Source of the DNA: a virus
IMG/VR virus record: IMGVR_UViG_3300045988_150584
Strand: one strand, 5' to 3'
DNA: 64,000 nucleotides
This document shows, piece by piece, positions 1 through 64,000 of the stretch. The notes beneath the pieces are model-generated. The model saw nothing but the letters and a program-made list of their open reading frames with translations, had not been told where the DNA came from and did no database searches. The translations under genes were made by a program, and so were the position numbers. How positions within the stretch are numbered: position 1 is the stretch's first letter; each line of letters opens with the position of its first letter.

Positions 1-55
1 ACCCTTAAATTCCGCCGTGAAAGGGCGGTGACTCTACCAATTCGTCCAACGCACC
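1..55 (-). tRNA. tRNA-Glu(UUC), 3' part cut by window edge
   Basis: Reverse complement reads GGTGCGT..CCGCC-CTTTCAC-GGCGG-AATTT-AAGGGT. The anticodon arm matches classical bacterial tRNA-Glu. The T-arm runs off the window. Confidence 0.7.
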
Positions 56-78
56 ATATAAAAGCATAGTATTTCTGA

Positions 79-155
79 TGGTACTCCCAACGAGACTCGA
101 ACTCGTATTGCCGACTTGAGAGGCCGGCTTCCTATACCGATTAGAAGATGGGAGC
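79..155 (-). tRNA. tRNA-Glu(CUC)
   Basis: Manual cloverleaf on the reverse complement: acceptor GCTCCCA/TGGGAGT, anticodon arm CCGGC-CTCTCAA-GTCGG, T-arm ACGAG-TTCGAGT-CTCGT. CCA is encoded. Confidence 0.75.
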
Positions 156-162
156 ATATAAA

Positions 163-237
163 TGGCTGGGGTAGTTGGACTTGAACCAACGATACGAGAG
201 TCAAAGTCCCGTGCCTTAACCACTTGGCTATACCCCA
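163..237 (-). tRNA. tRNA-Gln(UUG)
   Basis: Reverse complement TGGGGTATAGCCAAGTGGTTAAGGC.. with anticodon arm CGGGA-CTTTGAC-TCTCG, T-arm GTTGG-TTCAAGT-CCAAC and acceptor TGGGGTA/TACCCCA. CCA is encoded. Confidence 0.9.
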
Positions 238-246
238 ATATTGATT

Positions 247-323
247 TGGTACGCCAGACAGGACTTGAACCCGTAGCCTAAAGATTAGAAATCTTTTGCT
301 CTATCCGATTGAGCTACTGGCGC
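247..323 (-). tRNA. tRNA-Arg(UCU)
   Basis: Reverse complement GCGCCAGTAGCTCAATCGGATAGAGC.. with anticodon arm AAAGA-TTTCTAA-TCTTT and T-loop GGGTTCAAGTCC. CCA is encoded. Confidence 0.9.
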
Positions 324-326
324 ATA

Positions 327-413
327 TGGTGCTGGCGGTGGGACTTGAACCCACACGGTATCTCTACCAACGGATTTTGAGTCCGTCGCGTCTGCCGATT
401 CCACCACGCCAGC
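327..413 (-). tRNA. tRNA-Leu(CAA)
   Basis: Acceptor GCTGGCG/CGCCAGC, anticodon arm ACGGA-CTCAAAA-TCCGT, long variable arm, T-loop GGGTTCAAGTCCC. CCA is encoded. Confidence 0.9.
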
Positions 414-427
414 ATATTTTAATTGCA

Positions 428-490
428 GAGCGCCTTGTTTGGCTGATCAGTTAAAAGTTGATTCCATAAATAAGGTTGCTGTATGCGCTC
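428..490 (-). repeat. ACAGCAAY hairpin element (copy S9) upstream of tRNA-Leu(CAA)
   Basis: Sense (minus) strand reads GAGCGC-at-ACAGCAAC-...-GCGCTC. The stem differs in sequence from other copies but stays complementary. Confidence 0.5.
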
Positions 491-494
491 TTCG

Positions 495-577
495 TGGTAC
501 GGGCAACAGGAATCGAACCTGCACGGTTGCCCACCAGATCCTAAATCTGGCGCGTCTGCCAGTTCCGCCATACCCGC
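495..577 (-). tRNA. tRNA-Leu(UAG)
   Basis: Acceptor GCGGGTA/TGCCCGT (two G-U pairs), anticodon arm CCAGA-TTTAGGA-TCTGG, long variable arm, T-loop AGGTTCGATTCCT. CCA is encoded. Confidence 0.9.
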
Positions 578-794
578 ATATTTCCCATCGCAATTATATA
601 GCCGTCGCCATATAACAAGAGATGCGACCATCCCATACGACAGGTTATATTCCACTCGGCTCTACATTCACTGACGGGCTGTGGACTACCGTGAGATTAC
701 CAACTCTCAAAAGGCTCGACGATTATTGAATGCCTGCGATCACAGCATTTCTCCAAACCAATTTGTCAAGTAGAGAAGTCACAAATGTTCGGAG

Positions 795-871
795 TGGAGT
801 GGATAGCGGGATTTGAACCCGCACAGTCTGCTTGGAAGGCAGAAATGCTTGCCATTAAACATCATACCCAC
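795..871 (-). tRNA. tRNA-Gly(UCC)
   Basis: Acceptor GTGGGTA/TATCCAC, anticodon arm TCTGC-CTTCCAA-GCAGA, T-arm GCGGG-TTCAAAT-CCCGC. CCA is encoded. Confidence 0.85.
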
Positions 872-922
872 ATAAAGAAGACAATCATTTTTTAGAGTCT
901 TAGTTGTCTTAATAATGACTCG

Positions 923-999
923 TGGTGTCCCGTGACGGAATCGAACCGCCGACCTCCTGCTTGTAAGGCAGATGCTCTAACCTGCTGAGCTAACCGGAC
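923..999 (-). tRNA. tRNA-Val(UAC)
   Basis: GTCCGGTTAGCTCAGCAGGTTAGAGC.., anticodon arm TCTGC-CTTACAA-GCAGG, T-arm GGCGG-TTCGATT-CCGTC. One G-G mismatch in the acceptor stem. CCA is encoded. Confidence 0.85.
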
Positions 1000-1160
1000 A
1001 AATAGGCCAATTCAAGGCATTGGCCTTGCCTCCAACTCTATGCTGTTGAGTCGCAGCAAGGTTTTACTCTAAAACCTTGCAAAAAAGTCATCACTGCCAG
1101 ACATGACGGTTTCATTCCCACTACGGTTTATAGAGTAACCACCTCTTATGTGGACGGGCA

Positions 1161-1235
1161 TGGGGGCGGAGGTTGGATTTGAACCAACGACCACCAGCTT
1201 ATGAGGCTGGTAAGCTACCTCTGCTACACTCCGCT
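1161..1235 (-). tRNA. tRNA with CAU anticodon (Met, fMet or Ile2 not resolved)
   Basis: Anticodon arm CCAGC-CTCATAA-GCTGG, T-arm GTTGG-TTCAAAT-CCAAC. Acceptor has an A1-C72 mismatch. CCA is encoded. Confidence 0.8.
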
Positions 1236-1301
1236 AAATAAAATTGGCGCTGTCATCCATTCAGACAGTCATTAAGTCGCAGTGACGTTGTGACACCAAT
1301 A

Positions 1302-1376
1302 TGGCTGGAACGATAGGACTCGAACCTACAACCCTCCGATTAACAGTCGGATGCTCTACCATTGAGCTACGAACCA
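1302..1376 (-). tRNA. tRNA-Asn(GUU) with two U-U mismatches in the acceptor stem
   Basis: TGGTTCG-TA-GCTC-AATGGTA-GAGC, anticodon arm TCCGA-CTGTTAA-TCGGA, T-arm GTAGG-TTCGAGT-CCTAT. The 3' acceptor strand CGTTCCA leaves positions 4-69 and 5-68 unpaired. Confidence 0.75.
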
Positions 1377-1387
1377 ATATTTTCAAC

Positions 1388-1470
1388 GAGACGCAACATC
1401 ATTTACACTTGATAGATAAAATCCAGCTCATCTTTTATGTATAGAAATTTGAAGTTGCTGTAAGCGTCTC
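1388..1470 (-). repeat. ACAGCAAY hairpin element (copy S10) upstream of tRNA-Asn
   Basis: Sense strand reads GAGACGC-tt-ACAGCAAC-(~60 nt)-GCGTCTC. Confidence 0.5.
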
Positions 1471-1482
1471 TAACAACGGCAA

Positions 1483-1540
1483 GGCACTTATGTACTTTCT
1501 ATTATCCGCAAGAAAATCCTCCAAAGTTGCTGTGTGTGCC
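1483..1540 (-). repeat. ACAGCAAY hairpin element (copy S11)
   Basis: Sense strand reads GGCAC-ac-ACAGCAAC-...-GTGCC, immediately downstream of tRNA-Pro. Confidence 0.45.
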
Positions 1541-1546
1541 TTTTTA

Positions 1547-1623
1547 TGGTCTGAGTAGCTGGTCTCGAACCAGCGGCCTCGTGATCCCAAATCACGCGCT
1601 CTACCTACTGAGCTATACCCAGA
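1547..1623 (-). tRNA. tRNA-Pro(UGG)
   Basis: Acceptor TCTGGGT/ACTCAGA, anticodon arm CGTGA-TTTGGGA-TCACG, T-arm GCTGG-TTCGAGA-CCAGC. CCA is encoded. Confidence 0.9.
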
Positions 1624-1685
1624 TTTACTTTTGAGAGAATCAGTAAAAGCAGCATCGCCACGAGCAGGCTTCTCTCCTGATGCCG

Positions 1686-2100
1686 TGGAGCAGAGGGGAA
1701 TTGAACCCCTGTCCGAAATTCCTACATGAACAAAACATTCTTACGCAATAGATAGCAATTTGCATTTTGTCATAAGACGAGCTGCTTGGTGCTATCAACC
1801 AACTCAGAGCCGCACCAGTCTTGCGACCTCCACCACCTTATTTCTTTTCACAGTAATAAGGAAAACTGCAATGTCAGCCTGATTCTTTATTACCGCAGAT
1901 GCTCACCCAGACTAAAAGTGCATCGTTTAGGCATCCATCAACTGCAATTAAGCAGCAATACCCTCCATAACAGCATACAGAGCGGGATGAATCATAACCA
2001 CAATAGAATCATTGTCATTTCATTTTTGTTTGAGCCTTAGGCGGTCTCCATGCCTGCGTATTTCGTCCTATCAAAACCCCGTCGAACCCATTACTGCCCC
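1686..2100 (-). ncRNA. ssrA: tmRNA (SsrA) embedded in the tRNA array
   Basis: - 5' end GGGGCAGTAATGGGTTCGACGGGG and 3' end GGGGTTCAATTCCCCTCTGCTCCA form a tRNA-like acceptor/T-arm.
- An internal A-rich region is followed by a tag-like ORF ending ..GAG GGT ATT GCT GCT TAA (..EGIAA*), with the stop at 1948-1950.
- The resume codon is not resolved. Confidence 0.85.
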
Positions 2101-2113
2101 ATATTTAATTTTG

Positions 2114-2190
2114 TGGTCGGAGTAGAAAGAGTCGAACTTTCGACCTCACGATTATCAGTCGTGCGCTCTACCTACTGAGCTATACTCCGA
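2114..2190 (-). tRNA. tRNA-Ile(GAU)
   Basis: TCGGAGTATAGCTCAGTAGGTAGAGC, anticodon arm CACGA-CTGATAA-TCGTG, T-loop AAGTTCGACTCTT. CCA is encoded. Confidence 0.9.
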
Positions 2191-2305
2191 GATAAAGCCA
2201 TGCGTCCGTAGAACCTCGTCTGCAGCCGATAGGTTTTTAGCTGGAATAGCAGTCAAGTAATGAGCTGAACCGCACAAACGCCAACATAACCAACATGGCA
2301 CGATC

Positions 2306-2381
2306 TGGTGGAAACAATGAGAATCGAACTCACGACCTCCTGCTTGCAAGGCAGGCGCTCTCCCAGCTGAGCTATGTCCCC
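2306..2381 (-). tRNA. tRNA-Ala(UGC)
   Basis: GGGGACATAGCTCAGCTGGGAGAGC, anticodon arm CCTGC-CTTGCAA-GCAGG. The G3-U70 identity pair is present. CCA is encoded. Confidence 0.9.
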
Positions 2382-2387
2382 ATGTAA

Positions 2388-2412
2388 CCGTCCTCTTTCG
2401 AGGACGGATTTT
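2388..2412. other. GC hairpin between CDS 2426-3232 and the tRNA array
   Basis: ccgtcctc-tttc-gaggacgg. The T-run lies on the plus-strand side only, so its role as terminator of the minus-strand gene is doubtful; it may be a processing site or a barrier. Confidence 0.4.
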
Positions 2413-2425
2413 ATTTGATTTGAGA

Positions 2426-3232
2426 TTAGGAGCTGAAAGCGGGGGCGAGGCCATAGGAATACCCGGCGTTGCCGGAGCCCGCGTAGCCGGTCGCGTACAC
2501 AAAGCAGAAGCCGGAGCTGTTGTTGTAGTACGGAGAACGCAACAGGTTACAGCGACGATTCCCGTCATCATCTTCCTTATAGTAAGGAACATCCTCCTGC
2601 TGATAGTATTCGTACCAATGTCCCTCGCCAGGCATCGAATAAAAACAGCGACCGTACAGTTCTTTCTCACTCTTGAGCCAAACCTTACAAATGCTCTTAA
2701 TAATTTCCTTGCTGCAATCGCCAGCGCTTGTAAGTTTAATAACCGGCTTAATAATTGCCTGCAATTCATCGGAACAAAGCGAGAAGAACTCCGTATCCAG
2801 CCTGCGTCTTACAACAGAAGCTTCATATCCGCCGCGATTCGTACTTTCGTCGTTCCACGACCAGTCCTCGTTATAAACTCTAACCATATCCCAAGAAAGA
2901 GGTGCTTTGCCAGTCCCATCTGCAAGATCATCATGATTAAATCCAATAATCTGCCATACAGCAACGAACCCATTCTTCATGTGGTCTTTCTTCTGTGCGC
3001 CAAGTGCAAACACATCACGCGCCTTACCAGACAATCCGATCTGATTGATTTCGTCCCAAGAAAGATGGTTCAAATCTTTCAAAGGCATCGCAAGCGGCGC
3101 TTTACAAACGGTCTCAACAATATGCTCACTCGTCGAACTATCATCGAAACTAAGAGTTACTGCATCGCCATCGCAAACGATATTCATTGCCGAAAACTTG
3201 CTAAGATCCTTTGTTGCAATTTTGAACTGCAT
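2426..3232 (-). CDS. hypothetical protein with a C-terminal ..LLRSPYY..G..YGLAPAF motif (DUF6273-like)
   Basis: ORF 2426..3241, with ATG (MQFKIATKD) preferred as start. The composition is protein-like, unlike the antisense 283-aa ORF. The C-terminal motif recalls Firmicutes surface and phage proteins. Confidence 0.6.
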   Translation of the reverse strand: MQFKIATKDLSKFSAMNIVCDGDAVTLSFDDSSTSEHIVETVCKAPLAMPLKDLNHLSWDEINQIGLSGKARDVFALGAQKKDHMKNGFVAVWQIIGFNHDDLADGTGKAPLSWDMVRVYNEDWSWNDESTNRGGYEASVVRRRLDTEFFSLCSDELQAIIKPVIKLTSAGDCSKEIIKSICKVWLKSEKELYGRCFYSMPGEGHWYEYYQQEDVPYYKEDDDGNRRCNLLRSPYYNNSSGFCFVYATGYAGSGNAGYSYGLAPAFSS

Positions 3233-3248
3233 AAAACACACCCCGTAA

Positions 3249-3270
3249 AAATTATTTTGCTAATTCCTTA
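3249..3270 (-). promoter_or_regulatory. class-B intercistronic motif copy
   Basis: Reads TAAGGAATTAGCAAAATAATTT on the minus strand, just upstream of CDS 2426-3232. Confidence 0.5.
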
Positions 3271-3913
3271 GAAAGAAAATTCAATACTTGAATCATACCT
3301 ATCATTGAGCCTTCGCTCTACCTCCATTACCTTCTCACAATGTTCAGCCACCAGGGAGATAAGTCTGAGCTTCAAGGAGCGACCTTTAACTTCTTACCCC
3401 AGCCTTACACAGCGAACTGTATTAGGCCAATTCCTGCGCGGGATTGTTTACCCGCAAATTTCACCGTTCGTTCAGAAAATTTGATAGTTTCATACAATTT
3501 CTTTTTCATCATATCGTATTAAAGATCAAACACCAAAACTGTCCTACGGCTACTTTAACCGGCGACTTTCGTTATAGTCGAGTTTCTTCGACATCAAGAC
3601 AGGAGCGCATTGTTGGCATTTCCTCCGGTTGTACTGGTTGCCACACCAGCATCCTTGAGGATTATTCTCCACAGGAGCGTCTATTGCTGCGCCCGAAAGT
3701 TCCGTGCTTTTTGTAGCGATAACTCTTGGCAACACACATTTTCGTTGGCGGTTTCTGCCTTCCAGCAATACATCGCTGCATTACTGCCGCCTGGACAATA
3801 AAAGGTATCCCTCGTAAATCCAGCGGGAACTACTGTGCGTCTCGGAGTGCTGACACACTTTATTCACCGAGTTAATCATAAGCATGATTCAAATATTGAA
3901 TTTTCAAAGATCA
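3271..3913 (-). ncRNA. candidate large structured non-coding RNA (~640 nt ORF-free, flanked by tRNA genes)
   Basis: - No credible ORF in any frame.
- Nested complementary segments on the minus strand, for example GGCGG..CAGC-gatgtatt-GCTG..CCGCC.
- Repeated GCTCCTGT and a GCAGCAAT core.
- Lies inside an RNA-gene cluster. The strand is assumed from context. Confidence 0.35.
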
Positions 3914-3989
3914 TGGAGCTGGCGACAGGACTTGAACCCGCAACCTGATGATTACAAATCACCTGCGCTACCAATTGTGCCACGCCAGC
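3914..3989 (-). tRNA. tRNA-Thr(UGU)
   Basis: Acceptor GCTGGCG/CGCCAGC, anticodon arm GGTGA-TTTGTAA-TCATC, T-arm GCGGG-TTCAAGT-CCTGT. CCA is encoded. Confidence 0.9.
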
Positions 3990-4051
3990 ATATTGTTTAG
4001 CTATGTCCTCTTGTCATTATTGAGTATAGCACATGGGCACATAGTTGTCAA

Positions 4052-4072
4052 TAGGAATTAGCAAAATAATTT
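4052..4072 (+). promoter_or_regulatory. class-B motif copy (no plus-strand gene downstream)
   Basis: TAGGAATTAGCAAAATAATTT, sharing a 20-nt identity with the copy at 61207-61228. Confidence 0.4.
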
Positions 4073-4081
4073 CAGATTTTT

Positions 4082-4157
4082 TGGTGGCTGAGGCTGGGCT
4101 TGAACCAGCGTCTCCGCTTTATGGGAGCGGCAAGAAAACCAGCTTCTCCACTCAGCC
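4082..4157 (-). tRNA. tRNA with CAU anticodon and C33 in the anticodon loop
   Basis: Acceptor GGCTGAG/CTCAGCC, D-arm GAGA..TCTT, anticodon arm CCGCT-CCCATAA-AGCGG (C where U33 is nearly universal), T-arm GCTGG-TTCAAGC-CCAGC. CCA is encoded. Confidence 0.75.
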
Positions 4158-4186
4158 AAATAGGGAGGGGCAAAAGCCCCGTCCCA
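4158..4186 (-). terminator. hairpin downstream of the HU gene
   Basis: Minus strand GGGACGGGGC-TTTT-GCCCCTCCC followed by TATTT. The T-tract is weak. Confidence 0.45.
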
Positions 4187-4189
4187 TAG

Positions 4190-4474
4190 TTACTCTCGAA
4201 TACTTCTTAAAAGTTCTGCTCCGGACTTAAATACGACATTCTGGAACTCTGGAACAACAATGCTTTCTTTCGTTACCGGATGAAGAGCAGGATGTGACTT
4301 GTACTTTTTCACATCAAATGTTCCAAACCCATAAATCGAAACGCGATCTCCATTTCTAAGAGCATTCGCAATTTCATCAAAAATATCGTCAACGATATCC
4401 TTGACCATGTACTTCTTATACGCCTTATTATTCTGAGCAAGCGTATTTACTAAATCTGCTTTATTGATATTCAT
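4190..4474 (-). CDS. HU/IHF-family DNA-binding protein
   Basis: 94 aa, MNINKADLV...SIYGFGTFDVKKYK..VVFKSG. The length is typical and the GFGxF arm motif is present. Confidence 0.9.
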   Translation of the reverse strand: MNINKADLVNTLAQNNKAYKKYMVKDIVDDIFDEIANALRNGDRVSIYGFGTFDVKKYKSHPALHPVTKESIVVPEFQNVVFKSGAELLRSIRE

Positions 4475-5709
4475 GCTAATTTATCGCTCCCTTGTGGGCG
4501 ATAACGAGTCGTATCAAAGTCAATATCGTAAAATGCTTTGACACCATTATAATCACAGACACAAACTAACTGCTGCTGCGCTCCGTAAATGCGCTTTCCA
4601 ACGCAGTAGTCATCCATACCAAGAAAGCTGCCGGCCATAATCGTTTTCACGCCTTGAACACTATCAGTCTTATTGTGATGTAAATGACCTGAAAGAATAG
4701 CGTACACCGGATCTTTTGCCATTGTCTGAAGCGATTGAACTTTCCCAGCAGATCCATCATAATCGCCATGCACACCAAGATAAGTCTTGCCGCGAATATC
4801 AAGCAGATACATCGTATCGTCGATCTTTCTATAATGATCAAACGATACATTCTCGAAAGCTTGTAAACGAGCTTTCAAATACCACTCAACTAAATCGTCA
4901 AGACGCTCATGGATTGAAGCAACATCTTTCTCTTCAAGCCGAGAATGATTTCCAGCAACAGAAGAAAAGTAAACATTCTTAAAGTGATGGCTTAATGTAG
5001 ACAAAAACTCCGCAAGAAGTTCAGATACTCCAACGACCTGTTGAATGACATTTTCTCTGTTCGACACGGCAATAGACTTATGGATATTTCCGCTAATCAA
5101 GTCTCCGTTTGCCCATACATAGCAATTCTCCGCTCCATGCAAAGCGGCAATTTCAAAGATGCGATCCAGATATTCATTAAGAAGCTGCACGCAAACATCA
5201 GAATTATAGTAATTCCAATAATTGTCTACACACGCTCCAAAATGCAAATCATTTAAGCTCACAAGCAAATCGTTTCCGCTTGGTTCAATTACACATGGCA
5301 CATAATCCAACCGTGGAATTACGCCAGAAGTAATTGCCCTCTCAAAAATATCAGAGTTTTCATCCTTGCGAGCCAAGTCGCGCACAACTTTATTAAGAGC
5401 GTTTCTCTGATCAAAAAACCGTTGGCGTTCTTTCTTAAATTCAAGCATCTTCTGCTCAATCTCATCAAGATATGCACTTCCGAGATCCTGCGTTGCCTTC
5501 TGCTTGAAGTATTTCATCACATGATAGCCAGAATACGGTGTTACATTCGCGGCTTTACGAAGACTATCGTAATGGACATCAAGCCCAAGCAGATCAACAA
5601 TATCTGACCATTCTAAGTCAGAAGGGTTCTGCTCAACCTTAATCTCAATCAGCCGTAGGCCATACTCATAATTGTCTTCATTTTCAAGCTGTTTATATTT
5701 TGGATTCAA
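4471..5709 (-). CDS. calcineurin-like metallophosphoesterase (SbcD/Mre11-like nuclease candidate)
   Basis: Motifs DLHFG, GDLISG, GNHS and GHLHH occur in the canonical order. Confidence 0.8.
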   Translation of the reverse strand: MNPKYKQLENEDNYEYGLRLIEIKVEQNPSDLEWSDIVDLLGLDVHYDSLRKAANVTPYSGYHVMKYFKQKATQDLGSAYLDEIEQKMLEFKKERQRFFDQRNALNKVVRDLARKDENSDIFERAITSGVIPRLDYVPCVIEPSGNDLLVSLNDLHFGACVDNYWNYYNSDVCVQLLNEYLDRIFEIAALHGAENCYVWANGDLISGNIHKSIAVSNRENVIQQVVGVSELLAEFLSTLSHHFKNVYFSSVAGNHSRLEEKDVASIHERLDDLVEWYLKARLQAFENVSFDHYRKIDDTMYLLDIRGKTYLGVHGDYDGSAGKVQSLQTMAKDPVYAILSGHLHHNKTDSVQGVKTIMAGSFLGMDDYCVGKRIYGAQQQLVCVCDYNGVKAFYDIDFDTTRYRPQGSDKLA

Positions 5710-5909
5710 TATTCATCCCTCCCATCATCGGGCGGCAACTGAATACTGCGGCGAATTGTCAGAGTAACGCCAACAACGCCGTCCCAGCGTTTTAACAGCT
5801 CTAAGAGGCTGTATGTTCTTACGGAATCAGTATCATATTCTGTGATTGTCATATCACTGGTGTCAATTATGGCATTTTCAAAGCTTTCGCTTTTAACCAC
5901 CATTGACAT
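5706..5909 (-). CDS. hypothetical protein
   Basis: Internal ATG (MSMVVKS..) is preceded by GAGGAAAG. It overlaps the stop of the upstream gene. Confidence 0.5.
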   Translation of the reverse strand: MSMVVKSESFENAIIDTSDMTITEYDTDSVRTYSLLELLKRWDGVVGVTLTIRRSIQLPPDDGRDEY

Positions 5910-6144
5910 TATGCTTTCCTCGCTGCTGAATGATTCGCTTGCGACGAATCTCACGCTCTCGATCAATCCGTGCAACAATTTCGGCGGCGAGATGGTTTGT
6001 ACTCGCAATCGCCCTCATGTTTCCTTCACTCTCTGTTGCGTAGTAATGATGCCGCTTTGAATCCTGCATCATTGTTCGCGTTACCTTGTACTCAGGATAC
6101 AATTCTCTGAGAATACGCGCTTCTTCCTTAGTTACTGGAATCAT
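5893..6144 (-). CDS. hypothetical protein
   Basis: 83-aa ORF, the first gene after the 6145-6436 control region. Confidence 0.5.
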   Translation of the reverse strand: MIPVTKEEARILRELYPEYKVTRTMMQDSKRHHYYATESEGNMRAIASTNHLAAEIVARIDREREIRRKRIIQQRGKHNVNGG

Positions 6145-6274
6145 ATAAAGTCTTCATTCCTTTTCAAAAAAGATGTCTGGGCTGCGGATATCGCACCGCA
6201 GCCATAGACAGGAGAATCCCGAATAGATTAGTAAATACGGTTTTCTTCCCTTAAAGGTCTTTTTCTTTTTGGTT

Positions 6275-6307
6275 GCAAATACTCCGTTGAACAACGGGTA
6301 TTTCGTT
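6275..6307. promoter_or_regulatory. 33-bp direct repeat copy 1 containing a CGTTG-AA-CAACG palindrome
   Basis: gcaaatactccgttgaacaacgggtatttcgtt, repeated at 6342-6374 with one mismatch. Confidence 0.6.
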
Positions 6308-6341
6308 ATATTTGCCAAGCATTATTTGGCATATTTGATAG

Positions 6342-6374
6342 GCAAATACTCCGTTGAACAACGGGTGTTTCGTT
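6342..6374. promoter_or_regulatory. 33-bp direct repeat copy 2 containing a CGTTG-AA-CAACG palindrome
   Basis: gcaaatactccgttgaacaacgggtgtttcgtt. Confidence 0.6.
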
Positions 6375-6411
6375 TTATCAGACTTCAAAATAAAACATGG
6401 GGACATTTTGT

Positions 6412-6431
6412 GCTGTTTAGCTAATTCCTAA
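6412..6431 (-). promoter_or_regulatory. class-B motif copy
   Basis: TTAGGAATTAGCTAAACAGC on the minus strand, directly after the stop of the 898-aa gene. Confidence 0.5.
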
Positions 6432-6436
6432 CAACA

Positions 6437-9133
6437 TCATGCGACGCTCCGCTGACGTCGTTTCTTCTCACGCTCATAATTGCGAATATGGATAGCCTGA
6501 CAGTCATTGCAGCGTTTCTTGTTCTTCACGATGCCGTCTACCTCAAACTCTTTTCCGCAATCAATACACCGCAATTTCTTTTTGCCGAGTGGATGATATC
6601 CAGAGCAATTCGTACACACTTTCTGCTGCGGGGAAAGCGGAACGAAACGCTCTCCGCATTTTTTGCACTGAATAGAGCCATCTGGAATATTTCGCTTGAG
6701 ATTCTCCAGAACGATATCGCCAAAGCACATCCAAAAAACATTTTTCCTACGACTATTCTTGCTATGAAATAGATATTTCACAAGAATGTCGCAAACATCC
6801 AAACGCTCAAGGCCAAGCTCATCGAATTGCTTCAAGATATTATCCCGAATATACGCAAAGTTCGAGTCATCGTCATAAAAGCTAATTGAATAACGATACT
6901 GTTTTTCCACATCATTATACAAATCCGTCACAGGTAATAAAAGTTCAATCTGTTTCATCGGATTACTAAGCATATACTGATATCTGAAGACACCAATATT
7001 CTTCGCGGCAAAAGACATCCGCTTATTAGGGACGATATGTTCAAGCTGGTTTACAACACTATTGTTCGTTCGCTGAACCTGAGATTTTGTTTTCTTTTTA
7101 GCGTGGATAAAAAAATGCGGTGCTTTCATGCTTGTAATTCTCGCAAGACGAGCATTGATTTCATCTGGTCGAGTTGGCTTATACAATGTCTTGGCATAGT
7201 CGATACAAAAGTTGTTCTCCATACAAAGGATTTTAATTGCTTCTATATCAACATCCGCACCGTTCCAAATCTTCGTAATATCATTACTAATAACACCGAT
7301 ATTACCGCCAGTCCATGCGGCGCGAAGCCCTTTGAAGATTTCCTCTGGTGTAATCGTAACAGCGCCGGCTTTTGCCATTTCGTAATATAAAGGAACAACC
7401 CCTTCCATATTGCGCTCAGCAATAGCCACGAGTAAGGAATCTGCGCATACAAGACTTTTATCTCCATCGCAATCAAATTGCAGGATCTTTGAAATTAAGT
7501 CATGGCAGCTCGTATAGATAGCATTTTGAGAAAACCACTTTTTCGTTGCGCTGGTAACAACATTTTTACGAATAGCATGTTCACGATATAGGTGCGGTGA
7601 GCGTAGACAGTCCAATTTACTTACCGTGCGATAAAGGTAACAAGATACCTCTCCATCTGCAAGCAGACCAACAGGACTGCGATTTCCAAGAAACAGCCAT
7701 TCACAAAAAGCATAGAGATCCGGAATCAAGAACATATACTTTGCGCTTAAATCAATCTTTGCCGCTCTCGCCTCAGTAACAAGATTCTTCTTGATTTGCC
7801 GTAGCATCTCTTTTGTGTACGGATCGGAAAGTAATTCCGGATAGATACTAAGACACTCCTGAAAAGCATTCTTATTGCGATACTGTGTAGAAGCTCCGAA
7901 CACATCAAGCATGGTATTCTTATCCGATGCAATTTTAGCAATTTTGTCAATCGTCTTTCCCGCGAGCTGTTCAAGTTCATCGGGACTCAAATCCGTAAGA
8001 GTCTGAAGCATTTGGTAGTTAAGCTTTGCGTCAGGGATAAAATCCTCTTCCTCATTACACTTACCGACAGTGCAGCCATTCGCCAAAAACAAATCAATGT
8101 ATTCCTGCCAACTCGTGTAATACTTGTACATCTTAAATTGACTTTTCGTAAAAATGACCTGAATATCCTCCGCGATTACATCATGTTCAAACCCATAGAT
8201 ATCTGTTACCAAACCATGATTTACAGACGGATCGCGTTCGTTTGCTTCCGAAATAAACTTATCAAACGGGAATACGGCAAGAAGCCCTTTTACCCAAGGA
8301 AGACGAACCATAGTATTCTTTGCATTACAAGAGGGAAGAACCATTCCACAACCATCCGTATGTGTAATCGGAATTTCCATGTCCCTACGCTCTACACTGT
8401 ATGTTTTGTGATCAATAAAATCAACAGTTCCACGAACCATTGTTTCCATATCATCCACAACGATGGTCTTTCTGATATCGAAATCTTCCCACAAATCAGT
8501 TGCGCTATTACACAGTGCAAGATACGCCAGGTACTTATTGATATTGATTCCGCCAAGCTCGTTGATTTTTTGAACGCTCAGTCCACACATAATGGTTTTT
8601 TGATACTTCTCCCAAACTCTTTCCTTAATGAAAACTGTTTTCTTTGTTCTGATCTGCCCAGCAGATGCCGTAAAACAAATATAACGCTCTCCGTTAAAGG
8701 TATATCCGTTTAGGATGAGATCTTCAATTACATCAAAATAATATGTGCGAATAACCATGAAATCGTCATACAGTTTTCCTGTTTCCATGCCGAGTGTTCT
8801 TGTAAGCATCGACTCAAAAACAGAAATCACATTCTTATCAACCACATATTCAGTTCGTAACTCGCGCTGCGAACGGTGTGCTTGAAGAAGCGATACAAGC
8901 TCAGACTTCTTAATCTTAATCATTTGGTTTGTACCACGAATTTCTTTCGCAATCTGTTTTACACGGGAATTATCCATCGCAACAGGAATCGGATCTGACT
9001 TTCCCATGCCATACAATTTACGAAACTGAGACTCAGCTTTCTCCCTGGCTATTTCTCCAGCACATAGCTGCTTAATAATTTCTCGCTCTGATTTTAATTT
9101 CGATTTTGAAGAACAATGCTTATTGATCTCCAC
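6437..9133 (-). CDS. YonO / RdRP-like two-barrel single-subunit RNA polymerase candidate with C-terminal Zn-ribbons
   Basis: - 898 aa, with motifs in the order seen in eukaryotic RdRPs and phage YonO-type enzymes.
- YICFTASAGQIRTKK (SxSQLR-like), THTDGCGMVLPS (DGxGxxS), VRLPWVKGLL (RxxxxKGxL), CLRSPHLYREH (RxPxxH) and QFDCDGDKS (DxDGD metal-binding loop).
- Four CxxC pairs at the C-terminus.
- The GTG start at 9133 is uncertain. The frame stays open and protein-like up to an AAGGAG-N9-ATT at 9211. Confidence 0.7.
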   Translation of the reverse strand: MEINKHCSSKSKLKSEREIIKQLCAGEIAREKAESQFRKLYGMGKSDPIPVAMDNSRVKQIAKEIRGTNQMIKIKKSELVSLLQAHRSQRELRTEYVVDKNVISVFESMLTRTLGMETGKLYDDFMVIRTYYFDVIEDLILNGYTFNGERYICFTASAGQIRTKKTVFIKERVWEKYQKTIMCGLSVQKINELGGININKYLAYLALCNSATDLWEDFDIRKTIVVDDMETMVRGTVDFIDHKTYSVERRDMEIPITHTDGCGMVLPSCNAKNTMVRLPWVKGLLAVFPFDKFISEANERDPSVNHGLVTDIYGFEHDVIAEDIQVIFTKSQFKMYKYYTSWQEYIDLFLANGCTVGKCNEEEDFIPDAKLNYQMLQTLTDLSPDELEQLAGKTIDKIAKIASDKNTMLDVFGASTQYRNKNAFQECLSIYPELLSDPYTKEMLRQIKKNLVTEARAAKIDLSAKYMFLIPDLYAFCEWLFLGNRSPVGLLADGEVSCYLYRTVSKLDCLRSPHLYREHAIRKNVVTSATKKWFSQNAIYTSCHDLISKILQFDCDGDKSLVCADSLLVAIAERNMEGVVPLYYEMAKAGAVTITPEEIFKGLRAAWTGGNIGVISNDITKIWNGADVDIEAIKILCMENNFCIDYAKTLYKPTRPDEINARLARITSMKAPHFFIHAKKKTKSQVQRTNNSVVNQLEHIVPNKRMSFAAKNIGVFRYQYMLSNPMKQIELLLPVTDLYNDVEKQYRYSISFYDDDSNFAYIRDNILKQFDELGLERLDVCDILVKYLFHSKNSRRKNVFWMCFGDIVLENLKRNIPDGSIQCKKCGERFVPLSPQQKVCTNCSGYHPLGKKKLRCIDCGKEFEVDGIVKNKKRCNDCQAIHIRNYEREKKRRQRSVA

Positions 9134-9230
9134 CTCAAGCGCCTTTTCTTCATCAGTATAAAATGCACTCGTATCAAAACTATAAATATGAATTTGCCGA
9201 TCAAGACTAATGGCTAATCACTCCTTGCCG

Positions 9231-9578
9231 TTATTCATTAACCCTTTGTAAATCGCCAGTCCAGAAAAGCCAGCCATCTGGATCTTCTTTCAAGGCAACA
9301 ACTGAGTTCAGCTTTTGAACCGAAGCAGATCTATCATACTGCACAGTAAAGATGTCTCCTGCATGAGTCTCTACAAAATCACGATAGCGCTTAGACAAAC
9401 GCAAATAATCCGGATGTTTCATGATCTGTTCAATATTCAATCGAACCAAATCACCCTCACGCAAATCCTGCGGAGCAGAACCGCGATTCCGCATAGAAAT
9501 GTACATCTCTGCCAAACTATGAGAAATACCCTTCTTCTTTGCCAGACTCCTAAACTTTCTTGTTTGTGATCTGTTCAT
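9231..9578 (-). CDS. hypothetical protein
   Basis: Start MNRSQTRKF follows AGAGG and overlaps the upstream stop (TGATATG). Confidence 0.55.
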   Translation of the reverse strand: MNRSQTRKFRSLAKKKGISHSLAEMYISMRNRGSAPQDLREGDLVRLNIEQIMKHPDYLRLSKRYRDFVETHAGDIFTVQYDRSASVQKLNSVVALKEDPDGWLFWTGDLQRVNE

Positions 9579-9579
9579 A

Positions 9580-10128
9580 TCAACCTCTTGCCGCGATATA
9601 GCTATCAAGCAAATCAAGAATCTCTTCTACAAGAGACACCCAATTCGGATCAATCTTAATTTCATCCTTGTGATTTCGGTAATACTCAGGAGCAGAATCG
9701 CCCTTAACATACCCCATGGCCTGCCAATCACAAATCATTTCCAAATACGCACAGATTTTTGTATCAACATCATAATAGGACATGAAGTCTCCATTACTGT
9801 CAATCCAATACTGCCAGTGATGGTCGTTGATATGATAGTGGCGCTCCCATGCCCGTTCAAAAGCAGCGTCATCAATCACTTCGCCAGCAACAGGATAAAA
9901 ATGCTGACGATATGGCAAAAATTCTTCCTCAGACATCTTACTATCATCGTGATTGCGGATACGCCATTCCATCTCATCAAGAATTTTAGGGCGTTGGAAT
10001 AAATCAATTCCATTTAAGGCATCACGCAATTCCAGCCATGCCTTCTTAATATTTTCCTTGTGCTGAGCAATGTAATTCATATACTCAGTTGTTTTTTCTA
10101 ATAACTCTGTCTTATTAAACTCGTTCAT
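9580..10128 (-). CDS. hypothetical protein with an HDDSK..E motif (DUF5662-like)
   Basis: 182 aa with RNHDDSKMSEEE and His-rich HYHINDHHWQYW. The family assignment is from memory only. Confidence 0.4.
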   Translation of the reverse strand: MNEFNKTELLEKTTEYMNYIAQHKENIKKAWLELRDALNGIDLFQRPKILDEMEWRIRNHDDSKMSEEEFLPYRQHFYPVAGEVIDDAAFERAWERHYHINDHHWQYWIDSNGDFMSYYDVDTKICAYLEMICDWQAMGYVKGDSAPEYYRNHKDEIKIDPNWVSLVEEILDLLDSYIAARG

Positions 10129-10136
10129 ATTTTCTC

Positions 10137-11303
10137 CTATGATCTGTACATCTTTCTAATTCTAATGATATTCTTTCCGAGCAATTCGGCAGCGCGAGTT
10201 ACTTCTTCGACCGTCGTATTCCATCCAAACGAAACTCTAATTGTAGATTTTGCCTGCGTATAATTCCGACCAATAGCTCTCAAAACATGACTCGGCTCTA
10301 AACTGCCAGCAGAGCAAGCAGAAGCAGCAGAAATACATACACCGTCCGAATTCATCAGATGAAGAATAGCCTCAGATTCAACATCATTTATGGTGATACT
10401 CAAAATACTGCTTAGCTGATACGATTTCTCATAATGCTCATTGATTCTAATTCCCTCATCGCATACAGAGTACAGCTCTTTCAAAAATGCTTCCCGTAGC
10501 ACTAATGCGTCACGAGAAAATTCGTTTGGCGTTGAAAACTTTGCTGCAGTACCAAGCGCCACAATACCCGCTACATTCTCTGTGCCAGCTCTCACACCAA
10601 ATTCTTGCCCACCACCATATATAATCGGTTCAATATGCTTTTTAAGGCCACCGCGAACATACAAAGCTCCAACACCAATTGGCGCACCGAACTTATGCCC
10701 ACTAATAGACAGCATATCAACGCCGCAAGAATTCACATTGACATCAATATGACCAACTGCCTGCACTGCATCCGTATGAAATACCGCGCCATAATAATTA
10801 CAAAGATCTGCAATGCTTTTTACATCCTGAATAACACCAATCTCGTTATTCACCCACATGACAGACACAAGACCCACATTGTCTTCTTTGAGATATTTTT
10901 CAAGCTCAAATAAATCAACCTGTCCATATGTATCAACAGAAAGCGGCTTTACAACTATTCCAAGGCGCGTCAGTAAATTGCGTTGGTTCAAAATGGCATG
11001 ATGCTCAATTTTACTAACAAGCATTACATTATGGTTCGTTGCATTTAGAGCAGATGCCATTCCGATAAGCGCCAGATTATCCGACTCAGATCCGCCAGAA
11101 GTAAAAATAATCTCATCTGGGCTATCCGCGCCAATTAGCTTAGACACATCATAACGAGCTTGATAAATGGCTTGATGTGCTTGCCGGCCAGCAGAATGAA
11201 GAGAACTTGGATTTCCGCATTTCCCAACACCATACCAATAGTCCAGAGCTTCACGCACAGGCGGTCGAACGCTCGTTGTCGCTGCATGATCTAAATAAAT
11301 CAT
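10137..11303 (-). CDS. cysteine desulfurase (NifS/IscS-type, class V aminotransferase)
   Basis: MIYLDHAATT.., SGGSESDNLAL, SISGHKFGAPIGVGALYV (PLP-binding lysine), and C-terminal ..SAASACSAGS (catalytic Cys loop). The start follows AAGGAG. Confidence 0.85.
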   Translation of the reverse strand: MIYLDHAATTSVRPPVREALDYWYGVGKCGNPSSLHSAGRQAHQAIYQARYDVSKLIGADSPDEIIFTSGGSESDNLALIGMASALNATNHNVMLVSKIEHHAILNQRNLLTRLGIVVKPLSVDTYGQVDLFELEKYLKEDNVGLVSVMWVNNEIGVIQDVKSIADLCNYYGAVFHTDAVQAVGHIDVNVNSCGVDMLSISGHKFGAPIGVGALYVRGGLKKHIEPIIYGGGQEFGVRAGTENVAGIVALGTAAKFSTPNEFSRDALVLREAFLKELYSVCDEGIRINEHYEKSYQLSSILSITINDVESEAILHLMNSDGVCISAASACSAGSLEPSHVLRAIGRNYTQAKSTIRVSFGWNTTVEEVTRAAELLGKNIIRIRKMYRS

Positions 11304-11383
11304 CTTTTTCTCCTTTATGGGTGGACGGGCTTTGCCCGTCCGCGCCATGCTATCATAAAAATTACACACTAACATTTGAATTG

Positions 11384-11560
11384 TTAGTATATGTCATTCA
11401 CACACTCCGAAAAATAAGCATGTTGATTTTCTTGTAAGATGCTTTCGTAATACGGAATATCTTCCGATTGCTCAATAGGAGTAAAATCATCACATCTTTT
11501 ATCACATAAACACTTGTCAGACCAATAGCATCCATGACAAGTCAAAGCATTGTCGTTCAT
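11384..11560 (-). CDS. small Cys-rich protein (58 aa)
   Basis: ATGA overlap with the upstream stop. Sequence MNDNALTCHGCYWSDKCLCDKRCDDF.. falls below the track's size cutoff. Confidence 0.45.
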   Translation of the reverse strand: MNDNALTCHGCYWSDKCLCDKRCDDFTPIEQSEDIPYYESILQENQHAYFSECVNDIY

Positions 11561-11889
11561 ATTTCATTGTTCCTTTCCTCTGTCACATGCGCATCATCTC
11601 CTAACATCTCCAATCTTTTTAACCTGCCCTTTTCAAGACGCGCTTTGGAGGCGGCAATCTGTGCCTCCGTCATAACTACTTTCTTTTTTGGTTTTACTTT
11701 GAACCATTCTGCTGGAATATGAGCAATCAAACTTCCATCCGGATTCACATGCCGAATCTCCACCTCATCTGGATACTGCTCTTTAAGCTTCCATATCTGA
11801 TTGATCCACTTCGTTTCACTACTAAAAAATGTTGCAATCTTTTCTCCAGCAACATGATCAATAGCTGTTTCTCTAATATCACCCGTCAT
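11557..11889 (-). CDS. hypothetical protein
   Basis: ORF 11557..11898. The ATG (MTGDIRE) after AGGTGA is preferred. Confidence 0.5.
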   Translation of the reverse strand: MTGDIRETAIDHVAGEKIATFFSSETKWINQIWKLKEQYPDEVEIRHVNPDGSLIAHIPAEWFKVKPKKKVVMTEAQIAASKARLEKGRLKRLEMLGDDAHVTEERNNEI

Positions 11890-12088
11890 GTGCTTCACCT
11901 ATATATTCCAGTAGAAATTCTTTGATTTTCCTTTGACACTGAACTTCTGGTTTGGCCGAAAAACTCTGAATCGCACAGCACTTTCCACCACAAACAACAT
12001 CGCACAATGTAAAAATCGGAATTGCAGCCAAAAGACAGGAAACATCGTCTATATCAACTAAATTCTTATTTTTGTTTTCCATTGTCAT
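11879..12088 (-). CDS. hypothetical protein (Cys-rich)
   Basis: 69-aa ORF packed between its neighbours with short overlaps. Confidence 0.45.
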   Translation of the reverse strand: MTMENKNKNLVDIDDVSCLLAAIPIFTLCDVVCGGKCCAIQSFSAKPEVQCQRKIKEFLLEYIGEAHDG

Positions 12089-12638
12089 CCTCTACATAAA
12101 CACATCGGTCAAAATCAAAAACCCAAACAAAAGGATTCTGTTCCCACCCGATCTTAGCTCGTTTCTTCTCTGATAAACCACTGTTCCATTTAGACGCAAA
12201 GGCAAGCTTAGGCGATAAAACACCTGGCAACCAAATACCCTCTCGTTCGATATCATCAAGTGAAATATCATGTAATCGTTCTACGCGAACATCTGTGATT
12301 CTTATAAAATTCCTTGCAGCATCATTTGGCATTTGAACAGACGGTTTCCAGTTGAACAAAAGGTAGCCTTGCGGCGGATCTCTGTCCAAACGATACACAT
12401 ACTTGCCATCAATCATTGCCCATGTTTCTTTTAGAGCAAGAATATCTCCCTTTTCGTATGGCGGCTTAATGACCTTGCGCTCTTCTTCTACATCTTTGGC
12501 ATCCAATAAAAATCCCGCTTCGGTCATTTCTCCACCTAAGATATCTTGCTTATTCATGGCAATGCGAAAACAATGCTTTTCATTTTCAACGATTTGTCTC
12601 AACGCATCGCCATTAAGCCTTATGTACTTCACACTCAT
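12066..12638 (-). CDS. hypothetical protein, ASCH/PUA-like fold suspected
   Basis: MSVKYIRL...WKPSVQMPNDAARNFIRITDVRVERLHDISLDDIEREG resembles phage ASCH-type proteins. This rests on sequence pattern only. Confidence 0.4.
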   Translation of the reverse strand: MSVKYIRLNGDALRQIVENEKHCFRIAMNKQDILGGEMTEAGFLLDAKDVEEERKVIKPPYEKGDILALKETWAMIDGKYVYRLDRDPPQGYLLFNWKPSVQMPNDAARNFIRITDVRVERLHDISLDDIEREGIWLPGVLSPKLAFASKWNSGLSEKKRAKIGWEQNPFVWVFDFDRCVYVEDDNGKQK

Positions 12639-12658
12639 ATTCGCACCCTGATTCCTCC

Positions 12659-13249
12659 TTATACATGAGTCCATATCTGACCACTGACTATTTTAGAAAT
12701 TAGATTCGCAGATACTCCGTATTGATTTGCTAATTCCTTTCTGTTGCACCTTACACCAGAACCTCTTGGCACATAGTTCATGCGAATTTCTCGCACATCG
12801 TCCTCGGTCAGCTTCGACATACCATTACAGCTTCCAGCATAAGCGCCAAGGTGTGACAGATATCCGAGTTGTGCCGGCACATCATAGTCAATCAATTCAA
12901 GATCAACAGCATGAAAATAATTTTCCTGCCTTGTACACCATTCAAGGTTATCCACCCAATTGTGCTGCTTGCAACCGTCAATATGATTGACAATCTCATA
13001 CCCGATGGGGTTCGGAATAAAAGTCTCAGCAACACACCGATGTATCCTCACATTAAGCCGATGTCCAAACACAGAAATGCAAACCTGCTGATATCCGCCA
13101 GCACCATAACCGCAAGAGTAGAGCTTTCCAGTAATGGCACTTCGTATTCTGCCGAAAGTAGACACCTCAAACCGCCATGAGTAGTCAACGCCCTGATATA
13201 TAGCACCGTGCCATACTTCGTTATCAAAATCCCGAAACACCACAATCAC
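12659..13249 (-). CDS. HNH homing endonuclease (NUMOD4 + HNH_3 type)
   Basis: FEVSTFGRIRS, HRCVAETFIPNP, VNHIDGCKQHNWVDNLEWCTRQEN, and a C-terminal HTH-like tail. Confidence 0.85.
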   Translation of the reverse strand: MIVVFRDFDNEVWHGAIYQGVDYSWRFEVSTFGRIRSAITGKLYSCGYGAGGYQQVCISVFGHRLNVRIHRCVAETFIPNPIGYEIVNHIDGCKQHNWVDNLEWCTRQENYFHAVDLELIDYDVPAQLGYLSHLGAYAGSCNGMSKLTEDDVREIRMNYVPRGSGVRCNRKELANQYGVSANLISKIVSGQIWTHV

Positions 13250-13258
13250 TCCCCAATA

Positions 13259-13501
13259 TTATTGCACCAGAATCTTATCCGCTACGGAGTCGTAATATCG
13301 CGTCCAAAGATGTTGAATGAGGGCTTTTCTATGCGGCTGTTCCAAACGATCAAGCACATCAAGTAGCTCTTTAATTGCCGTGTCATTCTTCTCAACGATA
13401 CTCAAAACACGCCACACTTCGATTCCAAATTCGTTTCCGTAATTCTTTTGCAGTTCAGCCGGCAAAGTCTGCTTAGCAACTCGTTCACTAATATTACCCA
13501 T
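13259..13501 (-). CDS. hypothetical protein
   Basis: ATG (MGNISERV) overlaps the upstream stop by 8 nt. Confidence 0.45.
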   Translation of the reverse strand: MGNISERVAKQTLPAELQKNYGNEFGIEVWRVLSIVEKNDTAIKELLDVLDRLEQPHRKALIQHLWTRYYDSVADKILVQ

Positions 13502-13763
13502 TGGTTTCACCAGAGTCTTTCGGAGTAAAACCATTGCAATTACGCAGCCATATAGGATCGAAATTGACAGGCCACATGAACCAGCCGCTCACAACACCAT
13601 GCTTCTCAGCACGAATGTCCAGCTTTGCAGCTTGAAGAAAATTTGCCGACTCAAACATTGAAAATAAATTTGTATCGTTTCCAGGATAGTGACAACAGCT
13701 ATGCGCGTCGCCTGGGACATCACCTCTGTATTTGCACTTATAACACATTCCTAATTCATACAT
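13494..13763 (-). CDS. hypothetical Cys-rich protein
   Basis: 89 aa, CYKCKYRGDVPGDAHSCCHYPG. Confidence 0.5.
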   Translation of the reverse strand: MYELGMCYKCKYRGDVPGDAHSCCHYPGNDTNLFSMFESANFLQAAKLDIRAEKHGVVSGWFMWPVNFDPIWLRNCNGFTPKDSGETNG

Positions 13764-14040
13764 GATCTTTCACCTCACGAGAAGATTGCCTAAGCCGCTC
13801 AATAGCCCTACGCAATCTTAAATTTTCTTTTTCAAGCTCGTGAAGCTGAACATCATAACTGACAACAGATCCCGCAAGCTCCATATTTTGCTCTATCAGG
13901 TCTTCAGCTCTGGTACGAACCAAAGCAACAAAGACACACGCATTACAATCTTCATCCCACCACGCACACTGTTCACCAATACACTTTGATCCAACGCCGC
14001 CCCTGATAGAAGCAAGTGGGCAATATTTCTCATTTTCCAC
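13756..14040 (-). CDS. hypothetical protein (Cys cluster plus coiled coil)
   Basis: ORF 13756..14058. The GTG after GGGAGG is preferred. Confidence 0.45.
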   Translation of the reverse strand: MENEKYCPLASIRGGVGSKCIGEQCAWWDEDCNACVFVALVRTRAEDLIEQNMELAGSVVSYDVQLHELEKENLRLRRAIERLRQSSREVKDHV

Positions 14041-14042
14041 GC

Positions 14043-14498
14043 TTAATAAACCTCCCACTTATAATCAAAACAGCGCCGATAGCCACCTTTGCCAGCACCA
14101 CCGACCTTTCCTCTCCGGATCAGACGATTTGAATAATTGCGGTAATACTTCTTAGCTTTTGAATTCTTAGGATAGACGATATAAGCACCTTTGCGATGCC
14201 AGATATCACGCACATAGCATCCTTCAATAGCCCGCATCAAATCATTGCGCTTTTTCACGCGCATTTTTCTTCGATACACCTTACCAGTCTTGCGCTTTCC
14301 GGTTCGTTCAAAATTATCTTTCTGGCAGAAAGCATCCCCACAATACCCACCAACAAAGAAAGGAAAATCAACCTTATCACACCCGCAATGGTCATACTGA
14401 AAAACACCAGCCTCATCAGCGTTGCGATATCTTCTTTCCACATCTTCTGAAATAGGGCATTCGTCACAGCAGAAATAGGCAGATCCAACATCAATCAT
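14043..14498 (-). CDS. hypothetical protein (Cys-rich N-terminus, basic C-terminus)
   Basis: 151-aa ORF, tightly packed. Confidence 0.5.
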   Translation of the reverse strand: MIDVGSAYFCCDECPISEDVERRYRNADEAGVFQYDHCGCDKVDFPFFVGGYCGDAFCQKDNFERTGKRKTGKVYRRKMRVKKRNDLMRAIEGCYVRDIWHRKGAYIVYPKNSKAKKYYRNYSNRLIRRGKVGGAGKGGYRRCFDYKWEVY

Positions 14499-14942
14499 TC
14501 AACTCACCTCAGCATCGTAATTGCTCCTACGGACTCTCTTTACCATAGCAAAACCATCATCAGTTAGCTTCTTCTCATAACCATAGCGTGTCAGCGCCCG
14601 CTCGTAAAAACGAAACCGACGATGATCCTCACCGTAAACAACGATCTTTGTCTCAAATGTCTCTGATAGAAAGACTTCATTCTCAAATTCGAGAAGTTTA
14701 TCTCTACACCAGATAAGAGCCTCAGCGCCGCAGCGTCCAGTGTACTTCAAAGAAATATTGTTATCCTTGGTCTGATCGAAATAGCCATTTAAGGCTTTCT
14801 TTTTGTCTGCCACCGCAAATACGACATGATACTCGACGGATCTTGACCGGTAGAAGCGATAGAACGCGACCATACAATACTGCCCGTTTGAGAGCCTATG
14901 TCGCTCGTAGTAGCACTCGTTTTCACTGTTCCATGTCATCAT
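14499..14942 (-). CDS. hypothetical protein
   Basis: Start MMTWNSENE overlaps the end of the small membrane ORF. Confidence 0.5.
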   Translation of the reverse strand: MMTWNSENECYYERHRLSNGQYCMVAFYRFYRSRSVEYHVVFAVADKKKALNGYFDQTKDNNISLKYTGRCGAEALIWCRDKLLEFENEVFLSETFETKIVVYGEDHRRFRFYERALTRYGYEKKLTDDGFAMVKRVRRSNYDAEVS

Positions 14943-15099
14943 CTTGATTCTGCGAATGGCAACGTGGGAACGGGCAATTATCACAATCAGTACCGTCGCA
15001 ACGCCCGCCGTCATTTCTAAGTGCGCGAACAATCACATAGCAAATAGCGAAAATAGCAAAAATCAGACCAATAAGAGTCAGTACGTCATCAATTTTCAT
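14923..15099 (-). CDS. small membrane protein with a Cys-rich tail (FeoB-associated Cys-rich-like)
   Basis: MKIDDVLTLIGLIFAIFAICYVIVRALRNDGGRCDGTDCDNCPFPRC.. (58 aa). The ATG directly follows a class-B motif with no SD. Confidence 0.45.
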   Translation of the reverse strand: MKIDDVLTLIGLIFAIFAICYVIVRALRNDGGRCDGTDCDNCPFPRCHSQNQDDDMEQ

Positions 15100-15119
15100 A
15101 TGGTTTAGCTAATTCCTTT
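15098..15119 (-). promoter_or_regulatory. class-B motif copy overlapping a stop codon
   Basis: AAAGGAATTAGCTAAACCATAT. It encodes the ..KGIS* end of the NTPase gene and abuts the next ATG. Confidence 0.5.
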
Positions 15120-16343
15120 ACTCGTTTTTTCAATCCACTCCGTAAGCAAATCCCTCATACGCTTACTTGGCAGATATAAGCTGATTTCTTCACCGTTTCT
15201 AATTGCAGAACGCCAGATCCACTGAATCATAGTTGACAACGCATAATGGTCGTTATCAAAAATTACACCCTTACTCGCGTAATAGTGAACGATATCGCCA
15301 TTCGCAAAAAGATTGATTGGGTAGGCCAACGCCCGACAGTGACTAAATTGGTTGGTTGCCTTTGCATTAAAGACTACCGATGAGTTCCAATAGCCTTTTC
15401 CTCTGATTCGTCCCCAATACTCCTTGTAAGTACCGCACATTCGCTCTTGTGCCGGAATATCACCGCTTCGCTTTTGAAAGTAGTTCATTAAATTGCGGCG
15501 AACCTGATTCACACCATCTGTTTTTGACTTGTACCAGTTCATAGAAAGCGCGTGTTTCATATCGCCAACGCTATTGATTCGCTGACCGTCATCAATATGA
15601 ATCATGTCTTTCAGACGATACACATAATCCGGAACATACTCCGGTTTGTCAGAAAAGATATATCCTCCGCCCTCAGTGCGACGAATGCCGATATTCACAT
15701 ACGGAATGTTGTTGATCTGCATAAACAGATCCATTTCTGAGTTTTTGAACAGATAGGTAAGCACAAACACATCTTCAACAGCTTCCAGCAGCTCTTTTGA
15801 GAAGAGCCAGTACCACACATTTCCGTTCTGCTTTGATTTGTTATAAACCAGTGGTCTTGATGCCATGAGTCGAAACATATGGGAAAATACGCCGCCCTCA
15901 TATGGCTTATCAGTTCTGCGGTATTCGTCCGGAGCAGCCTCATAAACATAGCCGGCATCAATGGCAAGCTGGATATCAGAATAAGCAATCTGCTTATCCG
16001 CCTGCAGCACGGTCACTTCTTCATCAATGATGATGCAGTATCCATTTTCTTTTAGGAGCTGGATCGTCTCTTGGGTATAGTACATAAGACACTGATGTGT
16101 CGATGTAATATTGCGCCCCTGTCGGATCAGCCCCAATGTGTGCATCGCCTTAGAAAAGAAATATTCGGGGAGTCTGTCACTCGGCTCAACAAAATCTGCT
16201 TGAGGGCAGTTGTTCTTAATTCTTTCCGCTTCTGGGAGGTACGGAGTGATATAGAGAAACTTCTTTTCCGGATGAGCATTGATATAGCCAATCGTCGCGC
16301 TGGTCTTTCCGCTGCCCATAATAGCATCACATACTCTGACCAT
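15105..16343 (-). CDS. P-loop NTPase, helicase-like
   Basis: Walker A AIMGSGKTS and Walker B/DExx IIIDEEVTV. 412 aa. Confidence 0.6.
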   Translation of the reverse strand: MVRVCDAIMGSGKTSATIGYINAHPEKKFLYITPYLPEAERIKNNCPQADFVEPSDRLPEYFFSKAMHTLGLIRQGRNITSTHQCLMYYTQETIQLLKENGYCIIIDEEVTVLQADKQIAYSDIQLAIDAGYVYEAAPDEYRRTDKPYEGGVFSHMFRLMASRPLVYNKSKQNGNVWYWLFSKELLEAVEDVFVLTYLFKNSEMDLFMQINNIPYVNIGIRRTEGGGYIFSDKPEYVPDYVYRLKDMIHIDDGQRINSVGDMKHALSMNWYKSKTDGVNQVRRNLMNYFQKRSGDIPAQERMCGTYKEYWGRIRGKGYWNSSVVFNAKATNQFSHCRALAYPINLFANGDIVHYYASKGVIFDNDHYALSTMIQWIWRSAIRNGEEISLYLPSKRMRDLLTEWIEKTSKGIS

Positions 16344-16674
16344 CTTCGTCTACCTCATCATCAAAGCCTTCTTCAAAATAGTCACAGTATGTTTCATCTG
16401 GAACGCAATACGAATACGGCTCCCAGAAACTCACACGATCTACGGAAATATAATCAACCGAAGCATCCTCTCCATAGCGGACTTTCAAACAAACCGGAAT
16501 ACCCAGACGATTTCTGATAATGGACTCTACAACGCCGGCCTGCTGCGAAGAAGCGGCTTCAACATAGCAGCCCTTATGAACATTGTCAATCAGATTCCGA
16601 TAAGAGTAGGTGGACATTTCGTGGCTTTCCAGCTTCATGACATCTTCGTATGCGGGTTGTGTTTTACGTCTCAT
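16327..16674 (-). CDS. hypothetical acidic protein
   Basis: 115-aa ORF, the first gene after the intergenic region that carries a CGTTGTTCAACG site. Confidence 0.5.
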   Translation of the reverse strand: MRRKTQPAYEDVMKLESHEMSTYSYRNLIDNVHKGCYVEAASSQQAGVVESIIRNRLGIPVCLKVRYGEDASVDYISVDRVSFWEPYSYCVPDETYCDYFEEGFDDEVDEDGQSM

Positions 16675-16745
16675 TTTCAGCCTCCAAAGTCATCCGATTT
16701 TCCGCGTTTTCGACCGAGTTGGTCGAAAATAAAGAAATTTACATG

Positions 16746-16778
16746 GCAAACATACCGTTGTTCAACGCATTTCTTGTG
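16746..16778. promoter_or_regulatory. third copy of the 33-bp operator-like element (CGTTG-TT-CAACG)
   Basis: ggcaaacataccgttgttcaacgcatttcttg aligns with the 6275 and 6342 repeats. Confidence 0.5.
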
Positions 16779-16833
16779 TCCGTACCCCTTAATACCGGAC
16801 AAATCTTTTTTGTTTGTAGCAATGGAATAATCA

Positions 16834-17580
16834 TCACCCTACGAAATCCTGGTCTGAGACCACATTGATGCACATGTTTTTGTAGAGAGCTTTGTCCTCT
16901 TCATCGGTAATGCCAAGGTAACGCAAAGTCACTTCTGGAGAACTATGCCCAAATGCTCTTTGTAACATGGTGATGTCCAAATTTGCTTTTTCGCTATTGT
17001 ACTTGTATTGATGCCATCCCCATGTCTTACGGCAGGTATGAGTCCCGATATTCTGCTTCAATCCGCAAGCTGCCGCTGCTTCTTTCAGAACCTTACGGAA
17101 AGTACCGACCTGAATAGCACCACCTTCTCTTGATGGAAAAAGATATCCTTCTGAGTGTAGATACGCACCTTTGATTGGAAATGCCCACTCAAGAGCATCC
17201 TTACAAGCAGCATTCAGAAAAACAGTTCTATGCTTCTTTGTTTTGCTCTGGTAGATGTCGATTCCGTCTGAGGTATCTTCTTCATCCTCAATCAGCCTTA
17301 CAGAACCATCAGGAGAGAATACCTGGTTCATCTTCAAATCCAAAAGTTCATTTGCTCTTAATCCGAGATTGATGCCTAAGGTGAATGCAAGTACATACTT
17401 GTTATTCTTATGCTCGTACAACCAATTCGCCATAGCAATAATATCCTTATGAGTCTTGATAGGATATACGGTTTGACGTTCACCAGTCTTGCAGTTGTTG
17501 GGTTTCTTCTTGCCAAGTAGCTTCTCAATCTCTGGGTGTAAGGTGATTTGTAGGATCGTACCTTCGGTAGACTGAGTCAT
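16834..17580 (-). CDS. tyrosine recombinase / phage integrase
   Basis: GINLGLRANELLDLK (box I Arg), HTCRKTWG (HxxR), GHSSPEVTLRYLG (catalytic Tyr region). The start MTQSTEG follows AAGGAG. Confidence 0.9.
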   Translation of the reverse strand: MTQSTEGTILQITLHPEIEKLLGKKKPNNCKTGERQTVYPIKTHKDIIAMANWLYEHKNNKYVLAFTLGINLGLRANELLDLKMNQVFSPDGSVRLIEDEEDTSDGIDIYQSKTKKHRTVFLNAACKDALEWAFPIKGAYLHSEGYLFPSREGGAIQVGTFRKVLKEAAAACGLKQNIGTHTCRKTWGWHQYKYNSEKANLDITMLQRAFGHSSPEVTLRYLGITDEEDKALYKNMCINVVSDQDFVG

Positions 17581-17596
17581 ATTCATCACTCCTTGC

Positions 17597-17617
17597 ATAT
17601 TGTTTAGCTAATTCTTT
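17597..17617 (-). promoter_or_regulatory. class-B motif copy immediately 5' of the integrase RBS
   Basis: AAAGAATTAGCTAAACAATAT followed by GCAAGGAG. Confidence 0.5.
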
Positions 17618-17623
17618 AGAAGC

Positions 17624-17645
17624 AGAAAAAGCGTTGTTCAACGAA
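17624..17645. promoter_or_regulatory. CGTTG-TT-CAACG palindrome upstream of the integrase
   Basis: aaaagcgttgttcaacgaacaa. Confidence 0.5.
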
Positions 17646-17706
17646 CAATCTTTACATAAGATATTATACCACAAATCGGTCTGAAGTCAATAAAAATCGG
17701 AAAGAA

Positions 17707-17727
17707 AATATTGTTTAGTCAATTCCG
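17707..17727 (-). promoter_or_regulatory. class-B motif copy (variant)
   Basis: CGGAATTGACTAAACAATATT. Confidence 0.4.
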
Positions 17728-17751
17728 TTCATTTGCAAATTCGATAGAAAT

Positions 17752-18050
17752 GCGTTGATTAAGGCATATTCCGTAGCATAAAATTATAAAAATGTATTTT
17801 TATGTGTTGATCTAAAGACGAAGATCCAGCGTTGATTAAGGCATTCTTCCGAAGACAAGTCTGTAGCAGAAGATATTTATATTTGTAAGGGAATATATCG
17901 TTGATGAACGGTGTGTTTGAGAGATGGTGTTTGGTGAAAAAGATAGAGGCGTGGAGAAGAGGGTACAAAGCCAAATTTTTGGCGTTGCTAAAGTCGTGAA
18001 AATGTAAACCCACCCCCCCTATGCAGATAGCAAAATAGGCGTTGATCTCC
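17752..18050. repeat. iteron array (five GCGTTGAT-type repeats), putative replication origin or regulator binding array
   Basis: gcgttgattaaggcat at 17752 and 17829, tcgttgatgaacgg at 17898, gcgttgcta at 17982, gcgttgatctcc at 39-50 of 18xxx (18039). Spacing is 55-85 bp in a non-coding region. Confidence 0.55.
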
Positions 18051-18120
18051 GTTAGTTCCGCATACTCCACAAAAGCGGAATCGAAAAAGGCGGTGTTTCT
18101 GCTGCCGTTCATGTCTGCCG

Positions 18121-18545
18121 GTGCGGGGCTGGCTCTGGCGGTTGATCTGCTGGGCGTTCGGTGAGACGGGGAGAAAAGCGGCGTTTTACTGTCGTTTTCT
18201 CTTCGTTCCCTCTCTTTTTCCGCTCTTCTTCTCTCTGTCTCTGCCCGTCTCCGCTCATGGTCTACAGTGCCGCGCTTCTGGCTCTTCTGGCTCTGGCTCG
18301 ATCTCTGCGGCTCTGGTGGGGCTGGTTGTCTGCTGGCGGTCTTGTCTCCGCTGCTGCCGTGCTGGCTCTGGTTCTTCTGGCGTGTCCGCTTCTGGGCTTG
18401 ATCTCTGGGCGGCTCTGCCGTTGGTGCTGTCTCCGTGTCTCTCTCCGTCTGTCTCCGCTTTGGGGCTGGTGCTTCGTCCGCTCTGGTGCTGTCTGGGCGT
18501 GTCCAGGCGTTCCCGTGTCCAGTGCTGCGGCTCTGGTGGGGCTGG
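18121..18545. other. strand-asymmetric, nearly A-free (plus strand) GT/C-rich tract
   Basis: By manual count there are only 8 A in 18181-18540 (360 nt). Motifs GGCTCTGG, CTGGTGGGGCTGG and TCTCCG recur. All six frames are open simply because stop codons cannot form. Confidence 0.8.
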
Positions 18546-18681
18546 CGCTGGGAGACGATGCAGGCCAAAAGGATATGGCATAATGCACAATTCTGTAAGG
18601 CTGTATTTGTATGATGTGCTAATAGCATATTGCACAAAAAGATGCTGTTTTTAGCTTGCTATTTTTACATTTTGTCAAGGT

Positions 18682-18701
18682 GTTATTTAGCTATTTCCTA
18701 T
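18682..18701 (-). promoter_or_regulatory. class-B-like element abutting a sigma70-type promoter
   Basis: Plus strand gttatttagctatttcctat. It pairs with the near-identical arrangement at 37789-37836. Confidence 0.45.
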
Positions 18702-18729
18702 TGCAAATTCCGCTTTTGTGTGGTATAAT
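18701..18729 (+). promoter_or_regulatory. sigma70-like promoter for the rightward block
   Basis: TTGCAA-17 nt-TATAAT with a TGg extended -10. Confidence 0.6.
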
Positions 18730-18790
18730 CCTTAATGTAAGGTAAAGGAAACGAGATCGACGGCGGCGGGTGCGCCGCTGCTGGACGATC

Positions 18791-18812
18791 TAAGGAAGTA
18801 GTTAAATAATAT
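18791..18812 (+). promoter_or_regulatory. class-B motif copy directly 5' of an RBS
   Basis: TAAGGAAGTAGTTAAATAATAT followed by GGAGG. Confidence 0.5.
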
Positions 18813-18825
18813 GGAGGTAAACATC

Positions 18826-19173
18826 ATGAATAAGCTGTCCGCCCTCGTCCCTCTGAAAAGCAAGATCACCGTCTACGTTCCCGCTACGGTATCCGTAGAT
18901 CAGGAGATCGACAACGCCGCATACATTGAGCGCGTCGCGCGTACTCTGTCCGCCTGTTTCGGTGGTGCTACGGCTTCGCCGGTTCGCGGTTATTGGGTCT
19001 CCGATTCTGGCGAGCTGGTGAAAGAATCTACAACGATGGTTTTTGCGTACTGCTCCACGGCTGACGCTGAAAAGTATATTGATGATGTCGTTTCCCTCTG
19101 CTACGAGCTGAAGCGCGAAATGGGGCAAGAAGCGATTGCCCTTGAATACAACGGCGAAATGTATTTCATCTGA
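18826..19173 (+). CDS. hypothetical protein
   Basis: MNKLSALVPLKS.., GGAGG 8 nt upstream. A GC-rich hairpin follows at 19186-19214. Confidence 0.6.
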   Translation: MNKLSALVPLKSKITVYVPATVSVDQEIDNAAYIERVARTLSACFGGATASPVRGYWVSDSGELVKESTTMVFAYCSTADAEKYIDDVVSLCYELKREMGQEAIALEYNGEMYFI

Positions 19174-19219
19174 TCGAGTATAACAGCGGCGGCGGGTTCA
19201 TTCCCGCCGCGCCGGTAAA

Positions 19220-19525
19220 ATGAAAGCGGGGTTTGAAATGAAAGCAACGAGAAAGCAAATCAAGGCAGCAAACGAGATCGCGGCACGGTTTAGCGGATGG
19301 CACGAGCCGCACGAGATCGCGGCGATGTATGACGAGCTGGAGAAGATCGGCGTTTCTACTGGCTGCATCACAAACCGGCAGGACTTCCCGAATCTTGGAT
19401 GCTGGCAAGGCCATTGCGAGTGGTATATAAACGGCGAGGAAGTGGAAAACAGCGTTTTTGTGTACTCCGTCTATGAAGGGAATCCGAATATCACGCGCAA
19501 CGATTACAACATTTACTTTTCTTGA
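19220..19525 (+). CDS. hypothetical protein
   Basis: 101-aa ORF. The start could be 19238. Confidence 0.5.
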   Translation: MKAGFEMKATRKQIKAANEIAARFSGWHEPHEIAAMYDELEKIGVSTGCITNRQDFPNLGCWQGHCEWYINGEEVENSVFVYSVYEGNPNITRNDYNIYFS

Positions 19526-19640
19526 AATCCCGCCTGATGATGGTTAGATGGTGACTAACCGAAACGGCCACGGCTGGCCGTCGTGGGAAACCGAAATTAA
19601 AACGCGCTGCGGCGCTGGTCAATGAAATGAGGTAAACGAA

Positions 19641-20423
19641 ATGAAAAAGTACAATGTCAAGTCGATCATGTCCCGCGCCTGGGCTATCTATCACGAAACC
19701 GACAAAGGCGATGGCCTGCGCCCTGTGTTCTCTCTCTGTCTGGCTATGGCGTGGGAGGACGCAAAGAACACGCCGGAAAACATCCTGCACCAGTGGGCGG
19801 CGATGGATACCAAAGCGCAGATCAACATGCTGACGGCTAACATCAAGAAGGCAGCAAAGAACGAGATCGGATACAGCACGGAAGATCACTATGCAGAGTT
19901 TAACGAGACTGTTGCATGGTTCTTGAATCATCACGGGATCGACGGTCTTGTAAATGAGGCTTGGGTAAAGCTGGCGGAACGGCTGGATGCTGACTATCTG
20001 GACAAGCTCAACGCAAAACGCGCCGCATCTGGTAAGGTCAATATTTCTCTGGTGGCTCTGGTGTATCGTAGCGCAAAGGATGCAATCCGCGCCGTATATC
20101 GTGACGATATCAAGCACGGACGCGCTCGCGTTCACGAGATCACCGACAAGAACGGCGAAAGCCGCGACTATCTGGACACGATGGCAAGCACCGGCAAGGA
20201 TGAGACGGCAAGCACCGCAACGCTGCGCGTAGCGCTGGAACAGTTTGTAAACAGCCGCGACGAGATCGACCGCATGATTATTGAATGCAAGTGCGACAAT
20301 TACACGGAACGCGAGATCGCGGAAGTTGTCGGAATCAATCGCGCCGCCGTCCATAAGCGCATTGACAAGATGCGCGAGGCTCTGCGGAATATCGGCCTTA
20401 CACCTGCGGAAGCTGTGGCGTAA
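19641..20423 (+). CDS. sigma-factor-like protein (region 4 HTH at the C-terminus)
   Basis: C-terminal NYTEREIAEVVGINRAAVHKRIDKMREAL is a typical sigma70 region 4.2 HTH. The upstream segment VALVYRSAKDAIRAVYRDDIKH is region-2-like. The N-terminal ~100 aa are unrelated. Confidence 0.6.
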   Translation: MKKYNVKSIMSRAWAIYHETDKGDGLRPVFSLCLAMAWEDAKNTPENILHQWAAMDTKAQINMLTANIKKAAKNEIGYSTEDHYAEFNETVAWFLNHHGIDGLVNEAWVKLAERLDADYLDKLNAKRAASGKVNISLVALVYRSAKDAIRAVYRDDIKHGRARVHEITDKNGESRDYLDTMASTGKDETASTATLRVALEQFVNSRDEIDRMIIECKCDNYTEREIAEVVGINRAAVHKRIDKMREALRNIGLTPAEAVA

Positions 20424-20442
20424 GGAAGTAGTTAAACAGTAT
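20421..20442 (+). promoter_or_regulatory. class-B motif copy overlapping the sigma-like gene's stop
   Basis: TAAGGAAGTAGTTAAACAGTAT. The first 16 nt are identical to the copy at 18791. Confidence 0.45.
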
Positions 20443-20534
20443 GAGCGCCGCTCCGGTAGGAGCTGGGGAGGCTGCTCTGAAAAAATCTTGAACGACGGTA
20501 AGCAAACGGCGGGAACGCTTGGAGGGTGTAGCGG

Positions 20535-20822
20535 ATGGATGCAAACAAAGCTTTTCAGATGGTTGAAAAAGCCTTTTCAGATAAGCGGCTTGTATTGGTA
20601 ACGGATGGAACGGTAACGCGCCGCGTGGTATCTGTTGGACTGGCGGAAAAGCTCTACATTCACACGGAGGCGGGCGGATGGGTGGAGATCAAGCGGAGCT
20701 TTTGCGGTCTGACTTTGGACGGCTGGGGCTTGCTGGATACGGCGGAAGGCTTGCTTATTGCGCCTGAATGGTGGATTGAAAACGGAACGGATGACGGGAA
20801 CGGAGGAAAAGAAAATGTATGA
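20535..20822 (+). CDS. hypothetical protein
   Basis: GGAGGG RBS. 95 aa. Confidence 0.55.
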   Translation: MDANKAFQMVEKAFSDKRLVLVTDGTVTRRVVSVGLAEKLYIHTEAGGWVEIKRSFCGLTLDGWGLLDTAEGLLIAPEWWIENGTDDGNGGKENV

Positions 20823-21030
20823 GCGGAGACGGAGAAGATCAAAGACGCGCTCGCAAGTGATGCTGCAGCAGCGTTTGATGGGGCTTTTGCTGGTGGTGCT
20901 GTCCGTGGTGATGCTGATTGTTTGCGCACATGGAACGACGATAGAAGATCGTGACGGAACGGGCGCTCTTATGGTGCTGCCGATGGGCTTGTATCTCATC
21001 TTTACAAAAAATATCTGCATCTACTGGTAA
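20815..21030 (+). CDS. small membrane protein
   Basis: MYERRRRRSKTRSQ.. followed by a hydrophobic segment LLLVVLSVVMLIV. GGAGG RBS. Confidence 0.55.
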   Translation: MYERRRRRSKTRSQVMLQQRLMGLLLVVLSVVMLIVCAHGTTIEDRDGTGALMVLPMGLYLIFTKNICIYW

Positions 21031-21074
21031 GCAAGCGGAAAATCTGGCGGGTAGATATAACAGGAGGATGAAAC

Positions 21075-21299
21075 ATGCAAAGCTTTACACAAACGGAAAT
21101 CAAATGGATGATCGGAGCGCTTCAAGAAAAAGCGCGAGCGTATCATGAAGCCGCTCGCATGGCGGATAACGCGGACAATAGCAATAATTCTTTGGATGGT
21201 TCGTTGTACCGTCTGCGGGAGGAACAGTTTGACGCGATGGCCTGCAAGCTCCAGAAGGTGCTGGACGGCAAGAGCAGGCGCGTAGAAATCACATTGTAA
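21075..21299 (+). CDS. hypothetical protein
   Basis: AGGAGG RBS. 74 aa. Confidence 0.55.
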   Translation: MQSFTQTEIKWMIGALQEKARAYHEAARMADNADNSNNSLDGSLYRLREEQFDAMACKLQKVLDGKSRRVEITL

Positions 21300-21317
21300 A
21301 TAAATGGAGGTAACATT

Positions 21318-21734
21318 ATGCCGAGCGTAACTCGTGAGCAGGTCAACAAGTGGAGCGCGAAACTTCAAAACGGTTTTCGGTTCGATATCCAGCGCTATGT
21401 TATTTGGGGTGAGAAGCAGATCAAGAAGTCTATCGAGCTGGCGGATGGTCGGATTCTGACTGCTGAAATTCACTTCCGCGACGCGCGGGACGGATACAAG
21501 TACATCGGAAACGAGGCTTGTATCTCTCTGGCAATCTGGACGCGCTGCGAAAACAGCGACATGATGAAATCGGAGGGCATGGGATATCACGAGGTTCTGG
21601 GCGCGGTTCAGCCGAAAAAGAGCTATGCGGATCTCGTCAAGCTGTCCGCCGTCATGGATGAGCCGAAGATCATGGAGATGATGAACGCGCACATGAACGC
21701 CTTAAATAATCCGTGGGTTCTCGGAGGTCGATAA
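21318..21734 (+). CDS. hypothetical protein
   Basis: GGAGG RBS. 138 aa. Confidence 0.6.
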   Translation: MPSVTREQVNKWSAKLQNGFRFDIQRYVIWGEKQIKKSIELADGRILTAEIHFRDARDGYKYIGNEACISLAIWTRCENSDMMKSEGMGYHEVLGAVQPKKSYADLVKLSAVMDEPKIMEMMNAHMNALNNPWVLGGR

Positions 21735-21737
21735 CTC

Positions 21738-22136
21738 ATGCAGCGGAAAGAGTTTGAAAACAGAATCAAAAATCTTTTGCCGAAAGCGGCGGATGATGTC
21801 GTGGAGTCCTGGGCGGCATATGCGACGGAGTTAGACCATTACGGAACGGAAGTAACGGCGGATTTTTACGACAAGAATTATATAGCGCTGCTGCTTGTCA
21901 AACAGCGCCACGGCGAAGAGATCGCAACGCAGCTTTTCAATTTTGGCAAGTGCTTTACATTCAACTATTTTGAGCTACAAGGCGCGGCGGAAAAGCTGGA
22001 AGCCGGCTGGTCGTTGGATGAAACCGTGAAATATACGGTTGAAAATGGCTGCGATGCTGTACCGGAGGAACAGAAAGCATTCTGGGATGCGCTGACGGCA
22101 TTTTGGGAGGAAGAAAACAAAGAAAATCTTTCGTGA
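21738..22136 (+). CDS. hypothetical protein
   Basis: GGAGG RBS. 132 aa. Confidence 0.6.
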   Translation: MQRKEFENRIKNLLPKAADDVVESWAAYATELDHYGTEVTADFYDKNYIALLLVKQRHGEEIATQLFNFGKCFTFNYFELQGAAEKLEAGWSLDETVKYTVENGCDAVPEEQKAFWDALTAFWEEENKENLS

Positions 22137-22138
22137 AA

Positions 22139-22173
22139 GTAAGCAAATCCATTTTTCCACTGGTAGATACAAT
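22139..22173 (+). promoter_or_regulatory. class-A bipartite motif (copy 1)
   Basis: GTAAGCAAA-N14-GGTAGATACAAT. The offset between blocks is 23 nt, as in all other copies. Confidence 0.7.
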
Positions 22174-22210
22174 AGGAACGCTAAAAATAAAATGGAGGTT
22201 GAAGCGTCGG

Positions 22211-22387
22211 ATGAAACGGAACAGAAAAGCAACGCATATCCAGTGGGATGTTGACGAGCTGGAAGATTTGGAACTGCTGCCAACGGAAATTGATATTCCG
22301 GACGATATGACGGATATGGAGGAAATTTCCGACTATATCACAGATCAAACAGGTTTTTGTCATAACGGATTCATTGTGGAGGATTGA
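22211..22387 (+). CDS. small acidic protein
   Basis: MKRNRKATHIQWDVDELEDLE.. GGAGG is upstream. Confidence 0.5.
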   Translation: MKRNRKATHIQWDVDELEDLELLPTEIDIPDDMTDMEEISDYITDQTGFCHNGFIVED

Positions 22388-22390
22388 ATC

Positions 22391-22984
22391 ATGTCGATCA
22401 TGAAAATGTATGTCGAGGAATATCTTGCTGCCGAGCAGGTTGCAGAAAACCGCTATATCATTCATCTATCTAACGGAAAAGAGATCGAGGTTACAGAGCA
22501 TCCCGTGCATAACGGAAACATGTGGGACTGGAAAATTGATTCTCAGGTGTTTGACACGGATGACTACGCGCTGAATTATCTGAAAAAGCTTGTAGCAGAG
22601 AAGCAACGAGCGAAGCGCGAGGCGGAACGGACGCAGCGTGAGGCGGAAGAAGCTGCTTATGTAAAAGAGCGGAACGAAGCGGCACAAAAGAAAGTCGCGC
22701 AGGCCATCGAAACTTTGAAAAGCGGCGGATGTTTGGTTAATTTTGATGTTGAAATCTTCAAAAGCCGCTATCATAGTAGCTCGTACAGCATTTTCAATTA
22801 TCTGGCGCGTCAATATGGTGTAAAAATCCCAATTAAAACGCAAGGCTGGATCAATAGCAGTCTGCTGGATATCACGGTCAAAGATGGAAAGATGAGCGGC
22901 GGACATATGAGCGGGAAAAATCAATCGACCGTCATTTACAAGTATATGAATCAGTTGATCGAAGCAGTTGGAAAGGATGTGTGA
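22391..22984 (+). CDS. hypothetical protein
   Basis: GGAGG RBS. 197 aa with a central charged coiled-coil segment. Confidence 0.6.
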   Translation: MSIMKMYVEEYLAAEQVAENRYIIHLSNGKEIEVTEHPVHNGNMWDWKIDSQVFDTDDYALNYLKKLVAEKQRAKREAERTQREAEEAAYVKERNEAAQKKVAQAIETLKSGGCLVNFDVEIFKSRYHSSSYSIFNYLARQYGVKIPIKTQGWINSSLLDITVKDGKMSGGHMSGKNQSTVIYKYMNQLIEAVGKDV

Positions 22985-22988
22985 CTAA

Positions 22989-23261
22989 ATGGAAAGTCGC
23001 ATTAAAATCAAAGCTACAGTATCAGAAATGAGAGAGTTTTTTGAGAAAGATAGCGGTGTGCGTTATTATGAGATTAAAGATAAGCGCTACACGCAGGCGG
23101 AATTGGACGCCATGTCTAATGAAAAATACAATAGCGAGGTGTTTACATTTTCCGTTATCTATCGGTACATGGAGTTAGAAAAACCGCTGACCGGCGCATT
23201 TACCATTGAAGGGCTGACGAAAAAGATGGATGCGCTCAGAAAAGCCCATCATCTGCTATGA
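22989..23261 (+). CDS. hypothetical protein
   Basis: 90-aa ORF. Confidence 0.5.
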   Translation: MESRIKIKATVSEMREFFEKDSGVRYYEIKDKRYTQAELDAMSNEKYNSEVFTFSVIYRYMELEKPLTGAFTIEGLTKKMDALRKAHHLL

Positions 23262-23470
23262 AAAATTATATTGTATCACAAGATAGAAAGACTGGTTTAT
23301 GGTACGCACATATGAGAGGATACCAGCATGTCCCCGTCTCTGGCAGCTTTTCTGAAAAGCGCCGCGATGCAGCCGAATATGCGAAAATGTATAACGGACT
23401 TCCGCATAAGGTGGATGAGATCGAGCGGAAAAGAAGAGAAGCGTTTGAGAAAGAAATGGAAAAAGCCTGA
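23258..23470 (+). CDS. hypothetical protein
   Basis: 70-aa ORF overlapping the upstream stop. Confidence 0.5.
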   Translation: MKNYIVSQDRKTGLWYAHMRGYQHVPVSGSFSEKRRDAAEYAKMYNGLPHKVDEIERKRREAFEKEMEKA

Positions 23471-23491
23471 GATATTCTCAGGCTTTTTTTT
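23464..23491 (+). terminator. rho-independent terminator
   Basis: agcctgag-atatt-ctcaggct followed by T8. Confidence 0.8.
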
Positions 23492-23499
23492 GTTGCTCG

Positions 23500-23534
23500 G
23501 TAAGCAAAATCAAGTTTTTATCGGTAGTTATAGT
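23500..23534 (+). promoter_or_regulatory. class-A bipartite motif (copy 2), pointing into a minus-strand gene
   Basis: GTAAGCAAA-N14-GGTAGTTATAGT. The only downstream plus-strand ORF is a 23-codon one. Confidence 0.65.
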
Positions 23535-24025
23535 GTGGAGGCAAAGCGCCGCTTGAAATCGACATGCTGGCGTTCAAAGCAAGAGCAGATATCAGATCGC
23601 AGGCCGGTTTTCTTTCGATTGAAAAATCGGTTTAGTGTGTTTGTGATTTGCTTTTGGCTTGCCTCTGCAACGAAAAACTGTTCGGACTCATAGCCGCTTT
23701 TCGTTATATAGTTGATCTGGAAAACGATGATCGGCTTGCTGCGCGATGTTTTCAGACCGATATATGTATGGCAGTCGGAAATGATGTTTCCAAATGTGTC
23801 CGAATGAGTTGCTTGCATTTTCTGCATCTCTTTAACGGTGTAGCAGGTCTCCAGTGCGTCGTTGATGATGTATTGCTGGATGACCTGCGGAAGATCGCCG
23901 GTATACGGAAGCAGAATTTTGTCGTGGTATGCGCTGATAAACTGGATATCACGGAAAGAGATTTGCAAGGCTGCTTTTAACGGGCGAATGCGGAGAGCGA
24001 GATCGCATTTTGTATTGTTATTCAT
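23528..24025 (-). CDS. hypothetical protein on the opposite strand to its neighbours
   Basis: MNNNTKCDLALRIRPL.. after AAGGAG. 165 aa. Confidence 0.6.
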   Translation of the reverse strand: MNNNTKCDLALRIRPLKAALQISFRDIQFISAYHDKILLPYTGDLPQVIQQYIINDALETCYTVKEMQKMQATHSDTFGNIISDCHTYIGLKTSRSKPIIVFQINYITKSGYESEQFFVAEASQKQITNTLNRFFNRKKTGLRSDICSCFERQHVDFKRRFASTL

Positions 24026-24215
24026 TTGTTGTACGCTCCTTTCATGCTCTAATAATAGCACAAAAACGGCGAAAACTCAAGCAAAATGCACATTTTTATG
24101 ATGATTTTGTACGATTTATTGTATATTTTGCACAATGAATATTAGTGGATAAAATTCGGTGTTTTATCCATGAACAGCAGCTACAAATGTTGAAAGGTCT
24201 GGAGGAAGATACTGA

Positions 24216-24665
24216 ATGACTTCGTTTGATGGAGATAAAAAGATCGAAACGAAATATACTGCGGAATTTGTCACGGATAAAAAGGACTATGCCTATATTA
24301 TCGGTGGTCGTTATAACGATGGTGAGCCGTGGGAGAAATATCAGAAAAAAGAGTTTGATGACCTGGACAAAGCGCTGGAGTTTTATATGCGCGGTCTTGT
24401 GGACGATTCCTTTTTAGATATCAAGCTTTTTGAGCAGATTTTTGTAGATGGTGTTTGTCAAAGAGAGTCGTTTATCGAGCCGCCGAATACACTGCGCTTT
24501 TATCTCCGTACTACGGTCAATAAAGAGCTGGAGAAAGAAATCCGCTCTTTGCGTGAGAAAAATGAGCGATTGAATGAGGTCGGAGAGCTGATGCGCGAGT
24601 TTGTTCGCATGTATCATATGGAAGATCGTCTCAATGAGTTTATCAAAGAAAAATCAAAAATTTAG
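24216..24665 (+). CDS. hypothetical protein
   Basis: GGAGG RBS. 149 aa. Confidence 0.6.
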   Translation: MTSFDGDKKIETKYTAEFVTDKKDYAYIIGGRYNDGEPWEKYQKKEFDDLDKALEFYMRGLVDDSFLDIKLFEQIFVDGVCQRESFIEPPNTLRFYLRTTVNKELEKEIRSLREKNERLNEVGELMREFVRMYHMEDRLNEFIKEKSKI

Positions 24666-24699
24666 TAAGCAACCGCTCCGTTTGGAGGGTAGTTGTAAT
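24665..24699 (+). promoter_or_regulatory. class-A bipartite motif (copy 3)
   Basis: GTAAGCAAC-N14-GGTAGTTGTAAT. Confidence 0.65.
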
Positions 24700-24732
24700 A
24701 GGGAAACCTAAAAATTAAAGGAGGATTCAAAA

Positions 24733-24978
24733 ATGTCTGTCAATCTCAACAAGTCTGGTCTCGGTAAGTTTGCTGGTATGCGCGGTACAATTTTCAAGTC
24801 GGAGATCGCCGCTGCCAAGCCCAGTAAGCAGATCGTCGGTAAGGGTATCGGCAAGGGCTGTAACTATCCGATGGATTCCGATGCGGAGTTTGAGAAGCGC
24901 CTGCGCCGCTATGAGCGTAAGAAGCAGGCCGAGGAAGCTGCTGCCGCTGCTGCGGCGGCTGGTACGATGGAGGCGTGA
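24733..24978 (+). CDS. hypothetical protein (Ala-rich C-terminus)
   Basis: The leader AAGGAGGATTCAAAAATG is identical to that of the gene at 26689. Confidence 0.55.
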   Translation: MSVNLNKSGLGKFAGMRGTIFKSEIAAAKPSKQIVGKGIGKGCNYPMDSDAEFEKRLRRYERKKQAEEAAAAAAAAGTMEA

Positions 24979-24981
24979 GAT

Positions 24982-25293
24982 ATGTTTAATGGCAAGCCTG
25001 TCTGGAAGCAGGACGATTTCACATATGAAGCTGTAAAGGTTGGTGACTATGTGGAGCAGGCAATCGTAGATGCTGTAATGGATTGTGTGCCGCCCGCTTG
25101 TATGCGGGCAGACTGCTCCCAGATGGGCGAGCCTTATTCTACCAGGATGGATGAAAAGACCGGCAGATGGAGAGACACTTACGAAACTTTCCGTAAGGTC
25201 GGTGGCGAGTGGCCTAATGGCATTTGGGAGTATTGCGGTCACTGTTTCAGAGGTGAAACGGTTGAGCGTGGAATCGAGCCGTATCATATCTGA
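24982..25293 (+). CDS. hypothetical protein
   Basis: GGAGG RBS. 103 aa. Confidence 0.55.
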   Translation: MFNGKPVWKQDDFTYEAVKVGDYVEQAIVDAVMDCVPPACMRADCSQMGEPYSTRMDEKTGRWRDTYETFRKVGGEWPNGIWEYCGHCFRGETVERGIEPYHI

Positions 25294-25309
25294 GATGAGA
25301 GGTGTATGT

Positions 25310-25525
25310 ATGAATGATATCGAAAAGATCAATGTAGCTCCCGATAGTTATTTCCAGCATATTGTAAAGCCGTGTTTGCTGGATTTGCGCAATCGCAAGG
25401 ACGATGCAAAGACGGATATGGAGCGCGGATATTACGAAGATCGCTATGCTGCACAAGCGAAAGACTTCGCGGAGGCGCTACATATTTCTGCGGAGGCGCT
25501 GGATGAATTGATCGGAGGTGTTTGA
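25310..25525 (+). CDS. hypothetical protein
   Basis: MNDIEKINVAPDSY.. after GAGAGG. Confidence 0.5.
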   Translation: MNDIEKINVAPDSYFQHIVKPCLLDLRNRKDDAKTDMERGYYEDRYAAQAKDFAEALHISAEALDELIGGV

Positions 25526-25610
25526 AATGAAGAAGATCATCGGCTAAAAGCAGCGCAGTTTTGGAATGGTGTCTGCGAAATCAAAAACCATACCCCATTT
25601 TTTTCGTTTT

Positions 25611-26117
25611 ATGAGTAAGCAAAACTCAGCTTTTGAGGGTAGATATAATAGGAGGTGTTTTATACATAAAACTTGTAAGATTTGTGGTCGTTCTTTTGAC
25701 GATGAGAACTGTGAGGGCGTTGTTGTCAACGAAGGTACGGATAACGAATATTTTGTTTGCGAGGATTGTGTTCCGGATGAATGCAACAATGGGCATATTA
25801 TTTCCTGCGAAAATTGTGGTTCGTATTTTACTCCTGATAGGCTGCACGATGAGCATATCGGGGGCTTTACTTTTACCGAATGTCCGGCCTGTGGGAAAGA
25901 TGTAGTGGAATGCGTATCACGAGAAGAGTTTGAGGAAGAGCATTTTCTTTCTAAATACTCTGTCATTGTCAGAATGGGCAATTATTCCCGTGGATATGTA
26001 ATTTCTGCGCAGAATCCCGCTGACATGATAAAAAAGTTGATGCGCCGTGCTGAGCTTTGCTCCGCCGCTGAGATCTCATATTCCGAAATTCTTATGGATG
26101 AGGATGTGATAAAATGA
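25611..26117 (+). CDS. Zn-ribbon protein, start codon unresolved
   Basis: CKICG..CEDC..CENCG..CPACG. The ATG at 25611 has no RBS and would read through the class-A motif. A perfect AGGAGG at 25650-25655 is followed 6 nt later by an in-frame ATA at 25662. Confidence 0.55.
   Translation: MSKQNSAFEGRYNRRCFIHKTCKICGRSFDDENCEGVVVNEGTDNEYFVCEDCVPDECNNGHIISCENCGSYFTPDRLHDEHIGGFTFTECPACGKDVVECVSREEFEEEHFLSKYSVIVRMGNYSRGYVISAQNPADMIKKLMRRAELCSAAEISYSEILMDEDVIK
25615..25649 (+). promoter_or_regulatory. class-A bipartite motif (copy 4)
   Basis: GTAAGCAAA-N14-GGTAGATATAAT, directly followed by AGGAGG. Confidence 0.7.
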
Positions 26118-26350
26118 GCGCTTTTACACTGAGAAATAAAATCGAAGAGTCAAAATCAATGTATTTAGAGCGTCGCGGAAAGCTTGATTGGCAGTGGACG
26201 GACGAGGGACTTCCTTATGCAATCATGGACTATCATAGCTGCGTCGGTTCGGTTTTGGATTTTACGGAAGATGACTGGCAGGCCGCTGAGGAAAATGGAT
26301 TTTCTCGTGATGAAGTCATTGCTTTATGCGAAGATCGTGAGGATGAATAA
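26114..26350 (+). CDS. hypothetical acidic protein
   Basis: 78 aa, overlapping the upstream stop. Confidence 0.5.
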   Translation: MSAFTLRNKIEESKSMYLERRGKLDWQWTDEGLPYAIMDYHSCVGSVLDFTEDDWQAAEENGFSRDEVIALCEDREDE

Positions 26351-26587
26351 ATGACAGAAAAAGATATTGTGAATGTGCTGTATCGTGACGGATATCACGC
26401 TGCGGCAAAGCTGATCGAAAAGAAGTCTGAGACCATCGAAAGCAGAAAATCTCTGATGCTGTGGAAAGATGATTTTACCAGTGAAAACAAGTGGAAATCC
26501 CTTTGTGCGGCTCTTGATGTTCCGGAAGATACAGTCACGCTGGAGCTGAAATGCAATGTTGTTGCAGCATTTCCATATAAAAAATAA
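26351..26587 (+). CDS. hypothetical protein
   Basis: 78 aa. Confidence 0.5.
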   Translation: MTEKDIVNVLYRDGYHAAAKLIEKKSETIESRKSLMLWKDDFTSENKWKSLCAALDVPEDTVTLELKCNVVAAFPYKK

Positions 26588-26599
26588 TTTCAACGGCTG

Positions 26600-26634
26600 G
26601 TGTGCAAAGACGAAATTTTAGGGGTAGATATAAT
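26600..26634 (+). promoter_or_regulatory. class-A bipartite motif (copy 5, weaker first block)
   Basis: GTGTGCAAA-N14-GGTAGATATAAT. Confidence 0.6.
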
Positions 26635-26688
26635 AGAAAGCCCAAAACAATCATCACAACTACTTTCTACTTTAAGGAGGATTCAAAA

Positions 26689-27615
26689 ATGGCAGCAAAT
26701 GTCGAAACTATGTTTTATGTGCGTGAAAAGCCCTGGCACGGTCTGGGGGTTGAGGTTCAGGAGGCGTTGAATAGCGCTGATGCGCTGAAAATGGCTGGTC
26801 TTGATTGGGAGGTCAAGCAGAGAAACATTCAGGTCTGCGGCGGTGCGAAGATCGAGAATTATAAGGCGAATGTCCGTAGCACAGATGGTCGTGTGCTTGG
26901 AGTTGTCTCTGACCGCTATCAGATCGTGCAGAATAGGGACGCTTTTAGCTTTACCGATGAGCTGATCGGCGGCGATGTCCGCTATGAAACTGCTGGCAGC
27001 TTGCAGAATGGCAAGAAGATTTGGCTGCTGGCAAAGATGCCTGAGCGCGAGGTCGTTGGTGATAAAGTCGAGCCGTACCTTTGTTTCTCGAATACGCACG
27101 ACGGAAGCGGTTCTATCCGTGTCTGCATGACCCCGATTCGTGTTGTCTGCAATAACACTTTGAATCTTGCGCTGAATAGCGCGAAGCGTCAGTGGGCAAC
27201 AAAGCATGTCGGCAATATCGACGAGAAGATGCAGGAAGCGCGTATGTGTCTCCAGCTTGCGGATGCCTACATGGATGAGCTTGCTGTTTGCGCAGATCGT
27301 CTTGCAAATACGACAATCACCGATGAACAGCTTGATAAGCTGCTTGACGAGATGTTCCCTGTTGACGATGACGATACCGAGCGCAAGAAGAACAGCGTGA
27401 AAAAGGCAAAGGACGAGTTCATGATCTGCTATTTCCGTCCGGATATTATGAAGTTCCTTAATACCGGCTGGGGCGTTGTGAATGCTATGAGCGATATGAT
27501 TTCGCATTCTGCACCGCGCCGTCAGACTGGCAGTTACCGTGAAAACAACTGGAACAGAATCATGGATGGTCACAAGATGCTCGACCGCATGACAGAGCTT
27601 GTTTGCGCACGATAA
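26689..27615 (+). CDS. DUF932-family protein (phage/plasmid-like, TIGR03299 type)
   Basis: MAANVETMFYVREKPWHGLG.., DRYQIVQNRDAFSFTDELIG, CMTPIRVVCNNTL. Confidence 0.75.
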   Translation: MAANVETMFYVREKPWHGLGVEVQEALNSADALKMAGLDWEVKQRNIQVCGGAKIENYKANVRSTDGRVLGVVSDRYQIVQNRDAFSFTDELIGGDVRYETAGSLQNGKKIWLLAKMPEREVVGDKVEPYLCFSNTHDGSGSIRVCMTPIRVVCNNTLNLALNSAKRQWATKHVGNIDEKMQEARMCLQLADAYMDELAVCADRLANTTITDEQLDKLLDEMFPVDDDDTERKKNSVKKAKDEFMICYFRPDIMKFLNTGWGVVNAMSDMISHSAPRRQTGSYRENNWNRIMDGHKMLDRMTELVCAR

Positions 27616-27625
27616 ACAGTGATTG

Positions 27626-27653
27626 AGAGCCGCCCGTTCGGGCGGCTCTTTTC
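27626..27653 (+). terminator. rho-independent terminator
   Basis: agagccgccc-gttc-gggcggctct followed by tttcg. Confidence 0.7.
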
Positions 27654-27668
27654 GTAAAGGGGTGTAAT

Positions 27669-27860
27669 ATGGAAGAAAATCGCGTTGTCTGGTTCAAAAC
27701 ATGTTTAGATGCAATTCCGGATAGCTGCAAAAATTGCGCCTGTCACTGGTGCTATCTTCCGTTGAAAAAGCGGAAGTGGGGTTATTCTGATGAGTTGAAA
27801 AAGAAATACTTGACTCAGCGGCACGAAGATTGTCCGCTGCATTTGGAGGTTATGAAATGA
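27669..27860 (+). CDS. small Cys-rich protein
   Basis: 63 aa, CKNCACHWC. Confidence 0.5.
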   Translation: MEENRVVWFKTCLDAIPDSCKNCACHWCYLPLKKRKWGYSDELKKKYLTQRHEDCPLHLEVMK

Positions 27861-28294
27861 AACTTTTCCTTTTGATTCACGAACAGGATACAGATGCCGC
27901 TTGGGGTTCGTCTGTCGATCTTTTTTCGACGCTGGAAGCAGCGCAGGCCAAGATGAAAACGGTTTATGAGAAGACCGTCGAAAGTTGGGATTTCGATATT
28001 GAAAATCAAACGGACGATTATTGCTGCGAGTTTTCCGATATGGATGCCTCTATTCGAGACGGTTCTGATGTTGAGACGTGGCGTATTGAAGAAAAAGAGC
28101 TTGATATCAATATCGCTGTCAAGGTTCATGGCGGGATGGTGCAAGCGGTGTATTCCGATGCTGATGTCGGTGTCGAGGTTTATGATCTTGACTCTTCTGA
28201 TTTTGCGGAGGAAAGCGAGCTGACCGAAACGGAGTGGCGTGAGCGCGAGCTTGACGAGCAGATTGCTCAGCCTGGTTGGAGAGCTGTATGGTAA
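27857..28294 (+). CDS. acidic hypothetical protein
   Basis: MKLFLLIHEQDTDAAWG.., strongly acidic. ATGAAATGA overlap with the upstream gene. Confidence 0.55.
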   Translation: MKLFLLIHEQDTDAAWGSSVDLFSTLEAAQAKMKTVYEKTVESWDFDIENQTDDYCCEFSDMDASIRDGSDVETWRIEEKELDINIAVKVHGGMVQAVYSDADVGVEVYDLDSSDFAEESELTETEWRERELDEQIAQPGWRAVW

Positions 28295-28369
28295 AACTGT
28301 CCTGATGAGTCTTTGGAAAGTAAGACGAAACTGCCCTATTGGGCAGTCGGCAGAAAAAATTATATTCTG

Positions 28370-28404
28370 GTGGGCAAAAGCCCATTTGAATGGGTAGATA
28401 TAAT
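28370..28404 (+). promoter_or_regulatory. class-A bipartite motif (copy 6, weaker first block)
   Basis: GTGGGCAAA-N14-GGTAGATATAAT followed by AGGAGG. Confidence 0.6.
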
Positions 28405-28417
28405 AGGAGGCGATAAT

Positions 28418-28951
28418 GTGTCGATGCCAAATTTTAATACGATGAGAAATTTTCCTCTCTATGTGAGAGATTTCATTTCTGAGGTTGATTATTGTCCAGC
28501 TTGCAATACATATGGAGAAGATGGTGTGTGTCCGATTTGCGGCGCAGCTACGGAGCGAAAAGCATATCTGGACGAGGTGGCAGCGTTTGAGTTTGAGGAA
28601 GAGATGGAGACACGGTTAAATGACGCAAATGCAAAGCTTGAATTTCATTCTATTTCAACTATTGGTGGAAAATATTATGGGGTTCAGTTTTATGTGGAGG
28701 AAAAGCATGACCCGAATGAGTATGATAATGACGATTGCCATTACTATTTTGATGTGTGCCGTAGCGTAGCGATTCGCCGGTATAACAGTGAGATCAATAA
28801 GATCAATCGAATTTTGAAAATGCTTGCGAAAGAATATGGGTTCGATGAGGTCTATTGTTCTGCTGTATTTGGAAACGGTGAAGCTATTTACACAAAGGTG
28901 GAAAACACACAGCGAGCGCGTATTGTTCGCGCCATAAAAGAAATTGCGTAA
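28418..28951 (+). CDS. hypothetical protein with an N-terminal Zn-ribbon
   Basis: GTG 8 nt after AGGAGG (the ATG at 28424 is an alternative). CPACN..CPICG. Confidence 0.55.
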   Translation: MSMPNFNTMRNFPLYVRDFISEVDYCPACNTYGEDGVCPICGAATERKAYLDEVAAFEFEEEMETRLNDANAKLEFHSISTIGGKYYGVQFYVEEKHDPNEYDNDDCHYYFDVCRSVAIRRYNSEINKINRILKMLAKEYGFDEVYCSAVFGNGEAIYTKVENTQRARIVRAIKEIA

Positions 28952-28964
28952 TGGAGGAGTTACG

Positions 28965-29186
28965 ATGAAATCAAAATGTCTGACTTATACCGTGGAGCTT
29001 ACACGAGAAGAAATAGACACTGTAACGACAGCGTTAAATAGCGAGTACAAATTCCTGAAAGAAAAATATGCAAATGCGCGTCAGCAGAATGCTGCGGAGG
29101 TATATGAACGAATGGATGAGGCGCGTACCTTGCGGAACGATTTTGCAAGGCTCATCGGTGTGACTTTTATGGGCGAAGATGCCTAA
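28965..29186 (+). CDS. hypothetical protein
   Basis: MKSKCLTY.. after GGAGG. Confidence 0.5.
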   Translation: MKSKCLTYTVELTREEIDTVTTALNSEYKFLKEKYANARQQNAAEVYERMDEARTLRNDFARLIGVTFMGEDA

Positions 29187-29233
29187 ACGATTCTTGAAGA
29201 AAAACGGAAATGATGATATAATGCGGAGGTAAC

Positions 29234-29701
29234 ATGAACGGAAACAAGGTGATTCGAGTGACTTTTGGTGAACGGATTGAACAGGCTAAGAAAAAAGCTG
29301 AGGAAGAATATCAGGAGAAGCTGGAGCGTTCAAAGCAGTCTGATGTCGATGTAAGAGATTTTTTTGATGACGAAGAGCTTGACCGTATTCTTTCAGATAA
29401 TGAGTTCTTCAATGGAAGAGTTGCCGATTTGCCGAAGATGCAGCGATATGAAAAGTTAAAGCTTGCGGCTCAGTGGATGAACGATCATAGCATGGAGGTC
29501 GTTTGTGTTGACATTGACAAGCCGTCTCAGTCCAGACCGAATGTGGTCGTTTCGATGGAGTTGCGACGTCTCTCTTCCCTTCGTGGACGCGAGTTAAAAA
29601 TCTTTTCTGCAATGAACGTACTGGCAGACACCGTATTTTTGAGCGGCCTGAAAGATGAAGCTATTCGTTTCAGCTTTGGGATTGAGAGCCTCTGGCAGTA
29701 A
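29234..29701 (+). CDS. hypothetical protein
   Basis: GGAGG RBS. 155 aa. Confidence 0.55.
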   Translation: MNGNKVIRVTFGERIEQAKKKAEEEYQEKLERSKQSDVDVRDFFDDEELDRILSDNEFFNGRVADLPKMQRYEKLKLAAQWMNDHSMEVVCVDIDKPSQSRPNVVVSMELRRLSSLRGRELKIFSAMNVLADTVFLSGLKDEAIRFSFGIESLWQ

Positions 29702-29711
29702 GGAGAAGTAT

Positions 29712-29918
29712 ATGAAAGTCCTATATCCGTGGAAAATGGTTGGCAGATATGCTGATGGTGAAGAGATCGAGGTCGGCGGCTTTGACGAAGAAGATTGCAT
29801 GACACGTCTGATTTCCATGATAGATAAGCATGGCGATTTAGTCTGGTATTCCGGTGTTTCCGATGAGGACTATGTGGCTGGTGAGTATATCGGACGAGAA
29901 AACTTTATCTACGATTAA
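29712..29918 (+). CDS. hypothetical protein
   Basis: MKVLYPWKMVG.. after AGGAG. Confidence 0.5.
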   Translation: MKVLYPWKMVGRYADGEEIEVGGFDEEDCMTRLISMIDKHGDLVWYSGVSDEDYVAGEYIGRENFIYD

Positions 29919-29935
29919 CTGAATATAACGACGAA

Positions 29936-29967
29936 AGACGCTGGAAAAACCAGCGTCTTTTTTTTTG
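29936..29967 (+). terminator. rho-independent terminator
   Basis: aagacgctgg-aaaaa-ccagcgtctt followed by a T-run. Confidence 0.8.
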
Positions 29968-29974
29968 TGCCTTA

Positions 29975-30009
29975 GTGAGCAAATGGAATTTTTACAAGGT
30001 GGTTGTAGT
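29975..30009 (+). promoter_or_regulatory. class-A bipartite motif (copy 7, degenerate)
   Basis: GTGAGCAAA-N14-GGTGGTTGTAGT. Confidence 0.5.
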
Positions 30010-30046
30010 GAAGAGATTATTTGAAATACGAAAGGGTGTTTTTTTT

Positions 30047-30697
30047 ATGACTATCAGACATGATCGTTCTTATCTGCCGGCTGATATTGATTGGCTGATT
30101 GAAAACGGATATGCCGAAGAGGATCTTCATAGCCTGCGTTTTCAGATTAGCGTTGCCGATATGAGCATCGAAGATGCTAATACTTTCATGCACGGCGTTA
30201 TGGACGCTATTGCAAAGGAGTTTGTTTGTTTCCAGTATGATAAGGAGCTGGAAAAGAAATATCGTTTTGACAGCACCGATTGGGATTTGTTCTTTTGGTG
30301 CAATTCTCTCTATATGACGCGGCGTATCCATTCTGATGACGATAGAGACCTTACTTACTTTACGCTTATATTTAACAAGTGTCATACGCCGAAGAAACGG
30401 GCTGAGATTGGCAGCGGCGTTCTTGCTCTGATGATAAAGCGCTTTATGGACTATGACGCGCTGGATATTGCAGTCCAGTTTGCCGTTGCGTGGAATAAGG
30501 ATAAGCTGGAATCCGACGCAAAGACCATCGCAGAAAAGCTTGATGGAAAGCGACTGACCTATAACGGATTTGACGGACGGATTGTGCGGCGTGGCGGAAA
30601 GGCGTACTTCATGAAGAAGTATGCGAAAAACATCGGATATTCGATTGATGCGGTTGAGCTGGTTCGGTTTGCGAAAAAGGATGGAGGTCTGGAATGA
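30047..30697 (+). CDS. hypothetical protein
   Basis: MTIRHDRSYL.., 216 aa. Confidence 0.55.
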   Translation: MTIRHDRSYLPADIDWLIENGYAEEDLHSLRFQISVADMSIEDANTFMHGVMDAIAKEFVCFQYDKELEKKYRFDSTDWDLFFWCNSLYMTRRIHSDDDRDLTYFTLIFNKCHTPKKRAEIGSGVLALMIKRFMDYDALDIAVQFAVAWNKDKLESDAKTIAEKLDGKRLTYNGFDGRIVRRGGKAYFMKKYAKNIGYSIDAVELVRFAKKDGGLE

Positions 30698-31056
30698 GAT
30701 ATTTTAGTACGCAGCGCCCGCTTACTCCTGGCGCTTTTCCAAAGCCGTCCGATAACAGGGTAATTGCGGTTGAAAACTTCGACACATACGATGGGCGGAT
30801 GTTTTGTCCTGCGGTCAGTCGGCTGGCGTATGGATATGTTGACTATGAAAAACCTCTGACGGAAGAACAGTCATCTGATTATGAGCTGATTCCACAGAAG
30901 TTCCCGCAGTATGTCAAAACATACGATGGCTATATCGGTGTTCTGATCGGTTTGGAATACGGCGAATTTCCAATCTATCGTTTTCCAGGCGGCGAGCGGG
31001 TTGCAGATCAGTACGAGATTGAGACTGGCAGTAATGCCCGCTCCGATCTTGAATGA
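30694..31056 (+). CDS. hypothetical protein
   Basis: GGAGG RBS. 120 aa. Confidence 0.55.
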   Translation: MRYFSTQRPLTPGAFPKPSDNRVIAVENFDTYDGRMFCPAVSRLAYGYVDYEKPLTEEQSSDYELIPQKFPQYVKTYDGYIGVLIGLEYGEFPIYRFPGGERVADQYEIETGSNARSDLE

Positions 31057-31076
31057 AAACATAGGAGGTATGAACA

Positions 31077-31211
31077 TTGGCTGTACTGTGTTTTGTTTTT
31101 TTGGTAGTCAAGCTGACTTATGATGGTTGTAAAACGGCGTATGCAAAATGGTACGCGGAAAACTGTAACCCGTACCGTGCATATCGTCAGGCAGTGAATG
31201 AGAACAGATGA
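31077..31211 (+). CDS. possible small membrane-anchored protein (44 aa, TTG start)
   Basis: AGGAGG-N9-TTG, then AVLCFVFLVVKL hydrophobic N-terminus. Below the track's size cutoff. Confidence 0.3.
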   Translation: MAVLCFVFLVVKLTYDGCKTAYAKWYAENCNPYRAYRQAVNENR

Positions 31212-31223
31212 TGGAGGTCATAT

Positions 31224-32138
31224 ATGAGCTTACTTGATAAGTTTAACAGTATTGAGGTAAAGGCGGATACTCGTATTTCGGAGCGTGATCGTGAGTTTTG
31301 CATGGCCTATCATGAGGCTTATGTCAAGGGTCGTGCTGCGTTGAAGTCCTTGCGTCAGTTAGTTGAGGAATATTTGAATGATCAGCAGTCGATCATTTCT
31401 CGCGTTGTCCCAAAAGATGAGATGTACGATAGGTCGTTTTTCCTTGGGGACAGCGTACATGTCCATGATATCACAAGTTGTTTGCGTAACGCACACCATG
31501 TCCTCATTAGCGCCCTTGTTTCCTATTTCGAGAGAACATATAAGGTTTCGTTGGAGGCAAGCGAAATTGAAGAAGTCCTTCTTCCGAAAGAGCCAGATCG
31601 TTATGCGTCGTATAACAGCGCTGAATACAAAGAATATTACGAAGCGGTGGAAAGCACGGAGCTGAAGTACGAAGACATTCTCGACCAAATTTTCATTCAG
31701 CTTGGCGGTTTCTCGTTCCAGGAAAAGGCGCTGAACGAGCTGAAGCAGAAAGCTCACGATGCTGCATGGAACAGATATTACGGGAACAAGTGTTATGAAC
31801 AGAAAAAGGCTGTCATTTCCTTTGCTCACTATGCTTGCAGCTTTGATAGCTGGCATGAAGAGTATTATCACGGCGAGCATAAGATTCAGCTTACTGACGG
31901 AATGAAAAATGTCATTCGCGCCCTTGCATATTTTGAGTGCGGCACTGCGGACAACATTCCTTGGACGCTCAATACTCTGCTTGGATACCAGTGGAGAACT
32001 TACAACACGGAAATGCAGCTTGGCTTGGAAAAGCTGAAGAGTATCAAGTGTTTCAAAAACGGTCGCGTGGATGTTCGCTTTACCAGCGAGGCATTCGCCC
32101 GTGAGTTTGCAGAGATGTTTCTTGGAAATGAACTTTAA
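31224..32138 (+). CDS. hypothetical protein
   Basis: GGAGG RBS. 304 aa. Confidence 0.6.
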   Translation: MSLLDKFNSIEVKADTRISERDREFCMAYHEAYVKGRAALKSLRQLVEEYLNDQQSIISRVVPKDEMYDRSFFLGDSVHVHDITSCLRNAHHVLISALVSYFERTYKVSLEASEIEEVLLPKEPDRYASYNSAEYKEYYEAVESTELKYEDILDQIFIQLGGFSFQEKALNELKQKAHDAAWNRYYGNKCYEQKKAVISFAHYACSFDSWHEEYYHGEHKIQLTDGMKNVIRALAYFECGTADNIPWTLNTLLGYQWRTYNTEMQLGLEKLKSIKCFKNGRVDVRFTSEAFAREFAEMFLGNEL

Positions 32139-32150
32139 TGGAGGTGCGTT

Positions 32151-32345
32151 ATGACAAAGCAAGAACGGCTTATTGTATCGGCTTATACCGGTGTGTTGAT
32201 GTGTGACTTTTCGGAGTTTCAGATTTATGTGGAACAGCTTTTACAGCGACCGGTTTTCACACATGAGCTTGCAATGGCAGATGTGTGGCAAGAGATCAAG
32301 GAAAAATCTAAACCGGCGTTTCTGGCGCTATGTCAGGATGAATAG
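32151..32345 (+). CDS. hypothetical protein
   Basis: GGAGG RBS. 64 aa. Confidence 0.5.
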   Translation: MTKQERLIVSAYTGVLMCDFSEFQIYVEQLLQRPVFTHELAMADVWQEIKEKSKPAFLALCQDE

Positions 32346-32354
32346 GAGGCATAT

Positions 32355-32630
32355 ATGGGAAAGTGCATTACAAGTTGTGGGAAGGACAAAGCTCGTTGCT
32401 GTACAGATGATTGTTTTCTCCGTGTTGCAGAAGGTAGCCGCCTGAGAGATTTGAAGTACAACAATATTGCGTGTTTCTGTAGCGGATTGTCCGTCTATGA
32501 TGACGGAAAAGAGGTTGCCTGCGGTTTTATCGGAGAGGTTCTTCGTTCCGTTGCACATCTGGCGGATCGTGAGATTGAGAGCTGCAACACATTTTTCGAT
32601 ATGTTTGTGATTCGTCTTAAAAAGAAGTAA
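32355..32630 (+). CDS. hypothetical Cys-rich protein
   Basis: AGGAGG RBS. 91 aa. Confidence 0.5.
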   Translation: MGKCITSCGKDKARCCTDDCFLRVAEGSRLRDLKYNNIACFCSGLSVYDDGKEVACGFIGEVLRSVAHLADREIESCNTFFDMFVIRLKKK

Positions 32631-32661
32631 GCAAATCAATATACCAGTTGGTAGTTATAGT
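32627..32661 (+). promoter_or_regulatory. class-A bipartite motif (copy 8)
   Basis: GTAAGCAAA-N14-GGTAGTTATAGT. The first block extends to GAAGTAAGCAAATCAATAT, which resembles class B. Confidence 0.7.
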
Positions 32662-32677
32662 GTATTGGAGGTGTAGC

Positions 32678-35600
32678 ATGAAATACAAATATTTAGGTCA
32701 GTCGATTCCGCAAGATAGCCGTCGTGAATTAAATAATAAGATCCTTTATCTTGTAGATAACGATTTGGCTGAGTCTTCTGGTATTACCTGCGAGGATATC
32801 TATAACGCTTACACTGGTGATGGTGGATTGCACGGTCTGCACTATTCTGATTACAACAGCTATTCCGAATACTCCAGCGCAAAGAAAGAAATTGAAAACG
32901 GTCAATTTTTCACACTGGATAGCGTATGCAAGTTTATCATGGATTGTCTCTCGTTGAGCAATCAGGATGTCTTTGCAGATCTGACATGTGGGATGGGCAA
33001 TTTTTTCAATTACGCGCCGATGGAGACAAACGCTTATGGTTGCGAATTGGATGCGAAAGCTTATAAGGTTGCACATTATCTATATCCAAAAGCAAATTTG
33101 ACCTGTGGAGATATTCGCAGTTATGAACCTGGTATCAAGCTGGACTATGTTGTTGGGAATCCGCCTTTCAATCTTCGTTGGTGGGTGGATGGCGCACAGA
33201 TTCTTTCTCAGCTTTACTATTGCCAGAAAGCCGCAGCTTTGCTAAAGCCTATGGGCATTATGGCGCTTGTTGTGCCGAAATCATTTCTGGCAGATGATTT
33301 TAGTGACGGCGGATTGGTTAAGGAGATGGAAAATCATTTTAGTTTCCTTGGTCAGTTTATGCTTCGCGCAGATACCTTTGCATCAACGGGCGTTGCCGAT
33401 TATGAGACAAAGGTACAGTTTTGGCAGCGAAATAGCGATATGGATAGCTGGAAACGGAATCCATACTCCACAGAGATGACGATGCAAGTGGATTGTATGA
33501 ACGCAACTATGGTCAGAAAAGTTCGTGAACAGATCGTAGCGGATGCTCAGGCAGTATTCGTGAAAAATCGTTCGCATATTTTACTGGAACTCGCAAGAGA
33601 TCACGATTCATCTGCTGAGTTTTTGTACAAAGTGAAGAAATACCTATATACAATTAAAACGCACCCAAATCTCAAAGAAAAATACACGAAATGCTGTGAA
33701 TATCTTAACCGTTATTATACGGAGAAGCAGCCTGAAAGTATGTCTTATGAAGAGTGGTGTCGCGTCCGCTTGACGGAGGCAAAAGTATTAGCTTATTTGC
33801 GGAATGTCGTAAAGCATCAGCATCCCGCTCAGTACGAAGATAAGATTTGTCTTGTAAAGCGGGACTATGATCTTGTGTATAAGGCATATAGCCCCAAAAT
33901 GGCGCGTCAATTATCGGATGGGATGAAAACGCCTACTCCGATTTATGATATTGCCATCAGCGAAGAAGATACGGAGCGGTATGGAAGATACGCTCGGCTT
34001 CTGCGTCGTAAACAGCACGAATACGGTGTTGAACAGCAAAAGTTTTCTGAAATGATTGAAGATACCGACATTAAGTCGTGGTTGGATGGTTTTGTTCTGC
34101 ATGACGAAGAAAATGAAGAAGATATTATGCTGAACGATTTGCAAAAACACGACATCAATCTTGTTCTACAAAAGCGATATGCTCTTTTGCAGTGGGAACA
34201 GGGCTGCGGTAAGACACTTGCCGGTATTGCTATCGGTCGTTATAGGATGGAACAGCAGAATGCGTTTTGCACATTTGTTGTCTCTTCTGCAATCTCAATA
34301 AAGAATACCTGGGATGTTATGCTCCCTAATTTCGGAGTCAGATATGTCATGGTGAACAGGCTCGTTGATCTTGACAAGGTGCAGCGTGGAGATTTTGTCC
34401 TCATTACACTGAACAAGCTTGGCAAATATCGTAAGCAAGTAAAGCGCTGGGTAAGGATTCATAATCAAAATATCGCACTTTGCTTTGATGAGAGCGACGA
34501 GATGACGAATCCATCCAGTTTACGCACGAAGTCTGTGCTGGACTGCTTTCGCCGCTGCCGTTTTAAGCTTGAGATGACTGGTACAAGTACACGGAATAAT
34601 ATCAGCGAGTTTGCACCGCAGTTGGAATTGGCCTATAACAATTCGTTCAACATGATTTCCTGGTGCAATACGATTTATCATTATGATCGAGCCAGCAAGA
34701 AAGACGGCGTTGAAGAAGGTCTCCATGTATACGGGAATCCGTATTATGGACAGCCTATCCCCGCATATCACAAGGGGTATAACCTTTTTGCAGATTCTCA
34801 CCTTCCGGAAAAGATCACGGTCTTTGGCGTTGGACAGAGAACGCAGGATATTTATAATGCGGACGAACTGGATAACATTCTTTCCAGATTTGTGATTACA
34901 CGGACGCTGGAAGAAATCTCTGGCAGAGATATCAAGCGTATCCACCAAGTCCCCGTTCGTTTTACGGAAAGCGAACGCGCGGTTTATACCAAAGCGATTG
35001 AAGAGTTTCATGTCATGCGTAGCAATTATTTTGCTTCGACTGGAAATTCTCGCAAGGATTCCATGATGCGACTTATTCAGCAAATTACGCTATTGCTCAG
35101 GATCAGCGCAGCTCCTAATACAATTCGTGAGTATGACGGAGGTTTGCCGACGAAAATTGCAAAAGTGATTGAGATGCTGCAGAGCATGGACGGCGAGATC
35201 GTAGCTGTCGGTGTACGGCACAAGGTTGTTGTTGATGCTTATGCAAAGGCAATTCGAGAAATCATGCCAGACAGACCTTTGTTTGTCGTTACTGGATCTA
35301 CTACTACGCTTGCAAAGCGTAGAGCATTGCGTAAGATCTTAAAAGAAAGCAAGAATGGAATCTTACTTTGTACGCAGCAAAGCTTGCCAAGTTCTGTGAG
35401 CTTTGAATATGTGGATAAGGTAATAATTCCTGAGCTGCACTACAACAATTCTCGGATGAGCCAGTTTTATATGCGCTTTATTCGTTTTACTTCTGAGCGG
35501 ATGAAAGATATCTATTTTGTTACCTATCTTGGAAGCATTGAGTCGAACCAGATGCAGATGGTGCTTGCCAAGGAAAAGATCAATATGTTCATGCGAGGGA

Positions 35601-35731
35601 AAGATACCGACTTGGATGAAATCTATAATCGGTTTGGTGTGGACTATAATCTTCTGTCTGCTCTGATGTCACGCGAGATGGATGAGAACGGGAAGTTCCA
35701 TATCCGGTGGGGTGAACAAGAAATTGCATGA
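32678..35731 (+). CDS. N6-adenine DNA methyltransferase fused to an SNF2/DEAD-like helicase
   Basis: N-terminus: DLTCGMGNFF (SAM motif I) and VVGNPPFNLRW (NPPF motif IV). Centre and C-terminus: LLQWEQGCGKTLAGIAI (Walker A), CFDESDEM (DExx) and a helicase C-like region. 1017 aa. Confidence 0.85.
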   Translation: MKYKYLGQSIPQDSRRELNNKILYLVDNDLAESSGITCEDIYNAYTGDGGLHGLHYSDYNSYSEYSSAKKEIENGQFFTLDSVCKFIMDCLSLSNQDVFADLTCGMGNFFNYAPMETNAYGCELDAKAYKVAHYLYPKANLTCGDIRSYEPGIKLDYVVGNPPFNLRWWVDGAQILSQLYYCQKAAALLKPMGIMALVVPKSFLADDFSDGGLVKEMENHFSFLGQFMLRADTFASTGVADYETKVQFWQRNSDMDSWKRNPYSTEMTMQVDCMNATMVRKVREQIVADAQAVFVKNRSHILLELARDHDSSAEFLYKVKKYLYTIKTHPNLKEKYTKCCEYLNRYYTEKQPESMSYEEWCRVRLTEAKVLAYLRNVVKHQHPAQYEDKICLVKRDYDLVYKAYSPKMARQLSDGMKTPTPIYDIAISEEDTERYGRYARLLRRKQHEYGVEQQKFSEMIEDTDIKSWLDGFVLHDEENEEDIMLNDLQKHDINLVLQKRYALLQWEQGCGKTLAGIAIGRYRMEQQNAFCTFVVSSAISIKNTWDVMLPNFGVRYVMVNRLVDLDKVQRGDFVLITLNKLGKYRKQVKRWVRIHNQNIALCFDESDEMTNPSSLRTKSVLDCFRRCRFKLEMTGTSTRNNISEFAPQLELAYNNSFNMISWCNTIYHYDRASKKDGVEEGLHVYGNPYYGQPIPAYHKGYNLFADSHLPEKITVFGVGQRTQDIYNADELDNILSRFVITRTLEEISGRDIKRIHQVPVRFTESERAVYTKAIEEFHVMRSNYFASTGNSRKDSMMRLIQQITLLLRISAAPNTIREYDGGLPTKIAKVIEMLQSMDGEIVAVGVRHKVVVDAYAKAIREIMPDRPLFVVTGSTTTLAKRRALRKILKESKNGILLCTQQSLPSSVSFEYVDKVIIPELHYNNSRMSQFYMRFIRFTSERMKDIYFVTYLGSIESNQMQMVLAKEKINMFMRGKDTDLDEIYNRFGVDYNLLSALMSREMDENGKFHIRWGEQEIA

Positions 35732-35735
35732 TGCG

Positions 35736-35770
35736 GTAAGCAAACGCAATATCTTGTGGGTAAATATATC
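35736..35770 (+). promoter_or_regulatory. class-A bipartite motif (copy 9, variant second block)
   Basis: GTAAGCAAA-N14-GGTAAATATATC. Confidence 0.55.
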
Positions 35771-35799
35771 AGAGGACACAAAAAGTCTTTTATCTTAGC

Positions 35800-35821
35800 A
35801 AAGGAGTTAGCAAATCAATAT
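35800..35821 (+). promoter_or_regulatory. class-B motif copy
   Basis: AAAGGAGTTAGCAAATCAATAT followed by TGGAGG. Confidence 0.45.
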
Positions 35822-35969
35822 TGGAGGTGTCATATGGGCTACTCTTTTATCCATCGTCGGCAGATACAATAGCGGAAGCGCATAAGGAATTGGCAAAAGA
35901 GCTGGAAGCGTCAAGAAAGATCGAATAAAATAAGCCTCCCCAAAACGGGGAGGCGGAAAGAGAGCATAT

Positions 35970-36173
35970 ATGGAAGAGACTTTCGTAAGAATGTGCAAGG
36001 TAAATGGTGTAACGCAGCGATTGAAAGATTTCTGGACGGTTTCTGTGAAGGATGGAAAATATGTGATATCAGCTAATGGGCAACCGATTTGTCATGGCGC
36101 TGTTCAACTCGGACAGACATGCGAAGCTATACTTCGTGAGTGCTGCGGCGGAGTATTCAGTAAAGTTAGTTAG
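35970..36173 (+). CDS. hypothetical protein
   Basis: 67 aa. Converges on the ImmA-like gene with an 8-nt overlap. Confidence 0.45.
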   Translation: MEETFVRMCKVNGVTQRLKDFWTVSVKDGKYVISANGQPICHGAVQLGQTCEAILRECCGGVFSKVS

Positions 36174-36780
36174 TAACTCTTTTCTGAAGGTATACACGAC
36201 GCATATCATTCTCCCAGGCGGTTTTTCGATGATATCTTGTCCATTTCACATATTCAGACCAGCGGTGTTCAGATGCTTCTTTGGATAGGCCAAATACGCG
36301 CTTGATATCTGATGGAGATTCAATTCTGAGTACCTCATACAGTGGCATAGGGCAAAGTAATGTGGCTGCAAATTGATCTGCTTCTGCTTCAAATTCCGGA
36401 GCAGTGAGGTTGTTAAAACCGTTTTCTGCAAGCATCGGTTCTGCGACCAGCGGAAGATGTTTTAGGATGACATGTCCAAGCTCATGTGCTTTTGTCCATA
36501 ATCTTCTCCCATCAACATTGTTATCGGCACAATCTTCATTCCACAGGATAAGATAACGGTCGTTTGCAATGTCATAGTGCGTACAGCCAGACTTGCTTTC
36601 ACACAGAATGATTACATCCCGAACGGTACACTGGTTGATTGCAGCAAACTCCTGATAGGTCAGCGCTCTACAGTTTGGTAACTGCGCAAGGATATCGCAG
36701 GTACAGATCGGGAATGAGATGCTGCCCATTCCCCTGTACACTTGCAATACTTGATTGTATATGTAAGGATATCTAATCAC
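36166..36780 (-). CDS. ImmA/IrrE-family zinc metallopeptidase
   Basis: HELGHVILKH (HEXXH). Sits immediately downstream of an XRE repressor. GTG start after GGAGG. Confidence 0.85.
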   Translation of the reverse strand: MIRYPYIYNQVLQVYRGMGSISFPICTCDILAQLPNCRALTYQEFAAINQCTVRDVIILCESKSGCTHYDIANDRYLILWNEDCADNNVDGRRLWTKAHELGHVILKHLPLVAEPMLAENGFNNLTAPEFEAEADQFAATLLCPMPLYEVLRIESPSDIKRVFGLSKEASEHRWSEYVKWTRYHRKTAWENDMRRVYLQKRVTN

Positions 36781-36836
36781 GGATATATACCTCCAGTGGG
36801 ATGTAGTATATCATATTCGGTGTCCAATAAAGCGGA

Positions 36837-37184
36837 CTAATTCTCGTCCTTAAAGGCATATTCAAAGCCCAGTCGGATCATTTTCATCATTTTTTCACGA
36901 TCTTGTGCTGACATTTTTGATTTTGCCCGCTGCAAGGAGACAAAATCATCATCCGATAGCAGTTCTTCCGCAGATGACGGAATGTCTGATAGTCCGATCA
37001 AGTAATCAGATGAAACGCCAAAGTATTTTGCGATGATCTTAACCTTATCAATAGACGGTGAAGTGTTTGTTTTCCATTTGCGGATTAAGGATGTCCCGAT
37101 TCCGAGATCTTCTTCCAATTTTGCCATAGTGATCCCGCGCTCAGCGCAAAGCTCCTTTATTCTAAGATACAAAATTGATTCCAT
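36837..37184 (-). CDS. XRE/Cro-CI family HTH repressor (ImmR-like)
   Basis: LRIKELCAERGITMAKLEEDLGIGTSLIRKWKTNTSPSIDKVKIIAKYFGVSSDYLIG. The start MESILYL follows GGAGG. Confidence 0.9.
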   Translation of the reverse strand: MESILYLRIKELCAERGITMAKLEEDLGIGTSLIRKWKTNTSPSIDKVKIIAKYFGVSSDYLIGLSDIPSSAEELLSDDDFVSLQRAKSKMSAQDREKMMKMIRLGFEYAFKDEN

Positions 37185-37226
37185 GTGGTTGTCCTCCAAT
37201 GCAGATAATATTTTCACGCTTTTCTA

Positions 37227-37255
37227 TTGACAGCGATAAGATATTCTGCTATACT
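37227..37255 (+). promoter_or_regulatory. sigma70-type rightward promoter of the switch
   Basis: TTGACA-17 nt-TATACT. It overlaps operator CGATAAGATATT (37234-37245). Confidence 0.7.
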
Positions 37256-37264
37256 GCGTAGTGT

Positions 37265-37280
37265 CGATAAGATATTATCG
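37265..37280. promoter_or_regulatory. palindromic operator
   Basis: CGATAA-GATA-TTATCG, located between the two predicted transcription start sites. Confidence 0.6.
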
Positions 37281-37291
37281 CTATGGTTGAA

Positions 37292-37320
37292 ATTATAGAC
37301 CATATTTTCACGGTTGTCAA
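37292..37320 (-). promoter_or_regulatory. sigma70-type leftward promoter for the repressor operon
   Basis: Minus strand TTGACA-17 nt-TATAAT, facing the rightward promoter. Confidence 0.7.
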
Positions 37321-37353
37321 CATGATAATCAATATTGGAGGGTGTGTATCAGG

Positions 37354-37797
37354 ATGAATGTATTAAACGGTTCAGAGCAGTATGAGATGAGAGCAGAGGA
37401 TTTTGGTATGGAGAGCGCACAGCCCGATAAGATCGTCCTCCCGTATCTTGGGATGTTATGGGGAGATTTTCTTTTGGATATTATGAACGCTGTATCTCGA
37501 AAGATGGCGCTTCCTCATGACGCATTATATGAGCAGCTTGTAAAACAAGTTTCTGCTGTATTCTCTTTTAATATTCAGCCGGCGCAAATTCGTATTATTG
37601 CCTATGTTGATGTATTCCCGTTTGACGGAACATCGTTTCGTGATCGAGTTTTTGTTCAGGCCAGTAATGATGAAATCGCCTCTGTGTTGGACAGGTTTTT
37701 TCAATGTGGTTGTTGTGGATTAGAAGATGACTATTCTACATATTATCACGAAAAATATATGGCGTGGCGCGAAGCAAAAAAAATAAAACTTATTTAG
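37354..37797 (+). CDS. hypothetical protein (first rightward gene of the switch)
   Basis: MNVLNGSEQYEM.. after GGAGGG. 147 aa. Confidence 0.55.
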   Translation: MNVLNGSEQYEMRAEDFGMESAQPDKIVLPYLGMLWGDFLLDIMNAVSRKMALPHDALYEQLVKQVSAVFSFNIQPAQIRIIAYVDVFPFDGTSFRDRVFVQASNDEIASVLDRFFQCGCCGLEDDYSTYYHEKYMAWREAKKIKLI

Positions 37798-37836
37798 CAA
37801 TTTCCTATTGACAAACGGCTTCCGCTGCGCTATACT
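37789..37836 (+). promoter_or_regulatory. class-B-like element plus sigma70-type promoter
   Basis: cttatttagcaatttcctaTTGACA-17 nt-TATACT. The architecture is near-identical to 18682-18729. Confidence 0.65.
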
Positions 37837-37890
37837 ATCACTTGTAAGGAGCAAGTTAAACAACTTATAATTTGAATAGGAGGGTGGCGC

Positions 37891-38850
37891 GTGGATAACA
37901 GTAGTTACCGTAGCCAGTATATCGCCTCTGATACTGCAAAGGTATCTGAACAATCCGCAAATGCGGTAATTGCATTTTGGAGGCGTGTTGCAAAGGCAGA
38001 GGGTGAAATCGGAAAGAGTCTGGAAGATGGGTATTCAAGAGCAGAATACATCGAACTGATCTCAAAGTTGAATATCACAAGCCCCAATGTCCTGCTTCCT
38101 ACAAAAAGCCGAATCGGAAAGTATTTGAAGTGGCTGCGAGAAAAAGGCGTTCTTGAAAAAGAGTATGTCGATAATCTTTATGCCGTTCGATACAATGCGA
38201 TTAACGCAAATCATGTTTACGACAGCAAGTATTTCAAAGATTTTGAGTCGTTACAATCTGCGATTGAATCTACCTTGTGGGCTGCTGAGAAAGTTGATGA
38301 TAGTGTCTTTGCTCTTCAAATCTCCGCAATTTACTTTGCGTGGCTTGGTTTACACATCGAAGAGGCACTTCAAATCAAGAAAGATGATATTAAAGATGAT
38401 TGTGTAAAAATTGGAGATCGAACCATCATTCCAAACAGTACGATTATGGCGTATCTTTGTGATTACCGTGATGCGGTTGACTACGAGTCTCAGGCAAAGG
38501 GTGTCATTCGTTTGAAGTATATAAACTCCGAATGGCTGTTTCGCACCGCCCGCTCGACGCATGTGGATGTACCTAAGGTAATGAGGATCTTCATTCGTAA
38601 CTTCGGTTTGGCCGGCAATGAAGAAGCAAATATCTTTAATTATGATAAGGTGTACTGGTCTGGCATATTCAGCCGTGCGCATGAATACGAGCAGGAAAAC
38701 GGTGAGATTGAGGCTGGTAACATCCCACTTCTTGAAAAACTATTTAATGAAAAGTATCCGTCTGTTTCTGTAGCGCATAAGCGTTTGCACGAATATCAAG
38801 GTTTCAAGCAGCATTTCTTTTCTGATAGCGCCTCCAACGAGGAAGCTTAA
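37891..38850 (+). CDS. integrase-like protein lacking the canonical catalytic Arg/His/Tyr pattern
   Basis: GTG start after AGGAGGG. AWLGLHIEEALQIKKDDI resembles recombinase box I but has His in place of Arg. No HxxR motif was seen. Confidence 0.4.
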   Translation: MDNSSYRSQYIASDTAKVSEQSANAVIAFWRRVAKAEGEIGKSLEDGYSRAEYIELISKLNITSPNVLLPTKSRIGKYLKWLREKGVLEKEYVDNLYAVRYNAINANHVYDSKYFKDFESLQSAIESTLWAAEKVDDSVFALQISAIYFAWLGLHIEEALQIKKDDIKDDCVKIGDRTIIPNSTIMAYLCDYRDAVDYESQAKGVIRLKYINSEWLFRTARSTHVDVPKVMRIFIRNFGLAGNEEANIFNYDKVYWSGIFSRAHEYEQENGEIEAGNIPLLEKLFNEKYPSVSVAHKRLHEYQGFKQHFFSDSASNEEA

Positions 38851-38875
38851 AAGGCGAAAAGCCTTTTAGGTTTTA
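38851..38875 (+). terminator. weak hairpin terminator
   Basis: aaggc-gaaaa-gcctt followed by tt..tttt. Confidence 0.4.
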
Positions 38876-38876
38876 C

Positions 38877-38898
38877 ATAGGAATTAGCTAAACAAGAT
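38877..38898 (+). promoter_or_regulatory. class-B motif copy
   Basis: ATAGGAATTAGCTAAACAAGAT. Confidence 0.45.
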
Positions 38899-38970
38899 AT
38901 GTCCGAATAGTTTCCGGTGAAACGCAGTTGAGAGCAGGTTCAACTCCTGAGCGGATACAAAGCTAATCTT

Positions 38971-39249
38971 ATGAACGAGAGAGGGGTGATGCGATTGGTT
39001 GGGTGTCAGTATTGCAAGAAAGCTCGTGCTTTCTGGGCTTACGATAGCCACGGAAGTCCTCACGGAAGCTATCAGAACGCACATATTGAGGTTGGAACGA
39101 ATATCTTCCACGATACCGCTGGGCGGCAAATGCGCATTCGTTACTGTCCTATGTGCGGAAGATCTCTGCTGGATACCTCAGATGCGGGGGGGGTAACACA
39201 AGTGTTGTTTCCATTTTTGCAGCCCCGAAATCGTCTCGCCGTATCCTAA
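38971..39249 (+). CDS. Zn-ribbon protein whose C-terminus depends on a G8 tract
   Basis: CQYCKK...CPMCG. G8 lies at 39186-39193; with G7 the protein would stop right after the tract. The start may be 38989. Confidence 0.5.
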   Translation: MNERGVMRLVGCQYCKKARAFWAYDSHGSPHGSYQNAHIEVGTNIFHDTAGRQMRIRYCPMCGRSLLDTSDAGGVTQVLFPFLQPRNRLAVS

Positions 39250-39262
39250 CTTAAATTAAGGA

Positions 39263-39511
39263 GTGTATGAAATGGCTAACAAGCGAAACGACAGCGGTTA
39301 CTTCTGGGTTGATAAGGCTTTGACCTGTAACGGCTGTAAGTTCCTCAACTTTTACAAGTGCGGTTGCCGACGCAACCAAGAGCCTGGAAAGGTTCGTCCG
39401 CTTTCGTCCTATACCAATGGCGATGATTATGTCGCGGTTCTCAAGCCGACGGACTGCGATTATCAGAAAGAGCAGAAGCCGCAGGTCAAGGATGATAAGG
39501 AGAACGAGTAA
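39263..39511 (+). CDS. hypothetical protein
   Basis: AAGGAG RBS. 82 aa. Confidence 0.55.
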   Translation: MYEMANKRNDSGYFWVDKALTCNGCKFLNFYKCGCRRNQEPGKVRPLSSYTNGDDYVAVLKPTDCDYQKEQKPQVKDDKENE

Positions 39512-39681
39512 TGCCCATATTTGTTCTTCTCGTGTTTGTGGGCGCAGCTCTTTTGTGGCTGCTACTATCCTTTGGGTTTATCCCTATCGGTAAGTTATCC
39601 AACAGACTTCTGAAAGATGCTTCCGATGCAATGTCAAAGGATGAAAAAGATGAAAAAATTGAAGATAAGGAAGAAAAATAA
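39511..39681 (+). CDS. small membrane protein (56 aa)
   Basis: TAATG overlap. MPIFVLLVFVGAALLWLLLSFGFIPIG.. with an acidic tail. Below the track's size cutoff. Confidence 0.5.
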   Translation: MPIFVLLVFVGAALLWLLLSFGFIPIGKLSNRLLKDASDAMSKDEKDEKIEDKEEK

Positions 39682-39684
39682 CCT

Positions 39685-40584
39685 ATGAGAAAGAATGGTT
39701 TTGTTGGTGCTATCGTTTTGGCGATCATCATTTTTGGCGGCGTGATTCTCGGTTTTAGCTGCACATCGCGTGTCCCTACCGGTTATGTTGGAGTCGTTTA
39801 TAATATGAACGGCGGCGTTGATGGTGAGGTTCTGAGTCAGGGCTGGCATCTTGTAGCGCCTACAAAGAAAGTAACCACCTATTCTATCGGTTTGGAGCAG
39901 TCCTACCTTACAAGCGAAGAAAAGGGCGATTCTCCGAACGATGAGAGCTTTTCCATTCCGACGTCCGATGGCAAGACTGTCCGTGTAAATCTTGAGTTCT
40001 CTTACAGATTTGACGAAGAGCGTGTTGCTGAAACATTTACGACTTTCAAGGGCAAGTCTGGCGAACAGATCAAGGATACATTTATCAAGCCTAAGATTAT
40101 CGCTTGGACACAGGAAGTCTCCGCCAATTACCCAGTCACGGATATCTTCGGTGACAAGCGCACGGAGATCAACGCCGAGTTGGACACCTATTTGCGCGAC
40201 AAGTTTGATAAGTATGGCATTATTATCGACACGGTAAACTTCACCGATATCAGCGTAGACGATGAAACCGCCGCCGCGATTCAGAAGAAGGTCACTGCGC
40301 AGCAGGAACTTGAACTGGCTAATATCGAAGCTCAGACTGCCAAGGTTCAGGCCGAAAAGGATCGTCAGGTTGCTGAGATCAACGCTGAGAAGCAGATCAT
40401 TGATGCAAATGCAAAGGCTGAGGTAACGCGCATCGAAGCGGAGGCAGAAGCTCAGGCGAACCGTGAGATTGCAGCATCCCTTACCCCGAATCTGATTGAG
40501 AAGATCAAGTACGAGCGCTGGGACGGTGAGCTTCCTACCGTATCTGGTTCTGGAGCAATCGTCAGCATTGACGGCGTTGACTGA
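39685..40584 (+). CDS. SPFH/band-7 (stomatin-prohibitin-like) membrane protein
   Basis: N-terminal TM segment, then GYVGVVYNMNGGVDGEVLSQGWHLVAP.., followed by an Ala/Glu-rich coiled coil. Confidence 0.8.
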   Translation: MRKNGFVGAIVLAIIIFGGVILGFSCTSRVPTGYVGVVYNMNGGVDGEVLSQGWHLVAPTKKVTTYSIGLEQSYLTSEEKGDSPNDESFSIPTSDGKTVRVNLEFSYRFDEERVAETFTTFKGKSGEQIKDTFIKPKIIAWTQEVSANYPVTDIFGDKRTEINAELDTYLRDKFDKYGIIIDTVNFTDISVDDETAAAIQKKVTAQQELELANIEAQTAKVQAEKDRQVAEINAEKQIIDANAKAEVTRIEAEAEAQANREIAASLTPNLIEKIKYERWDGELPTVSGSGAIVSIDGVD

Positions 40585-40597
40585 TCGGAGGCCGTGA

Positions 40598-40882
40598 ATG
40601 AAGAATAAGGTTCGTGATATCCTTGCGGATAAGAAAGTGAAGCTACAAGAATTGACTGCACAGGCAGAAGCGGCGGTTGATCTTGTAACGAGAACAATTT
40701 CTGGTTTGGAGCTTGTCAACCAAGAAATTGATGATACGGTTGCAGAAATTGACAAGTATTCTGCTGAGCTTGCGTGTACGCGACAGGCGCTCAGCAAGAA
40801 TCGTACACACAATACTGCACTCATTGCAAATTTTGCAAAACTTCTGGAAGTTCCGGAAACAGAAAGTCAGCCAGTAGCCTAA
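40598..40882 (+). CDS. coiled-coil protein
   Basis: 94 aa. Confidence 0.5.
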   Translation: MKNKVRDILADKKVKLQELTAQAEAAVDLVTRTISGLELVNQEIDDTVAEIDKYSAELACTRQALSKNRTHNTALIANFAKLLEVPETESQPVA

Positions 40883-40894
40883 TAGCTACTTGTA

Positions 40895-40950
40895 ACGACG
40901 CGAACAGCAATTTTCTTACATATATTTGGGTTATATCGTACATGCGTCGT
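40895..40950 (+). repeat. ACAGCAAT hairpin element (copy S1)
   Basis: ACGACGC-ga-ACAGCAAT-(32 nt)-GCGTCGT. Confidence 0.5.
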
Positions 40951-40978
40951 GTGAAATAAAACTTGGAGGAATGATGTC

Positions 40979-41158
40979 GTGAAGCTGAAGTTCAATGTTG
41001 GTGATCGTGTTTTTGATAAGAAGTACGGTCATGGTGTGGTTCAGAGAGTTGATGCTGGAAACAGCGAGTTCCCGTATCTTATCTTCTATGAAGATGGTAC
41101 GAAGATCTGGTATAAGGCAAAGGGTGTAACTCTTGCCCCTGCGGAACAGCAGGATTAA
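40979..41158 (+). CDS. small protein (59 aa, GTG start)
   Basis: GGAGG-N9-GTG. VKLKFNVGDRVFDKKYGHGVVQRV.. is SH3/Tudor-like. Below the track's size cutoff. Confidence 0.45.
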   Translation: MKLKFNVGDRVFDKKYGHGVVQRVDAGNSEFPYLIFYEDGTKIWYKAKGVTLAPAEQQD

Positions 41159-41170
41159 GTAAGTTAAAAA

Positions 41171-41223
41171 GACGCAAACAGCAATCTAATAAAATCAAAC
41201 TTGAAATTTGACAGGTAAGCGTC
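41171..41223 (+). repeat. ACAGCAAT hairpin element (copy S2) upstream of tRNA-Ser
   Basis: GACGC-aa-ACAGCAAT-(33 nt)-GCGTC. Confidence 0.5.
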
Positions 41224-41237
41224 TTGTGGTGTGATAT

Positions 41238-41328
41238 GGAGTAGTAATCCTAATTGGTAAGGAAGTAGTTTGCTAAACTACCAGTAATCGGGAACGATGT
41301 GCAGGTTCGAGTCCTGTCTACTCTGCCA
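41238..41328 (+). tRNA. tRNA-Ser(GCU)
   Basis: Acceptor GGAGTAG/CTACTCT, anticodon arm GTAGT-TTGCTAA-ACTAC, long variable arm, T-arm GCAGG-TTCGAGT-CCTGT. CCA is encoded. Confidence 0.85.
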
Positions 41329-41490
41329 ACAAAAGCAAGTAGACAAAGAGAAAGTCTGTTCGCAATCGAAGCCGGCAATCATTGATTATTTTGTCCGCTT
41401 TCTTCACGGTAACTGCATGGCAGTAGTGCGAATACAAAACAGATTGGGTTCTGTTGTATGGGAGTGTGGCCTATACCTTGCTTGATATAT

Positions 41491-41577
41491 GCTGATGTGA
41501 TGGAACTGGCATACATGGGGGACTTAAAATCCCCCGCCGATTGTGGATTATGGGTTCGACTCCCATCATCAGCACCA
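41491..41577 (+). tRNA. tRNA-Leu(UAA)
   Basis: Acceptor GCTGATG/CATCAGC, anticodon arm GGGGA-CTTAAAA-TCCCC, long variable arm, T-loop GGGTTCGACTCCC. CCA is encoded. Confidence 0.85.
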
Positions 41578-41659
41578 GCCGTTGTGATGATCGGCTTTCA
41601 TCTCCTTCTTTGTGTGACGGTGGGACAGACCACTACTGCCGTGTAAGTGCGGCATAAAT

Positions 41660-41771
41660 GAGAGCGTCTGGATGACAGCTTTAAGGTGTATCGAACGGCG
41701 GACACCTACAGCAATGTTCTTTAAGAAAACTGGAATTTTTCTGCTTACGGGTTCGATTCCCGTAGCTCTCA
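41660..41771 (+). ncRNA. tRNA-like RNA P3 (good acceptor and T-arm, no canonical D or anticodon arms)
   Basis: Acceptor GAGAGCG/AGCTCTC and T-arm ACGGG-TTCGATT-CCCGT. The interior contains hairpin AGGTGT..ACACCT followed by ACAGCAATGTT, plus two CTTTAAG heptamers. Confidence 0.45.
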
Positions 41772-41841
41772 AGAGCCGTTAAATAATCTTCTCGAACTGG
41801 TGAGCAATTCACAACTTCTCTGGGAAGATGTAATAAGAAAT

Positions 41842-41952
41842 GCAGAGGTAGCTCAGTCGGTAGAGCATCAGACAAAAAATGTGCTAAGCATTAGCGCTAA
41901 CAGCAATGTTAAAGGAATCCGAGTGTCGGAGGTTCAAGTCCTCCCCTCTGCG
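41842..41952 (+). ncRNA. tRNA gene P4 with a ~38-nt insertion in the anticodon loop (body Phe/Lys-like)
   Basis: - Perfect acceptor GCAGAGG/CCTCTGC.
- Canonical D-arm TAGCTCAGTCGGTAGAGC and T-arm GGAGG-TTCAAGT-CCTCC.
- Anticodon stem TCAGA/TCCGA encloses CAAAAAATGTGCTAAGCATTAGCGCTAACAGCAATGTTAAAGGAA. Confidence 0.6.
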
Positions 41953-41959
41953 TCTATAT

Positions 41960-42031
41960 TCGTGCGTAACATCTGCGAAAGTACACCGTGGATGCGATTG
42001 GTATATGTCAGTTCGATTCTGACCGCACGAG
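41960..42031 (+). ncRNA. tRNA-like RNA P7 (normal length, non-canonical core)
   Basis: Acceptor TCGTGCG/CGCACGA and T-arm GTCAG-TTCGATT-CTGAC. I could not fold the 40-nt interior into D and anticodon arms. Confidence 0.4.
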
Positions 42032-42110
42032 CCTATGCGGTGTCTCACTGAAATAAATGTGGTGTGGGTGAGTAAAATCAGGGCTGTTGAAGAACTTGTA
42101 TCGTAGCGCT

Positions 42111-42180
42111 GCGGTGCATGGAACGTCTGGCAGAAGCAGTTTTACAATACAGAGCTGTTCGAGTCAGCTCCACCGCCCCA
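42111..42180 (+). ncRNA. tRNA-like RNA P8 (short, non-canonical core)
   Basis: Acceptor GCGGTGC/CCACCGC (6 of 7 paired), T-arm AGCTG-TTCGAGT-CAGCT, CCA encoded. No 5-7-5 anticodon arm was found. Confidence 0.4.
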
Positions 42181-42183
42181 AAT

Positions 42184-42298
42184 GCCAGGGTAGCTCAATC
42201 GGTAGAGCGCGTAATAACGCGACTTGTTAAGCCGCTTGCAGCAAATTTCTTTTGGTCTGTTAAACCCGTGGTTGCAGGTTCGATTCCTGCCCCTGGCT
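42184..42298 (+). ncRNA. tRNA gene P5 (Asn-like CTGTTAA loop) with a ~44-nt insertion between the D-arm and the anticodon region
   Basis: Acceptor GCCAGGG/CCCTGGC, D-arm TAGCTCAATCGGTAGAGC, T-arm GCAGG-TTCGATT-CCTGC. The insertion carries GCAGCAAAT, and only a 3-bp GGT/ACC stem flanks CTGTTAA. Confidence 0.5.
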
Positions 42299-42384
42299 CA
42301 ACGTGAATGACTGCTTAAACCATTCTAAACCGACACGACAAAAGGGCAGAAATGGTGACAGCTCGGAGAGACGAGCATCTATAT

Positions 42385-42502
42385 ACGGCAGTGGTGAAGC
42401 GGTAACACAGCAGCCATACAAATGCGAAAAGTGGATTTTCGCTAACAGCTATTTCACAATCCAAGCTGCCAATCGTAGGTTCGATTCCTACCTGCCGTTC
42501 CA
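42385..42502 (+). ncRNA. tRNA gene P6 with a ~43-nt insertion in the anticodon loop
   Basis: Perfect acceptor ACGGCAG/CTGCCGT. Anticodon stem GCAGC/GCTGC encloses CATACAAATGCGAAAAGTGGATTTTCGCTAACAGCTATTTCACAATCCAA. T-arm GTAGG-TTCGATT-CCTAC. CCA is encoded. Confidence 0.6.
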
Positions 42503-42562
42503 CGGGTATAGAGTTGACTTTTCCGTTCAAACAGCCCCTTATAAAGTTGGTAGTAACGGTAT

Positions 42563-42626
42563 GAGACGCACACAGCAATTTGTAAGTAAAGTATTTAGCC
42601 TGATAAGCGGATTTCTTTTGCGTCTC
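42563..42626 (+). repeat. ACAGCAAT hairpin element (copy S8) closing the RNA cluster
   Basis: GAGACGC-ac-ACAGCAAT-(40 nt)-GCGTCTC. Confidence 0.5.
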
Positions 42627-42691
42627 GCCCCTCCTTTAAGACACAGACAGCATCGAATGTGAAATGGTGTCTTGAAGGCTATTTCAAACAA

Positions 42692-42712
42692 AAAGAAATT
42701 AGTTAAACAATT
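42692..42712 (+). promoter_or_regulatory. class-B motif copy directly 5' of an RBS
   Basis: AAAGAAATTAGTTAAACAATT followed by CAAGGAGG. Confidence 0.5.
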
Positions 42713-42728
42713 CAAGGAGGAAGAAAGT

Positions 42729-44273
42729 ATGAATGGTTTTATGTCTGCTATGAAAAGCACTTTGAACGATGAGTTCAATGTTTCTGTTACCGAAAACGGT
42801 GCTGTTGGCTATCGTACTACCGGCAAGGAACTATTGGATCTCAACTTTGCCGTTGCATCTCTTCGTAAGGCATCTCCGAGCGATATTGCAAACCGCTTCG
42901 TCAGAGCGTTTTTCGAGGATAAGATTACGGCAATGAAATGGCTGTTCTTTGCGCGTGATGTTCGTGGTGGTCTTGGCGAGCGTCGTTTGTTCCGCATCGT
43001 GTTTCAGCGTATGGCGGAGGAAAATCCGGAATACATCATTCCGCTGATTTCCCTTGTGCCTGAGTATGGACGCTATGACGATTTGTGGTGTTTGCTCGAT
43101 ACAAAGCTTGCACCTAATGTGCTGAACATCATTGCGCAGCAGCTCCGCGATGACATTCAGAATTTGAGCGATGGCAATAGTATTTCTCTTCTCGCAAAGT
43201 GGCTTCCGTCTGCGAATGCTCATTCCGCTGACGCAAAGCGTTATGCTAAGCAGATCTACAAGTTTATGGGCATTTCTGAGCGCGACTACCGTAAGGTGCT
43301 GTCCAAGCTGCGTTCTAAGCTGGATATCGTGGAGAAGAAAATGTCCGAAAAGCGTTGGGATGAGATTGCGTATGAAGCTGTCCCGTCTCGTGCAAATCTG
43401 ATTTACAACTCCGCATTCCTTCGTAACGACGAAGATCGCCGCCGCGATTTCCTGTCCCGTTTGGAAAAGGGCGAAACGAAAATCAATGCGTCTACGCTTT
43501 TCCCGCATGACATTGTTGCAAAGTATAGCGATGGCTGGCGTGGCCTGAAGCCTACGGATAAAACACTGGAAGCTCTTTGGAACGCACTTCCCGATACCGT
43601 AAACGGATGCGGCAATACCATCGTCGTTGCGGATGGCAGCGGCAGTATGACCGTGAATGTCGGTGGCAGCAATGTTACCGCACTGGCTGTTGCAAATGCA
43701 CTTGCGATTTATTTCGCAGAGCGTTCCTCTGGTCAGTTCAAGGACAATTACATTACATTTTCTGAGCATCCTCAGCTCGTCGATTTGAGTAAGGGCAAGA
43801 ATCTCCGCGAGAAGATTCAGATTGCGCTTAAACACAGCGAGGTAGCAAACACAAATATCGAAGCGGTGTTTGACCTTATCTTGACTACGGCAAAGAAAAA
43901 CAACATGGGACAGAGCGATCTTCCTGCAAATATCCTTATTATCTCCGATATGGAGTTTGACTACTGCGCAACATCGAATGGTGGAAGCAGATATAATCGT
44001 GGTCGCGTTGATTCTCGTCTGTTTGACAAGATTGCAAAGCGCTATGAGGATGCTGGGTATAAACTGCCAAGGCTCGTGTTCTGGAACGTGAATAGCCGCA
44101 CGAATACCATCCCTATTAAGGAAAACGAGATGGGAGTTGCGCTTGTAAGCGGTTTTAGTCCGAACATCGCAAAGATGGTGATGAGTGGTCAAACTGATCC
44201 GTATGAGTGTCTGCTTGAAACGCTGAACTCTGATCGCTATAAGCCTATCGGTGACGCTCTGGAAAATCAGTAA
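42729..44273 (+). CDS. DUF2828-family protein with a vWA/MIDAS-like domain
   Basis: N-terminus VTENGAVGYRTTGKELLDLNF.., GRYDDLW, and VVADGSGSM (DxSxS MIDAS-like). 514 aa. Family recalled from memory of plant and phage DUF2828 proteins. Confidence 0.65.
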   Translation: MNGFMSAMKSTLNDEFNVSVTENGAVGYRTTGKELLDLNFAVASLRKASPSDIANRFVRAFFEDKITAMKWLFFARDVRGGLGERRLFRIVFQRMAEENPEYIIPLISLVPEYGRYDDLWCLLDTKLAPNVLNIIAQQLRDDIQNLSDGNSISLLAKWLPSANAHSADAKRYAKQIYKFMGISERDYRKVLSKLRSKLDIVEKKMSEKRWDEIAYEAVPSRANLIYNSAFLRNDEDRRRDFLSRLEKGETKINASTLFPHDIVAKYSDGWRGLKPTDKTLEALWNALPDTVNGCGNTIVVADGSGSMTVNVGGSNVTALAVANALAIYFAERSSGQFKDNYITFSEHPQLVDLSKGKNLREKIQIALKHSEVANTNIEAVFDLILTTAKKNNMGQSDLPANILIISDMEFDYCATSNGGSRYNRGRVDSRLFDKIAKRYEDAGYKLPRLVFWNVNSRTNTIPIKENEMGVALVSGFSPNIAKMVMSGQTDPYECLLETLNSDRYKPIGDALENQ

Positions 44274-44288
44274 AACTCCAACCCAAAA

Positions 44289-44323
44289 GTAAGCAAACCA
44301 CGAAATAAGTGGGTAGTTAAAGT
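44289..44323 (+). promoter_or_regulatory. class-A bipartite motif (copy 10)
   Basis: GTAAGCAAA-N14-GGTAGTTAAAGT, followed immediately by GC hairpin gggcggcgg-acac-ccgccgccc (44325-44346). Confidence 0.65.
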
Positions 44324-44371
44324 AGGGCGGCGGACACCCGCCGCCCTATCATTATATCCGGAGGTTCGTTT

Positions 44372-44656
44372 ATGGACTTGGTTACAAAATATATTATGAC
44401 GCATTCTGATGGTCGCCGTCATCCTATTTGCGGCTCTGCTATTGCTGCTGCATTTTGTGTGTCGAGCGTTGAAGTGAGACGGCTTGTAAACGCCGCCCGT
44501 ACAAATGGTGATCCGATTTGTTCCAGTGGGCGTGGATACTACATTGCAAAGGACAAAGATGAAATCCAGAAAACAATCGAGTCTCTACAAGGTCGCATCG
44601 CTGGCATGAGTAATGCTGTGTCCGGACTGCAGCAGTATATGGAAGGAGCATTCTGA
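44372..44656 (+). CDS. winged-helix-like DNA-binding protein (putative)
   Basis: 94 aa, ..GSAIAAAFCVSSVEVRRLVNAARTNGDPICSSGRGYYIA.. The assignment rests on pattern only. Confidence 0.4.
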   Translation: MDLVTKYIMTHSDGRRHPICGSAIAAAFCVSSVEVRRLVNAARTNGDPICSSGRGYYIAKDKDEIQKTIESLQGRIAGMSNAVSGLQQYMEGAF

Positions 44657-44967
44657 TGCCAGATGTTGTTATGACGAATCATAGTGTGAAGCGAACAAAA
44701 GAAAGAATTGGACTAAGCAAGAAAATCGCAGATAAGAACGCGCAGAGAGCGCTTGAATACGGTGTTACGCACTCTGAGGCAAAAGGTGGCTTATGTCGGT
44801 ATCTTGATAAACTGTATCTGTCGAATGGTAATGCAAATAATGTTCGCGTTTATCACAGATATGTATATCTCTTTCGTGGGAACACGCTTTTGACAATCAT
44901 TCCATTACCAAACAAATTCTATGCTCTGGCGGACAAACTTCAAAAGCAGAAAGGCGAAATAGAATGA
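44656..44967 (+). CDS. hypothetical protein
   Basis: 103 aa, with a start/stop overlap. Confidence 0.5.
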   Translation: MPDVVMTNHSVKRTKERIGLSKKIADKNAQRALEYGVTHSEAKGGLCRYLDKLYLSNGNANNVRVYHRYVYLFRGNTLLTIIPLPNKFYALADKLQKQKGEIE

Positions 44968-45920
44968 GAATTGTAAAAACACATACTGGAAAAATTTATG
45001 TTGATAAGGATAAGAAACTGGAATTTTTAACGGTTGGCGACTATGGCAAGGAAAACAATATTAAAGCAAGTTTTCTTGGTTTGAACAAAGAAATCAACGG
45101 TGTTCAACATCATACGGTTGACCTGGCGGATAAGTGGGTTGCTACTATCAGCACTCAGAAAGGTTGTCCGATGAATTGCCAGTTTTGTGATTGCCCGAAG
45201 TATGGATTTCACGGAAATGTATCTCGTGAGGAACTGGCTTATGAAATTGAGACAATTCTTGCAAACGAACGAGTAACACATACTAATCGTTTCAATGTTC
45301 ACTTTGCTCGCATGGGTGAGCCTACATTCAACGATGCCGTTCTTCCGTTTGCTGAATTTGATTTGAAGCCGCTGGTTAAGCGGTTTATTACGGCAGATAC
45401 AATTCATCCTGTTGTTTCAACTATGCTTCCGAAAGCAAATGCCAATTTGAAGTCATTCATCATGGAATGGTGTCGCATTAAGAACAGTGTGTACAGTGGA
45501 GAAGCTGGTCTGCAATTTAGCATCAATTCGACGAATCAGGCGCAGCGTAATGAACAGTTTAACGGAAAGAGCTTATCCTTATCAGAAATTTCAAGTCTCG
45601 CATCTAAGCTTCCTACGCCGGTCGGTAGAAAATACACATTGAATTTTGCGGTAACGGCTGACACGATTTTGGATGCGGTGGAGCTTGGGAAGCTGTTCGA
45701 TAAGGAAAAGTTTATCGTAAAAATTACGCCGATTCACCAGACAAATGCAGCCATTAAGAATGGATTTGATGTGACCACGGAATATACTGACTACGATGTT
45801 TACCGCAAGTTTGAAGATCCACTTGTTGCTGCTGGATGGGATGTCATTGTGTTCGTACCGAGCGAGGAAGAAGATAGCGACCGTATTACTTGCGGGAATG
45901 CCTTAATTTCAGATAAGTGA
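44964..45920 (+). CDS. RlmN/Cfr-like radical SAM RNA methyltransferase
   Basis: STQKGCPMNCQFCDCP (CxxxCxxC), FARMGEPTFN (MGMGEP-like), and C-terminal DRITCGNAL (second catalytic Cys, CGQL-like). Confidence 0.65.
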   Translation: MRIVKTHTGKIYVDKDKKLEFLTVGDYGKENNIKASFLGLNKEINGVQHHTVDLADKWVATISTQKGCPMNCQFCDCPKYGFHGNVSREELAYEIETILANERVTHTNRFNVHFARMGEPTFNDAVLPFAEFDLKPLVKRFITADTIHPVVSTMLPKANANLKSFIMEWCRIKNSVYSGEAGLQFSINSTNQAQRNEQFNGKSLSLSEISSLASKLPTPVGRKYTLNFAVTADTILDAVELGKLFDKEKFIVKITPIHQTNAAIKNGFDVTTEYTDYDVYRKFEDPLVAAGWDVIVFVPSEEEDSDRITCGNALISDK

Positions 45921-45928
45921 GGTGCAGG

Positions 45929-46336
45929 ATGTACAAGCACTACGAAAACATTACAAGAGAAGTTTTGGATACAATAAAGGTTGGAGATTTGGTCAGAGTA
46001 AACGATTGGACGAGTCCAATGCTTGTGAAAGCGGTATCTAAGAATTTCTTTGTGATGACTTGTAAGAAAGGCGAAGATACATATTACTCTGTGTGTTCAA
46101 AACTGCCGTGGGACGGTATTCGTCACAATGCTATGGTTGGCGGCATGTTCCATTGTGGATGTGATGATTGGATTTTCGGGACGCCGCTTGGAATTAGAGA
46201 CGAAAACATCTACCAGTTTAATGATCCGGAGTTAAATAGGTTGTATCTACAAGAGTTTGAGGATGGTAAAACGCACATTTCTGAACGAAATGGAGCTGCT
46301 ATCTATGATTTGTATGTAGAGCGCTGTGATGACTAA
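45929..46336 (+). CDS. hypothetical protein
   Basis: MYKHYENITREV.. after GAGGTG. Confidence 0.5.
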   Translation: MYKHYENITREVLDTIKVGDLVRVNDWTSPMLVKAVSKNFFVMTCKKGEDTYYSVCSKLPWDGIRHNAMVGGMFHCGCDDWIFGTPLGIRDENIYQFNDPELNRLYLQEFEDGKTHISERNGAAIYDLYVERCDD

Positions 46337-46350
46337 GGAGGTTATGCAAG

Positions 46351-46626
46351 ATGGTTGTAAGTCTACGCGAAATAGTGATGTCGCATGAAAAGATTTATTC
46401 GCTGCTCTATTCTCCGTGTAGAATCGAGAGTGACCCGATTGAAAAGCAGATTGTAGAAATTAGTACGAAGTCTCTGCGTTGGTCGGATGATGGGACGATG
46501 TTTGTCTATGTCTGGGGTTGGCCTGGGCCGGACTTTAACAGATATTCTGCAAAGACATACGGAAAAGGCTGGGCATTTACAAAACAGGAAATCATTGATG
46601 CCTGGGAGAGCGAGAATAGGAAGTAG
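46351..46626 (+). CDS. hypothetical protein
   Basis: AAGGAGG RBS. 91 aa. The stop TAG lies inside a class-B motif. Confidence 0.5.
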   Translation: MVVSLREIVMSHEKIYSLLYSPCRIESDPIEKQIVEISTKSLRWSDDGTMFVYVWGWPGPDFNRYSAKTYGKGWAFTKQEIIDAWESENRK

Positions 46627-46637
46627 CAAATCAATCC
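46616..46637 (+). promoter_or_regulatory. class-B motif copy overlapping a stop codon
   Basis: ATAGGAAGTAGCAAATCAATCC. Confidence 0.4.
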
Positions 46638-46729
46638 TATGTACAGTTCATTTCTTAAAATAATTCACTGAAAAACACAGAGTTTTTCGTTGCAAGCAAG
46701 CGCAACTAATGATTGGAGTGTAATTTGCC

Positions 46730-47110
46730 ATGCCCCTTAAAACACCTGAATCACAGCGACGAATGGCTGAAATGCAGCACATGAGAGACTGTGGATTTAC
46801 TTTGCAGCAAATCGGAGATCAATATGGAATAAGCCGAGAGCGAGTTCGTCAGATTGTAAATAACATTCACAAGAAAAAGCGTACTTGTGGTGTGAAAAAT
46901 ATCTGCTATCCAAATTTCAAAAAATGGGCGCTTGATAATGGGTATTCCACTTTAACAAAGCTTGCTAATGATATGGATATGTGTTCATCTCTTGTTAGAA
47001 GTCTTCTGATCAAGGGTGAACCCCCTACAAAGCGCTCCATTAGGAAGATAACTGAATTCACTGGAATGTCTGCGGATGAAGTATTTTATCTACCGGATGT
47101 TGCAGCGTAA
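46730..47110 (+). CDS. sigma70 region-4-type HTH protein
   Basis: GFTLQQIGDQYGISRERVRQIVNNI. Confidence 0.6.
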   Translation: MPLKTPESQRRMAEMQHMRDCGFTLQQIGDQYGISRERVRQIVNNIHKKKRTCGVKNICYPNFKKWALDNGYSTLTKLANDMDMCSSLVRSLLIKGEPPTKRSIRKITEFTGMSADEVFYLPDVAA

Positions 47111-47116
47111 AGATTG

Positions 47117-47151
47117 GTAAGCAAATTGTTATTACGATGGGTAGTTATAAC
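47117..47151 (+). promoter_or_regulatory. class-A bipartite motif (copy 11)
   Basis: GTAAGCAAA-N14-GGTAGTTATAAC. Confidence 0.65.
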
Positions 47152-47168
47152 GAAAGGGGTGTGGTTGC

Positions 47169-47480
47169 ATGAATGGTCTTGGTGAGGCTGTGATGATAAC
47201 ATGGGCTGAATATGGTCTAAAAATCGAAAATACGAGTGAAACAGCAGAATCACTTGTGATTTATGTTTCTGTCCCAGAGCATAGTTACAAAAGAAATGCC
47301 AGAGGCTCTGAAATGGCTGCTATGGATCTTGCAAAACGATTTAAGACCGTAATGACGGAGATGGGCGTTAAGCGTTTGACCGTTAAAGCCCGCGTTCGTG
47401 CTGGTGAATACTGGACGAAAGAAATGGCTGATAGCGCCAATATCGAGATGCGAAAAAACATCTTTGGAAGTCAATATTAA
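47169..47480 (+). CDS. hypothetical protein
   Basis: 103 aa. Confidence 0.5.
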   Translation: MNGLGEAVMITWAEYGLKIENTSETAESLVIYVSVPEHSYKRNARGSEMAAMDLAKRFKTVMTEMGVKRLTVKARVRAGEYWTKEMADSANIEMRKNIFGSQY

Positions 47481-47494
47481 GGAGGGTGTAATAG

Positions 47495-48574
47495 GTGATT
47501 AAGAAGGTTGATCGGAAAAATCGGTTTGTAGCAATGTTTAATCCTACAACTGGCTTCTATGCTCGTAGTGGTGTGATTGATGAGAATGGGCATGACACCG
47601 GCGTAGATCCGTTTATGACAGCATTCCCAGAGCTGATTGATGTCGGTGTGATGGGTCATTGTGTCCACGGAGCAAGCGGTCTTTGCTTTAAGTCTGGCGT
47701 TCAGTGTTATCAGAACGGACTAAAGACAAAAGAACCAAATATGACGCTTGAAAATTTCAAACGCATTGTTGATGAATGTAGGGGTAAAACATTCCAGCTC
47801 GCGCTTGGTGGTCGTGGTGATGTTGACCAGCACGAAAATTTTGCTGAGATTTTGCAGTATTGCAGGGAAAACAATATCGTGCCGAATTTCACTTCTTCAG
47901 GGCTTGGCTTTACAGATGAGATTGTAGATCTGTGTAAAAGATACTGTGGTGCAGTAGCAATCTCCTGGTATCGCCAGAAGCATACATACCGTGCGATTCA
48001 GATGCTTTTGGATGCTGGCGTAAAAACGAACATTCATTATGTTCTTGGAAACAATTCCATTGAAGAAGCAATTATGCGGCTAAAAAATAATGGTTTTCCT
48101 GCTGGCATTAACGCAGTGATTTTCCTTCTTCACAAACCCGTTGGACTCGGCAGCGAAGAGAATGTTTTGCAGATGGATAACCCGCTCGTAAGACAGTTCT
48201 TTGAGATTGTGGATATGCAGAAATTCAATTTCAAAATTGGCTTCGATTCATGTTCTATTCCAGCCGTTTTGAATCTGACTCACAATATCGACCACGATAG
48301 TATTGATACTTGCGAGGGCGGCAGATGGAGCATGTATATCACAAGCGACATGAAAGCTTTGCCCTGTAGTTTCGATAATCAAGAGCTGCGTTGGGCATTT
48401 GATATTAGCAATTCCAGTATCGAAGAAGCTTGGAATAGTCCGCAGTTTGAAAGATTTAGAAGTCATTTCAGAAATTCTTGCCCGAATTGTCAGTGCCAAC
48501 ACGCTTGTATGGGCGGTTGTCCGATTCGTCCGCAAGTAGTTTTGTGCGATAGGGCGGAAAAGGAGCTGTATTAA
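47495..48574 (+). CDS. radical SAM/SPASM-like protein with an atypical N-terminal Cys pattern
   Basis: C-terminal CPNCQCQHACMGGCP is SPASM-like. The N-terminal GHCVHGASGLCFKSGVQCY is not the canonical CxxxCxxC. GTG start after AAGGAGGG. Confidence 0.5.
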   Translation: MIKKVDRKNRFVAMFNPTTGFYARSGVIDENGHDTGVDPFMTAFPELIDVGVMGHCVHGASGLCFKSGVQCYQNGLKTKEPNMTLENFKRIVDECRGKTFQLALGGRGDVDQHENFAEILQYCRENNIVPNFTSSGLGFTDEIVDLCKRYCGAVAISWYRQKHTYRAIQMLLDAGVKTNIHYVLGNNSIEEAIMRLKNNGFPAGINAVIFLLHKPVGLGSEENVLQMDNPLVRQFFEIVDMQKFNFKIGFDSCSIPAVLNLTHNIDHDSIDTCEGGRWSMYITSDMKALPCSFDNQELRWAFDISNSSIEEAWNSPQFERFRSHFRNSCPNCQCQHACMGGCPIRPQVVLCDRAEKELY

Positions 48575-48763
48575 ATGAGAGATCCGAAGCGAATCCGAAA
48601 ATTCTGCAATGAGCTTGCAGATTTATGGGAGAGCAAATGTCCAGATTTGAGATTTGGTCAAATAATGGCTTATGTTTCAAGCAAATGTGGAGATTCATTT
48701 TATACGGAAGATGAAGAACTGATGAATCAACTAAAGAAAATATTTGAACGAGGTACAGTATGA
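48575..48763 (+). CDS. hypothetical protein
   Basis: 62 aa. Confidence 0.45.
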   Translation: MRDPKRIRKFCNELADLWESKCPDLRFGQIMAYVSSKCGDSFYTEDEELMNQLKKIFERGTV

Positions 48764-49311
48764 AAAATAAAACTACATGGATTATCGTTGGCATTGTTTT
48801 TGCCGTTATCATTCTGATTGTTGGCGTTTTTGCCGGTGCAAACAACAAAGCGGTATTTTTGGAAGAGCAGATTAACGGCGCTCAGGCCAATATCAATATT
48901 GCTGAAAAGCGTCGTGTTGATTTGGTTTATAACCTTGTGGATGCGGTACGGGCATATCAGGATTATGAGGGCAAAACGCTTGAGGCTATCACTGCTGCCA
49001 GATCCAGTGTAAGCAATGGTGATATTGATGAAGCAAAGGTGTCTATCAACGCTGTGGCAGAAGCGTATCCGGAGCTGAAAGCAAATGAAAACTATCAGCA
49101 GCTTATGAATGAGCTTGCTATGACAGAAAACCAGATCGCACAGTATCGCAATAATTATAATGAGCAGGTTCGAGCATATAACAAGATGATCCGGTCGTTC
49201 CCAAACAATGTCATTCTGAGCATTCTTGGATATGAGCGAATTGAAACGACCTATACTGACTATGGTGCGCCGGTCGATGCACCGCAGAATCTCTTTGATA
49301 ATGGTAATTAA
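48760..49311 (+). CDS. lemA: LemA-family membrane protein
   Basis: N-terminal TM segment, then ..RRVDLVYNLVDAVRAYQDYEGKTLEAITAARS.., ELKANENYQQLMNEL.., RNNYNEQVRAYN. Confidence 0.85.
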   Translation: MKNKTTWIIVGIVFAVIILIVGVFAGANNKAVFLEEQINGAQANINIAEKRRVDLVYNLVDAVRAYQDYEGKTLEAITAARSSVSNGDIDEAKVSINAVAEAYPELKANENYQQLMNELAMTENQIAQYRNNYNEQVRAYNKMIRSFPNNVILSILGYERIETTYTDYGAPVDAPQNLFDNGN

Positions 49312-50056
49312 AAAACGAGAACTGCTTTTCAGCATAATTATTGTCTGTGTCCTACTTTGCCTTGGCTTATTTATAAGCGGAAAGATTTCGTATGGAGCGG
49401 CGCAAACAGCGGAGAAGTATGCAACCGCAACGATTATTGAGGATCATTCGCAATTCCGGTACGGTATGAATACTGACTTCGGCAATGTGTTGCTGTATGG
49501 AGAGCTGAGTACGGATTCACCTGTGACTTTCGATGAGATTGGCAATGGTTATATTTACATTGAGAAAGTTCGTGAGGATTACACAAGACATACCAGAACC
49601 GTTACAAAGAAAGACAGCAATGGCAATACATACACAGAAACAGAGGTCTACTACTCATGGGACTATGTTTCCAGTGAACATCTTGCTACGGATACGATTG
49701 TGTTTTTGGATGAACCATTTTCATATGGCACAATTACTTTGCCAGTGCGACGTCTGAACTTGGCTGATGCAGGTGTTGAAAAGCAGCGATGGAACTATAT
49801 CTATAAGAACAGCGATACAAGATACTATTACAATGTAACAGATGTATCTCTTGTCGGGACTGTCTTTGCAACATTGAGTGACGGGACAATAAAGAACGCT
49901 TCTTCTTTATACGAAAACGATACTCCAACGGAAGTAATTGAATCCGTACAACAGTCGGAAACGCTTTATTTGATTTTCTTTTGGCTGGCTTGGGTGGTTT
50001 TTATGGTCGGCTGTGTTTATGGATTTTTGTATTTAGAAAATCGTTGGCTCGATTGA
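49301..50056 (+). CDS. membrane protein partner of LemA
   Basis: N- and C-terminal hydrophobic segments. Overlaps the lemA stop. Confidence 0.55.
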   Translation: MVIKKRELLFSIIIVCVLLCLGLFISGKISYGAAQTAEKYATATIIEDHSQFRYGMNTDFGNVLLYGELSTDSPVTFDEIGNGYIYIEKVREDYTRHTRTVTKKDSNGNTYTETEVYYSWDYVSSEHLATDTIVFLDEPFSYGTITLPVRRLNLADAGVEKQRWNYIYKNSDTRYYYNVTDVSLVGTVFATLSDGTIKNASSLYENDTPTEVIESVQQSETLYLIFFWLAWVVFMVGCVYGFLYLENRWLD

Positions 50057-50075
50057 ATATCAGAAAGGCAATGAC

Positions 50076-50282
50076 ATGAACCTATATGCTGTTTTTGCAG
50101 ATTATAGAAAGAACAATGAGCATAGATATCCGTATTATGTTTGTGCAAATTCTATTCGTGAGGCTCGAACAAAATTTCAAGATAAAATATCTTGGCTTAC
50201 GATATTAAAGATCGAGCCTGTAACGGATAAAGAGCTGTGTCATAGAATTTTCAGCAATCCATTGGGGTACATTTTCTTTTGA
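50076..50282 (+). CDS. hypothetical protein
   Basis: 68 aa. Confidence 0.45.
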   Translation: MNLYAVFADYRKNNEHRYPYYVCANSIREARTKFQDKISWLTILKIEPVTDKELCHRIFSNPLGYIFF

Positions 50283-50301
50283 TTTGTTTTGGAGGGGCAA
50301 A

Positions 50302-50913
50302 ATGATTATTGAAGACAAGCGATATGAGATTGATGAAGTTTTTCATATGATCGGAGAAGAGTATTTATCTCTTGACACGGATAAAGGGAAGAAAAACTCG
50401 GATATCGTAGTGGACGGGTTTCGCGTTCATCCGATTTCGCTCCGTTATATGACTTTCTATCAGAAAGGTACTGCATGTGCATATTGCGGAAAAGTCGGAA
50501 CGCATTTTAAGCTTTGTGGCGATCCAGATTCGCATCGTAGACATTTCAACTTGTTTGCAGATGACGGCTCTCTGATTACGAAGGATCATATTGTTCCTAA
50601 AAGCAAAAGCGGAAAAGATTGCGTTTCTAACATGCAGCCGATGTGCAAAGCGTGTAATACAGAGAAAGGTAACTATCATCCTGAAATTAAAGTTGATTAC
50701 ATCGCAGCATTAAATCAGAGAACGGGTAACACTTCCCTTTTTAGAACAATTAACAAAGCGGCATATCATGTTATTTCGGCGCATTTGCGTCCACCCAAGA
50801 AAGACAAGGATCTTATCATTAACACCTCGATCAATGCGGTACTTGCAATTCAGAATGCCATCAAAACTGGCTGTTCGTATTGCGGATACACATGGTCGAT
50901 TGAGCAGCGATAA
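50302..50913 (+). CDS. HNH endonuclease
   Basis: CAYCG.., ITKDHIVPKSKSGKDCVSNMQPMCKACNTEKGN. Confidence 0.85.
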   Translation: MIIEDKRYEIDEVFHMIGEEYLSLDTDKGKKNSDIVVDGFRVHPISLRYMTFYQKGTACAYCGKVGTHFKLCGDPDSHRRHFNLFADDGSLITKDHIVPKSKSGKDCVSNMQPMCKACNTEKGNYHPEIKVDYIAALNQRTGNTSLFRTINKAAYHVISAHLRPPKKDKDLIINTSINAVLAIQNAIKTGCSYCGYTWSIEQR

Positions 50914-50932
50914 GGAGCTTGTTAAATAATAT
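50911..50932 (+). promoter_or_regulatory. class-B motif copy overlapping a stop codon, 5' of an RBS
   Basis: TAAGGAGCTTGTTAAATAATAT followed by CAAGGAG. Confidence 0.45.
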
Positions 50933-50946
50933 CAAGGAGTGAAAAT

Positions 50947-51462
50947 ATGAAAGTTAGACGCGATTTTGTAACGAACAGTAGCTCCAGCAGTTTTATTATC
51001 GCTTTTGCGGATAAGGCTGATGGTCTACAACAGATTGACGATCTCAGACACAGATACGGCTCTGATTATGTCGATCAGCTCTTGAAGGATTTCTCAAACA
51101 GCGAACCGATCTCTCATGACAAAATCAGAGAGCGCTTTGAGGATGAGTTTGAGTGTGAGGCAAGCTACGTTCTCAGTTATGGCGATGATGGTTGGTGGTC
51201 TGATGATAAACCGACCTTTAGAAAAAAGTGGGAGGAAGCTCATCCTGGCGCAACTGGTGCTGACTTCTATAATTCTCCGGAGCGGAAAGCCGCTATCAAA
51301 GAGTATGTAGAAAATGCTTTCAAGAAGTTGTTTAACGACATTGGTTCTGCTCCATATCTGGTTGAGCTTGAATATGAAGACCATACGGATATTGGCAGTG
51401 CGTTAGAACACGATATTCTTCCAAACTGTGATTTTACGGTACGTGGTTTTAGTCATCATTAA
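50947..51462 (+). CDS. paralog 1 of the DFVTNSSSSS[FY]-motif family
   Basis: MKVRRDFVTNSSSSSFIIAF.. 171 aa. Confidence 0.6.
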   Translation: MKVRRDFVTNSSSSSFIIAFADKADGLQQIDDLRHRYGSDYVDQLLKDFSNSEPISHDKIRERFEDEFECEASYVLSYGDDGWWSDDKPTFRKKWEEAHPGATGADFYNSPERKAAIKEYVENAFKKLFNDIGSAPYLVELEYEDHTDIGSALEHDILPNCDFTVRGFSHH

Positions 51463-51476
51463 AAGGAGGACACGAT

Positions 51477-52037
51477 TTGAAATTTCGCAAAGATTTTGTG
51501 ACCAATTCCAGTAGCTCCAGCTATACATGTGATATTTGTGGCGCAACGGAATCTGGCTGGGATATTAGTTTAGAAGAGGCCGGCATGGTTGAATGCGTAA
51601 ATGGGCATACGATCTGCAATGATGAGCTGCTTGAGATTCCGCGCAAAGAGCTGATTAAAAAGATTCTGGAATCTGGTTACGAGACTGAAAGTGAAGAAGA
51701 GCTGAATAGTCAGCACGACGATGATTCACTTCTCGATATCTTCTGGGATCAGGCAGACAATCGTTATGCTGCTCCGGAAGAGTTTTGTCCGATTTGCCAG
51801 TTTATCGAGTATTCGCAGCACGATCTTGGAAAGTATCTTGAAAAAGAGTACAAGGTTTCCCGCAGTGATGTGTTCGCAAAGGTGAAAGCGGTGAATAAGC
51901 GCCGCAAGAAGCTATACGACAGCGAATATGTGACAGAGGTATGTAAGCAGTTCGATCTTAATCCTGTCGATATTGTAGCTGGTCTGAAGAAGAGATTCGT
52001 TACCTACCGTGCATTCAGCGACTATATTCGGAGGTAA
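51477..52037 (+). CDS. paralog 2 of the DFVTNSSSSS[FY]-motif family (with a Zn-ribbon insertion)
   Basis: TTG start after AGGAGG. KFRKDFVTNSSSSSYTCDICG..CPICQ. Confidence 0.6.
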   Translation: MKFRKDFVTNSSSSSYTCDICGATESGWDISLEEAGMVECVNGHTICNDELLEIPRKELIKKILESGYETESEEELNSQHDDDSLLDIFWDQADNRYAAPEEFCPICQFIEYSQHDLGKYLEKEYKVSRSDVFAKVKAVNKRRKKLYDSEYVTEVCKQFDLNPVDIVAGLKKRFVTYRAFSDYIRR

Positions 52038-52042
52038 TTGAA

Positions 52043-52477
52043 ATGAAAATTAGAGAAGATTTTGTAACGAATAGTAGTAGCTCAAGCTATGTTATCGCCT
52101 ATAAAGCGTCTCCAAACTTCGATGAAGAGACTATTCAGCGCTATCCGATTCTGAAAGGGTTTACCACTGTTTTAGAAAGCGTTTTGCTTGCCGCAAATGA
52201 TTATGGTGACACGACAGAGGGCGAGCAGATTAAAACCATTGAGGAACTGGATAAGTATTTTGTTGGATGCTATGGATATGGGGAGATCAATACGCTTCCA
52301 CGCATCTTGGATGATGACCATTATCTAAAAGAACATTATGATAAGTGTTCTAAGCTGTTAAACGATGGTTATAACATCGTTTTCAAGCAGGTCGATTATA
52401 ACGATAGCACTTTTGATTCTATCATTCGCAACCTGGCAAACACAGATGGCATTGTCCAGATTATTGCTGATGAATAA
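52043..52477 (+). CDS. paralog 3 of the DFVTNSSSSS[FY]-motif family
   Basis: MKIREDFVTNSSSSSYVIAY.. 144 aa. Confidence 0.6.
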   Translation: MKIREDFVTNSSSSSYVIAYKASPNFDEETIQRYPILKGFTTVLESVLLAANDYGDTTEGEQIKTIEELDKYFVGCYGYGEINTLPRILDDDHYLKEHYDKCSKLLNDGYNIVFKQVDYNDSTFDSIIRNLANTDGIVQIIADE

Positions 52478-52490
52478 TTGGAGGTAAACC

Positions 52491-53930
52491 ATGTACGCAG
52501 CATATGTAACTCGTATTAAGAATTTGCGCAAACATTCAAACGCGGATCGACTTCTCTGCGGTGAATGTTTTGGCAATACGGTAATTGTGGGCTTGGATAC
52601 AAAGCCAGAAGAGCTGGGTGTCTATTTCCCCGTAGATGGCAAGCTTGGCACTGAGTATGCGGTGAAGAACGACCTGCTTCGCCGTAAGGATGAGAACGGT
52701 AAGCCTGCTGGTGGTTATCTCGATCCTGAAAAGCGTAATATTAAGGCGTTGAAGCTTCGTGGCGAAAAGAGCGATGGCTTGTTTATGCCATTGTCCAGTT
52801 TGAGTGGGTTCACAGATATTGCAAAGCTCCGTGATGGCGATGTAATTACCATTTTGAATGGTGTTACAATTTGTGAGAAGTATATCCCCCATCGTAAGAA
52901 GAGTACCATTATGGTTGGGGGGGGTAGGACTCGTAAGCATCACGATCCTGTTGCTCCGCTCTTTGCGGAACATGCTGACACGGAACAGCTCGCATATAAC
53001 CTCAGCGCATTTCACCCAGGCGATCTTGTTGAGATTACTTTGAAAATGCACGGCACATCTCAGCGAACCGGATATCTACCAATGCTTAAAGGATATAAGA
53101 AGACATTGCTTGATAAGCTCCTACATCGCATTGGTTCTCCGATTTATAATTGGGGATATGTAACTGGTACTCGTCGTGTTGTCTTGGATGATTTTGACGG
53201 TGGCTTTTATGGTAGCAATGCTTTCCGTGAACAGCATAGCAAGGTTTTTGAAGGTAAGCTGCATAAGGGCGAAACCGTGTACTATGAAGTCGTTGGCTTT
53301 ACGCAAGACAAGCAGCCTATTATGGCATCTTGCGACAATAAAAAAGTCGGTGATAAGGAATTTGTTAAACAATACGGCGAAAAGACAGTGTTTAGCTATG
53401 GTTGCTATCCAGACGGTGTAAAGGAAGTAACAAATCCGAAAATTACACACGCAACAGTAATGATTGGCGATACCTCTTTTACAGCAAATGAGATTACGGA
53501 ATATGAATCTGCTCCGCAGTCTGATTTCTATGTGTATCGAATGACAATGACAAATGAGGATGGCGATGTTGTTGAATACACACCAGACTTTATGCGTTAT
53601 CGTTGTGAACAGATGGGCGTTAAGTGTGTTCCGCTATTTGCTCGATTCATTATTCCGGATTACATTCAGCTTCCTGATGCTGTTGGGTCTCCGATGGCTG
53701 TCAATGCTGGCGAATATGTCAAGGAAATTGCTGAAAACTTCTATGATGGTGCAGACCCGATTGGTAAGTCGCATGTCCGCGAGGGCGTTGTTTGCCGTAT
53801 CGTAAACCGCCCAAAGTTTACAGCATATAAGCACAAGAATTTTGCATTCAAGGTGCTTGAGGGAATTGTAAAGGATGTTGCGTCTGCTCCGGACATGGAA
53901 GAAGCGCAAGATGATGTAAGCGTTGCATAA
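52491..53930 (+). CDS. ATP-dependent RNA ligase (Rnl2/Rnl5-like, N-terminal OB module)
   Basis: N-terminus YVTRIKNLRKHSNADRLLCGECFGNTVIVG (DRB0094-type OB). Nucleotidyl-lysine motif EITLKMHGTS (KxHGT). An in-frame G8 tract at 52917-52924 encodes GGG. Confidence 0.8.
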   Translation: MYAAYVTRIKNLRKHSNADRLLCGECFGNTVIVGLDTKPEELGVYFPVDGKLGTEYAVKNDLLRRKDENGKPAGGYLDPEKRNIKALKLRGEKSDGLFMPLSSLSGFTDIAKLRDGDVITILNGVTICEKYIPHRKKSTIMVGGGRTRKHHDPVAPLFAEHADTEQLAYNLSAFHPGDLVEITLKMHGTSQRTGYLPMLKGYKKTLLDKLLHRIGSPIYNWGYVTGTRRVVLDDFDGGFYGSNAFREQHSKVFEGKLHKGETVYYEVVGFTQDKQPIMASCDNKKVGDKEFVKQYGEKTVFSYGCYPDGVKEVTNPKITHATVMIGDTSFTANEITEYESAPQSDFYVYRMTMTNEDGDVVEYTPDFMRYRCEQMGVKCVPLFARFIIPDYIQLPDAVGSPMAVNAGEYVKEIAENFYDGADPIGKSHVREGVVCRIVNRPKFTAYKHKNFAFKVLEGIVKDVASAPDMEEAQDDVSVA

Positions 53931-54050
53931 CGACATTACGCATCTTATCCATCAATGTCGAACGGTGTGCTGGAATATATACGGATTTGGTAGCTCCAGC
54001 ACACTGCCGACATATTGTCAGAGATTGTATTTTGAAAGAGAGGTGCTGTG

Positions 54051-54872
54051 ATGAGTGACAGAGAAAAGATTATGAAGCGGCTTTCTGAACACCTCGAAGC
54101 AGTAAGAGACAAACACCCTGAGTGGGTTGGTATTTTTCTTCAAGGTTCACAAAACTACAACTTAGATTATGAGGGCAGCGATATTGATTCCAAGCTGATC
54201 GTCCTCCCTTCGTTTGAAGATTTTGTTTTGAACAAGAGACCGTATAGCTACACACACATCATGGAAAACGATGAACATGTAGATGTTAAGGATATTCGTC
54301 TGATGCTCGATTGCTTCAAAAAGCAGAATGTAAATTTTGTTGAGATTCTTTTTACCCCGTACCGTATCTTGAATCCAAAGTACGAAGCTTTGTTTCAGCC
54401 GATTCTTGATATTGCAGAGAGAGTCGGTCGATATAACAACTATGCTGCATTGAACTGCATGGTCGGAATGGCGCTTGAAAAGCAAAAGGCATTGTGCCAC
54501 CCATATCCTGCAACAAAAGACAAGATTGATAAGTACGGTTTCGACAGCAAACAGTATCATCATATCGAGCGTCTTTATGAGTTCATGCAGCGTTGGCTTA
54601 ATGGCGAGCCATATCGTGATTGCCTCATTTCTAAGCAGAGAGAACGTCTTAGAGAAATCAAGCTTTATATTAACTGCGATCTTACAACGGCGCAGGCCAA
54701 TTCGGACAGAATTGTATCTGAGATGAAGTCAATCAAGGACACTTATATGCAGCAGAATCCTGTCGTGATAGATCGTGAGGTTGATTCAGTTTTCAATAAG
54801 GTTTTGCTTGATTTATTTAAGTTTAATTTCCAGTGTGAGATTGGTAACGGCTCGCCTAATAAAAAGGAGTAA
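54051..54872 (+). CDS. Pol-beta-superfamily nucleotidyltransferase
   Basis: GIFLQGSQNYNLDYEGSDIDSKLIV (GS..x..DxD). Confidence 0.6.
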   Translation: MSDREKIMKRLSEHLEAVRDKHPEWVGIFLQGSQNYNLDYEGSDIDSKLIVLPSFEDFVLNKRPYSYTHIMENDEHVDVKDIRLMLDCFKKQNVNFVEILFTPYRILNPKYEALFQPILDIAERVGRYNNYAALNCMVGMALEKQKALCHPYPATKDKIDKYGFDSKQYHHIERLYEFMQRWLNGEPYRDCLISKQRERLREIKLYINCDLTTAQANSDRIVSEMKSIKDTYMQQNPVVIDREVDSVFNKVLLDLFKFNFQCEIGNGSPNKKE

Positions 54873-54876
54873 GAAT

Positions 54877-55791
54877 ATGTCTATCTTTTTTATGATGGTA
54901 GGTCTTCCGTACAGCGGAAAATCTGTTTATGCGGAGGGGCTGCGAGAGAAGTTCGGTGCAGAGATTCATTCCAGCGATGCAATTCGAGCAGAGATCCTTG
55001 GAGATGTACAGGATCAGACAAACAATCAGATTGTTTTTGATACTCTGCACAAGCGAGTAATTTCTGATTTGTCTGCTGGTAAAAATGTAATTTACGATGC
55101 GACGAATATCAATTACAAGCGGCGTATTGATATGCTGAATCGCTTGTCGAAGGTGAAGTGTCAGAAAGTCTGTATCGTTATGGCGACACCTTTTCACGAA
55201 TGTGAAGAGCGTAGCAAGCATCGTGAGCGGGTTGTCCCACACGAGGTTCTTGTGCGTATGTATAAGAATTTCTGGCTTCCGTATTGGTATGAGGGGTGGG
55301 ACGCAATCGAGCTTGTTTATCCAGATAATTTTGAGCCGTACAGTGTAAGTGATTTATTTAATCGTGATGGAGGGCTGAATAGCTTTGAGCAGGACAATCC
55401 ACATCATACTTTCACGGTTGGGCATCATTGTATCGCTACATATGGGCTTGTTTCTGATGGAAGCACAGAGCTTCAGGAGGCTGCTCTTCTTCATGATATC
55501 GGAAAGCCTTTCACAAAAAGCTTTGTGAATAGCAAGGGCGAAACAACAGAGATTGCTCATTATTATGAACATCAGCATGTTTCCGCCTATGATAGCTTAT
55601 TCTACTCAAATCCGAGTTTGAATCGGCTGTATATCGCAAATATCATCCAGTGGCATATGCGTCCGTTTGAGCTTGAACGAGACCCCCATTCTGGCAAAGC
55701 GCAGAAGCGGTTCAAAAAGCTTGTCGGCAATAAGCTTTATTCAGATGTGATGAAGCTTCATGCCGCTGATATCGAAGCAAAAGGAACTTGA
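54877..55791 (+). CDS. polynucleotide kinase (P-loop) fused to an HD phosphohydrolase
   Basis: MMVGLPYSGKS (Walker A), YDATNINYKRR, and C-terminal HH..LLHDIGKP (HD). Confidence 0.75.
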   Translation: MSIFFMMVGLPYSGKSVYAEGLREKFGAEIHSSDAIRAEILGDVQDQTNNQIVFDTLHKRVISDLSAGKNVIYDATNINYKRRIDMLNRLSKVKCQKVCIVMATPFHECEERSKHRERVVPHEVLVRMYKNFWLPYWYEGWDAIELVYPDNFEPYSVSDLFNRDGGLNSFEQDNPHHTFTVGHHCIATYGLVSDGSTELQEAALLHDIGKPFTKSFVNSKGETTEIAHYYEHQHVSAYDSLFYSNPSLNRLYIANIIQWHMRPFELERDPHSGKAQKRFKKLVGNKLYSDVMKLHAADIEAKGT

Positions 55792-56752
55792 TAAACAATA
55801 CAAAGTGGGTGTTTGGCATTTACAGTAAAGAAGACTTAGATGTAATGCAGTCATGGGATTTGCAGCGAAAAATTCAAGTGACTACAACTCGTATCATTGA
55901 GTGGTATGAGCATTTCGGCGGAAGCGTTTATGTTGCTTTTTCTGGTGGTAAAGATAGTACGGTTTTGCTTGATATCGTTCGCCGTATTTACCCAGATGTG
56001 CCGGCTGTATTTTGTGACACTGGCTTGGAATTTCCGGAAATCCGAGAGTTTGTTAAGCAGCATGATAATGTTGTGATTCTGCGACCTGAGATGAATTTCA
56101 GAAAGGTCATCGAAACATACGGATATCCAGTTGTCTCAAAAAGAGTTGCCGACACTGTAGAATATGGCAGTAAGCCAGGTTCTTATCGGTGGAAAGAGCT
56201 TCACGGAGAGATTATCCGTAGCAATGGTACTCCGTCGGAGTTTAACTGCGAAAAGTGGCGCTATCTTCTGGACGCCCCATTTAAGGTTTCTTCTCGTTGC
56301 TGCAATATTATGAAGAAGAAGCCGCTGAAGAAGTATTTCAAAGAAACTGGTCGCGTTCCCATTATTGCAACTATGGCAGACGAGAGCCGATCTCGTCGAT
56401 CTACATGGATGAGACAGGGTTGTAATGCTTTTAGTAAGAAATCTCCAAGTTCTCAGCCGATGTCTTTCTGGACAGAAAATGATGTTCTTGAGTATTTGCA
56501 CACCTACAATATTCCCTACGCCTCCGTTTACGGTGAGATCATACCTTGTGGGGGGGGTGGACAACGACAGGTGAAAGAAGAACTGGTTGTGTCTTTTGCG
56601 CATTTGGCGCTCATCTGGAGAAGTCCCCGAACCGTTTCCAGCGATTAAAGGAAACGCATCCTAAGCTATGGGAATATTGTATGAAGCCTTGGAGTGAACA
56701 TGGCTTAGGTATGCGAACAGTATTAGAGTACATTGGTATTCCGTGTGAATAG
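55788..56752 (+). pseudogene. PP-loop 'PAPS reductase'-family gene #1, reading frame broken at a G8 tract
   Basis: VAFSGGKDSTVLLD (PP-loop). After G8 at 56550-56557 the conserved C-terminus (..TGERRTGCVFCAFG..) continues in another frame. G9 or G6 would restore it. Confidence 0.75.
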
Positions 56753-56768
56753 AAAGTGAGTTTTTGTA

Positions 56769-58078
56769 ATGCAACCAATTTTCAAAGAATACGCTCATTT
56801 CTTACATGATAATGGGTGTGATATATCTTGGTTTCAAGAAAGAACATATTGGTTGGATCACAACATTGTAAAAGCGTTCACGAGGGGGGGGGCAGCGGTT
56901 AGTTTCGCTATATAAGATTGTTGTTTCTGACGATCTTACCGTTGCTCTTACAAAACACAAACAAAATGTTGATGGTCTGCAATTTGAATCTTGGGACGAA
57001 ACTATCGCGCGTTTCAGACCGCATCTTGAAAGTATTGAGCATGATAGCATCGCTCTTCTTCGACAGTATGGAATTGGGACAGAGCGGAAAATAGTCAATA
57101 CAAATTCTACTGGCAAAGACAGTATGGTTGTTACACATCTTGCAAAAAAAGCAGGATTAAATTTTGAAACATATTTCAATGTTACAACCTTGGATGTTGC
57201 TGAAAGTAATTGTATGGCAAAACGGAATGGATTCAAACACATTCTGCCCAATCCGGAGTATGGTGGATTTTATAAGTACATCCAACGCTATGATGGGGGG
57301 GGGCAACCAAATGATACCAAGTAGATTGAATCGCTTCTGCTGCAATTATTTTAAGGAAAGTCCGACAATTGGCTATTTTCCTGATGATGAGCCTCTGATT
57401 TTCTTATTTGGAATGCGGAATCAAGAATCAGTTCGCCGGTCTGGTTATAAGGACATATGGAAAAACGAAAAGTGGGGCGAACGCGACTGGATCGCTCTTC
57501 TTCCAATTCGTCAATGGTCTGAGTTTGATGTCTGGCTTTATATTTTGTCGGAAGATATTGAGATCAACGACAAGTATAGATACGGATATGATCGCGTTGG
57601 ATGTGGTATTGCTTGTCCGAATTATACAAAGTATACATGGGTTCTTGATAAATACTGGTATCCATATTTGTTTAATCGGTGGAGAAATATCTTACGGAAC
57701 GACTTTATCAACAATAACAAGTGGCTCATTATGAATTGCACCGTCGATGAGTATGTGACAAAAGCATGGACTGGCGGTGTATATCGTGACGAGCCGACAG
57801 AAGATGTTATTTCTGAATTTTCTCAGTATTCTGGGCTGGATATATCAATTGCAAGAAAGTATTTTAATCGCTATTGCGCAAATGGATGTATTAACAAGCG
57901 CCGTCAGCCTCTTCGGATCAAAGATAGAAATGCTCTTGCCATGAATATGAAAATGTTTGGAAGAAATATAAATCATTTTTTGTGCAAGAAATGCCTTATG
58001 AAAGAATTTGGTTGGAACAAATCTCAATGGGACGAAAAAGTCAGCGAATTCAAAGCGCAAGGCTGTCAATTATTTTGA
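56769..58078 (+). pseudogene. PP-loop 'PAPS reductase'-family gene #2, frame broken at two G9 tracts
   Basis: NSTGKDSMVV (PP-loop variant), ..RLNRFCCNYFKESP.., ..GCGIACPNY.. G9 tracts lie at 56884-56892 and 57295-57303. G8 at each would give one continuous ORF. Confidence 0.7.
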
Positions 58079-58099
58079 AAAGAAATTAGTTAAATAACT
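58079..58099 (+). promoter_or_regulatory. class-B motif copy 5' of an RBS
   Basis: AAAGAAATTAGTTAAATAACT followed by CAAAGGAG. Confidence 0.45.
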
Positions 58100-58117
58100 C
58101 AAAGGAGAACACAGTAT

Positions 58118-58639
58118 ATGAAGATGGACAAAGTTGCTGGCAGTGGGAATGACGAATTCTACACGCCAGAGTATGCAATTACACCTATTGCAAAGTATCT
58201 TGCACCCCCCCCCGCCGTAATTTGGTGTCCGTTTGATACGGAAGACAGTTTGTTTGTGAAGCATTTTAGAGCTGCTGGGTATACAGTTTTGGCAACACAT
58301 ATTTGTAATGGTCAGGACTTTTTTACTATGGAGACTCCAAACTGTGACTACATCATTAGTAATCCTCCATATTCACTTAAAGGTGATGTTATTGACCGCC
58401 TGTTTGAAATCGGAAAACCGTTTGCAATGCTTGTTGGCGTTGTTGGATTGTTTGAAAGCCAACATCGGTTTAACCTTTTCAAGTCACATGAATTTGAAAT
58501 TATGTATTTGAATAAGCGCGTTTCATACTTTAAGGACTATGCAGAGCAAAAACCGTCGCTTAATCCTCCGTTTAGTAGCGTCTATATTTGTAGCAAAATG
58601 CTTCCAAGAACCATTGTATTTGAAGAAATCGACAAATAA
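58118..58639 (+). CDS. N6-adenine DNA methyltransferase (small Dam-like, NPPY)
   Basis: DEFYTPEYA.., IISNPPYSLKG. An in-frame C9 tract at 58205-58213 encodes PPP. Confidence 0.75.
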   Translation: MKMDKVAGSGNDEFYTPEYAITPIAKYLAPPPAVIWCPFDTEDSLFVKHFRAAGYTVLATHICNGQDFFTMETPNCDYIISNPPYSLKGDVIDRLFEIGKPFAMLVGVVGLFESQHRFNLFKSHEFEIMYLNKRVSYFKDYAEQKPSLNPPFSSVYICSKMLPRTIVFEEIDK

Positions 58640-58651
58640 TAGGAGTTTTCA

Positions 58652-59533
58652 ATGAGATATACTACTTCCCTTTTCTGCGAGTTCGATAAGTACGCAGCAG
58701 AAAGCTATTGTGCGGTTCATGACACAGCTCCGGAGCTAAATATTGGTGATATTACAAAGGCAGATGAGAAGTCTGTACCTGATTTCAACACCATGTTTGG
58801 CGGATCTCCGTGTCAGGACTTCTCTATCGCAGGGAAACAGGGGGGGGCTGCATGGACATGTAAAAACTGCGGTCATACATATAACCCCCTTGAAGCCCAT
58901 TACACAGAGCGAGATAAATGCCCGAATTGCGGTTCGACTAAGATTGAGAAAACACGCTCGTCTCTTTTGGTTGAATGGCTGCGCTTCCTTCGGGAGAAAA
59001 AGCCTCGTTTTGCTATCTATGAAAATGTCAAGAACATTGTAGGCGCTCGTTTTAGACCGACATTCGATCTGTTTGTTAAAGAGCTTGAGGACTACGGTTA
59101 CAATGTTCACTGGCAAGTATTAAATGCGAAAAATTATGGTATTCCTCAGAATCGAGAGCGTGTCTATTGTGTTATCATTCGTAAAGATTTGGATAACGGA
59201 AAGTTCAAATTCCCAGAGCCTATTCCGCTTAAACATACGCTTGCCGATATGTTAGAAACCGATGTCGATGAAAAATACTATCTCAGTGACGAGAAAGTAG
59301 CTGCAATGATTACCCCCCCCCGCAGCGAATCAGTAAAACAATCCGAGTTGGAGGAAGAAATTCAGCCGACAGACAACATCAATGGGACTTGGTTGCAGAA
59401 AACACATGGAGTCCGATTGAGTAACAAAGGCAACAAGTTTGATGGATATAGTGATATTGCTCTAACTCTTCTTGCGAGAGACTATAAGGGTTTTGGCAAT
59501 CAGCAAATGACAGGAGTAATGGAAATTGACTGA
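58652..59533 (+). CDS. C5-cytosine DNA methyltransferase, N-terminal catalytic part plus first TRD
   Basis: GGSPCQDFSIAGK (motif IV), YENVKNIV (VI), QNRERVY (VIII), TLLARDYKG. A Zn-ribbon insertion is present. In-frame G8 (58840-58847) and C9 (59313-59321) tracts. Confidence 0.8.
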   Translation: MRYTTSLFCEFDKYAAESYCAVHDTAPELNIGDITKADEKSVPDFNTMFGGSPCQDFSIAGKQGGAAWTCKNCGHTYNPLEAHYTERDKCPNCGSTKIEKTRSSLLVEWLRFLREKKPRFAIYENVKNIVGARFRPTFDLFVKELEDYGYNVHWQVLNAKNYGIPQNRERVYCVIIRKDLDNGKFKFPEPIPLKHTLADMLETDVDEKYYLSDEKVAAMITPPRSESVKQSELEEEIQPTDNINGTWLQKTHGVRLSNKGNKFDGYSDIALTLLARDYKGFGNQQMTGVMEID

Positions 59534-59648
59534 TAAAATTATTCAAGTTGGGAACTGGACGCAAGGTGCAAAACGCGAGAATCCGCAAAGAGGTCGAGTA
59601 TACGATCCGTCAGGAATTGCACCATCCCTCACCTGTATGGGGGGGTAA
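59526..59648 (+). pseudogene. TRD fragment of the C5-methyltransferase locus ending at a G7 tract
   Basis: ..QRGRVYDPSGIAPSLTCMGGG*. G7 lies at 59639-59645, and one G fewer continues as GGNLQPFIIV.. Confidence 0.5.
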
Positions 59649-59698
59649 TCTTCAGCCGTTTATAATCGTCCGTAATGAACATGTTGAGTTAGAAAGTA

Positions 59699-60775
59699 GT
59701 GCTGATGAAGAGTAGCGTTTTAATTCCCGCAGCAATTCACGGTCGTTATTCTGACAATGGTAGTATTGTGCAGCGATTAGAGCTTAGGCCAGATAAATGC
59801 ACGAATACGCTTACCTCTGTACAGAAGGACAATATTATAGTGGAATGCTGCATTGATATCCGTTTCTCCACTGAACGGAGTGAAGATGTGAAAGAAAACA
59901 ATATGCCAGTCAATGTTGGAAATGTAAATCCGTCTGGGCATGGAATGAACGGTACGGTCTACGACGCAGATGGCGTTTCTCCGACATTAACGACGAATAA
60001 AGGAGAGGGCGTAAAAATCCGCATTAAATCACCTACGCCCTTACACCAGACAATTATCTATGATGACTACAATAGGAGGATCAAGTCGGATCAGACTTGT
60101 ATAGGAACAGTTATGCCAAATTTCAAAAATGACGCTCCTGGCAATGGAACTAAGCTGATTGAAGTAAGTCCTACACCAGAGGATAAAATCACAATGCTTG
60201 GCGGCTTGCAAAAGCACCAGACTCCGAGAGACGATGGTATCTGCCCATGCGTAAATAGCGCTGCCGGTATGGGTGGTGGGCAAACGCCTATTGCAATGCG
60301 CCCAGGTTTTCGGGTAAGAAAACTCACGCCGAAAGAGTGTTGGCGTTTGATGGGTTTTGACGATGAGGATTTTGAAAAAGCACGCGATGCTATGAACGAG
60401 AATATTTATAATGGTAACGACCGTTCCAGTTCGCAGCTCTATAAGCAGGCCGGTAATAGTATTGTCGTAGATGTCCTTCAGCATATTATGGAGAATCTAT
60501 ATGACGCTATGCCATATCTGTTTGACGATATGTCTGTTGGATCGTTCTTCAGCGGTATTGGCGCTTTTGAAAAAGCTCTATCGCGGCTTGATACAAGGCT
60601 GAGCGAGAATACTCAGAATGGTTCTTCCGCCGAACTTACACAGATTGGATATATCAACGATTATAATGGAGACGCAAATCGTGTATATGATGGCGCTGCC
60701 ATTGCCCGTGCCTTGAAAGCCGAGGCGGGGGGGGCGGAGCAAAGACCGGATGGTACAGTGTCAATGCTTCGTTAA
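59699..60775 (+). CDS. C5-methyltransferase continuation: further TRDs plus motifs IX/X
   Basis: RLELRPDKCTNTLTSVQKDN, NGTVYDADGVSPTLTT, RKLTPKECWRLMGF, QLYKQAGNSIVV (motif X), then FFSGIGAFEKAL (motif I-like). The frame ends 41 nt after G8 at 60727-60734. Confidence 0.65.
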   Translation: MLMKSSVLIPAAIHGRYSDNGSIVQRLELRPDKCTNTLTSVQKDNIIVECCIDIRFSTERSEDVKENNMPVNVGNVNPSGHGMNGTVYDADGVSPTLTTNKGEGVKIRIKSPTPLHQTIIYDDYNRRIKSDQTCIGTVMPNFKNDAPGNGTKLIEVSPTPEDKITMLGGLQKHQTPRDDGICPCVNSAAGMGGGQTPIAMRPGFRVRKLTPKECWRLMGFDDEDFEKARDAMNENIYNGNDRSSSQLYKQAGNSIVVDVLQHIMENLYDAMPYLFDDMSVGSFFSGIGAFEKALSRLDTRLSENTQNGSSAELTQIGYINDYNGDANRVYDGAAIARALKAEAGGAEQRPDGTVSMLR

Positions 60776-60776
60776 A

Positions 60777-60920
60777 GTGATTGGAAGAATAATTCCAGAT
60801 AGCAAGAAGCTTCACCAAAATCAGGAAGTGTATGATACGGATTCGTGTAGCGGCGGAGGGCTTTCGCCTACGATTAAAGCCACGCACTACAAAGATCCAC
60901 CCAAAATTGAGGTGCAGTAG
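60777..60920 (+). pseudogene. TRD-like fragment
   Basis: ..QEVYDTDSCSGGGLSPTIKATHYKDPPKI.., in a different frame from the preceding ORF. Confidence 0.45.
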
Positions 60921-61123
60921 TGGAAACAGTCAGAATTAAGCAAGCCACAAAACAGGGTTTTATTGAGTGCGTCGTGGGGGGGGCTGTCGATCTCTCCTAT
61001 CCAAACTCAAAAACAAGGCGTGGTCGAGTACAAGAGGGCGGAACGATCTGCCCGACAATTACAGCACAGAATACCGGCATCTGCCTTATTGAAAAAGCAG
61101 ATTATTCCCGCAAATCCACTTGA
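60920..61123 (+). CDS. TRD-like ORF (GTG start)
   Basis: KQATKQGFIE..SKTRRGRVQEGGTICPTITAQ. An in-frame G8 tract lies at 60976-60983. Confidence 0.45.
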   Translation: METVRIKQATKQGFIECVVGGAVDLSYPNSKTRRGRVQEGGTICPTITAQNTGICLIEKADYSRKST

Positions 61124-61150
61124 CAGATAGCGTCAAGCGTGTTATTATAT

Positions 61151-61172
61151 AGAGGAAATAGCTAAACAATAT
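61151..61172 (+). promoter_or_regulatory. class-B motif copy
   Basis: AGAGGAAATAGCTAAACAATAT. Confidence 0.45.
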
Positions 61173-61206
61173 CGGAATGGCATGTAGCCATCCGTTTGGT
61201 TCTTTC

Positions 61207-61228
61207 AAAGGAATTAGCAAAATAATTT
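61207..61228 (+). promoter_or_regulatory. class-B motif copy 5' of an RBS
   Basis: AAAGGAATTAGCAAAATAATTT followed by ATTAAAGGAG. Confidence 0.5.
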
Positions 61229-61246
61229 ATTAAAGGAGTTCAGTTT

Positions 61247-61708
61247 ATGGAAAAGCGAATGGTTTCTTATCCGTATCCGAGTCAGAACATTGTTAGTAGC
61301 ATTTTGGATGATGTATTGCGTTCTGTCAGCGCTGCGAGCGTTCCCGCAAATCGTCCTACTGCTATGACGGCGGTTCACCAGCCGGCGCAGGTCATCTTTA
61401 ATCCTCCTGCCACGATTGTGTATTGGAGAGATGGTACTAAGACGGTCGTGCGCTGCGACAACGACGAGTTCTCTGAGGAATTCGGCTTTGCGATGGCCTG
61501 TATGCGCAAGATCTTCGGTACTCGAAATGCGTTTAAGGCGCAGTTCAAGAACGCATACCGCCCTTATCTGAAAAAGAAAAAGGAAAAGCATACCGATAGC
61601 TGTGAGGTCAAGCATTCCGATGCTCCCATCTCTTTGGATAAGATGCTGCGTGATTTTGCTGGAGATGACAGCGTTGGTGTCGCTATTGGATTTAAGCCCA
61701 AGGAGTAA
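61247..61708 (+). CDS. hypothetical protein
   Basis: AAGGAG RBS. 153 aa. ATIVYWRDGTKTVVRCDNDEF is a recurrent phage motif. Confidence 0.55.
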   Translation: MEKRMVSYPYPSQNIVSSILDDVLRSVSAASVPANRPTAMTAVHQPAQVIFNPPATIVYWRDGTKTVVRCDNDEFSEEFGFAMACMRKIFGTRNAFKAQFKNAYRPYLKKKKEKHTDSCEVKHSDAPISLDKMLRDFAGDDSVGVAIGFKPKE

Positions 61709-61739
61709 TCCTTATTTCGTATGTGTTGAGTGCGGCTGT

Positions 61740-61964
61740 GTGTTTCAAGAGCCAAAGCATTATATCGAAACGCATGGTCTCGACACTCCACCATATGAGC
61801 ATTTTACAGTTTGTCCTCATTGCGGCGGAGCGTTTGTAGAAGCACATCGTTGTGATTGCTGCGGTGAATTTATTACCGCCGATTACATTGTGGTTCAAGA
61901 TGGAAAACGCTATTGCGAAGAGTGCTATTCTATTCGGAACATTGAGGATGATTTAGCTGCATAA
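61740..61964 (+). CDS. Zn-ribbon protein, start unresolved
   Basis: CVECG..CPHCG..CDCCG..CEEC. There is no in-frame ATG near the AAGGAG at 61700. The GTG at 61740 is the first canonical start. Confidence 0.45.
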   Translation: MFQEPKHYIETHGLDTPPYEHFTVCPHCGGAFVEAHRCDCCGEFITADYIVVQDGKRYCEECYSIRNIEDDLAA

Positions 61965-61978
61965 ACGGAGGTTTTAAT

Positions 61979-62578
61979 TTGATTAGCGATAAGTTGGGAC
62001 AATCATTGAAAGAGGAATTTCTTTTGATTTGCAAGAGAGATATTTGTCGAGATGGAATCGAAGAACTGTTAGGATGGGTAGAAGAAAGTGATTTCTTTTA
62101 TGCTCCAGCAAGTACAAGATTTCACGGCAATTACAAATATGGTCTGTTAGAGCATTCTTTGAATGTTTACAAAGCCTTAAAGGAACTTGTTAAGCAACAC
62201 GAAGAGGTTGAGGTATCCGATGAGACGCTTGCAATTTCTGCACTATTTCACGATATTTGCAAGGCAAACTTATATGTCGTAGGGAGCAGAAATGTTAAGG
62301 ATGAGCAGACGGGCCAATGGCACAAGGAAGCAATTTATAAGCATGATGACCAGTTTCCTATTGGTCATGGCGAAAAGTCTGTGATTATTTTGCTTCGGCA
62401 TATGGCTCTCACAGACGATGAAATTTATGCGATTCGCTTCCATATGGGCGGATTTGATTCCGCCGTCAAAGGCGGAGATGGAAGTATCAGCAAAGCTTAC
62501 GAACTTTGCCCGCTTGCGGTGTTACTCCATCTTGCAGATATGACCGCAAGTTATCTTATGGAGGATCGTAATGCCTGA
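61979..62578 (+). CDS. HD-domain phosphohydrolase
   Basis: TTG start after GGAGG. FHGNY.., LFHDICKAN, IGHGEKS. Confidence 0.7.
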   Translation: MISDKLGQSLKEEFLLICKRDICRDGIEELLGWVEESDFFYAPASTRFHGNYKYGLLEHSLNVYKALKELVKQHEEVEVSDETLAISALFHDICKANLYVVGSRNVKDEQTGQWHKEAIYKHDDQFPIGHGEKSVIILLRHMALTDDEIYAIRFHMGGFDSAVKGGDGSISKAYELCPLAVLLHLADMTASYLMEDRNA

Positions 62579-63335
62579 TGAAGCAAATTTGAATCTGGTA
62601 CAGAAACTTGCGAAGATCCGCGAAATGGTGGAGGTTCTTCGCAAGAATAAATCCGGATTTAACTACAAGTATGTTACGGAAGATGAGATTCTGGCGCGTG
62701 TGGCTGCCGGCATGAAGAAATACGGTGTGTCGCTGCAGCCAAGTATTGTTCCTGGCACACTTTCTGTAACGCCTGTCAGTTACACAAAAACAAAGAATAC
62801 AAAGTCTGGCGATCAGCTCAAAGAGGAAATCAACGAAACGCTTGTTCATGCAGAACTTACTTTTACTTGGGTAAACTGCGATGATGTAAATGATACTCTC
62901 GTTGTTCCGTGGGCATTGGTTGGACAGCAGGGCGACGCAAGCCAAGCTTTTGGTAGCGGCCTGACATATGCAAATCGTTATTTTATGCTGAAATTCTTCC
63001 AAATCGCAACACCGGACGATGATCCGGACAATTGGCGGAGCAAGAAGGAAGAGGCGGAACAGGAAGCTGAAATGGCTATTGTTCGTCCAATCATCACAAA
63101 GATTGACGATCATGTCAAAACATATCTGAATGCAAATGAAAATGAAGCCGGTGCGAGAAAGGCGCTTATTGAGGTTGTTAAAAAGTATGTCAAAGATGGC
63201 AATAAGCCAACTGCCGACTACATGAATTACCTCACAGATCCCACGGTCGCAGGAGAGCTTCTTGAAGAGCTTCAAAAGCAATTTCCAGTTGGAACAAAGA
63301 AAAAGTCAGTAGCAAAGAAAGAAGGTAATGCGTAA
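62571..63335 (+). CDS. erf: ERF-family single-strand annealing protein
   Basis: LVQKLAKIREMVEVLRKNKSGFNYKYVTEDEILARV.., SQAFGSGLTYANRYFMLKFFQI. Confidence 0.85.
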   Translation: MPDEANLNLVQKLAKIREMVEVLRKNKSGFNYKYVTEDEILARVAAGMKKYGVSLQPSIVPGTLSVTPVSYTKTKNTKSGDQLKEEINETLVHAELTFTWVNCDDVNDTLVVPWALVGQQGDASQAFGSGLTYANRYFMLKFFQIATPDDDPDNWRSKKEEAEQEAEMAIVRPIITKIDDHVKTYLNANENEAGARKALIEVVKKYVKDGNKPTADYMNYLTDPTVAGELLEELQKQFPVGTKKKSVAKKEGNA

Positions 63336-63769
63336 TGGGATTTCGTGAAGGTGCATTTGCTACGGTTTGGGAGATCACAAATCAGGGAGATACCTTCTCT
63401 AAGGTAAGAGTGTCCACAAGCCGTAAAGATAAGAAGACGGATGAATATGTAACCGACTTTAACGGATTCGTCAGTCTGATTGGCGAGGCGAACAAAAAGT
63501 TAGGTCTCATTGAGCGTTCTTTGGATGAAGATGGTCGGTGCAGAATCAAGCTTGGTGCTTGTGATGTCTCTAATCGCTACGATAAGGACGCAGGCCGCGA
63601 GTTTGTAAACTATACGCTGTTCGATTTCGAGATGCCTGATGGGAGCGGAGCTGATGCCGCAGAAGCTCCTAAGGAAAAGAAAACTCCAAAGGGCGGGAAA
63701 AAGCAGAAAGCAAAGCCGTCTGCTCTGACCGAAGAAGAGTCTGATGAAGACGAAGAACTCCCGTTTTAA
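63335..63769 (+). CDS. ssb: single-stranded DNA-binding protein (OB fold with an acidic tail)
   Basis: The N-terminus is OB-like. The C-terminal tail EEESDEDEELPF is SSB-type. Confidence 0.75.
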   Translation: MGFREGAFATVWEITNQGDTFSKVRVSTSRKDKKTDEYVTDFNGFVSLIGEANKKLGLIERSLDEDGRCRIKLGACDVSNRYDKDAGREFVNYTLFDFEMPDGSGADAAEAPKEKKTPKGGKKQKAKPSALTEEESDEDEELPF

Positions 63770-63824
63770 GTCGCTTCGATGAATGCGGTGATGCACTATT
63801 CGATACGATTTAATCATCGAAGAT

Positions 63825-64000
63825 ATGACTTGGAGTTATTCAAGAGTAGCATCATTTGATGATTGCCCGTATAAGTGGTTTCTTTCCTATTTATATCGGG
63901 ATGAAAATGGACATTCTCTGAAAAAGAAAAGTGGCTTTTTTGCAGAATTCGGAAGCTACATGCACAAGATTTTGCAGATGTACTTGAGTGGTCTACTGGA
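63825..64000 (+). CDS. PD-(D/E)XK (Cas4/RecB-like) nuclease, 3' end beyond the window
   Basis: MTWSYSRVASFDDCPYKWFLSYLY.. is typical of the N-terminus of phage RecB-family exonucleases. Confidence 0.6.
   Translation, partial: MTWSYSRVASFDDCPYKWFLSYLYRDENGHSLKKKSGFFAEFGSYMHKILQMYLSGLL

What the first reader, a model, noticed from the sequence alone, without database searches (positions are those of the whole stretch)
18121..18545. ~360-nt tract almost free of adenine on the plus strand
Between 18181 and 18540 I count 8 A in 360 nt, in a genome where A is otherwise roughly 30%. The tract is built from reiterated GGCTCTGG, CTGGTGGGGCTGG and GTCTCCG units.

Stop codons cannot form on either strand, so all six frames appear as long ORFs, which is an artefact. 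The tract lies in the divergent control region next to the iterons. Such extreme strand asymmetry could serve several roles:
- a U-less or A-less transcript;
- an R-loop-prone or unwinding-resistant origin flank;
- a packaging or recombination signal (some units resemble, but do not equal, the E. coli Chi octamer).
Basis: seen in the sequence. Interest (0 to 1): 0.75.

Follow-up and report, generated by a model that had tools for sequence, protein, structure and literature searches.

The report
Conserved adenine-free spacer in prophage control region
A 250-570 bp non-coding stretch that almost lacks adenine on one strand is kept by selection between the two main divergent promoters of a family of gut-bacterial prophages; the extreme property this composition gives is that an RNA copied leftward would stick to the DNA unusually tightly, which hints at a replication or control role that remains untested.

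Summary
In detail: 8 A in 360 nt (18181-18540), against 103 +/- 12 per 360 nt elsewhere in the window.

It is not an artefact. The same tract lies at the same place in more than 70 independent contigs and in one complete isolate genome.

Across six subgroups the sequence and length (241-575 nt) diverge freely, but A stays at 2-6%. New A's are under-represented about twofold among substitutions. So composition, not sequence, is selected.

It is not coding: most indels are not multiples of 3, there is no 3-nt periodicity, and no start codon is conserved. It matches no Rfam family and is not a regular repeat array.

The element is an SPbeta-like prophage of Oscillospiraceae that encodes a YonO-type RNA polymerase. 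The tract sits between two near-consensus divergent promoters. It lies at the GC-skew minimum, with the window's GC maximum beside its GC minimum.

Nearest-neighbour thermodynamics make it the most R-loop-favourable site in the 64 kb, and only for a leftward, U-free RNA.

My best guess (about 0.3) is an R-loop-prone module of a lytic origin or control region. No promoter feeding it was found. Function remains unproven.

The parts
18181..18552 (+). Core of the adenine-depleted tract. The top strand is C/G/T only, apart from 8 A. The bottom strand is T-free and 68% purine.
   Evidence: The composition is conserved in all relatives.
18089..18180 (+). Left shoulder of the A-poor segment. It is nearly invariant in close relatives and holds a GGTTGATCTG operator-like half-site at about 18140.
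18171..18201 (.). Hairpin GAGAAAA-N17-TTTTCTC at the left edge of the CT block. The stem differs between subgroups but stays complementary: GGAAAA/TTTTCC, GAAAAA/TTTTTC, CTGAAG/CTTCAG. It was not found in the L010/L012 subgroup.
   Evidence: Read from the sequences. Flagged as terminator-like.
18195..18242 (+). Polypyrimidine (CT) block, polypurine on the bottom strand. A 40-63 nt block of this kind is present in every subgroup.
18256..18277 (+). Conserved island CATGGTCTACAGTGCCGCGCTT, which keeps 3 of the 8 residual A's. Present in three subgroups (window group, L025, L035).
18299..18406 (+). Two (C/T)GATCTCTG sites exactly 100 nt apart (A's at 18301 and 18401). TGATC is the commonest context of residual A's across subgroups.
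18499..18524 (+). GTGTCCAGG / GTGTCCAGTG pair near the right end. TGTCCAGGCC is conserved in four subgroups.
18056..18080 (.). Conserved element TTCCGCATACTCCACAAAAGCGGAA, immediately left of the tract. It occurs once in the window and is near-invariant in five subgroups.
17946..17966 (+). The most conserved 21-mer of the region, GAGGCGTGGAGAAGAGGGTAC (the GA block). It is followed by a hairpin whose stem sequence differs between subgroups and by AAAATGTAAAC.
17632..17910 (.). Four copies of the operator-like site CGTTGWTNAASG (17632, 17753, 17830, 17899), inside the most AT-rich 300 nt of the window.
17663..17690 (-). Leftward promoter P_L: TTGACT-16-TATAAT with an extended TG. It is a 12/12 consensus match in the other subgroups.
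18701..18729 (+). Rightward promoter P_R: TTGCAA-17-TATAAT with an extended TG. It scores 11-12/12 in the other subgroups.
18575..18637 (+). Two copies of AT(G/A)GCATAWTGCACAA at the right boundary. ATTGCACAAA..GCCTTGC is conserved in all subgroups.
   Evidence: (family D20).
16834..17598 (-). Flanking gene: a 254-aa tyrosine recombinase in which the R, H-x-x-R, H and Y catalytic residues appear to be present.
   Evidence: The residues were read from the translation.
18811..19173 (+). Flanking gene: first gene of the rightward operon (phrog_3543, function unknown).

Best explanation
**What it is.** The tract is a non-coding DNA element that is defined by composition, not by sequence. Over 250-570 bp, A is excluded from the top strand, so T is excluded from the bottom strand. 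It lies in the roughly 1-kb region between the two strong divergent early promoters of an SPbeta-like prophage that encodes a YonO-type RNA polymerase.

**What the composition does physically.**
- An RNA with bottom-strand sense, made by leftward transcription, would contain no U and would be purine-rich.
- Its hybrid with the A-free, pyrimidine-rich top strand has no weak rU:dA pairs.
- That hybrid is calculated to be far more stable than the DNA duplex it replaces.

**Proposed mechanism.**
- The tract is an R-loop zone belonging to the phage's lytic origin or early control region.
- A leftward transcript that starts near the back of P_R stays paired to the top strand.
- Its 3' portion ends in the conserved polypurine block (the CT block on the top strand), which lies just upstream of the AT-richest 300 nt of the window.
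- There it could open the duplex, prime leftward DNA synthesis, or both. The displaced T-free strand, which folds weakly, would offer a loading platform for replication proteins.

**Shown here:** the composition; its conservation under selection; its non-coding nature; its position; and the thermodynamic extreme together with its direction.

**Inferred only:** that a leftward transcript exists; that an R-loop forms; that replication starts here.
For: **Real and conserved as a composition**
- The count holds at 8 A in 360 nt, with a binomial probability of 1e-40.
- 35 IMG/VR loci found through the recombinase carry it.
- A complete genome, AP018533.1, carries it.
- 32 further gut-metagenome loci carry it.
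- Length ranges from 241 to 575 nt and A from 2% to 6%. The primary sequence cannot be aligned between subgroups.

**Selection against A**
- Substitutions to A make up 16% of events in the tract against 32% in the flanks (close group), and 12% against 27% (second group).
- G>A occurs at 10 of 150 G sites, while the complementary-type change C>T occurs at 25 of 121 C sites. In the flanks these two rates are equal.

**Not coding**
- Only 2 of 17 and 3 of 23 distinct indels are multiples of 3.
- There is no 3-nt periodicity.
- The ATG of the longest bottom-strand ORF is lost in close relatives.

**Direction-specific hybrid stability**
- Using the Sugimoto RNA/DNA and SantaLucia DNA/DNA nearest-neighbour tables, hybrid minus duplex is -55 kcal/mol per 300 nt for a leftward RNA.
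- This is the global extreme of the 64 kb in either direction (z -5.5, minimum at 18205). The rightward value is about 0 to -18.
- The same holds in all subgroups, z -3.5 to -4.6.
- The bottom-sense RNA also folds weakly: -108 against -183 kcal/mol for the top-sense RNA.

**Origin-like setting**
- The cumulative GC-skew minimum lies at 16-18 kb.
- The window's GC maximum (66%, 18267-18566) lies next to its GC minimum (30.7%, 17597-17896).
- Repeated 12-nt sites lie in the AT-rich part.

**Precedent**
- From general knowledge, ColE1 and the phage T4 origins oriF and oriG are R-loop origins.
- YonO lacks the lid domain that is said to prevent R-loop formation (PMC5467207).
Against: - No convincing promoter reads leftward into the tract. 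There are only 8/12 sigma-70-like matches 10-125 nt to its right, at different positions in different subgroups, in AT-rich DNA where such matches arise by chance.
- The hybrid-stability extreme is largely a mathematical consequence of excluding U. It restates the composition in physical terms and is not independent evidence.
- No replication initiator, helicase loader or primase gene was identified next to the tract.
- The repeated sites are dispersed like repressor operators (SPbeta's SPBRE precedent; PMC10516654). The AT-rich stretch also holds promoters.
- The GC-skew switch coincides with the switch in gene orientation, so it need not mark an origin.
- Natural variants lack 40-320 nt of the tract (L007, L015, L156, L173). 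Length is therefore not critical.
- SPbeta itself, and YonO phages whose YonO is 55% identical or less, have no such tract within 10 kb.
Confidence: 0.3

Rival explanations
1. Untranscribed structural spacer or insulator. The tract separates two near-consensus divergent promoters. Excluding A from one strand removes -10 hexamers, start and stop codons, A/T-containing palindromes and most protein-binding sites on both strands at once. It also gives a melting-resistant, GC-rich boundary to the adjacent AT-rich region while divergent transcription generates negative supercoiling.
For: - In every subgroup the tract lies between P_L and P_R, and no strong promoter points into it.
- It has 2 TANNNT motifs against 10.7 +/- 4 per 360 nt elsewhere, 1 stop codon on the top strand and 3 on the bottom, and 1 start codon on the bottom strand.
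- It is the GC maximum of the window, directly beside the GC minimum.
- Sequence and length vary freely.
Against: - The TANNNT depletion is not extreme: z is about -2, and another place in the window has 0.
- A pure G+C spacer, or no spacer at all, would serve equally well. This reading does not explain why T is kept at 27-36% on the same strand while A is purged.
- It does not explain why a polypyrimidine block is conserved.
Confidence: 0.2
2. Template for a rightward, A-free non-coding RNA. One form would be the continuation of a small RNA that begins at the conserved GA block (17946). The CU-rich block would serve as a Rho-loading (rut) site or anti-Shine-Dalgarno-like segment, and the stop-free body would act as a leader or terminator zone ahead of P_R.
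For: - The GA block with its hairpin is the most conserved part of the region. It also occurs in another phage context, where a strong terminator follows about 100 nt downstream.
- RNAalifold pairs the GA block with the CT block through many G-U pairs, which would work only in the top-strand sense.
- A hairpin followed by a T-rich run at 18171-18205 looks terminator-like for a rightward RNA.
Against: - The GA:CT helix is no better than slid or shuffled controls: 94% of cells paired against 82-90% (slid) and 93% (shuffled), with no compensatory changes.
- No promoter was identified upstream of the GA block, apart from a 9/12 match at 17755 found only in the close group.
- The fold z-score is only -1.3 and there is no Rfam match.
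- Nothing known requires an RNA to lack A.
Confidence: 0.15
3. Packaging (pac) region. By synteny with SPbeta, the tract lies in the divergent region upstream of the operon that carries yonO, which is where SPbeta's genome opening point lies. On this reading it is part of the terminase recognition or first-packaged block.
For: - SPbeta's pac site (genome opening point) lies between yonR and yonP, followed by a fixed coverage block of about 250 bp (bioRxiv 10.1101/2021.11.22.469490).
- That SPbeta region holds a milder one-base-poor stretch: 15 G in 269 nt on the yonO-sense strand.
- Many contigs end inside or at the tract, including three longer than 100 kb.
Against: - The contig ends fall at different positions. 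The tract's high indel density and strain-level variability explain them as assembly breaks.
- There is no sequence similarity to SPbeta.
- The depleted base differs, and the SPbeta depletion is only about 2.8 SD.
- No terminase gene lies adjacent.
Confidence: 0.1
4. Mutational footprint with no function. A strand-specific process removes A, such as adenine-specific error-prone reverse transcription of the kind seen in diversity-generating retroelements (DGRs), or adenine deamination of an exposed strand.
For: - Only one base on one strand is affected, and the other three are near-equal.
- A sites turn over fast: 14 changes at 16 ancestral A sites in the second group.
Against: - No reverse transcriptase was seen among the roughly 40 ORFs scanned.
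- The residual A's sit in conserved motifs (TGATC, CTACAGTG, TCCAGG), which is what selection would produce.
- C is not depleted, so general deamination of exposed DNA is unlikely.
- The boundaries are sharp and conserved across six subgroups.
Confidence: 0.08
5. One-orientation array of Chi-like or other polar recombination signals that protects replicating or packaged DNA ends from the host AddAB nuclease.
For: CTGG, GCTGG and CTGGC are 4-6 SD over-represented in the tract, and only on the top strand.
Against: - There is no exact Chi.
- The host's Chi sequence is unknown.
- The strand skew of these words in the phage arms is of the same kind as ordinary coding-strand skew and is not among the top skewed words.
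- An array of such signals would not need total exclusion of A.
Confidence: 0.05
6. A real gene for a low-complexity protein (Pro/Glu/Gln/Arg-rich on the bottom strand).
For: Long ORFs are present: 18255-18635 (-), 126 aa, with PEP-like motifs, and 17759-18637 (-).
Against: - Frame-shifting indels dominate.
- There is no 3-nt periodicity.
- The start codon is not conserved and no ribosome-binding site is visible.
- T is absent even from third codon positions, where it would be synonymous.
- GGCTCTGG copies fall in different frames.
Confidence: 0.02

Closest known systems
R-loop-dependent replication origins: ColE1 RNA II, phage T4 oriF/oriG, and the herpesvirus lytic origin oriLyt (for example HCMV, with its Y-block and DNA/RNA hybrid site)
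   Same: - A strand-asymmetric, hybrid-favouring segment lies next to an easily melted AT-rich region and among divergent promoters.
- A polypyrimidine block is conserved, as in HCMV oriLyt (PMC11350156).
- The calculated hybrid stability is the extreme of the locus.
   Different: - Known R-loop origins rely on G-rich RNA or on defined sequence elements. None is described as excluding one base over hundreds of bp.
- Here G:C proportions vary between subgroups, and only the lack of A is constant.
- No feeding promoter, hybrid or origin activity has been shown.
Iteron-type origins of plasmids and phages (lambda ori, P1 oriR, RK2 oriV with its GC-rich flank)
   Same: Repeated 12-16 bp sites, an AT-rich stretch and a GC-rich flank lie at the GC-skew switch.
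   Different: - The repeated site is dispersed over the genome (6285, 6352, 16756).
- No initiator gene was recognised nearby.
- GC-rich flanks of known origins span tens of bp and are not base-excluded.
SPbeta regulatory and packaging region between yonR and yonP, and SPBRE operators bound by the repressor MrpR
   Same: - The phage type is the same: its YonO is 47% identical to SPbeta's.
- The divergent region upstream of the yonO operon holds a dispersed repeated operator-like site.
- A weak MrpR_N_CB match occurs elsewhere in the window.
   Different: - There is no sequence similarity.
- SPbeta has only a mild G-poor stretch.
- The gene next to the tract is a tyrosine recombinase that appears catalytically intact, not an MrpR homologue.
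Strand-biased sequence as an adaptation: phage T7's uniformly oriented EcoP15I sites, and G-rich immunoglobulin switch regions
   Same: Function would reside in strand asymmetry rather than in exact sequence. The short degenerate words (GGGCT/GCTGG-like) resemble those of switch regions.
   Different: - This is recalled from general knowledge and was not tested here.
- Those cases involve a bias in one site or enrichment of G, not exclusion of one base.
- A 0.4-kb tract cannot protect a genome of about 130 kb.

Membership tests
Protein-coding gene | The reading frame is preserved among relatives (indels in multiples of 3) | tested here: not met
   Only 2 of 17 (close group) and 3 of 23 (second group) distinct indels are multiples of 3.
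Protein-coding gene | Three-base periodicity and a conserved start codon with a ribosome-binding site | tested here: not met
   Autocorrelation is flat at lags 3, 6 and 9. The ATG at about 18583 on the bottom strand is lost in L001-L009, and no Shine-Dalgarno sequence is visible.
Known RNA family (Rfam 15) | A match to a covariance model at or near its gathering score | tested here: not met
   The only hit is a plant microRNA model at 19.6 bits against a gathering score of 62, E = 0.66.
Structured non-coding RNA | Folding energy better than shuffles, or compensatory base changes | tested here: not met
   The z-scores are -1.3 (top strand) and -0.14 (bottom strand). The GA:CT helix has no compensatory pairs and is matched by slid and shuffled controls.
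Tandem-repeat array (iteron block, plasmid centromere such as parC or tubC, CRISPR-like) | Head-to-tail copies of one unit with regular spacing | tested here: not met
   Tandem Repeats Finder reports only three arrays of 20-26 nt. No autocorrelation peak exceeds z 2.7 at any lag from 4 to 320 in eight sequences.
Iteron-type replication origin | Clustered direct repeats specific to the origin, next to their initiator gene | tested here: inconclusive
   The window holds 10 sites (15 strand-specific matches) of CGTTGWTNAASG against 3.8 expected. Four lie at 17632-17910, but others lie at 6285, 6352 and 16756. No initiator was recognised among the neighbouring genes.
Iteron-type replication origin | An AT-rich unwinding element, at a switch in strand skew | tested here: met
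   The GC minimum of the window (30.7%) is at 17597-17896. The cumulative GC-skew minimum is at 16-18 kb. Both are also what promoters and a switch in gene orientation would produce.
R-loop origin (ColE1 / T4 oriF / herpesvirus oriLyt type) | A sequence in which the RNA:DNA hybrid out-competes the DNA duplex | tested here: met
   -55 kcal/mol per 300 nt for a leftward RNA. This is the global extreme at z -5.5, and it is conserved in all subgroups.
R-loop origin (ColE1 / T4 oriF / herpesvirus oriLyt type) | A promoter that transcribes into the hybrid-forming segment | tested here: inconclusive
   There are only 8/12 sigma-70-like matches to the right of the tract, at positions that are not conserved. 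YonO-type promoters are undefined (PMC5467207).
R-loop origin (ColE1 / T4 oriF / herpesvirus oriLyt type) | A persistent hybrid and initiation of DNA synthesis at the site | not testable with these tools
   This needs DRIP-seq or RNase H mapping and nascent-strand mapping.
Invertible promoter switch (inverton) | Inverted repeats flank the segment and a recombinase gene lies adjacent | tested here: met
   Arms at 18062-18081 and 18707-18726 are 20 nt long and 90% complementary. The tyrosine recombinase lies at 16834-17598.
Invertible promoter switch (inverton) | Both orientations are found in populations, and the inverted repeats are conserved | tested here: not met
   The A-poor strand has the same orientation in every locus examined. 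The second arm is absent outside the close group.
Chi-site cluster | Copies of the host's Chi sequence in one orientation | tested here: inconclusive
   The E. coli Chi octamer GCTGGTGG occurs 0 times in the tract. The host's Chi is unknown. The word skew in the arms is ordinary coding-strand skew.
Diversity-generating retroelement (DGR) | A reverse transcriptase plus a template/variable repeat pair that differ at A positions | tested here: inconclusive
   No reverse transcriptase was found among about 40 ORFs scanned with Pfam or PHROGs, and no second copy of the tract was found. The window does not cover the whole phage.
SPbeta pac region | Defined virion DNA ends at the site | not testable with these tools
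   There is only synteny. The contig ends inside the tract fall at different positions.

The most novel reading that the evidence does not exclude
The tract represents a class of phage regulatory or origin DNA that has not been described. It would be defined by exclusion of one base from one strand rather than by sequence or structure, and selected so that one direction of transcription yields a U-free RNA. Such an RNA would form an exceptionally stable R-loop. It would also lack start codons (one in the tract) and nearly lack stop codons and U-dependent nuclease or terminator signals. On this reading a three-letter alphabet is used to program a priming or topological switch for lytic replication.
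Probability: 0.25. Interest if true: 0.8.

Novelty: categorically new. Interest (0 to 1): 0.66.

Why it matters
If the constraint is what it appears to be, this is a functional element whose information lies in a three-letter composition on one strand. Motif, covariance and homology searches are blind to that kind of signal, and gene callers mis-annotate it as ORFs.

It offers a clean natural test of how far base composition alone can program R-loop formation or transcript behaviour. It may also locate the still-unknown lytic origin or switch of SPbeta-like phages of gut Clostridia that encode a YonO-type polymerase.

There are practical consequences too. Several contigs, including three longer than 100 kb, end inside or at the tract, which looks like a recurrent assembly breakpoint. 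The tract also generates spurious 'hypothetical proteins' in all six frames.

Tried and rejected
- **Coding:** rejected on indel lengths, lack of periodicity and the unconserved start codon.
- **Assembly artefact:** rejected. The tract is present in more than 70 contigs and in the complete genome AP018533.1.
- **Regular repeat array or centromere:** rejected.
- **Rfam family:** none.
- **Selected RNA structure:** z-scores are not significant. The attractive GA-block:CT-block helix fails its controls.
- **Inverton:** the inverted repeat at 18062-81 / 18707-26 with the adjacent recombinase is rejected, because only one orientation is seen and the repeat is confined to the close group.
- **DNA looping between two copies of ATTCCGCTTTTGTG:** the second copy exists only in the close group.
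- **Genome-wide Chi-like polar motif:** the most skewed words are ordinary coding-strand words.
- **Homology to cultured phages or plasmids:** no nucleotide match. SPbeta and distant YonO phages lack the tract near yonO.
- **Similarity of the conserved motifs to SPbeta's yonN-yonK or yonR-yonP regions:** none.
- **Literature searches for adenine-free tracts or YonO promoters:** nothing relevant beyond the original YonO paper.
- **'Promoter-proof spacer' as an extreme property:** the TANNNT depletion is not unique in the window.
Full report
**1. The observation**

Window 18181-18540 contains T130, C114, G108 and A8. The window as a whole is 28.6% A. A 360-nt stretch holds 102.9 +/- 12.1 A on average, and no other base falls below 41 in any 360-nt stretch. 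The binomial probability of 8 or fewer A is about 1e-40.

The three longest A-free runs of the 64 kb (103, 99 and 68 nt) all lie inside the tract. The best-scoring A-poor segment is 18089-18552 (464 nt, 17 A). AT skew reaches -0.94.

Five ORFs cross the tract, and the sixth frame is broken once.

Two details are overstated:
- The named words (GGCTCTGG x4, CTGGTGGGGCTGG x1, GTCTCCG x4) cover 69 of the 360 nt. Neither Tandem Repeats Finder nor autocorrelation up to lag 320 finds a periodic array. What is enriched are short words: CTGG, GCTG(G), CTCT and TCTG.
- The 'iterons' are discussed in section 4.

**2. The tract is real, conserved and lineage-specific**

There is no nucleotide match in the cultured-phage or plasmid collections. 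Searches starting from the flanking tyrosine recombinase, the first rightward gene, the YonO homologue and a conserved 21-mer gave the following:
- about 45 IMG/VR contigs;
- 32 human-gut metagenome contigs;
- an Oscillospiraceae metagenome-assembled genome;
- the complete genome of Clostridiales bacterium CCNA10 (AP018533.1), where the element is an integrated prophage.

Every family member with enough sequence has the tract at the same place and in the same orientation:
- 241-575 nt long;
- 2-4% A in most subgroups;
- about 6% A in the two most distant subgroups (L028-32 and L035).

Between the six subgroups the primary sequence cannot be aligned, and the G:C:T proportions differ: G is 23-38% and C is 30-36%. 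Only the lack of A is constant.

SPbeta itself, and YonO phages whose polymerase is 55% identical or less, show nothing comparable within 10 kb of yonO.

**3. Selection acts on composition, and the tract is not coding**

In alignments of the two best-sampled subgroups:
- The tract is at least as variable as its flanks: 17% against 15% variable columns in the close group, and 47% against 24% in the second group.
- Changes to A are about half as frequent as in the flanks: 16% against 32%, and 12% against 27%.
- G>A occurs at 10 of 150 G sites, while the complementary-type transition C>T occurs at 25 of 121 C sites. In the flanks the two rates are equal (80/537 and 72/465).
- Transversions among C, G and T are raised three- to sixfold.

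Distinct indels are about 14 times denser than in the flanks in the close group. Only 2 of 17 and 3 of 23 are multiples of three. There is no three-base periodicity. The ATG of the longest bottom-strand ORF is lost in the nearest relatives, and no ribosome-binding site precedes it. Coding is therefore excluded.

The residual A's are not random. They lie in short conserved islands: TGATC (the commonest context), CATGGTCTACAGTGCC and GTGTCCAGG.

**4. Context**

The 898-aa ORF at 6437-9133 (-) matches Pfam RdRP. It is 47% identical to SPbeta YonO and 51% identical to a Clostridium botulinum phage protein. YonO is the single-chain two-barrel RNA polymerase that transcribes SPbeta's late genes, and its promoter is still undefined (PMC5467207).

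Other genes in the window include:
- an SNF2/N6-methylase fusion;
- a Ro-like protein, an RNA ligase and a kinase/HD protein;
- two PAPS-reductase-like proteins and a cysteine desulfurase;
- C5-methylases;
- an ERF recombinase;
- a weak MrpR-N-domain match.

All genes to the left of 17.6 kb run leftward and all genes to the right of 18.8 kb run rightward.

In every subgroup one near-consensus sigma-70 promoter points left, about 430 nt left of the tract. Another points right, 75-110 nt to the right of the tract. The two start sites are 0.9-1.1 kb apart. The tract therefore lies between the two main divergent promoters and is read by neither.

The same 1.1 kb also holds:
- the window's GC minimum (30.7%, 17597-17896), directly beside its GC maximum (66%, 18267-18566);
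- the window's purine minimum;
- the cumulative GC-skew minimum.

The window holds 10 sites (15 strand-specific matches) against 3.8 expected. Four of them lie at 17632-17910, but others lie at 6285 and 6352 (downstream of yonO) and at 16756. That distribution looks more like the dispersed SPBRE operators bound by SPbeta's repressor MrpR (PMC10516654) than like origin iterons.

**5. Anatomy shared by the subgroups, from left to right on the top strand**

- An invariant 21-mer, GAGGCGTGGAGAAGRGGGTAC, followed by a hairpin whose stem sequence differs between subgroups and by AAAATGTAAAC.
- One operator-like site.
- The near-invariant element TTCCGCATACTCCACAAAAGCGGAA (18056-18080).
- The start of the A-poor DNA.
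- A hairpin whose stem differs between subgroups but stays complementary (18171-18201).
- A 40-63 nt polypyrimidine block (18195-18242).
- 150-400 nt of C/G/T sequence.
- TGTCCAGG.
- ATTGCACAAA..GCCTTGC.
- P_R.

Natural variants lack 41 nt of the CT block (L007) or 220-320 nt of the right part (L015, L156, L173), so length is not critical.

**6. What the composition does**

I looked for a property in which the tract is extreme and which depends on direction.

Several candidates do not single it out. RNA folding does not: z is -1.3 and -0.14, although the bottom-sense RNA folds much more weakly (-108 against -183 kcal/mol). The lack of -10-like TANNNT motifs is unremarkable at z about -2.

The free energy of an RNA:DNA hybrid minus that of the DNA duplex does single it out. 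Using nearest-neighbour tables, a leftward RNA (bottom-strand sense) gives -55 kcal/mol per 300 nt. That RNA is U-free and 68% purine. The value is the most extreme in the 64 kb for either direction (z -5.5, minimum at 18205). A rightward RNA gives 0 to -18. The tract is also the leftward extreme in each of ten related loci from all subgroups (z -3.5 to -4.6).

This is largely a restatement of 'no rU:dA pairs, purine-rich RNA', so it is not independent proof. It does identify the physical consequence that stays constant while sequence, length and G:C ratio drift.

**7. Best explanation and its weakness**

I propose an R-loop-prone module of the phage's lytic origin or early control region. A leftward transcript that begins behind P_R stays hybridised to the A-free top strand. 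Its polypurine 3' part, over the CT block, abuts the AT-rich minimum. There it could open or prime DNA, and the poorly structured T-free strand would be displaced.

[quoted passage not shown] YonO lacks the lid domain said to prevent R-loops.

The model has five weaknesses:
- No convincing leftward promoter was found.
- No initiator gene was recognised nearby.
- The skew switch and the AT-richness are also explained by gene orientation and by promoters.
- The thermodynamic argument is partly circular.
- The relationship between the tract and actual DNA replication is untested.

Confidence is about 0.3.

**8. Rivals**

- Untranscribed insulator or melting-resistant spacer (0.2).
- Rightward A-free non-coding RNA beginning at the GA block (0.15). 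The predicted GA:CT helix fails slid and shuffled controls.
- A pac region, by synteny with SPbeta, whose opening point lies between yonR and yonP. That SPbeta region has a mild G-poor stretch (0.1).
- A functionless, strand-specific, A-removing mutational process (0.08).
- A Chi-like array (0.05). There is no exact Chi, and the word skews are ordinary.
- A gene (0.02).

An inverton was considered, because 20-nt inverted repeats bracket the tract beside a recombinase gene. It was rejected because only one orientation is ever seen and the repeat is confined to the close group.

**9. Novelty and verdict**

I found no described family that fits: not Rfam, not the repeat-based element classes, and nothing in the searchable literature.

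This is a non-coding element several hundred bp long, maintained by selection for exclusion of one base from one strand, at a fixed place in a phage control region. As far as I can tell it is a new kind of feature, and its function is still open.

It matters for three reasons:
- It is invisible to sequence- and structure-based searches.
- It generates six spurious ORFs, and many contigs end inside or at it, including three longer than 100 kb.
- It may mark the unknown origin or switch of these phages.

Interest is 0.66.

Noticed in passing
window 6437-9133 (-): This 898-aa ORF is a homologue of SPbeta YonO, the single-chain two-barrel DNA-dependent RNA polymerase. It matches Pfam RdRP, is 47% identical to SPbeta YonO and is 51% identical to a Clostridium phage D-1873 protein. 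This marks the element as an SPbeta-like prophage of gut Oscillospiraceae.
   Followed up: partly
window 6274-6296 and 6341-6363 (-); also 16745-16767 and 17899-17921: Just downstream of the yonO homologue lie two direct copies of about 34 nt, ACGAAAYACCCGTTGTTCAACGGAGTATTTGC. This is where SPbeta has its YonO-dependent late start site. Related extended copies (CGTTGnnnAACGGnrTrTTTG) occur at 16756 and 17899. They could be operators, or candidate promoters for the phage polymerase.
   Followed up: partly
window 17946-17966; loci L166, L177, L179: The invariant 21-mer GAGGCGTGGAGAAGGGGGTAC with AAATGTAAAC also occurs in a different phage context. There no A-poor tract follows it; instead a strong terminator hairpin lies about 100 nt downstream. 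It may be the start of a small RNA.
   Followed up: partly
window 18062-18081 and 18707-18726: Inverted repeats of 20 nt (90% complementary) bracket the whole tract. The right arm lies in the spacer of P_R, and a tyrosine recombinase gene is adjacent. This looked like an invertible switch, but only one orientation is seen in about 80 contigs, and the right arm is missing outside the close group.
   Followed up: yes
L053 (SPbeta NC_001884) 11171-11439: SPbeta's yonR-yonP intergenic region is the published site of the genome opening point, which is followed by a fixed coverage block of about 250 bp. It holds a milder one-base-poor stretch: 15 G in 269 nt on the yonO-sense strand, about 2.8 SD below the mean.
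   Followed up: partly
window 37891-38850 (+): This 319-aa ORF has a weak match (E = 1.3e-4, below the Pfam cut-off) to the N-terminal core-binding domain of MrpR, the tyrosine-recombinase-fold master repressor of SPbeta. It may be this phage's repressor.
   Followed up: no
window 10137-11375 (-), 44964-48574 (+), 55788-60775 (+), 32648-35731 (+): A gene set that suggests nucleic-acid modification: a class-V aminotransferase (cysteine-desulfurase-like) with DUF5662; radical-SAM and SPASM proteins; two PAPS-reductase-like proteins; two C5-methylase genes or fragments; and a 1027-aa SNF2 helicase fused to an N6-adenine methylase (DarB-like).
   Followed up: no
window 42672-44273, 52491-53930, 54775-55791 (+): A Ro/TROVE-like protein with a VWA domain, an RNA ligase and a kinase/HD-phosphatase protein. 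Together they look like an RNA-repair module.
   Followed up: no
loci L005, L021, L039, L147, L158, L162, L168, L178, L180 (and L148 just past the tract): Many contigs end inside or just beyond the tract, at different positions. They include three metagenome contigs of 118-205 kb. In one sample, two contigs of 63 kb and 66 kb look like the two halves of one phage. The tract is a recurrent assembly breakpoint.
   Followed up: partly
window 17910-17949: This 40-nt run is among the longest C-free runs of the window. It begins a GA/GT-rich block that leads into the conserved 21-mer. Local GC skew reaches +0.47, which is the mirror image of the CT block 250 nt to the right.
   Followed up: partly
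window 18740-18800: The leader of the P_R transcript carries a GC-rich hairpin (GATCGACGGCGGCGGGTGCGCCGCTGCTGGACGATC) ahead of the first gene. A counterpart is present in the CCNA10 prophage.
   Followed up: no

Follow-up and report, generated by a model that had tools for sequence, protein, structure and literature searches.

The window analysed here, a stretch of 64,000 nucleotides of phage DNA, carries a 35-bp motif of two blocks that recurs along one strand, and the question it raises is whether this repeat is a promoter and, if so, what reads it. We favour, at odds of roughly two to one, the reading that the copies are 13-14 middle promoters for a phage sigma factor acting with host core polymerase; what computation shows is the copies and their conservation, an upstream block that varies with the sigma helix, and the sigma-like fold, whereas the part played by host core polymerase and the middle timing we infer from sequence.

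A motif repeated in fixed register and conserved in related phages

A preliminary description of this DNA listed 11 copies. Our pattern search of the window, with up to three mismatches allowed on both strands, recovered each of them on the plus strand at exactly the positions given and with 23 nt between block starts, added a twelfth strong copy at 21027, and found none on the minus strand. Twelve strong copies, all on the plus strand, compare with 0.01 expected, and 0/100 shuffles reached that number. The whole-window weight-matrix scan that the description had proposed scored the 12 strong sites at 33-44 bits and found two weaker ones, all clear of a background of at most 7.7 bits; the 23-nt register is invariant in 14/14 copies (12 strong, two weaker). 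All lie on the plus strand between 20.5 and 47.2 kb, two of them beside intrinsic terminators:

20498-20532, plus: weak copy GTAAGCAAA-N14-GGAGGGTGTAGC (weight matrix, 16.5 bits)
21027-21061, plus: copy (pattern search, weight matrix)
22139-22173, plus: copy (pattern search, weight matrix)
23460-23488, bidirectional: intrinsic terminator immediately 5' of copy 23500 (terminator scan)
23500-23534, plus: copy directly 3' of that terminator (pattern search, terminator scan)
24665-24699, plus: copy that begins on the final base of the upstream stop codon (pattern search, gene calls)
25615-25649, plus: copy with perfect consensus (pattern search, weight matrix)
26600-26634, plus: copy upstream of a DUF932 gene (pattern search, comparison)
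28370-28404, plus: copy, GTGGGCAAA variant (pattern search)
29933-29961, plus: intrinsic terminator immediately 5' of copy 29975 (terminator scan)
29975-30009, plus: copy 13 nt after that terminator (pattern search, terminator scan)
32627-32661, plus: copy upstream of SNF2-helicase/methylase gene 32648-35731 (pattern search)
35736-35770, plus: copy after the SNF2 gene (pattern search)
41800-41834, plus: weaker copy GTGAGCAAT-N14-GGAAGATGTAAT (weight matrix, 27.7 bits)
44289-44323, plus: copy followed after 1 nt by the start of a GC-rich hairpin (pattern search)
47117-47151, plus: final copy in the window (pattern search, weight matrix)

The described intergenic location agrees with the gene calls except at 25615, where the called ATG, probably a miscall, falls 5' of the motif. 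Copy 23500 runs up against the 3' end of minus-strand gene 23528-24025 and points into it, so its transcript would be antisense. Copies had been said often to follow a terminator, which we found for two only (23500 and 29975). AGGAGG does abut the motif end, as described, at 21027 (with ATG at 21075), 25615 and 28370, and a ribosome-binding site within 0-50 nt holds for the protein-coding copies but not for 41800, where the motif is followed 7 nt on by a tRNA-like gene, at 41842; that copy involves no Shine-Dalgarno sequence, and the motif is therefore no translation signal. A transcript from copy 44289 would open with the hairpin at its 5' end. Copy 20498 lies directly 3' of the sigma-like gene, ahead of ORF 20535-20822, and copy 47117 is followed by a long gap-poor run of genes (RNA ligase, kinase, methyltransferases, Erf). 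The putative promoter and its leader are partially duplicated at the flank of the SNF2 gene.

More than 10 divergent phages with synteny to the window, their sigma-like proteins sharing 41-67% identity, carry the two-block architecture at 8-15 copies per 10 kb and keep the 23-nt register. Picking sites by nothing but the downstream block still brings out the upstream block at its fixed distance. Placement is orthologous upstream of DUF932 in five phages and also right after the sigma gene (L070, L073, L074, L075, L079 and L095). This conservation of register and position across many divergent relatives supports the phage-specific promoter class that the preliminary description had proposed. 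Gene content between copies varies among relatives. Hairpins at the motif occur only in some lineages and look like embedded terminators, strong ones lying within the putative promoter in L073 (17728) and L076 (17024, 19720, 20290).

Block geometry and the putative start site

Position 35 of the motif is a pyrimidine and position 36, which was left out of site selection, a purine in 82/82 sites across the family. In 41/82 sites, including the embedded-terminator sites named above, no more than 4 nt separate the motif end from the start of a Shine-Dalgarno core, and a start codon follows 4-11 nt further on. Both observations support initiation at the motif edge, as previously suggested, and we infer that transcription starts at the conserved purine right after the motif, so that at half of the family's sites the transcript would begin with its Shine-Dalgarno sequence.

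With +1 at position 36, direct counting puts the block starts at -35 and -12 with a 17-bp spacer, a putative geometry of the kind seen in sigma-70-family promoters. As first described, the upstream block does stand too far from the TATAAT-like hexamer, but its distance from GGTAG(A/T), the better -10 candidate, is exactly 17 bp. The conserved core of the downstream block is (G/T)G(T/A)A(G/A)nTA. The "TATAAT" portion lacks such conservation: it ends in C at 32/82 sites (14/14 in L076), and the hexamer is degenerate in L073, L079 and L128. No TTGACA-like hexamer was found 16-18 bp from TATAAT at the motif copies; housekeeping-type sites elsewhere in the window do have a -35. The missing -35 and the frequent final C suggest that the motif is not read by the housekeeping sigma. 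Strong conservation up to +2 is commoner in single-subunit phage polymerase promoters, and counts against a sigma factor with host core polymerase.

The upstream block co-varies with a helix of the sigma-like protein

The preliminary description had offered two candidate readers, and the evidence favours the second of those listed here:

6437-9133, minus: YonO-like single-subunit RNA polymerase (Pfam RdRP, phrog_8308)
19641-20423, plus: gene for a sigma-like protein of 260 aa, the proposed motif reader (Pfam, TIGR02937, Foldseek)
18701-18729, plus: housekeeping-type promoter-like site, TTGCAA-17-TG-TATAAT, ahead of the sigma-gene operon

The sigma-like protein has an N-terminal Gp111-like domain followed by sigma-2-like and sigma-4-like domains, with weak Pfam matches to Sigma70_ECF and r4_2. 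TIGR02937, the sigma-70/ECF superfamily model, matches residues 98-250 in 29/30 homologues, scoring 33.6 bits for this protein, under the curated threshold of 42.9. In a Foldseek search of the PDB, the best ~45 matches of its predicted fold are all sigma factors (SigB, SigH, sigmaE, SigW, WhiG), at E values of only ~3e-3 and low TM-scores. The C-terminal helix-turn-helix also resembles AsnC/Lrp-type regulators.

The upstream block changes together with the recognition helix of this protein. TAAGCA is paired with AAVH(K/F)RI in the window phage and L074, TTAGCA with (V/P)AVHKRI in L071, L072, L076, L079, L104-L126 and L128, and TTAAT with PA(V/I)(C/N)KRL in L070, L073, L075, L095 and L099, independently of downstream class (GGTAG, GGAAGG, ATTAG, GTTAG, TGTA or TGTTATAT). 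Since helix and upstream-block classes share part of their inheritance, few of these changes are independent. The sigma-like protein is favoured as reader because the upstream block tracks its region-4 helix, because the geometry is of sigma-70 type, and because YonO phages without such a sigma lack the motif.

It is unlikely that the YonO-like polymerase, alone or with the sigma-like protein as specificity factor, reads the motif and starts at its edge in T7-type fashion. Conservation is continuous from -12 to +2 with an initiating AG(G/A), as in single-subunit phage polymerase promoters, the many short units bracketed by terminators would suit such a reader, and in 28/77 related loci the sigma-like gene has a YonO-like gene no more than 10 kb away, even at 20-25% YonO identity. 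The promoter sequence of YonO is still undefined; in SPbeta, whose YonO is 47% identical to the protein here, the enzyme serves a single late operon from one start site, with its promoter upstream of yonK, and the interval between the published primer-extension primers, which must contain that start, holds no motif copy (PMC5467207). SPbeta and Clostridium phage D-1873 have YonO, and neither the motif nor a sigma-like homologue was found in them. The flap insert to which sigma region 4 binds is missing from YonO-type enzymes (PMC7824862). The -35/17-bp/-12 geometry would be coincidence for an enzyme that uses no sigma, and an upstream block that tracks the region-4 helix speaks against this reader too. 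The motif is also restricted to the early/middle cluster, opposite in direction to the YonO gene. The sigma-like, recombinase-like and YonO-like genes are syntenic family-wide, so presence and absence cannot separate readers within the family. The YonO-like enzyme is probably a late-gene polymerase, and together with a phage sigma implies three transcription tiers.

Like T7/SP6-class promoters, the motif is conserved up to and into the putative start site and has many copies in one orientation, but a T7-type promoter is a single continuous stretch of ~23 bp that lacks a distinct -35 block, and no T7-like polymerase gene is present in this phage. N4 virion-polymerase promoters need a hairpin, unlike the motif here, with its lineage-restricted hairpins.

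Other readings, known systems and the proposed mechanism

We consider it quite unlikely that the TATAAT-like hexamer serves as -10 for host polymerase carrying its housekeeping sigma while a phage activator on the upstream block replaces the -35; the sigma-like protein could then act like T4 MotA, with RNA starting ~7 nt after the motif. TATAAT is near-perfect in most window copies, the AGG after the motif resembles a G-rich discriminator, and the tRNA-like gene at 41842 would fit a +7 start. Such a start would, however, strip the Shine-Dalgarno sequence from 41/82 transcripts and cut the 5' hairpin at 44289; the universal pyrimidine/purine pair at the motif edge and the C-ending or degenerate hexamers of relatives also speak against it.

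The closest sequence analogue of the motif is the -10 region of promoters for SigN (ZpdN), a weakly ECF-like sigma of Bacillus subtilis plasmid pBS32 with ~19 near-identical promoters (PMC6751061). Both share AGATATAA (CCAGATATAAA in SigN, GGTAGATATAAT here), and SigN, encoded on a mobile element, drives promoters before that element's own DNA- and nucleotide-metabolism operons, as the sigma-like protein would here. The SigN -35, TTTACGTTT, is unlike our upstream block and lies 16-17 bp from TATAAA, with the mapped start 7 nt after TATAAA (PMC6751061), whereas in our motif another 6 bp separate the upstream block from the hexamer, at whose edge the putative start lies; by analogy, the SigN start fits the activator reading and counts against an edge start. 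SigN activates its own expression, whereas the sigma-like gene here has no motif copy upstream of it. A plasmid collection, which may not include pBS32, held no sequence relative of the sigma-like protein. SPO1 gp28 and gp33/34, T4 gp55 and phiEco32 gp36 are phage sigmas with their own middle or late promoters, and like them the sigma-like protein would redirect host core polymerase to a two-block phage consensus before a temporal class of genes; unlike them, it has an unrelated consensus, an N-terminal Gp111-like domain and a YonO-like polymerase encoded alongside.

The last alternative involves a further gene:

16834-17598, minus: tyrosine-recombinase-like protein gene, divergent from the sigma operon (Pfam Phage_integrase)

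It is improbable that the motif is mainly an operator bound by this protein, as the repeated element SPBRE of SPbeta is by the recombinase-like repressor MrpR (PMC10516654), or a recurring boundary between cassettes that allows gene modules to be shuffled, because copies 23500 and 29975 follow terminators with no space for another promoter, so something in the motif must start transcription, and because two blocks and a pyrimidine/purine pair at fixed distance are a promoter signature. The recombinase-like gene is syntenic in 61/77 related loci, and the partial duplicate at the SNF2 locus and the differing gene content between copies fit shuffling. SPBRE likewise recurs between genes of the early cluster in a phage that encodes YonO, lies over or beside a -10 element or directly precedes a Shine-Dalgarno sequence, and lies downstream of or overlaps ordinary housekeeping-type promoters (PMC10516654). 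It is, however, an AT-rich, repressor-bound single block (CAAATACAAAWAATATGTATATA) to which the two-block motif bears no likeness, and we found no MrpR homologue here, the recombinase-like protein having no significant similarity to SPbeta MrpR/YopR (E 0.55). An operator or shuffling role could exist in addition to promoter activity. The PeSL cassettes of T4-type phages are repeated promoter-plus-stem-loop modules that flank small, variable early genes, as the putative modules here do. PeSLs depend on the host housekeeping sigma and may help modules to shuffle, a role for which the one partial duplication is the only hint here.

For the phage-sigma reading that we prefer, we propose that host polymerase with its housekeeping sigma transcribes an early operon of three genes from the 18701 site, the sigma-like gene being the last. 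Its product, an ECF-like protein that diverges strongly from the rest of the sigma-70 family and carries an additional domain at its N terminus, would bind host core polymerase, its C-terminal helix-turn-helix (region 4) reading GTAAGCA at -35 to -29 and its region-2-like domain reading GGTAG(A/T)TA at -12 to -5. The A/T-rich TATAAT-like tail (-6 to -1) would melt, and RNA would begin at the conserved purine. The 13-14 promoters would then drive small units of anti-defence, DNA- and RNA-metabolism and tRNA-like genes, often restarting transcription just after, or overlapping, an intrinsic terminator. Such gene control would be ordinary for a phage, here within an unstudied human-gut phage family.

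Motif copies and their genomic setting

Searching both strands of the window with the pattern GTAAGCAAA-N14-GGTAGWTATART, allowing up to 3 mismatches, recovered 12 copies of the 35-bp motif, all on the plus strand between 21027 and 47151, where 0.01 were expected by chance; none of 100 shuffled controls reached 12. The 11 coordinates of the preliminary description proved exact, and the copy at 21027 is a twelfth that it had not listed. A weight matrix made from these 12 sites and scanned over both strands scored them at 33-44 bits and found two extra plus-strand sites, at 41800 (27.7 bits) and 20498 (16.5 bits), while the remaining sequence on either strand scored no higher than 7.7 bits. The motif copies are real. 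The 23-nt register between block starts, described as invariant, is constant in every window copy found by either method. The flanks also agree with the description: AGGAGG directly adjoins the motif at 21027, 25615 and 28370, the other protein-coding copies have a Shine-Dalgarno sequence within ~50 nt, and the base directly 3' of the motif is always a purine. The copies had also been described as often lying just after a terminator; a terminator pattern scan bore this out for 23500 and 29975 only, and not for the other copies. At 44289 a GC-rich hairpin begins 1 nt 3' of the motif, and at 41800 a tRNA-like gene lies 7 nt downstream.

The layout of the window resembles that of SPbeta-like phages, with these features:

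Features around the motif cluster (coordinates, strand, description)
79-4157, minus: 15 tRNA genes, tmRNA and ROOL RNA, downstream of the YonO-like and HU-like genes
1683-2100, minus: tmRNA
3288-3895, minus: full-length ROOL RNA (400 bits)
~4050-4022, minus: housekeeping-type site TTGACA-17-TATACT, just before tRNA-Thr and ROOL
6437-9133, minus: YonO-like polymerase (Pfam RdRP, phrog_8308), its protein 47% identical to SPbeta YonO; followed by an HU-like gene and then the tRNA block, tmRNA and ROOL RNA
18701: housekeeping-type site TTGCAA-17-TG-TATAAT, two genes upstream of the sigma-like gene
From 18.8 kb, rightward: cluster of small genes
19641-20423, plus: sigma-like gene, third gene of the rightward cluster
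20.5-47.2 kb: all motif copies; also DUF932, SNF2-helicase/methylase and Ro60-like protein genes
37205-37320: facing pair of housekeeping-type sites, TTGACA-17-TATAAT (minus) and TTGACA-17-TG-TATACT (plus)
Beyond 47.2 kb: RNA ligase, kinase, methyltransferases and Erf

The SPbeta counterpart of the RNA-rich region (yonN-yonK) is a 1.7-kb non-coding stretch with just a small DUF3800-VIII RNA match. Within the motif-bearing cluster, the near-consensus facing sites at 37205-37320 lie between ORFs 36166-37217 (minus) and 37342-37797 (plus) and may form a second regulatory switch. Three plus-strand sequences (41842-41952, 42184-42298 and 42385-42499) fit the tRNA model over its full length, with insertions of 44, 49 and 55 nt replacing the anticodon loop and no ARAGORN call; they adjoin a Ro60/TROVE-vWA gene (42672-44273), and further downstream come an RNA ligase (52491-53930) and a polynucleotide-kinase-like gene (54775-55791). 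They may be decoys, or tRNAs with introns, on which phage RNA-repair enzymes act.

Several copies have features of their own. After the AGGAGG of copy 25615 there is no in-frame ATG, GTG or TTG (25650-25670), the nearest candidate being an ATA 6 nt on; the public gene call starts before the promoter, at an ATG (25566) that lacks a Shine-Dalgarno sequence, and the gene may use a non-canonical start codon. Motif positions 29, 34 and 36 (the last being the next base after the motif) split the window copies into two sub-types, one reading GGTAGATATAAT then AGG and the other GGTAGTTA(T/A)AGT then mostly GT or GA; the same split in L079, a related phage locus (TAATAT-AGGAGG versus TAAAGT-GTAGGA), could reflect a 2-nt start-site shift or two strength classes. 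Part of the promoter and leader (32605-32661) of the 3-kb SNF2-helicase/methylase gene recurs just 3' of it, at 35775-35835, sharing TCTTA..AAAG.AGT.AGCAAATCAATAT...TGGAGGTGT, in what looks like the scar of a cassette insertion via recombination between promoter repeats. Copy 23500 (23500-24025) and copies in the related loci L046 (893-925) and L071 (13711) are each aimed at the 3' end of an opposite-strand gene, where they would produce antisense RNA. Of these copies, one falls among minus-strand genes of the 127-kb relative, ~38 kb to the left of the window, where one gene may be structural.

Relatives, block conservation and the sigma-like protein

At 99% identity the window matches a contig from an uncultured Oscillospiraceae genome bin and ~12 metagenome viral contigs of 64-127 kb, and megablast of 19-36 kb found no close relatives in reference phage and plasmid collections. 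Homologues of the sigma-like protein number 224, down to ~40% identity. The phages belong to a large uncultivated family (65-150 kb), known mainly from human and animal gut metagenomes. Loci of homologues with 43-67% identity are syntenic, with a conserved order of YonV_C-domain protein, tyrosine-recombinase-like protein, sigma-like gene on the other strand and many small genes. Each syntenic locus carries 8-14 copies of the motif architecture in the same register on the plus strand downstream of the sigma-like gene; the exception is L074, with ~8 copies, counted by eye, two of which have a 15-nt spacer. In a further 66 viral loci, obtained via protein alignment, candidate sites were selected by the downstream block alone, and the upstream block emerged unaided at a fixed register. 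Conservation at orthologous positions, set beforehand as the test on which the motif should stand or fall, was found: a copy lies 80-95 nt upstream of DUF932 in the window, L070, L073, L074 and L079, and directly 3' of the sigma-like gene in seven lineages.

Conservation was counted over 82 sites from seven phages, of which positions 1-6 had helped to select the sites and position 36 was unused. The upstream block reads G-T-(T/A)-A-(G/A)-(C/T)-A and the downstream core (G/T)G(T/A)A(G/A)nTA, and the final four bases of the "TATAAT" differ by lineage (TAAT, TAAC, ATAT, AAGT or AnAC). Position 35 is a pyrimidine and position 36 a purine at all 82 sites, position 35 being C at 32, including 14 of 14 in L076. 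Bacterial polymerase usually has such a pyrimidine/purine pair at -1/+1. At 41 of the 82 sites a Shine-Dalgarno core begins within 4 nt of where the motif ends, and a start codon follows at a further 4-11 nt; four of these 41 also have a strong terminator inside the promoter, where a start 7 nt further on would leave the Shine-Dalgarno sequence useless. Both features indirectly favour a start at position 36, the motif edge.

Counting from position 36 as +1, the blocks begin at -35 and -12. Exactly 17 bp lie between positions 1-6 and 24-29 in each of the 14 window copies, as in the family sites, a spacing that holds with GGTAG(A/T), not TATAAT, taken as the -10 hexamer. Blocks from -35 and -12 with a 17-bp gap between hexamers are the canonical geometry of the sigma-70 family. 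The motif has the -35/-10-like blocks and spacer of ~16-18 bp of that family; a cognate sigma with regions 2 and 4 is encoded, on matches below the curated cut-off; and the -35 block appears to be set by the region-4 helix, a correlation among classes that share ancestry. The promoter reading of the motif is well supported by these sequence comparisons.

The sigma-like protein (260 aa) has weak Pfam matches to Sigma70_ECF and region 4 (r4_2), and TIGR02937 (sigma-70/ECF superfamily) matches residues 98-250, covering both domains, in 29 of 30 homologues, below its curated cut-off. Its AlphaFold model has a mean pLDDT of 74.6, and in a Foldseek comparison of this model with the PDB sigma factors make up all of the top matches (about the first 45); a profile search of solved structures matched both AsnC/Lrp-type helix-turn-helix proteins and sigma region 4. 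By tblastn it has one distant match in the reference phage collection. In the family alignment (A1) the Pfam family Phage_Gp111 matches 23 of 30 homologues and in the window protein covers the N-terminal domain (residues 9-90), and the AcrIIA3 anti-CRISPR family (NCBIfam) has weak matches in 10 of 30 (best E 1.6e-4).

Across more than 10 lineages the class of upstream block tracks the class of C-terminal recognition helix, three against three, regardless of -10 class.

Recognition helix, upstream block and loci (L numbers, related phages)
AAVH(K/F)RI; TAAGCA; window, L074
(V/P)AVHKRI; TTAGCA; L071, L072, L076, L079, L104-L126, L128
PA(V/I)(C/N)KRL; TTAAT; L070, L073, L075, L095, L099

The pairing is kept with any downstream block (GGTAG, GGAAGG, ATTAG, GTTAG, TGTA or TGTTATAT), as expected if region 4 and region 2 each recognise their own block separately. 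For L075, a short contig, TTAAT was predicted from the helix and then confirmed. We consider it probable, at about two chances in three, that the motif is read by the phage sigma-like protein together with host core polymerase.

An N-terminally shortened homologue (209 aa, 54% identity) at L078 (10001-10630) sits in a small island beside resolvase and HTH genes, with apparent bacterial chromosomal genes nearby; no motif copies were found at this locus, and it looks like a remnant or domesticated copy.

Alternative readers and signals

The sigma-like protein might instead serve the YonO-like single-subunit polymerase, as a separable subunit that recognises its promoters, and not be a partner of the host enzyme. 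Deep co-conservation of the two genes across the family, and conservation of the motif up to +2, are compatible with this arrangement, under which the motif would be the first promoter consensus, and the sigma-like protein the first initiation factor, for the ancient YonO polymerase lineage. We regard it as improbable. SPbeta YonO transcribes one late operon from a single start upstream of yonK (PMC5467207); we located the interval between the primer-extension primers of that study, which must contain the start site, and did not find the motif in it. SPbeta and Clostridium phage D-1873 have YonO, and in them we found neither a sigma-like homologue nor the motif. YonO-type enzymes have no flap insert, the part to which sigma region 4 binds (PMC7824862). 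The single SPbeta start without the motif, the YonO phages without it and the missing flap insert together disfavour YonO as the reader. The presence or absence of YonO among relatives does not discriminate, since across the family a YonO-like gene goes with the sigma-like gene, even where YonO identity is as low as 20-25%; the two may be functionally linked. Nor does the motif resemble a YonO-type promoter, as it is unlike the mapped SPbeta start region and absent from SPbeta and D-1873, a weak test made against one mapped start region and not a YonO consensus.

SPbeta (L001) itself has two minus-strand copies of TAAT(G/A)(T/G)TCATTTATGA(A/G)GGT, at ~5600 and ~5450 (~150 nt apart), one inside the primer-extension interval and the other just upstream, and on sequence both are candidates for the YonO promoter. 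This element was not found in the window, and the repeated TCATTTATGARGGT of the SPbeta start interval is not enriched there (2 matches versus 1 expected).

The nearest described system is the regulon of SigN, a weakly ECF-like sigma factor encoded by plasmid pBS32, with ~19 promoters of -35 TTTACGTTT and -10 CCAGATATAA(A/T) and a mapped start 7 nt after the hexamer (PMC6751061). Its -10 region, CCAGATATAAA, has AGATATAA in common with the motif (PMC6751061), but the two differ in the -35 or upstream block and in spacing. The proteins have no detectable relationship, a tblastn search of the plasmid collection with the sigma-like protein giving no match, and with only AGATATAA common to both we do not assign the motif to the SigN class. 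The SPbeta repeated element (SPBRE), operator of the repressor MrpR (YopR), occupies similar places and is unrelated to the motif in sequence and protein: the motif is unlike an SPBRE consensus derived from SPbeta itself, and no relationship was found between the recombinase-like protein (16834-17598, minus strand) and YopR (E = 0.55).

A housekeeping (sigmaA/sigma70) promoter does not fit: no TTGACA-like -35 lies 16-18 bp from the TATAAT, positions 7-12, 17 bp upstream of it, are unconserved, and housekeeping-type sites elsewhere in the window do carry a -35. The final T is not invariant: position 35 is C in 32/82, which a housekeeping -10 should not accept. Nor is the motif an N4-type hairpin promoter or structured spacer RNA: folding of 72 sites showed that a stem-loop is not part of every promoter, and mean energies showed no excess stability over shuffled sequence in the window, L070, L071 or L072. 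Strong GC-rich stems (-12 to -23 kcal/mol versus ~-6 for shuffles), with the -35-like block in the loop and then a T-run, occur in L073 (13260, 13795, 15303, 17728, 20293) and L076 (17024, 17585, 19720, 20290), and are best read as intrinsic terminators nested in the next promoter, not a universal feature. A translation or RNA-level signal is ruled out because copy 41800 precedes a tRNA-like gene and copies 23500 and L046 893 face opposite-strand 3' ends.

A proposed three-step transcription programme

We suggest as most likely, from the arrangement of genes and sites, a cascade in which host housekeeping sigma would transcribe an early operon containing the sigma-like gene; the sigma-like protein with host core polymerase would then activate 13-14 middle promoters, with transcripts beginning at the motif edge; and YonO would handle late genes outside the window. 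The system is of a known kind, a phage sigma factor with its cognate promoters, in an unstudied gut-metagenome phage family. With these promoters set aside, less of the genome remains to be considered in the hunt for the YonO promoter. The matched helix and -35 variants (TAAGCA, TTAGCA and TTAAT) form a natural set that could serve the study of DNA recognition by a very divergent ECF-like sigma, and could yield orthogonal expression parts for Firmicutes. If transcription starts at the first Shine-Dalgarno base, the 5' leaders would be unusually minimal. The motif set provides a testable regulon map, with 13-14 promoters in the window, for an uncultivated phage family that would join three RNA-making routes: host housekeeping sigma, a phage sigma and a YonO-like polymerase.
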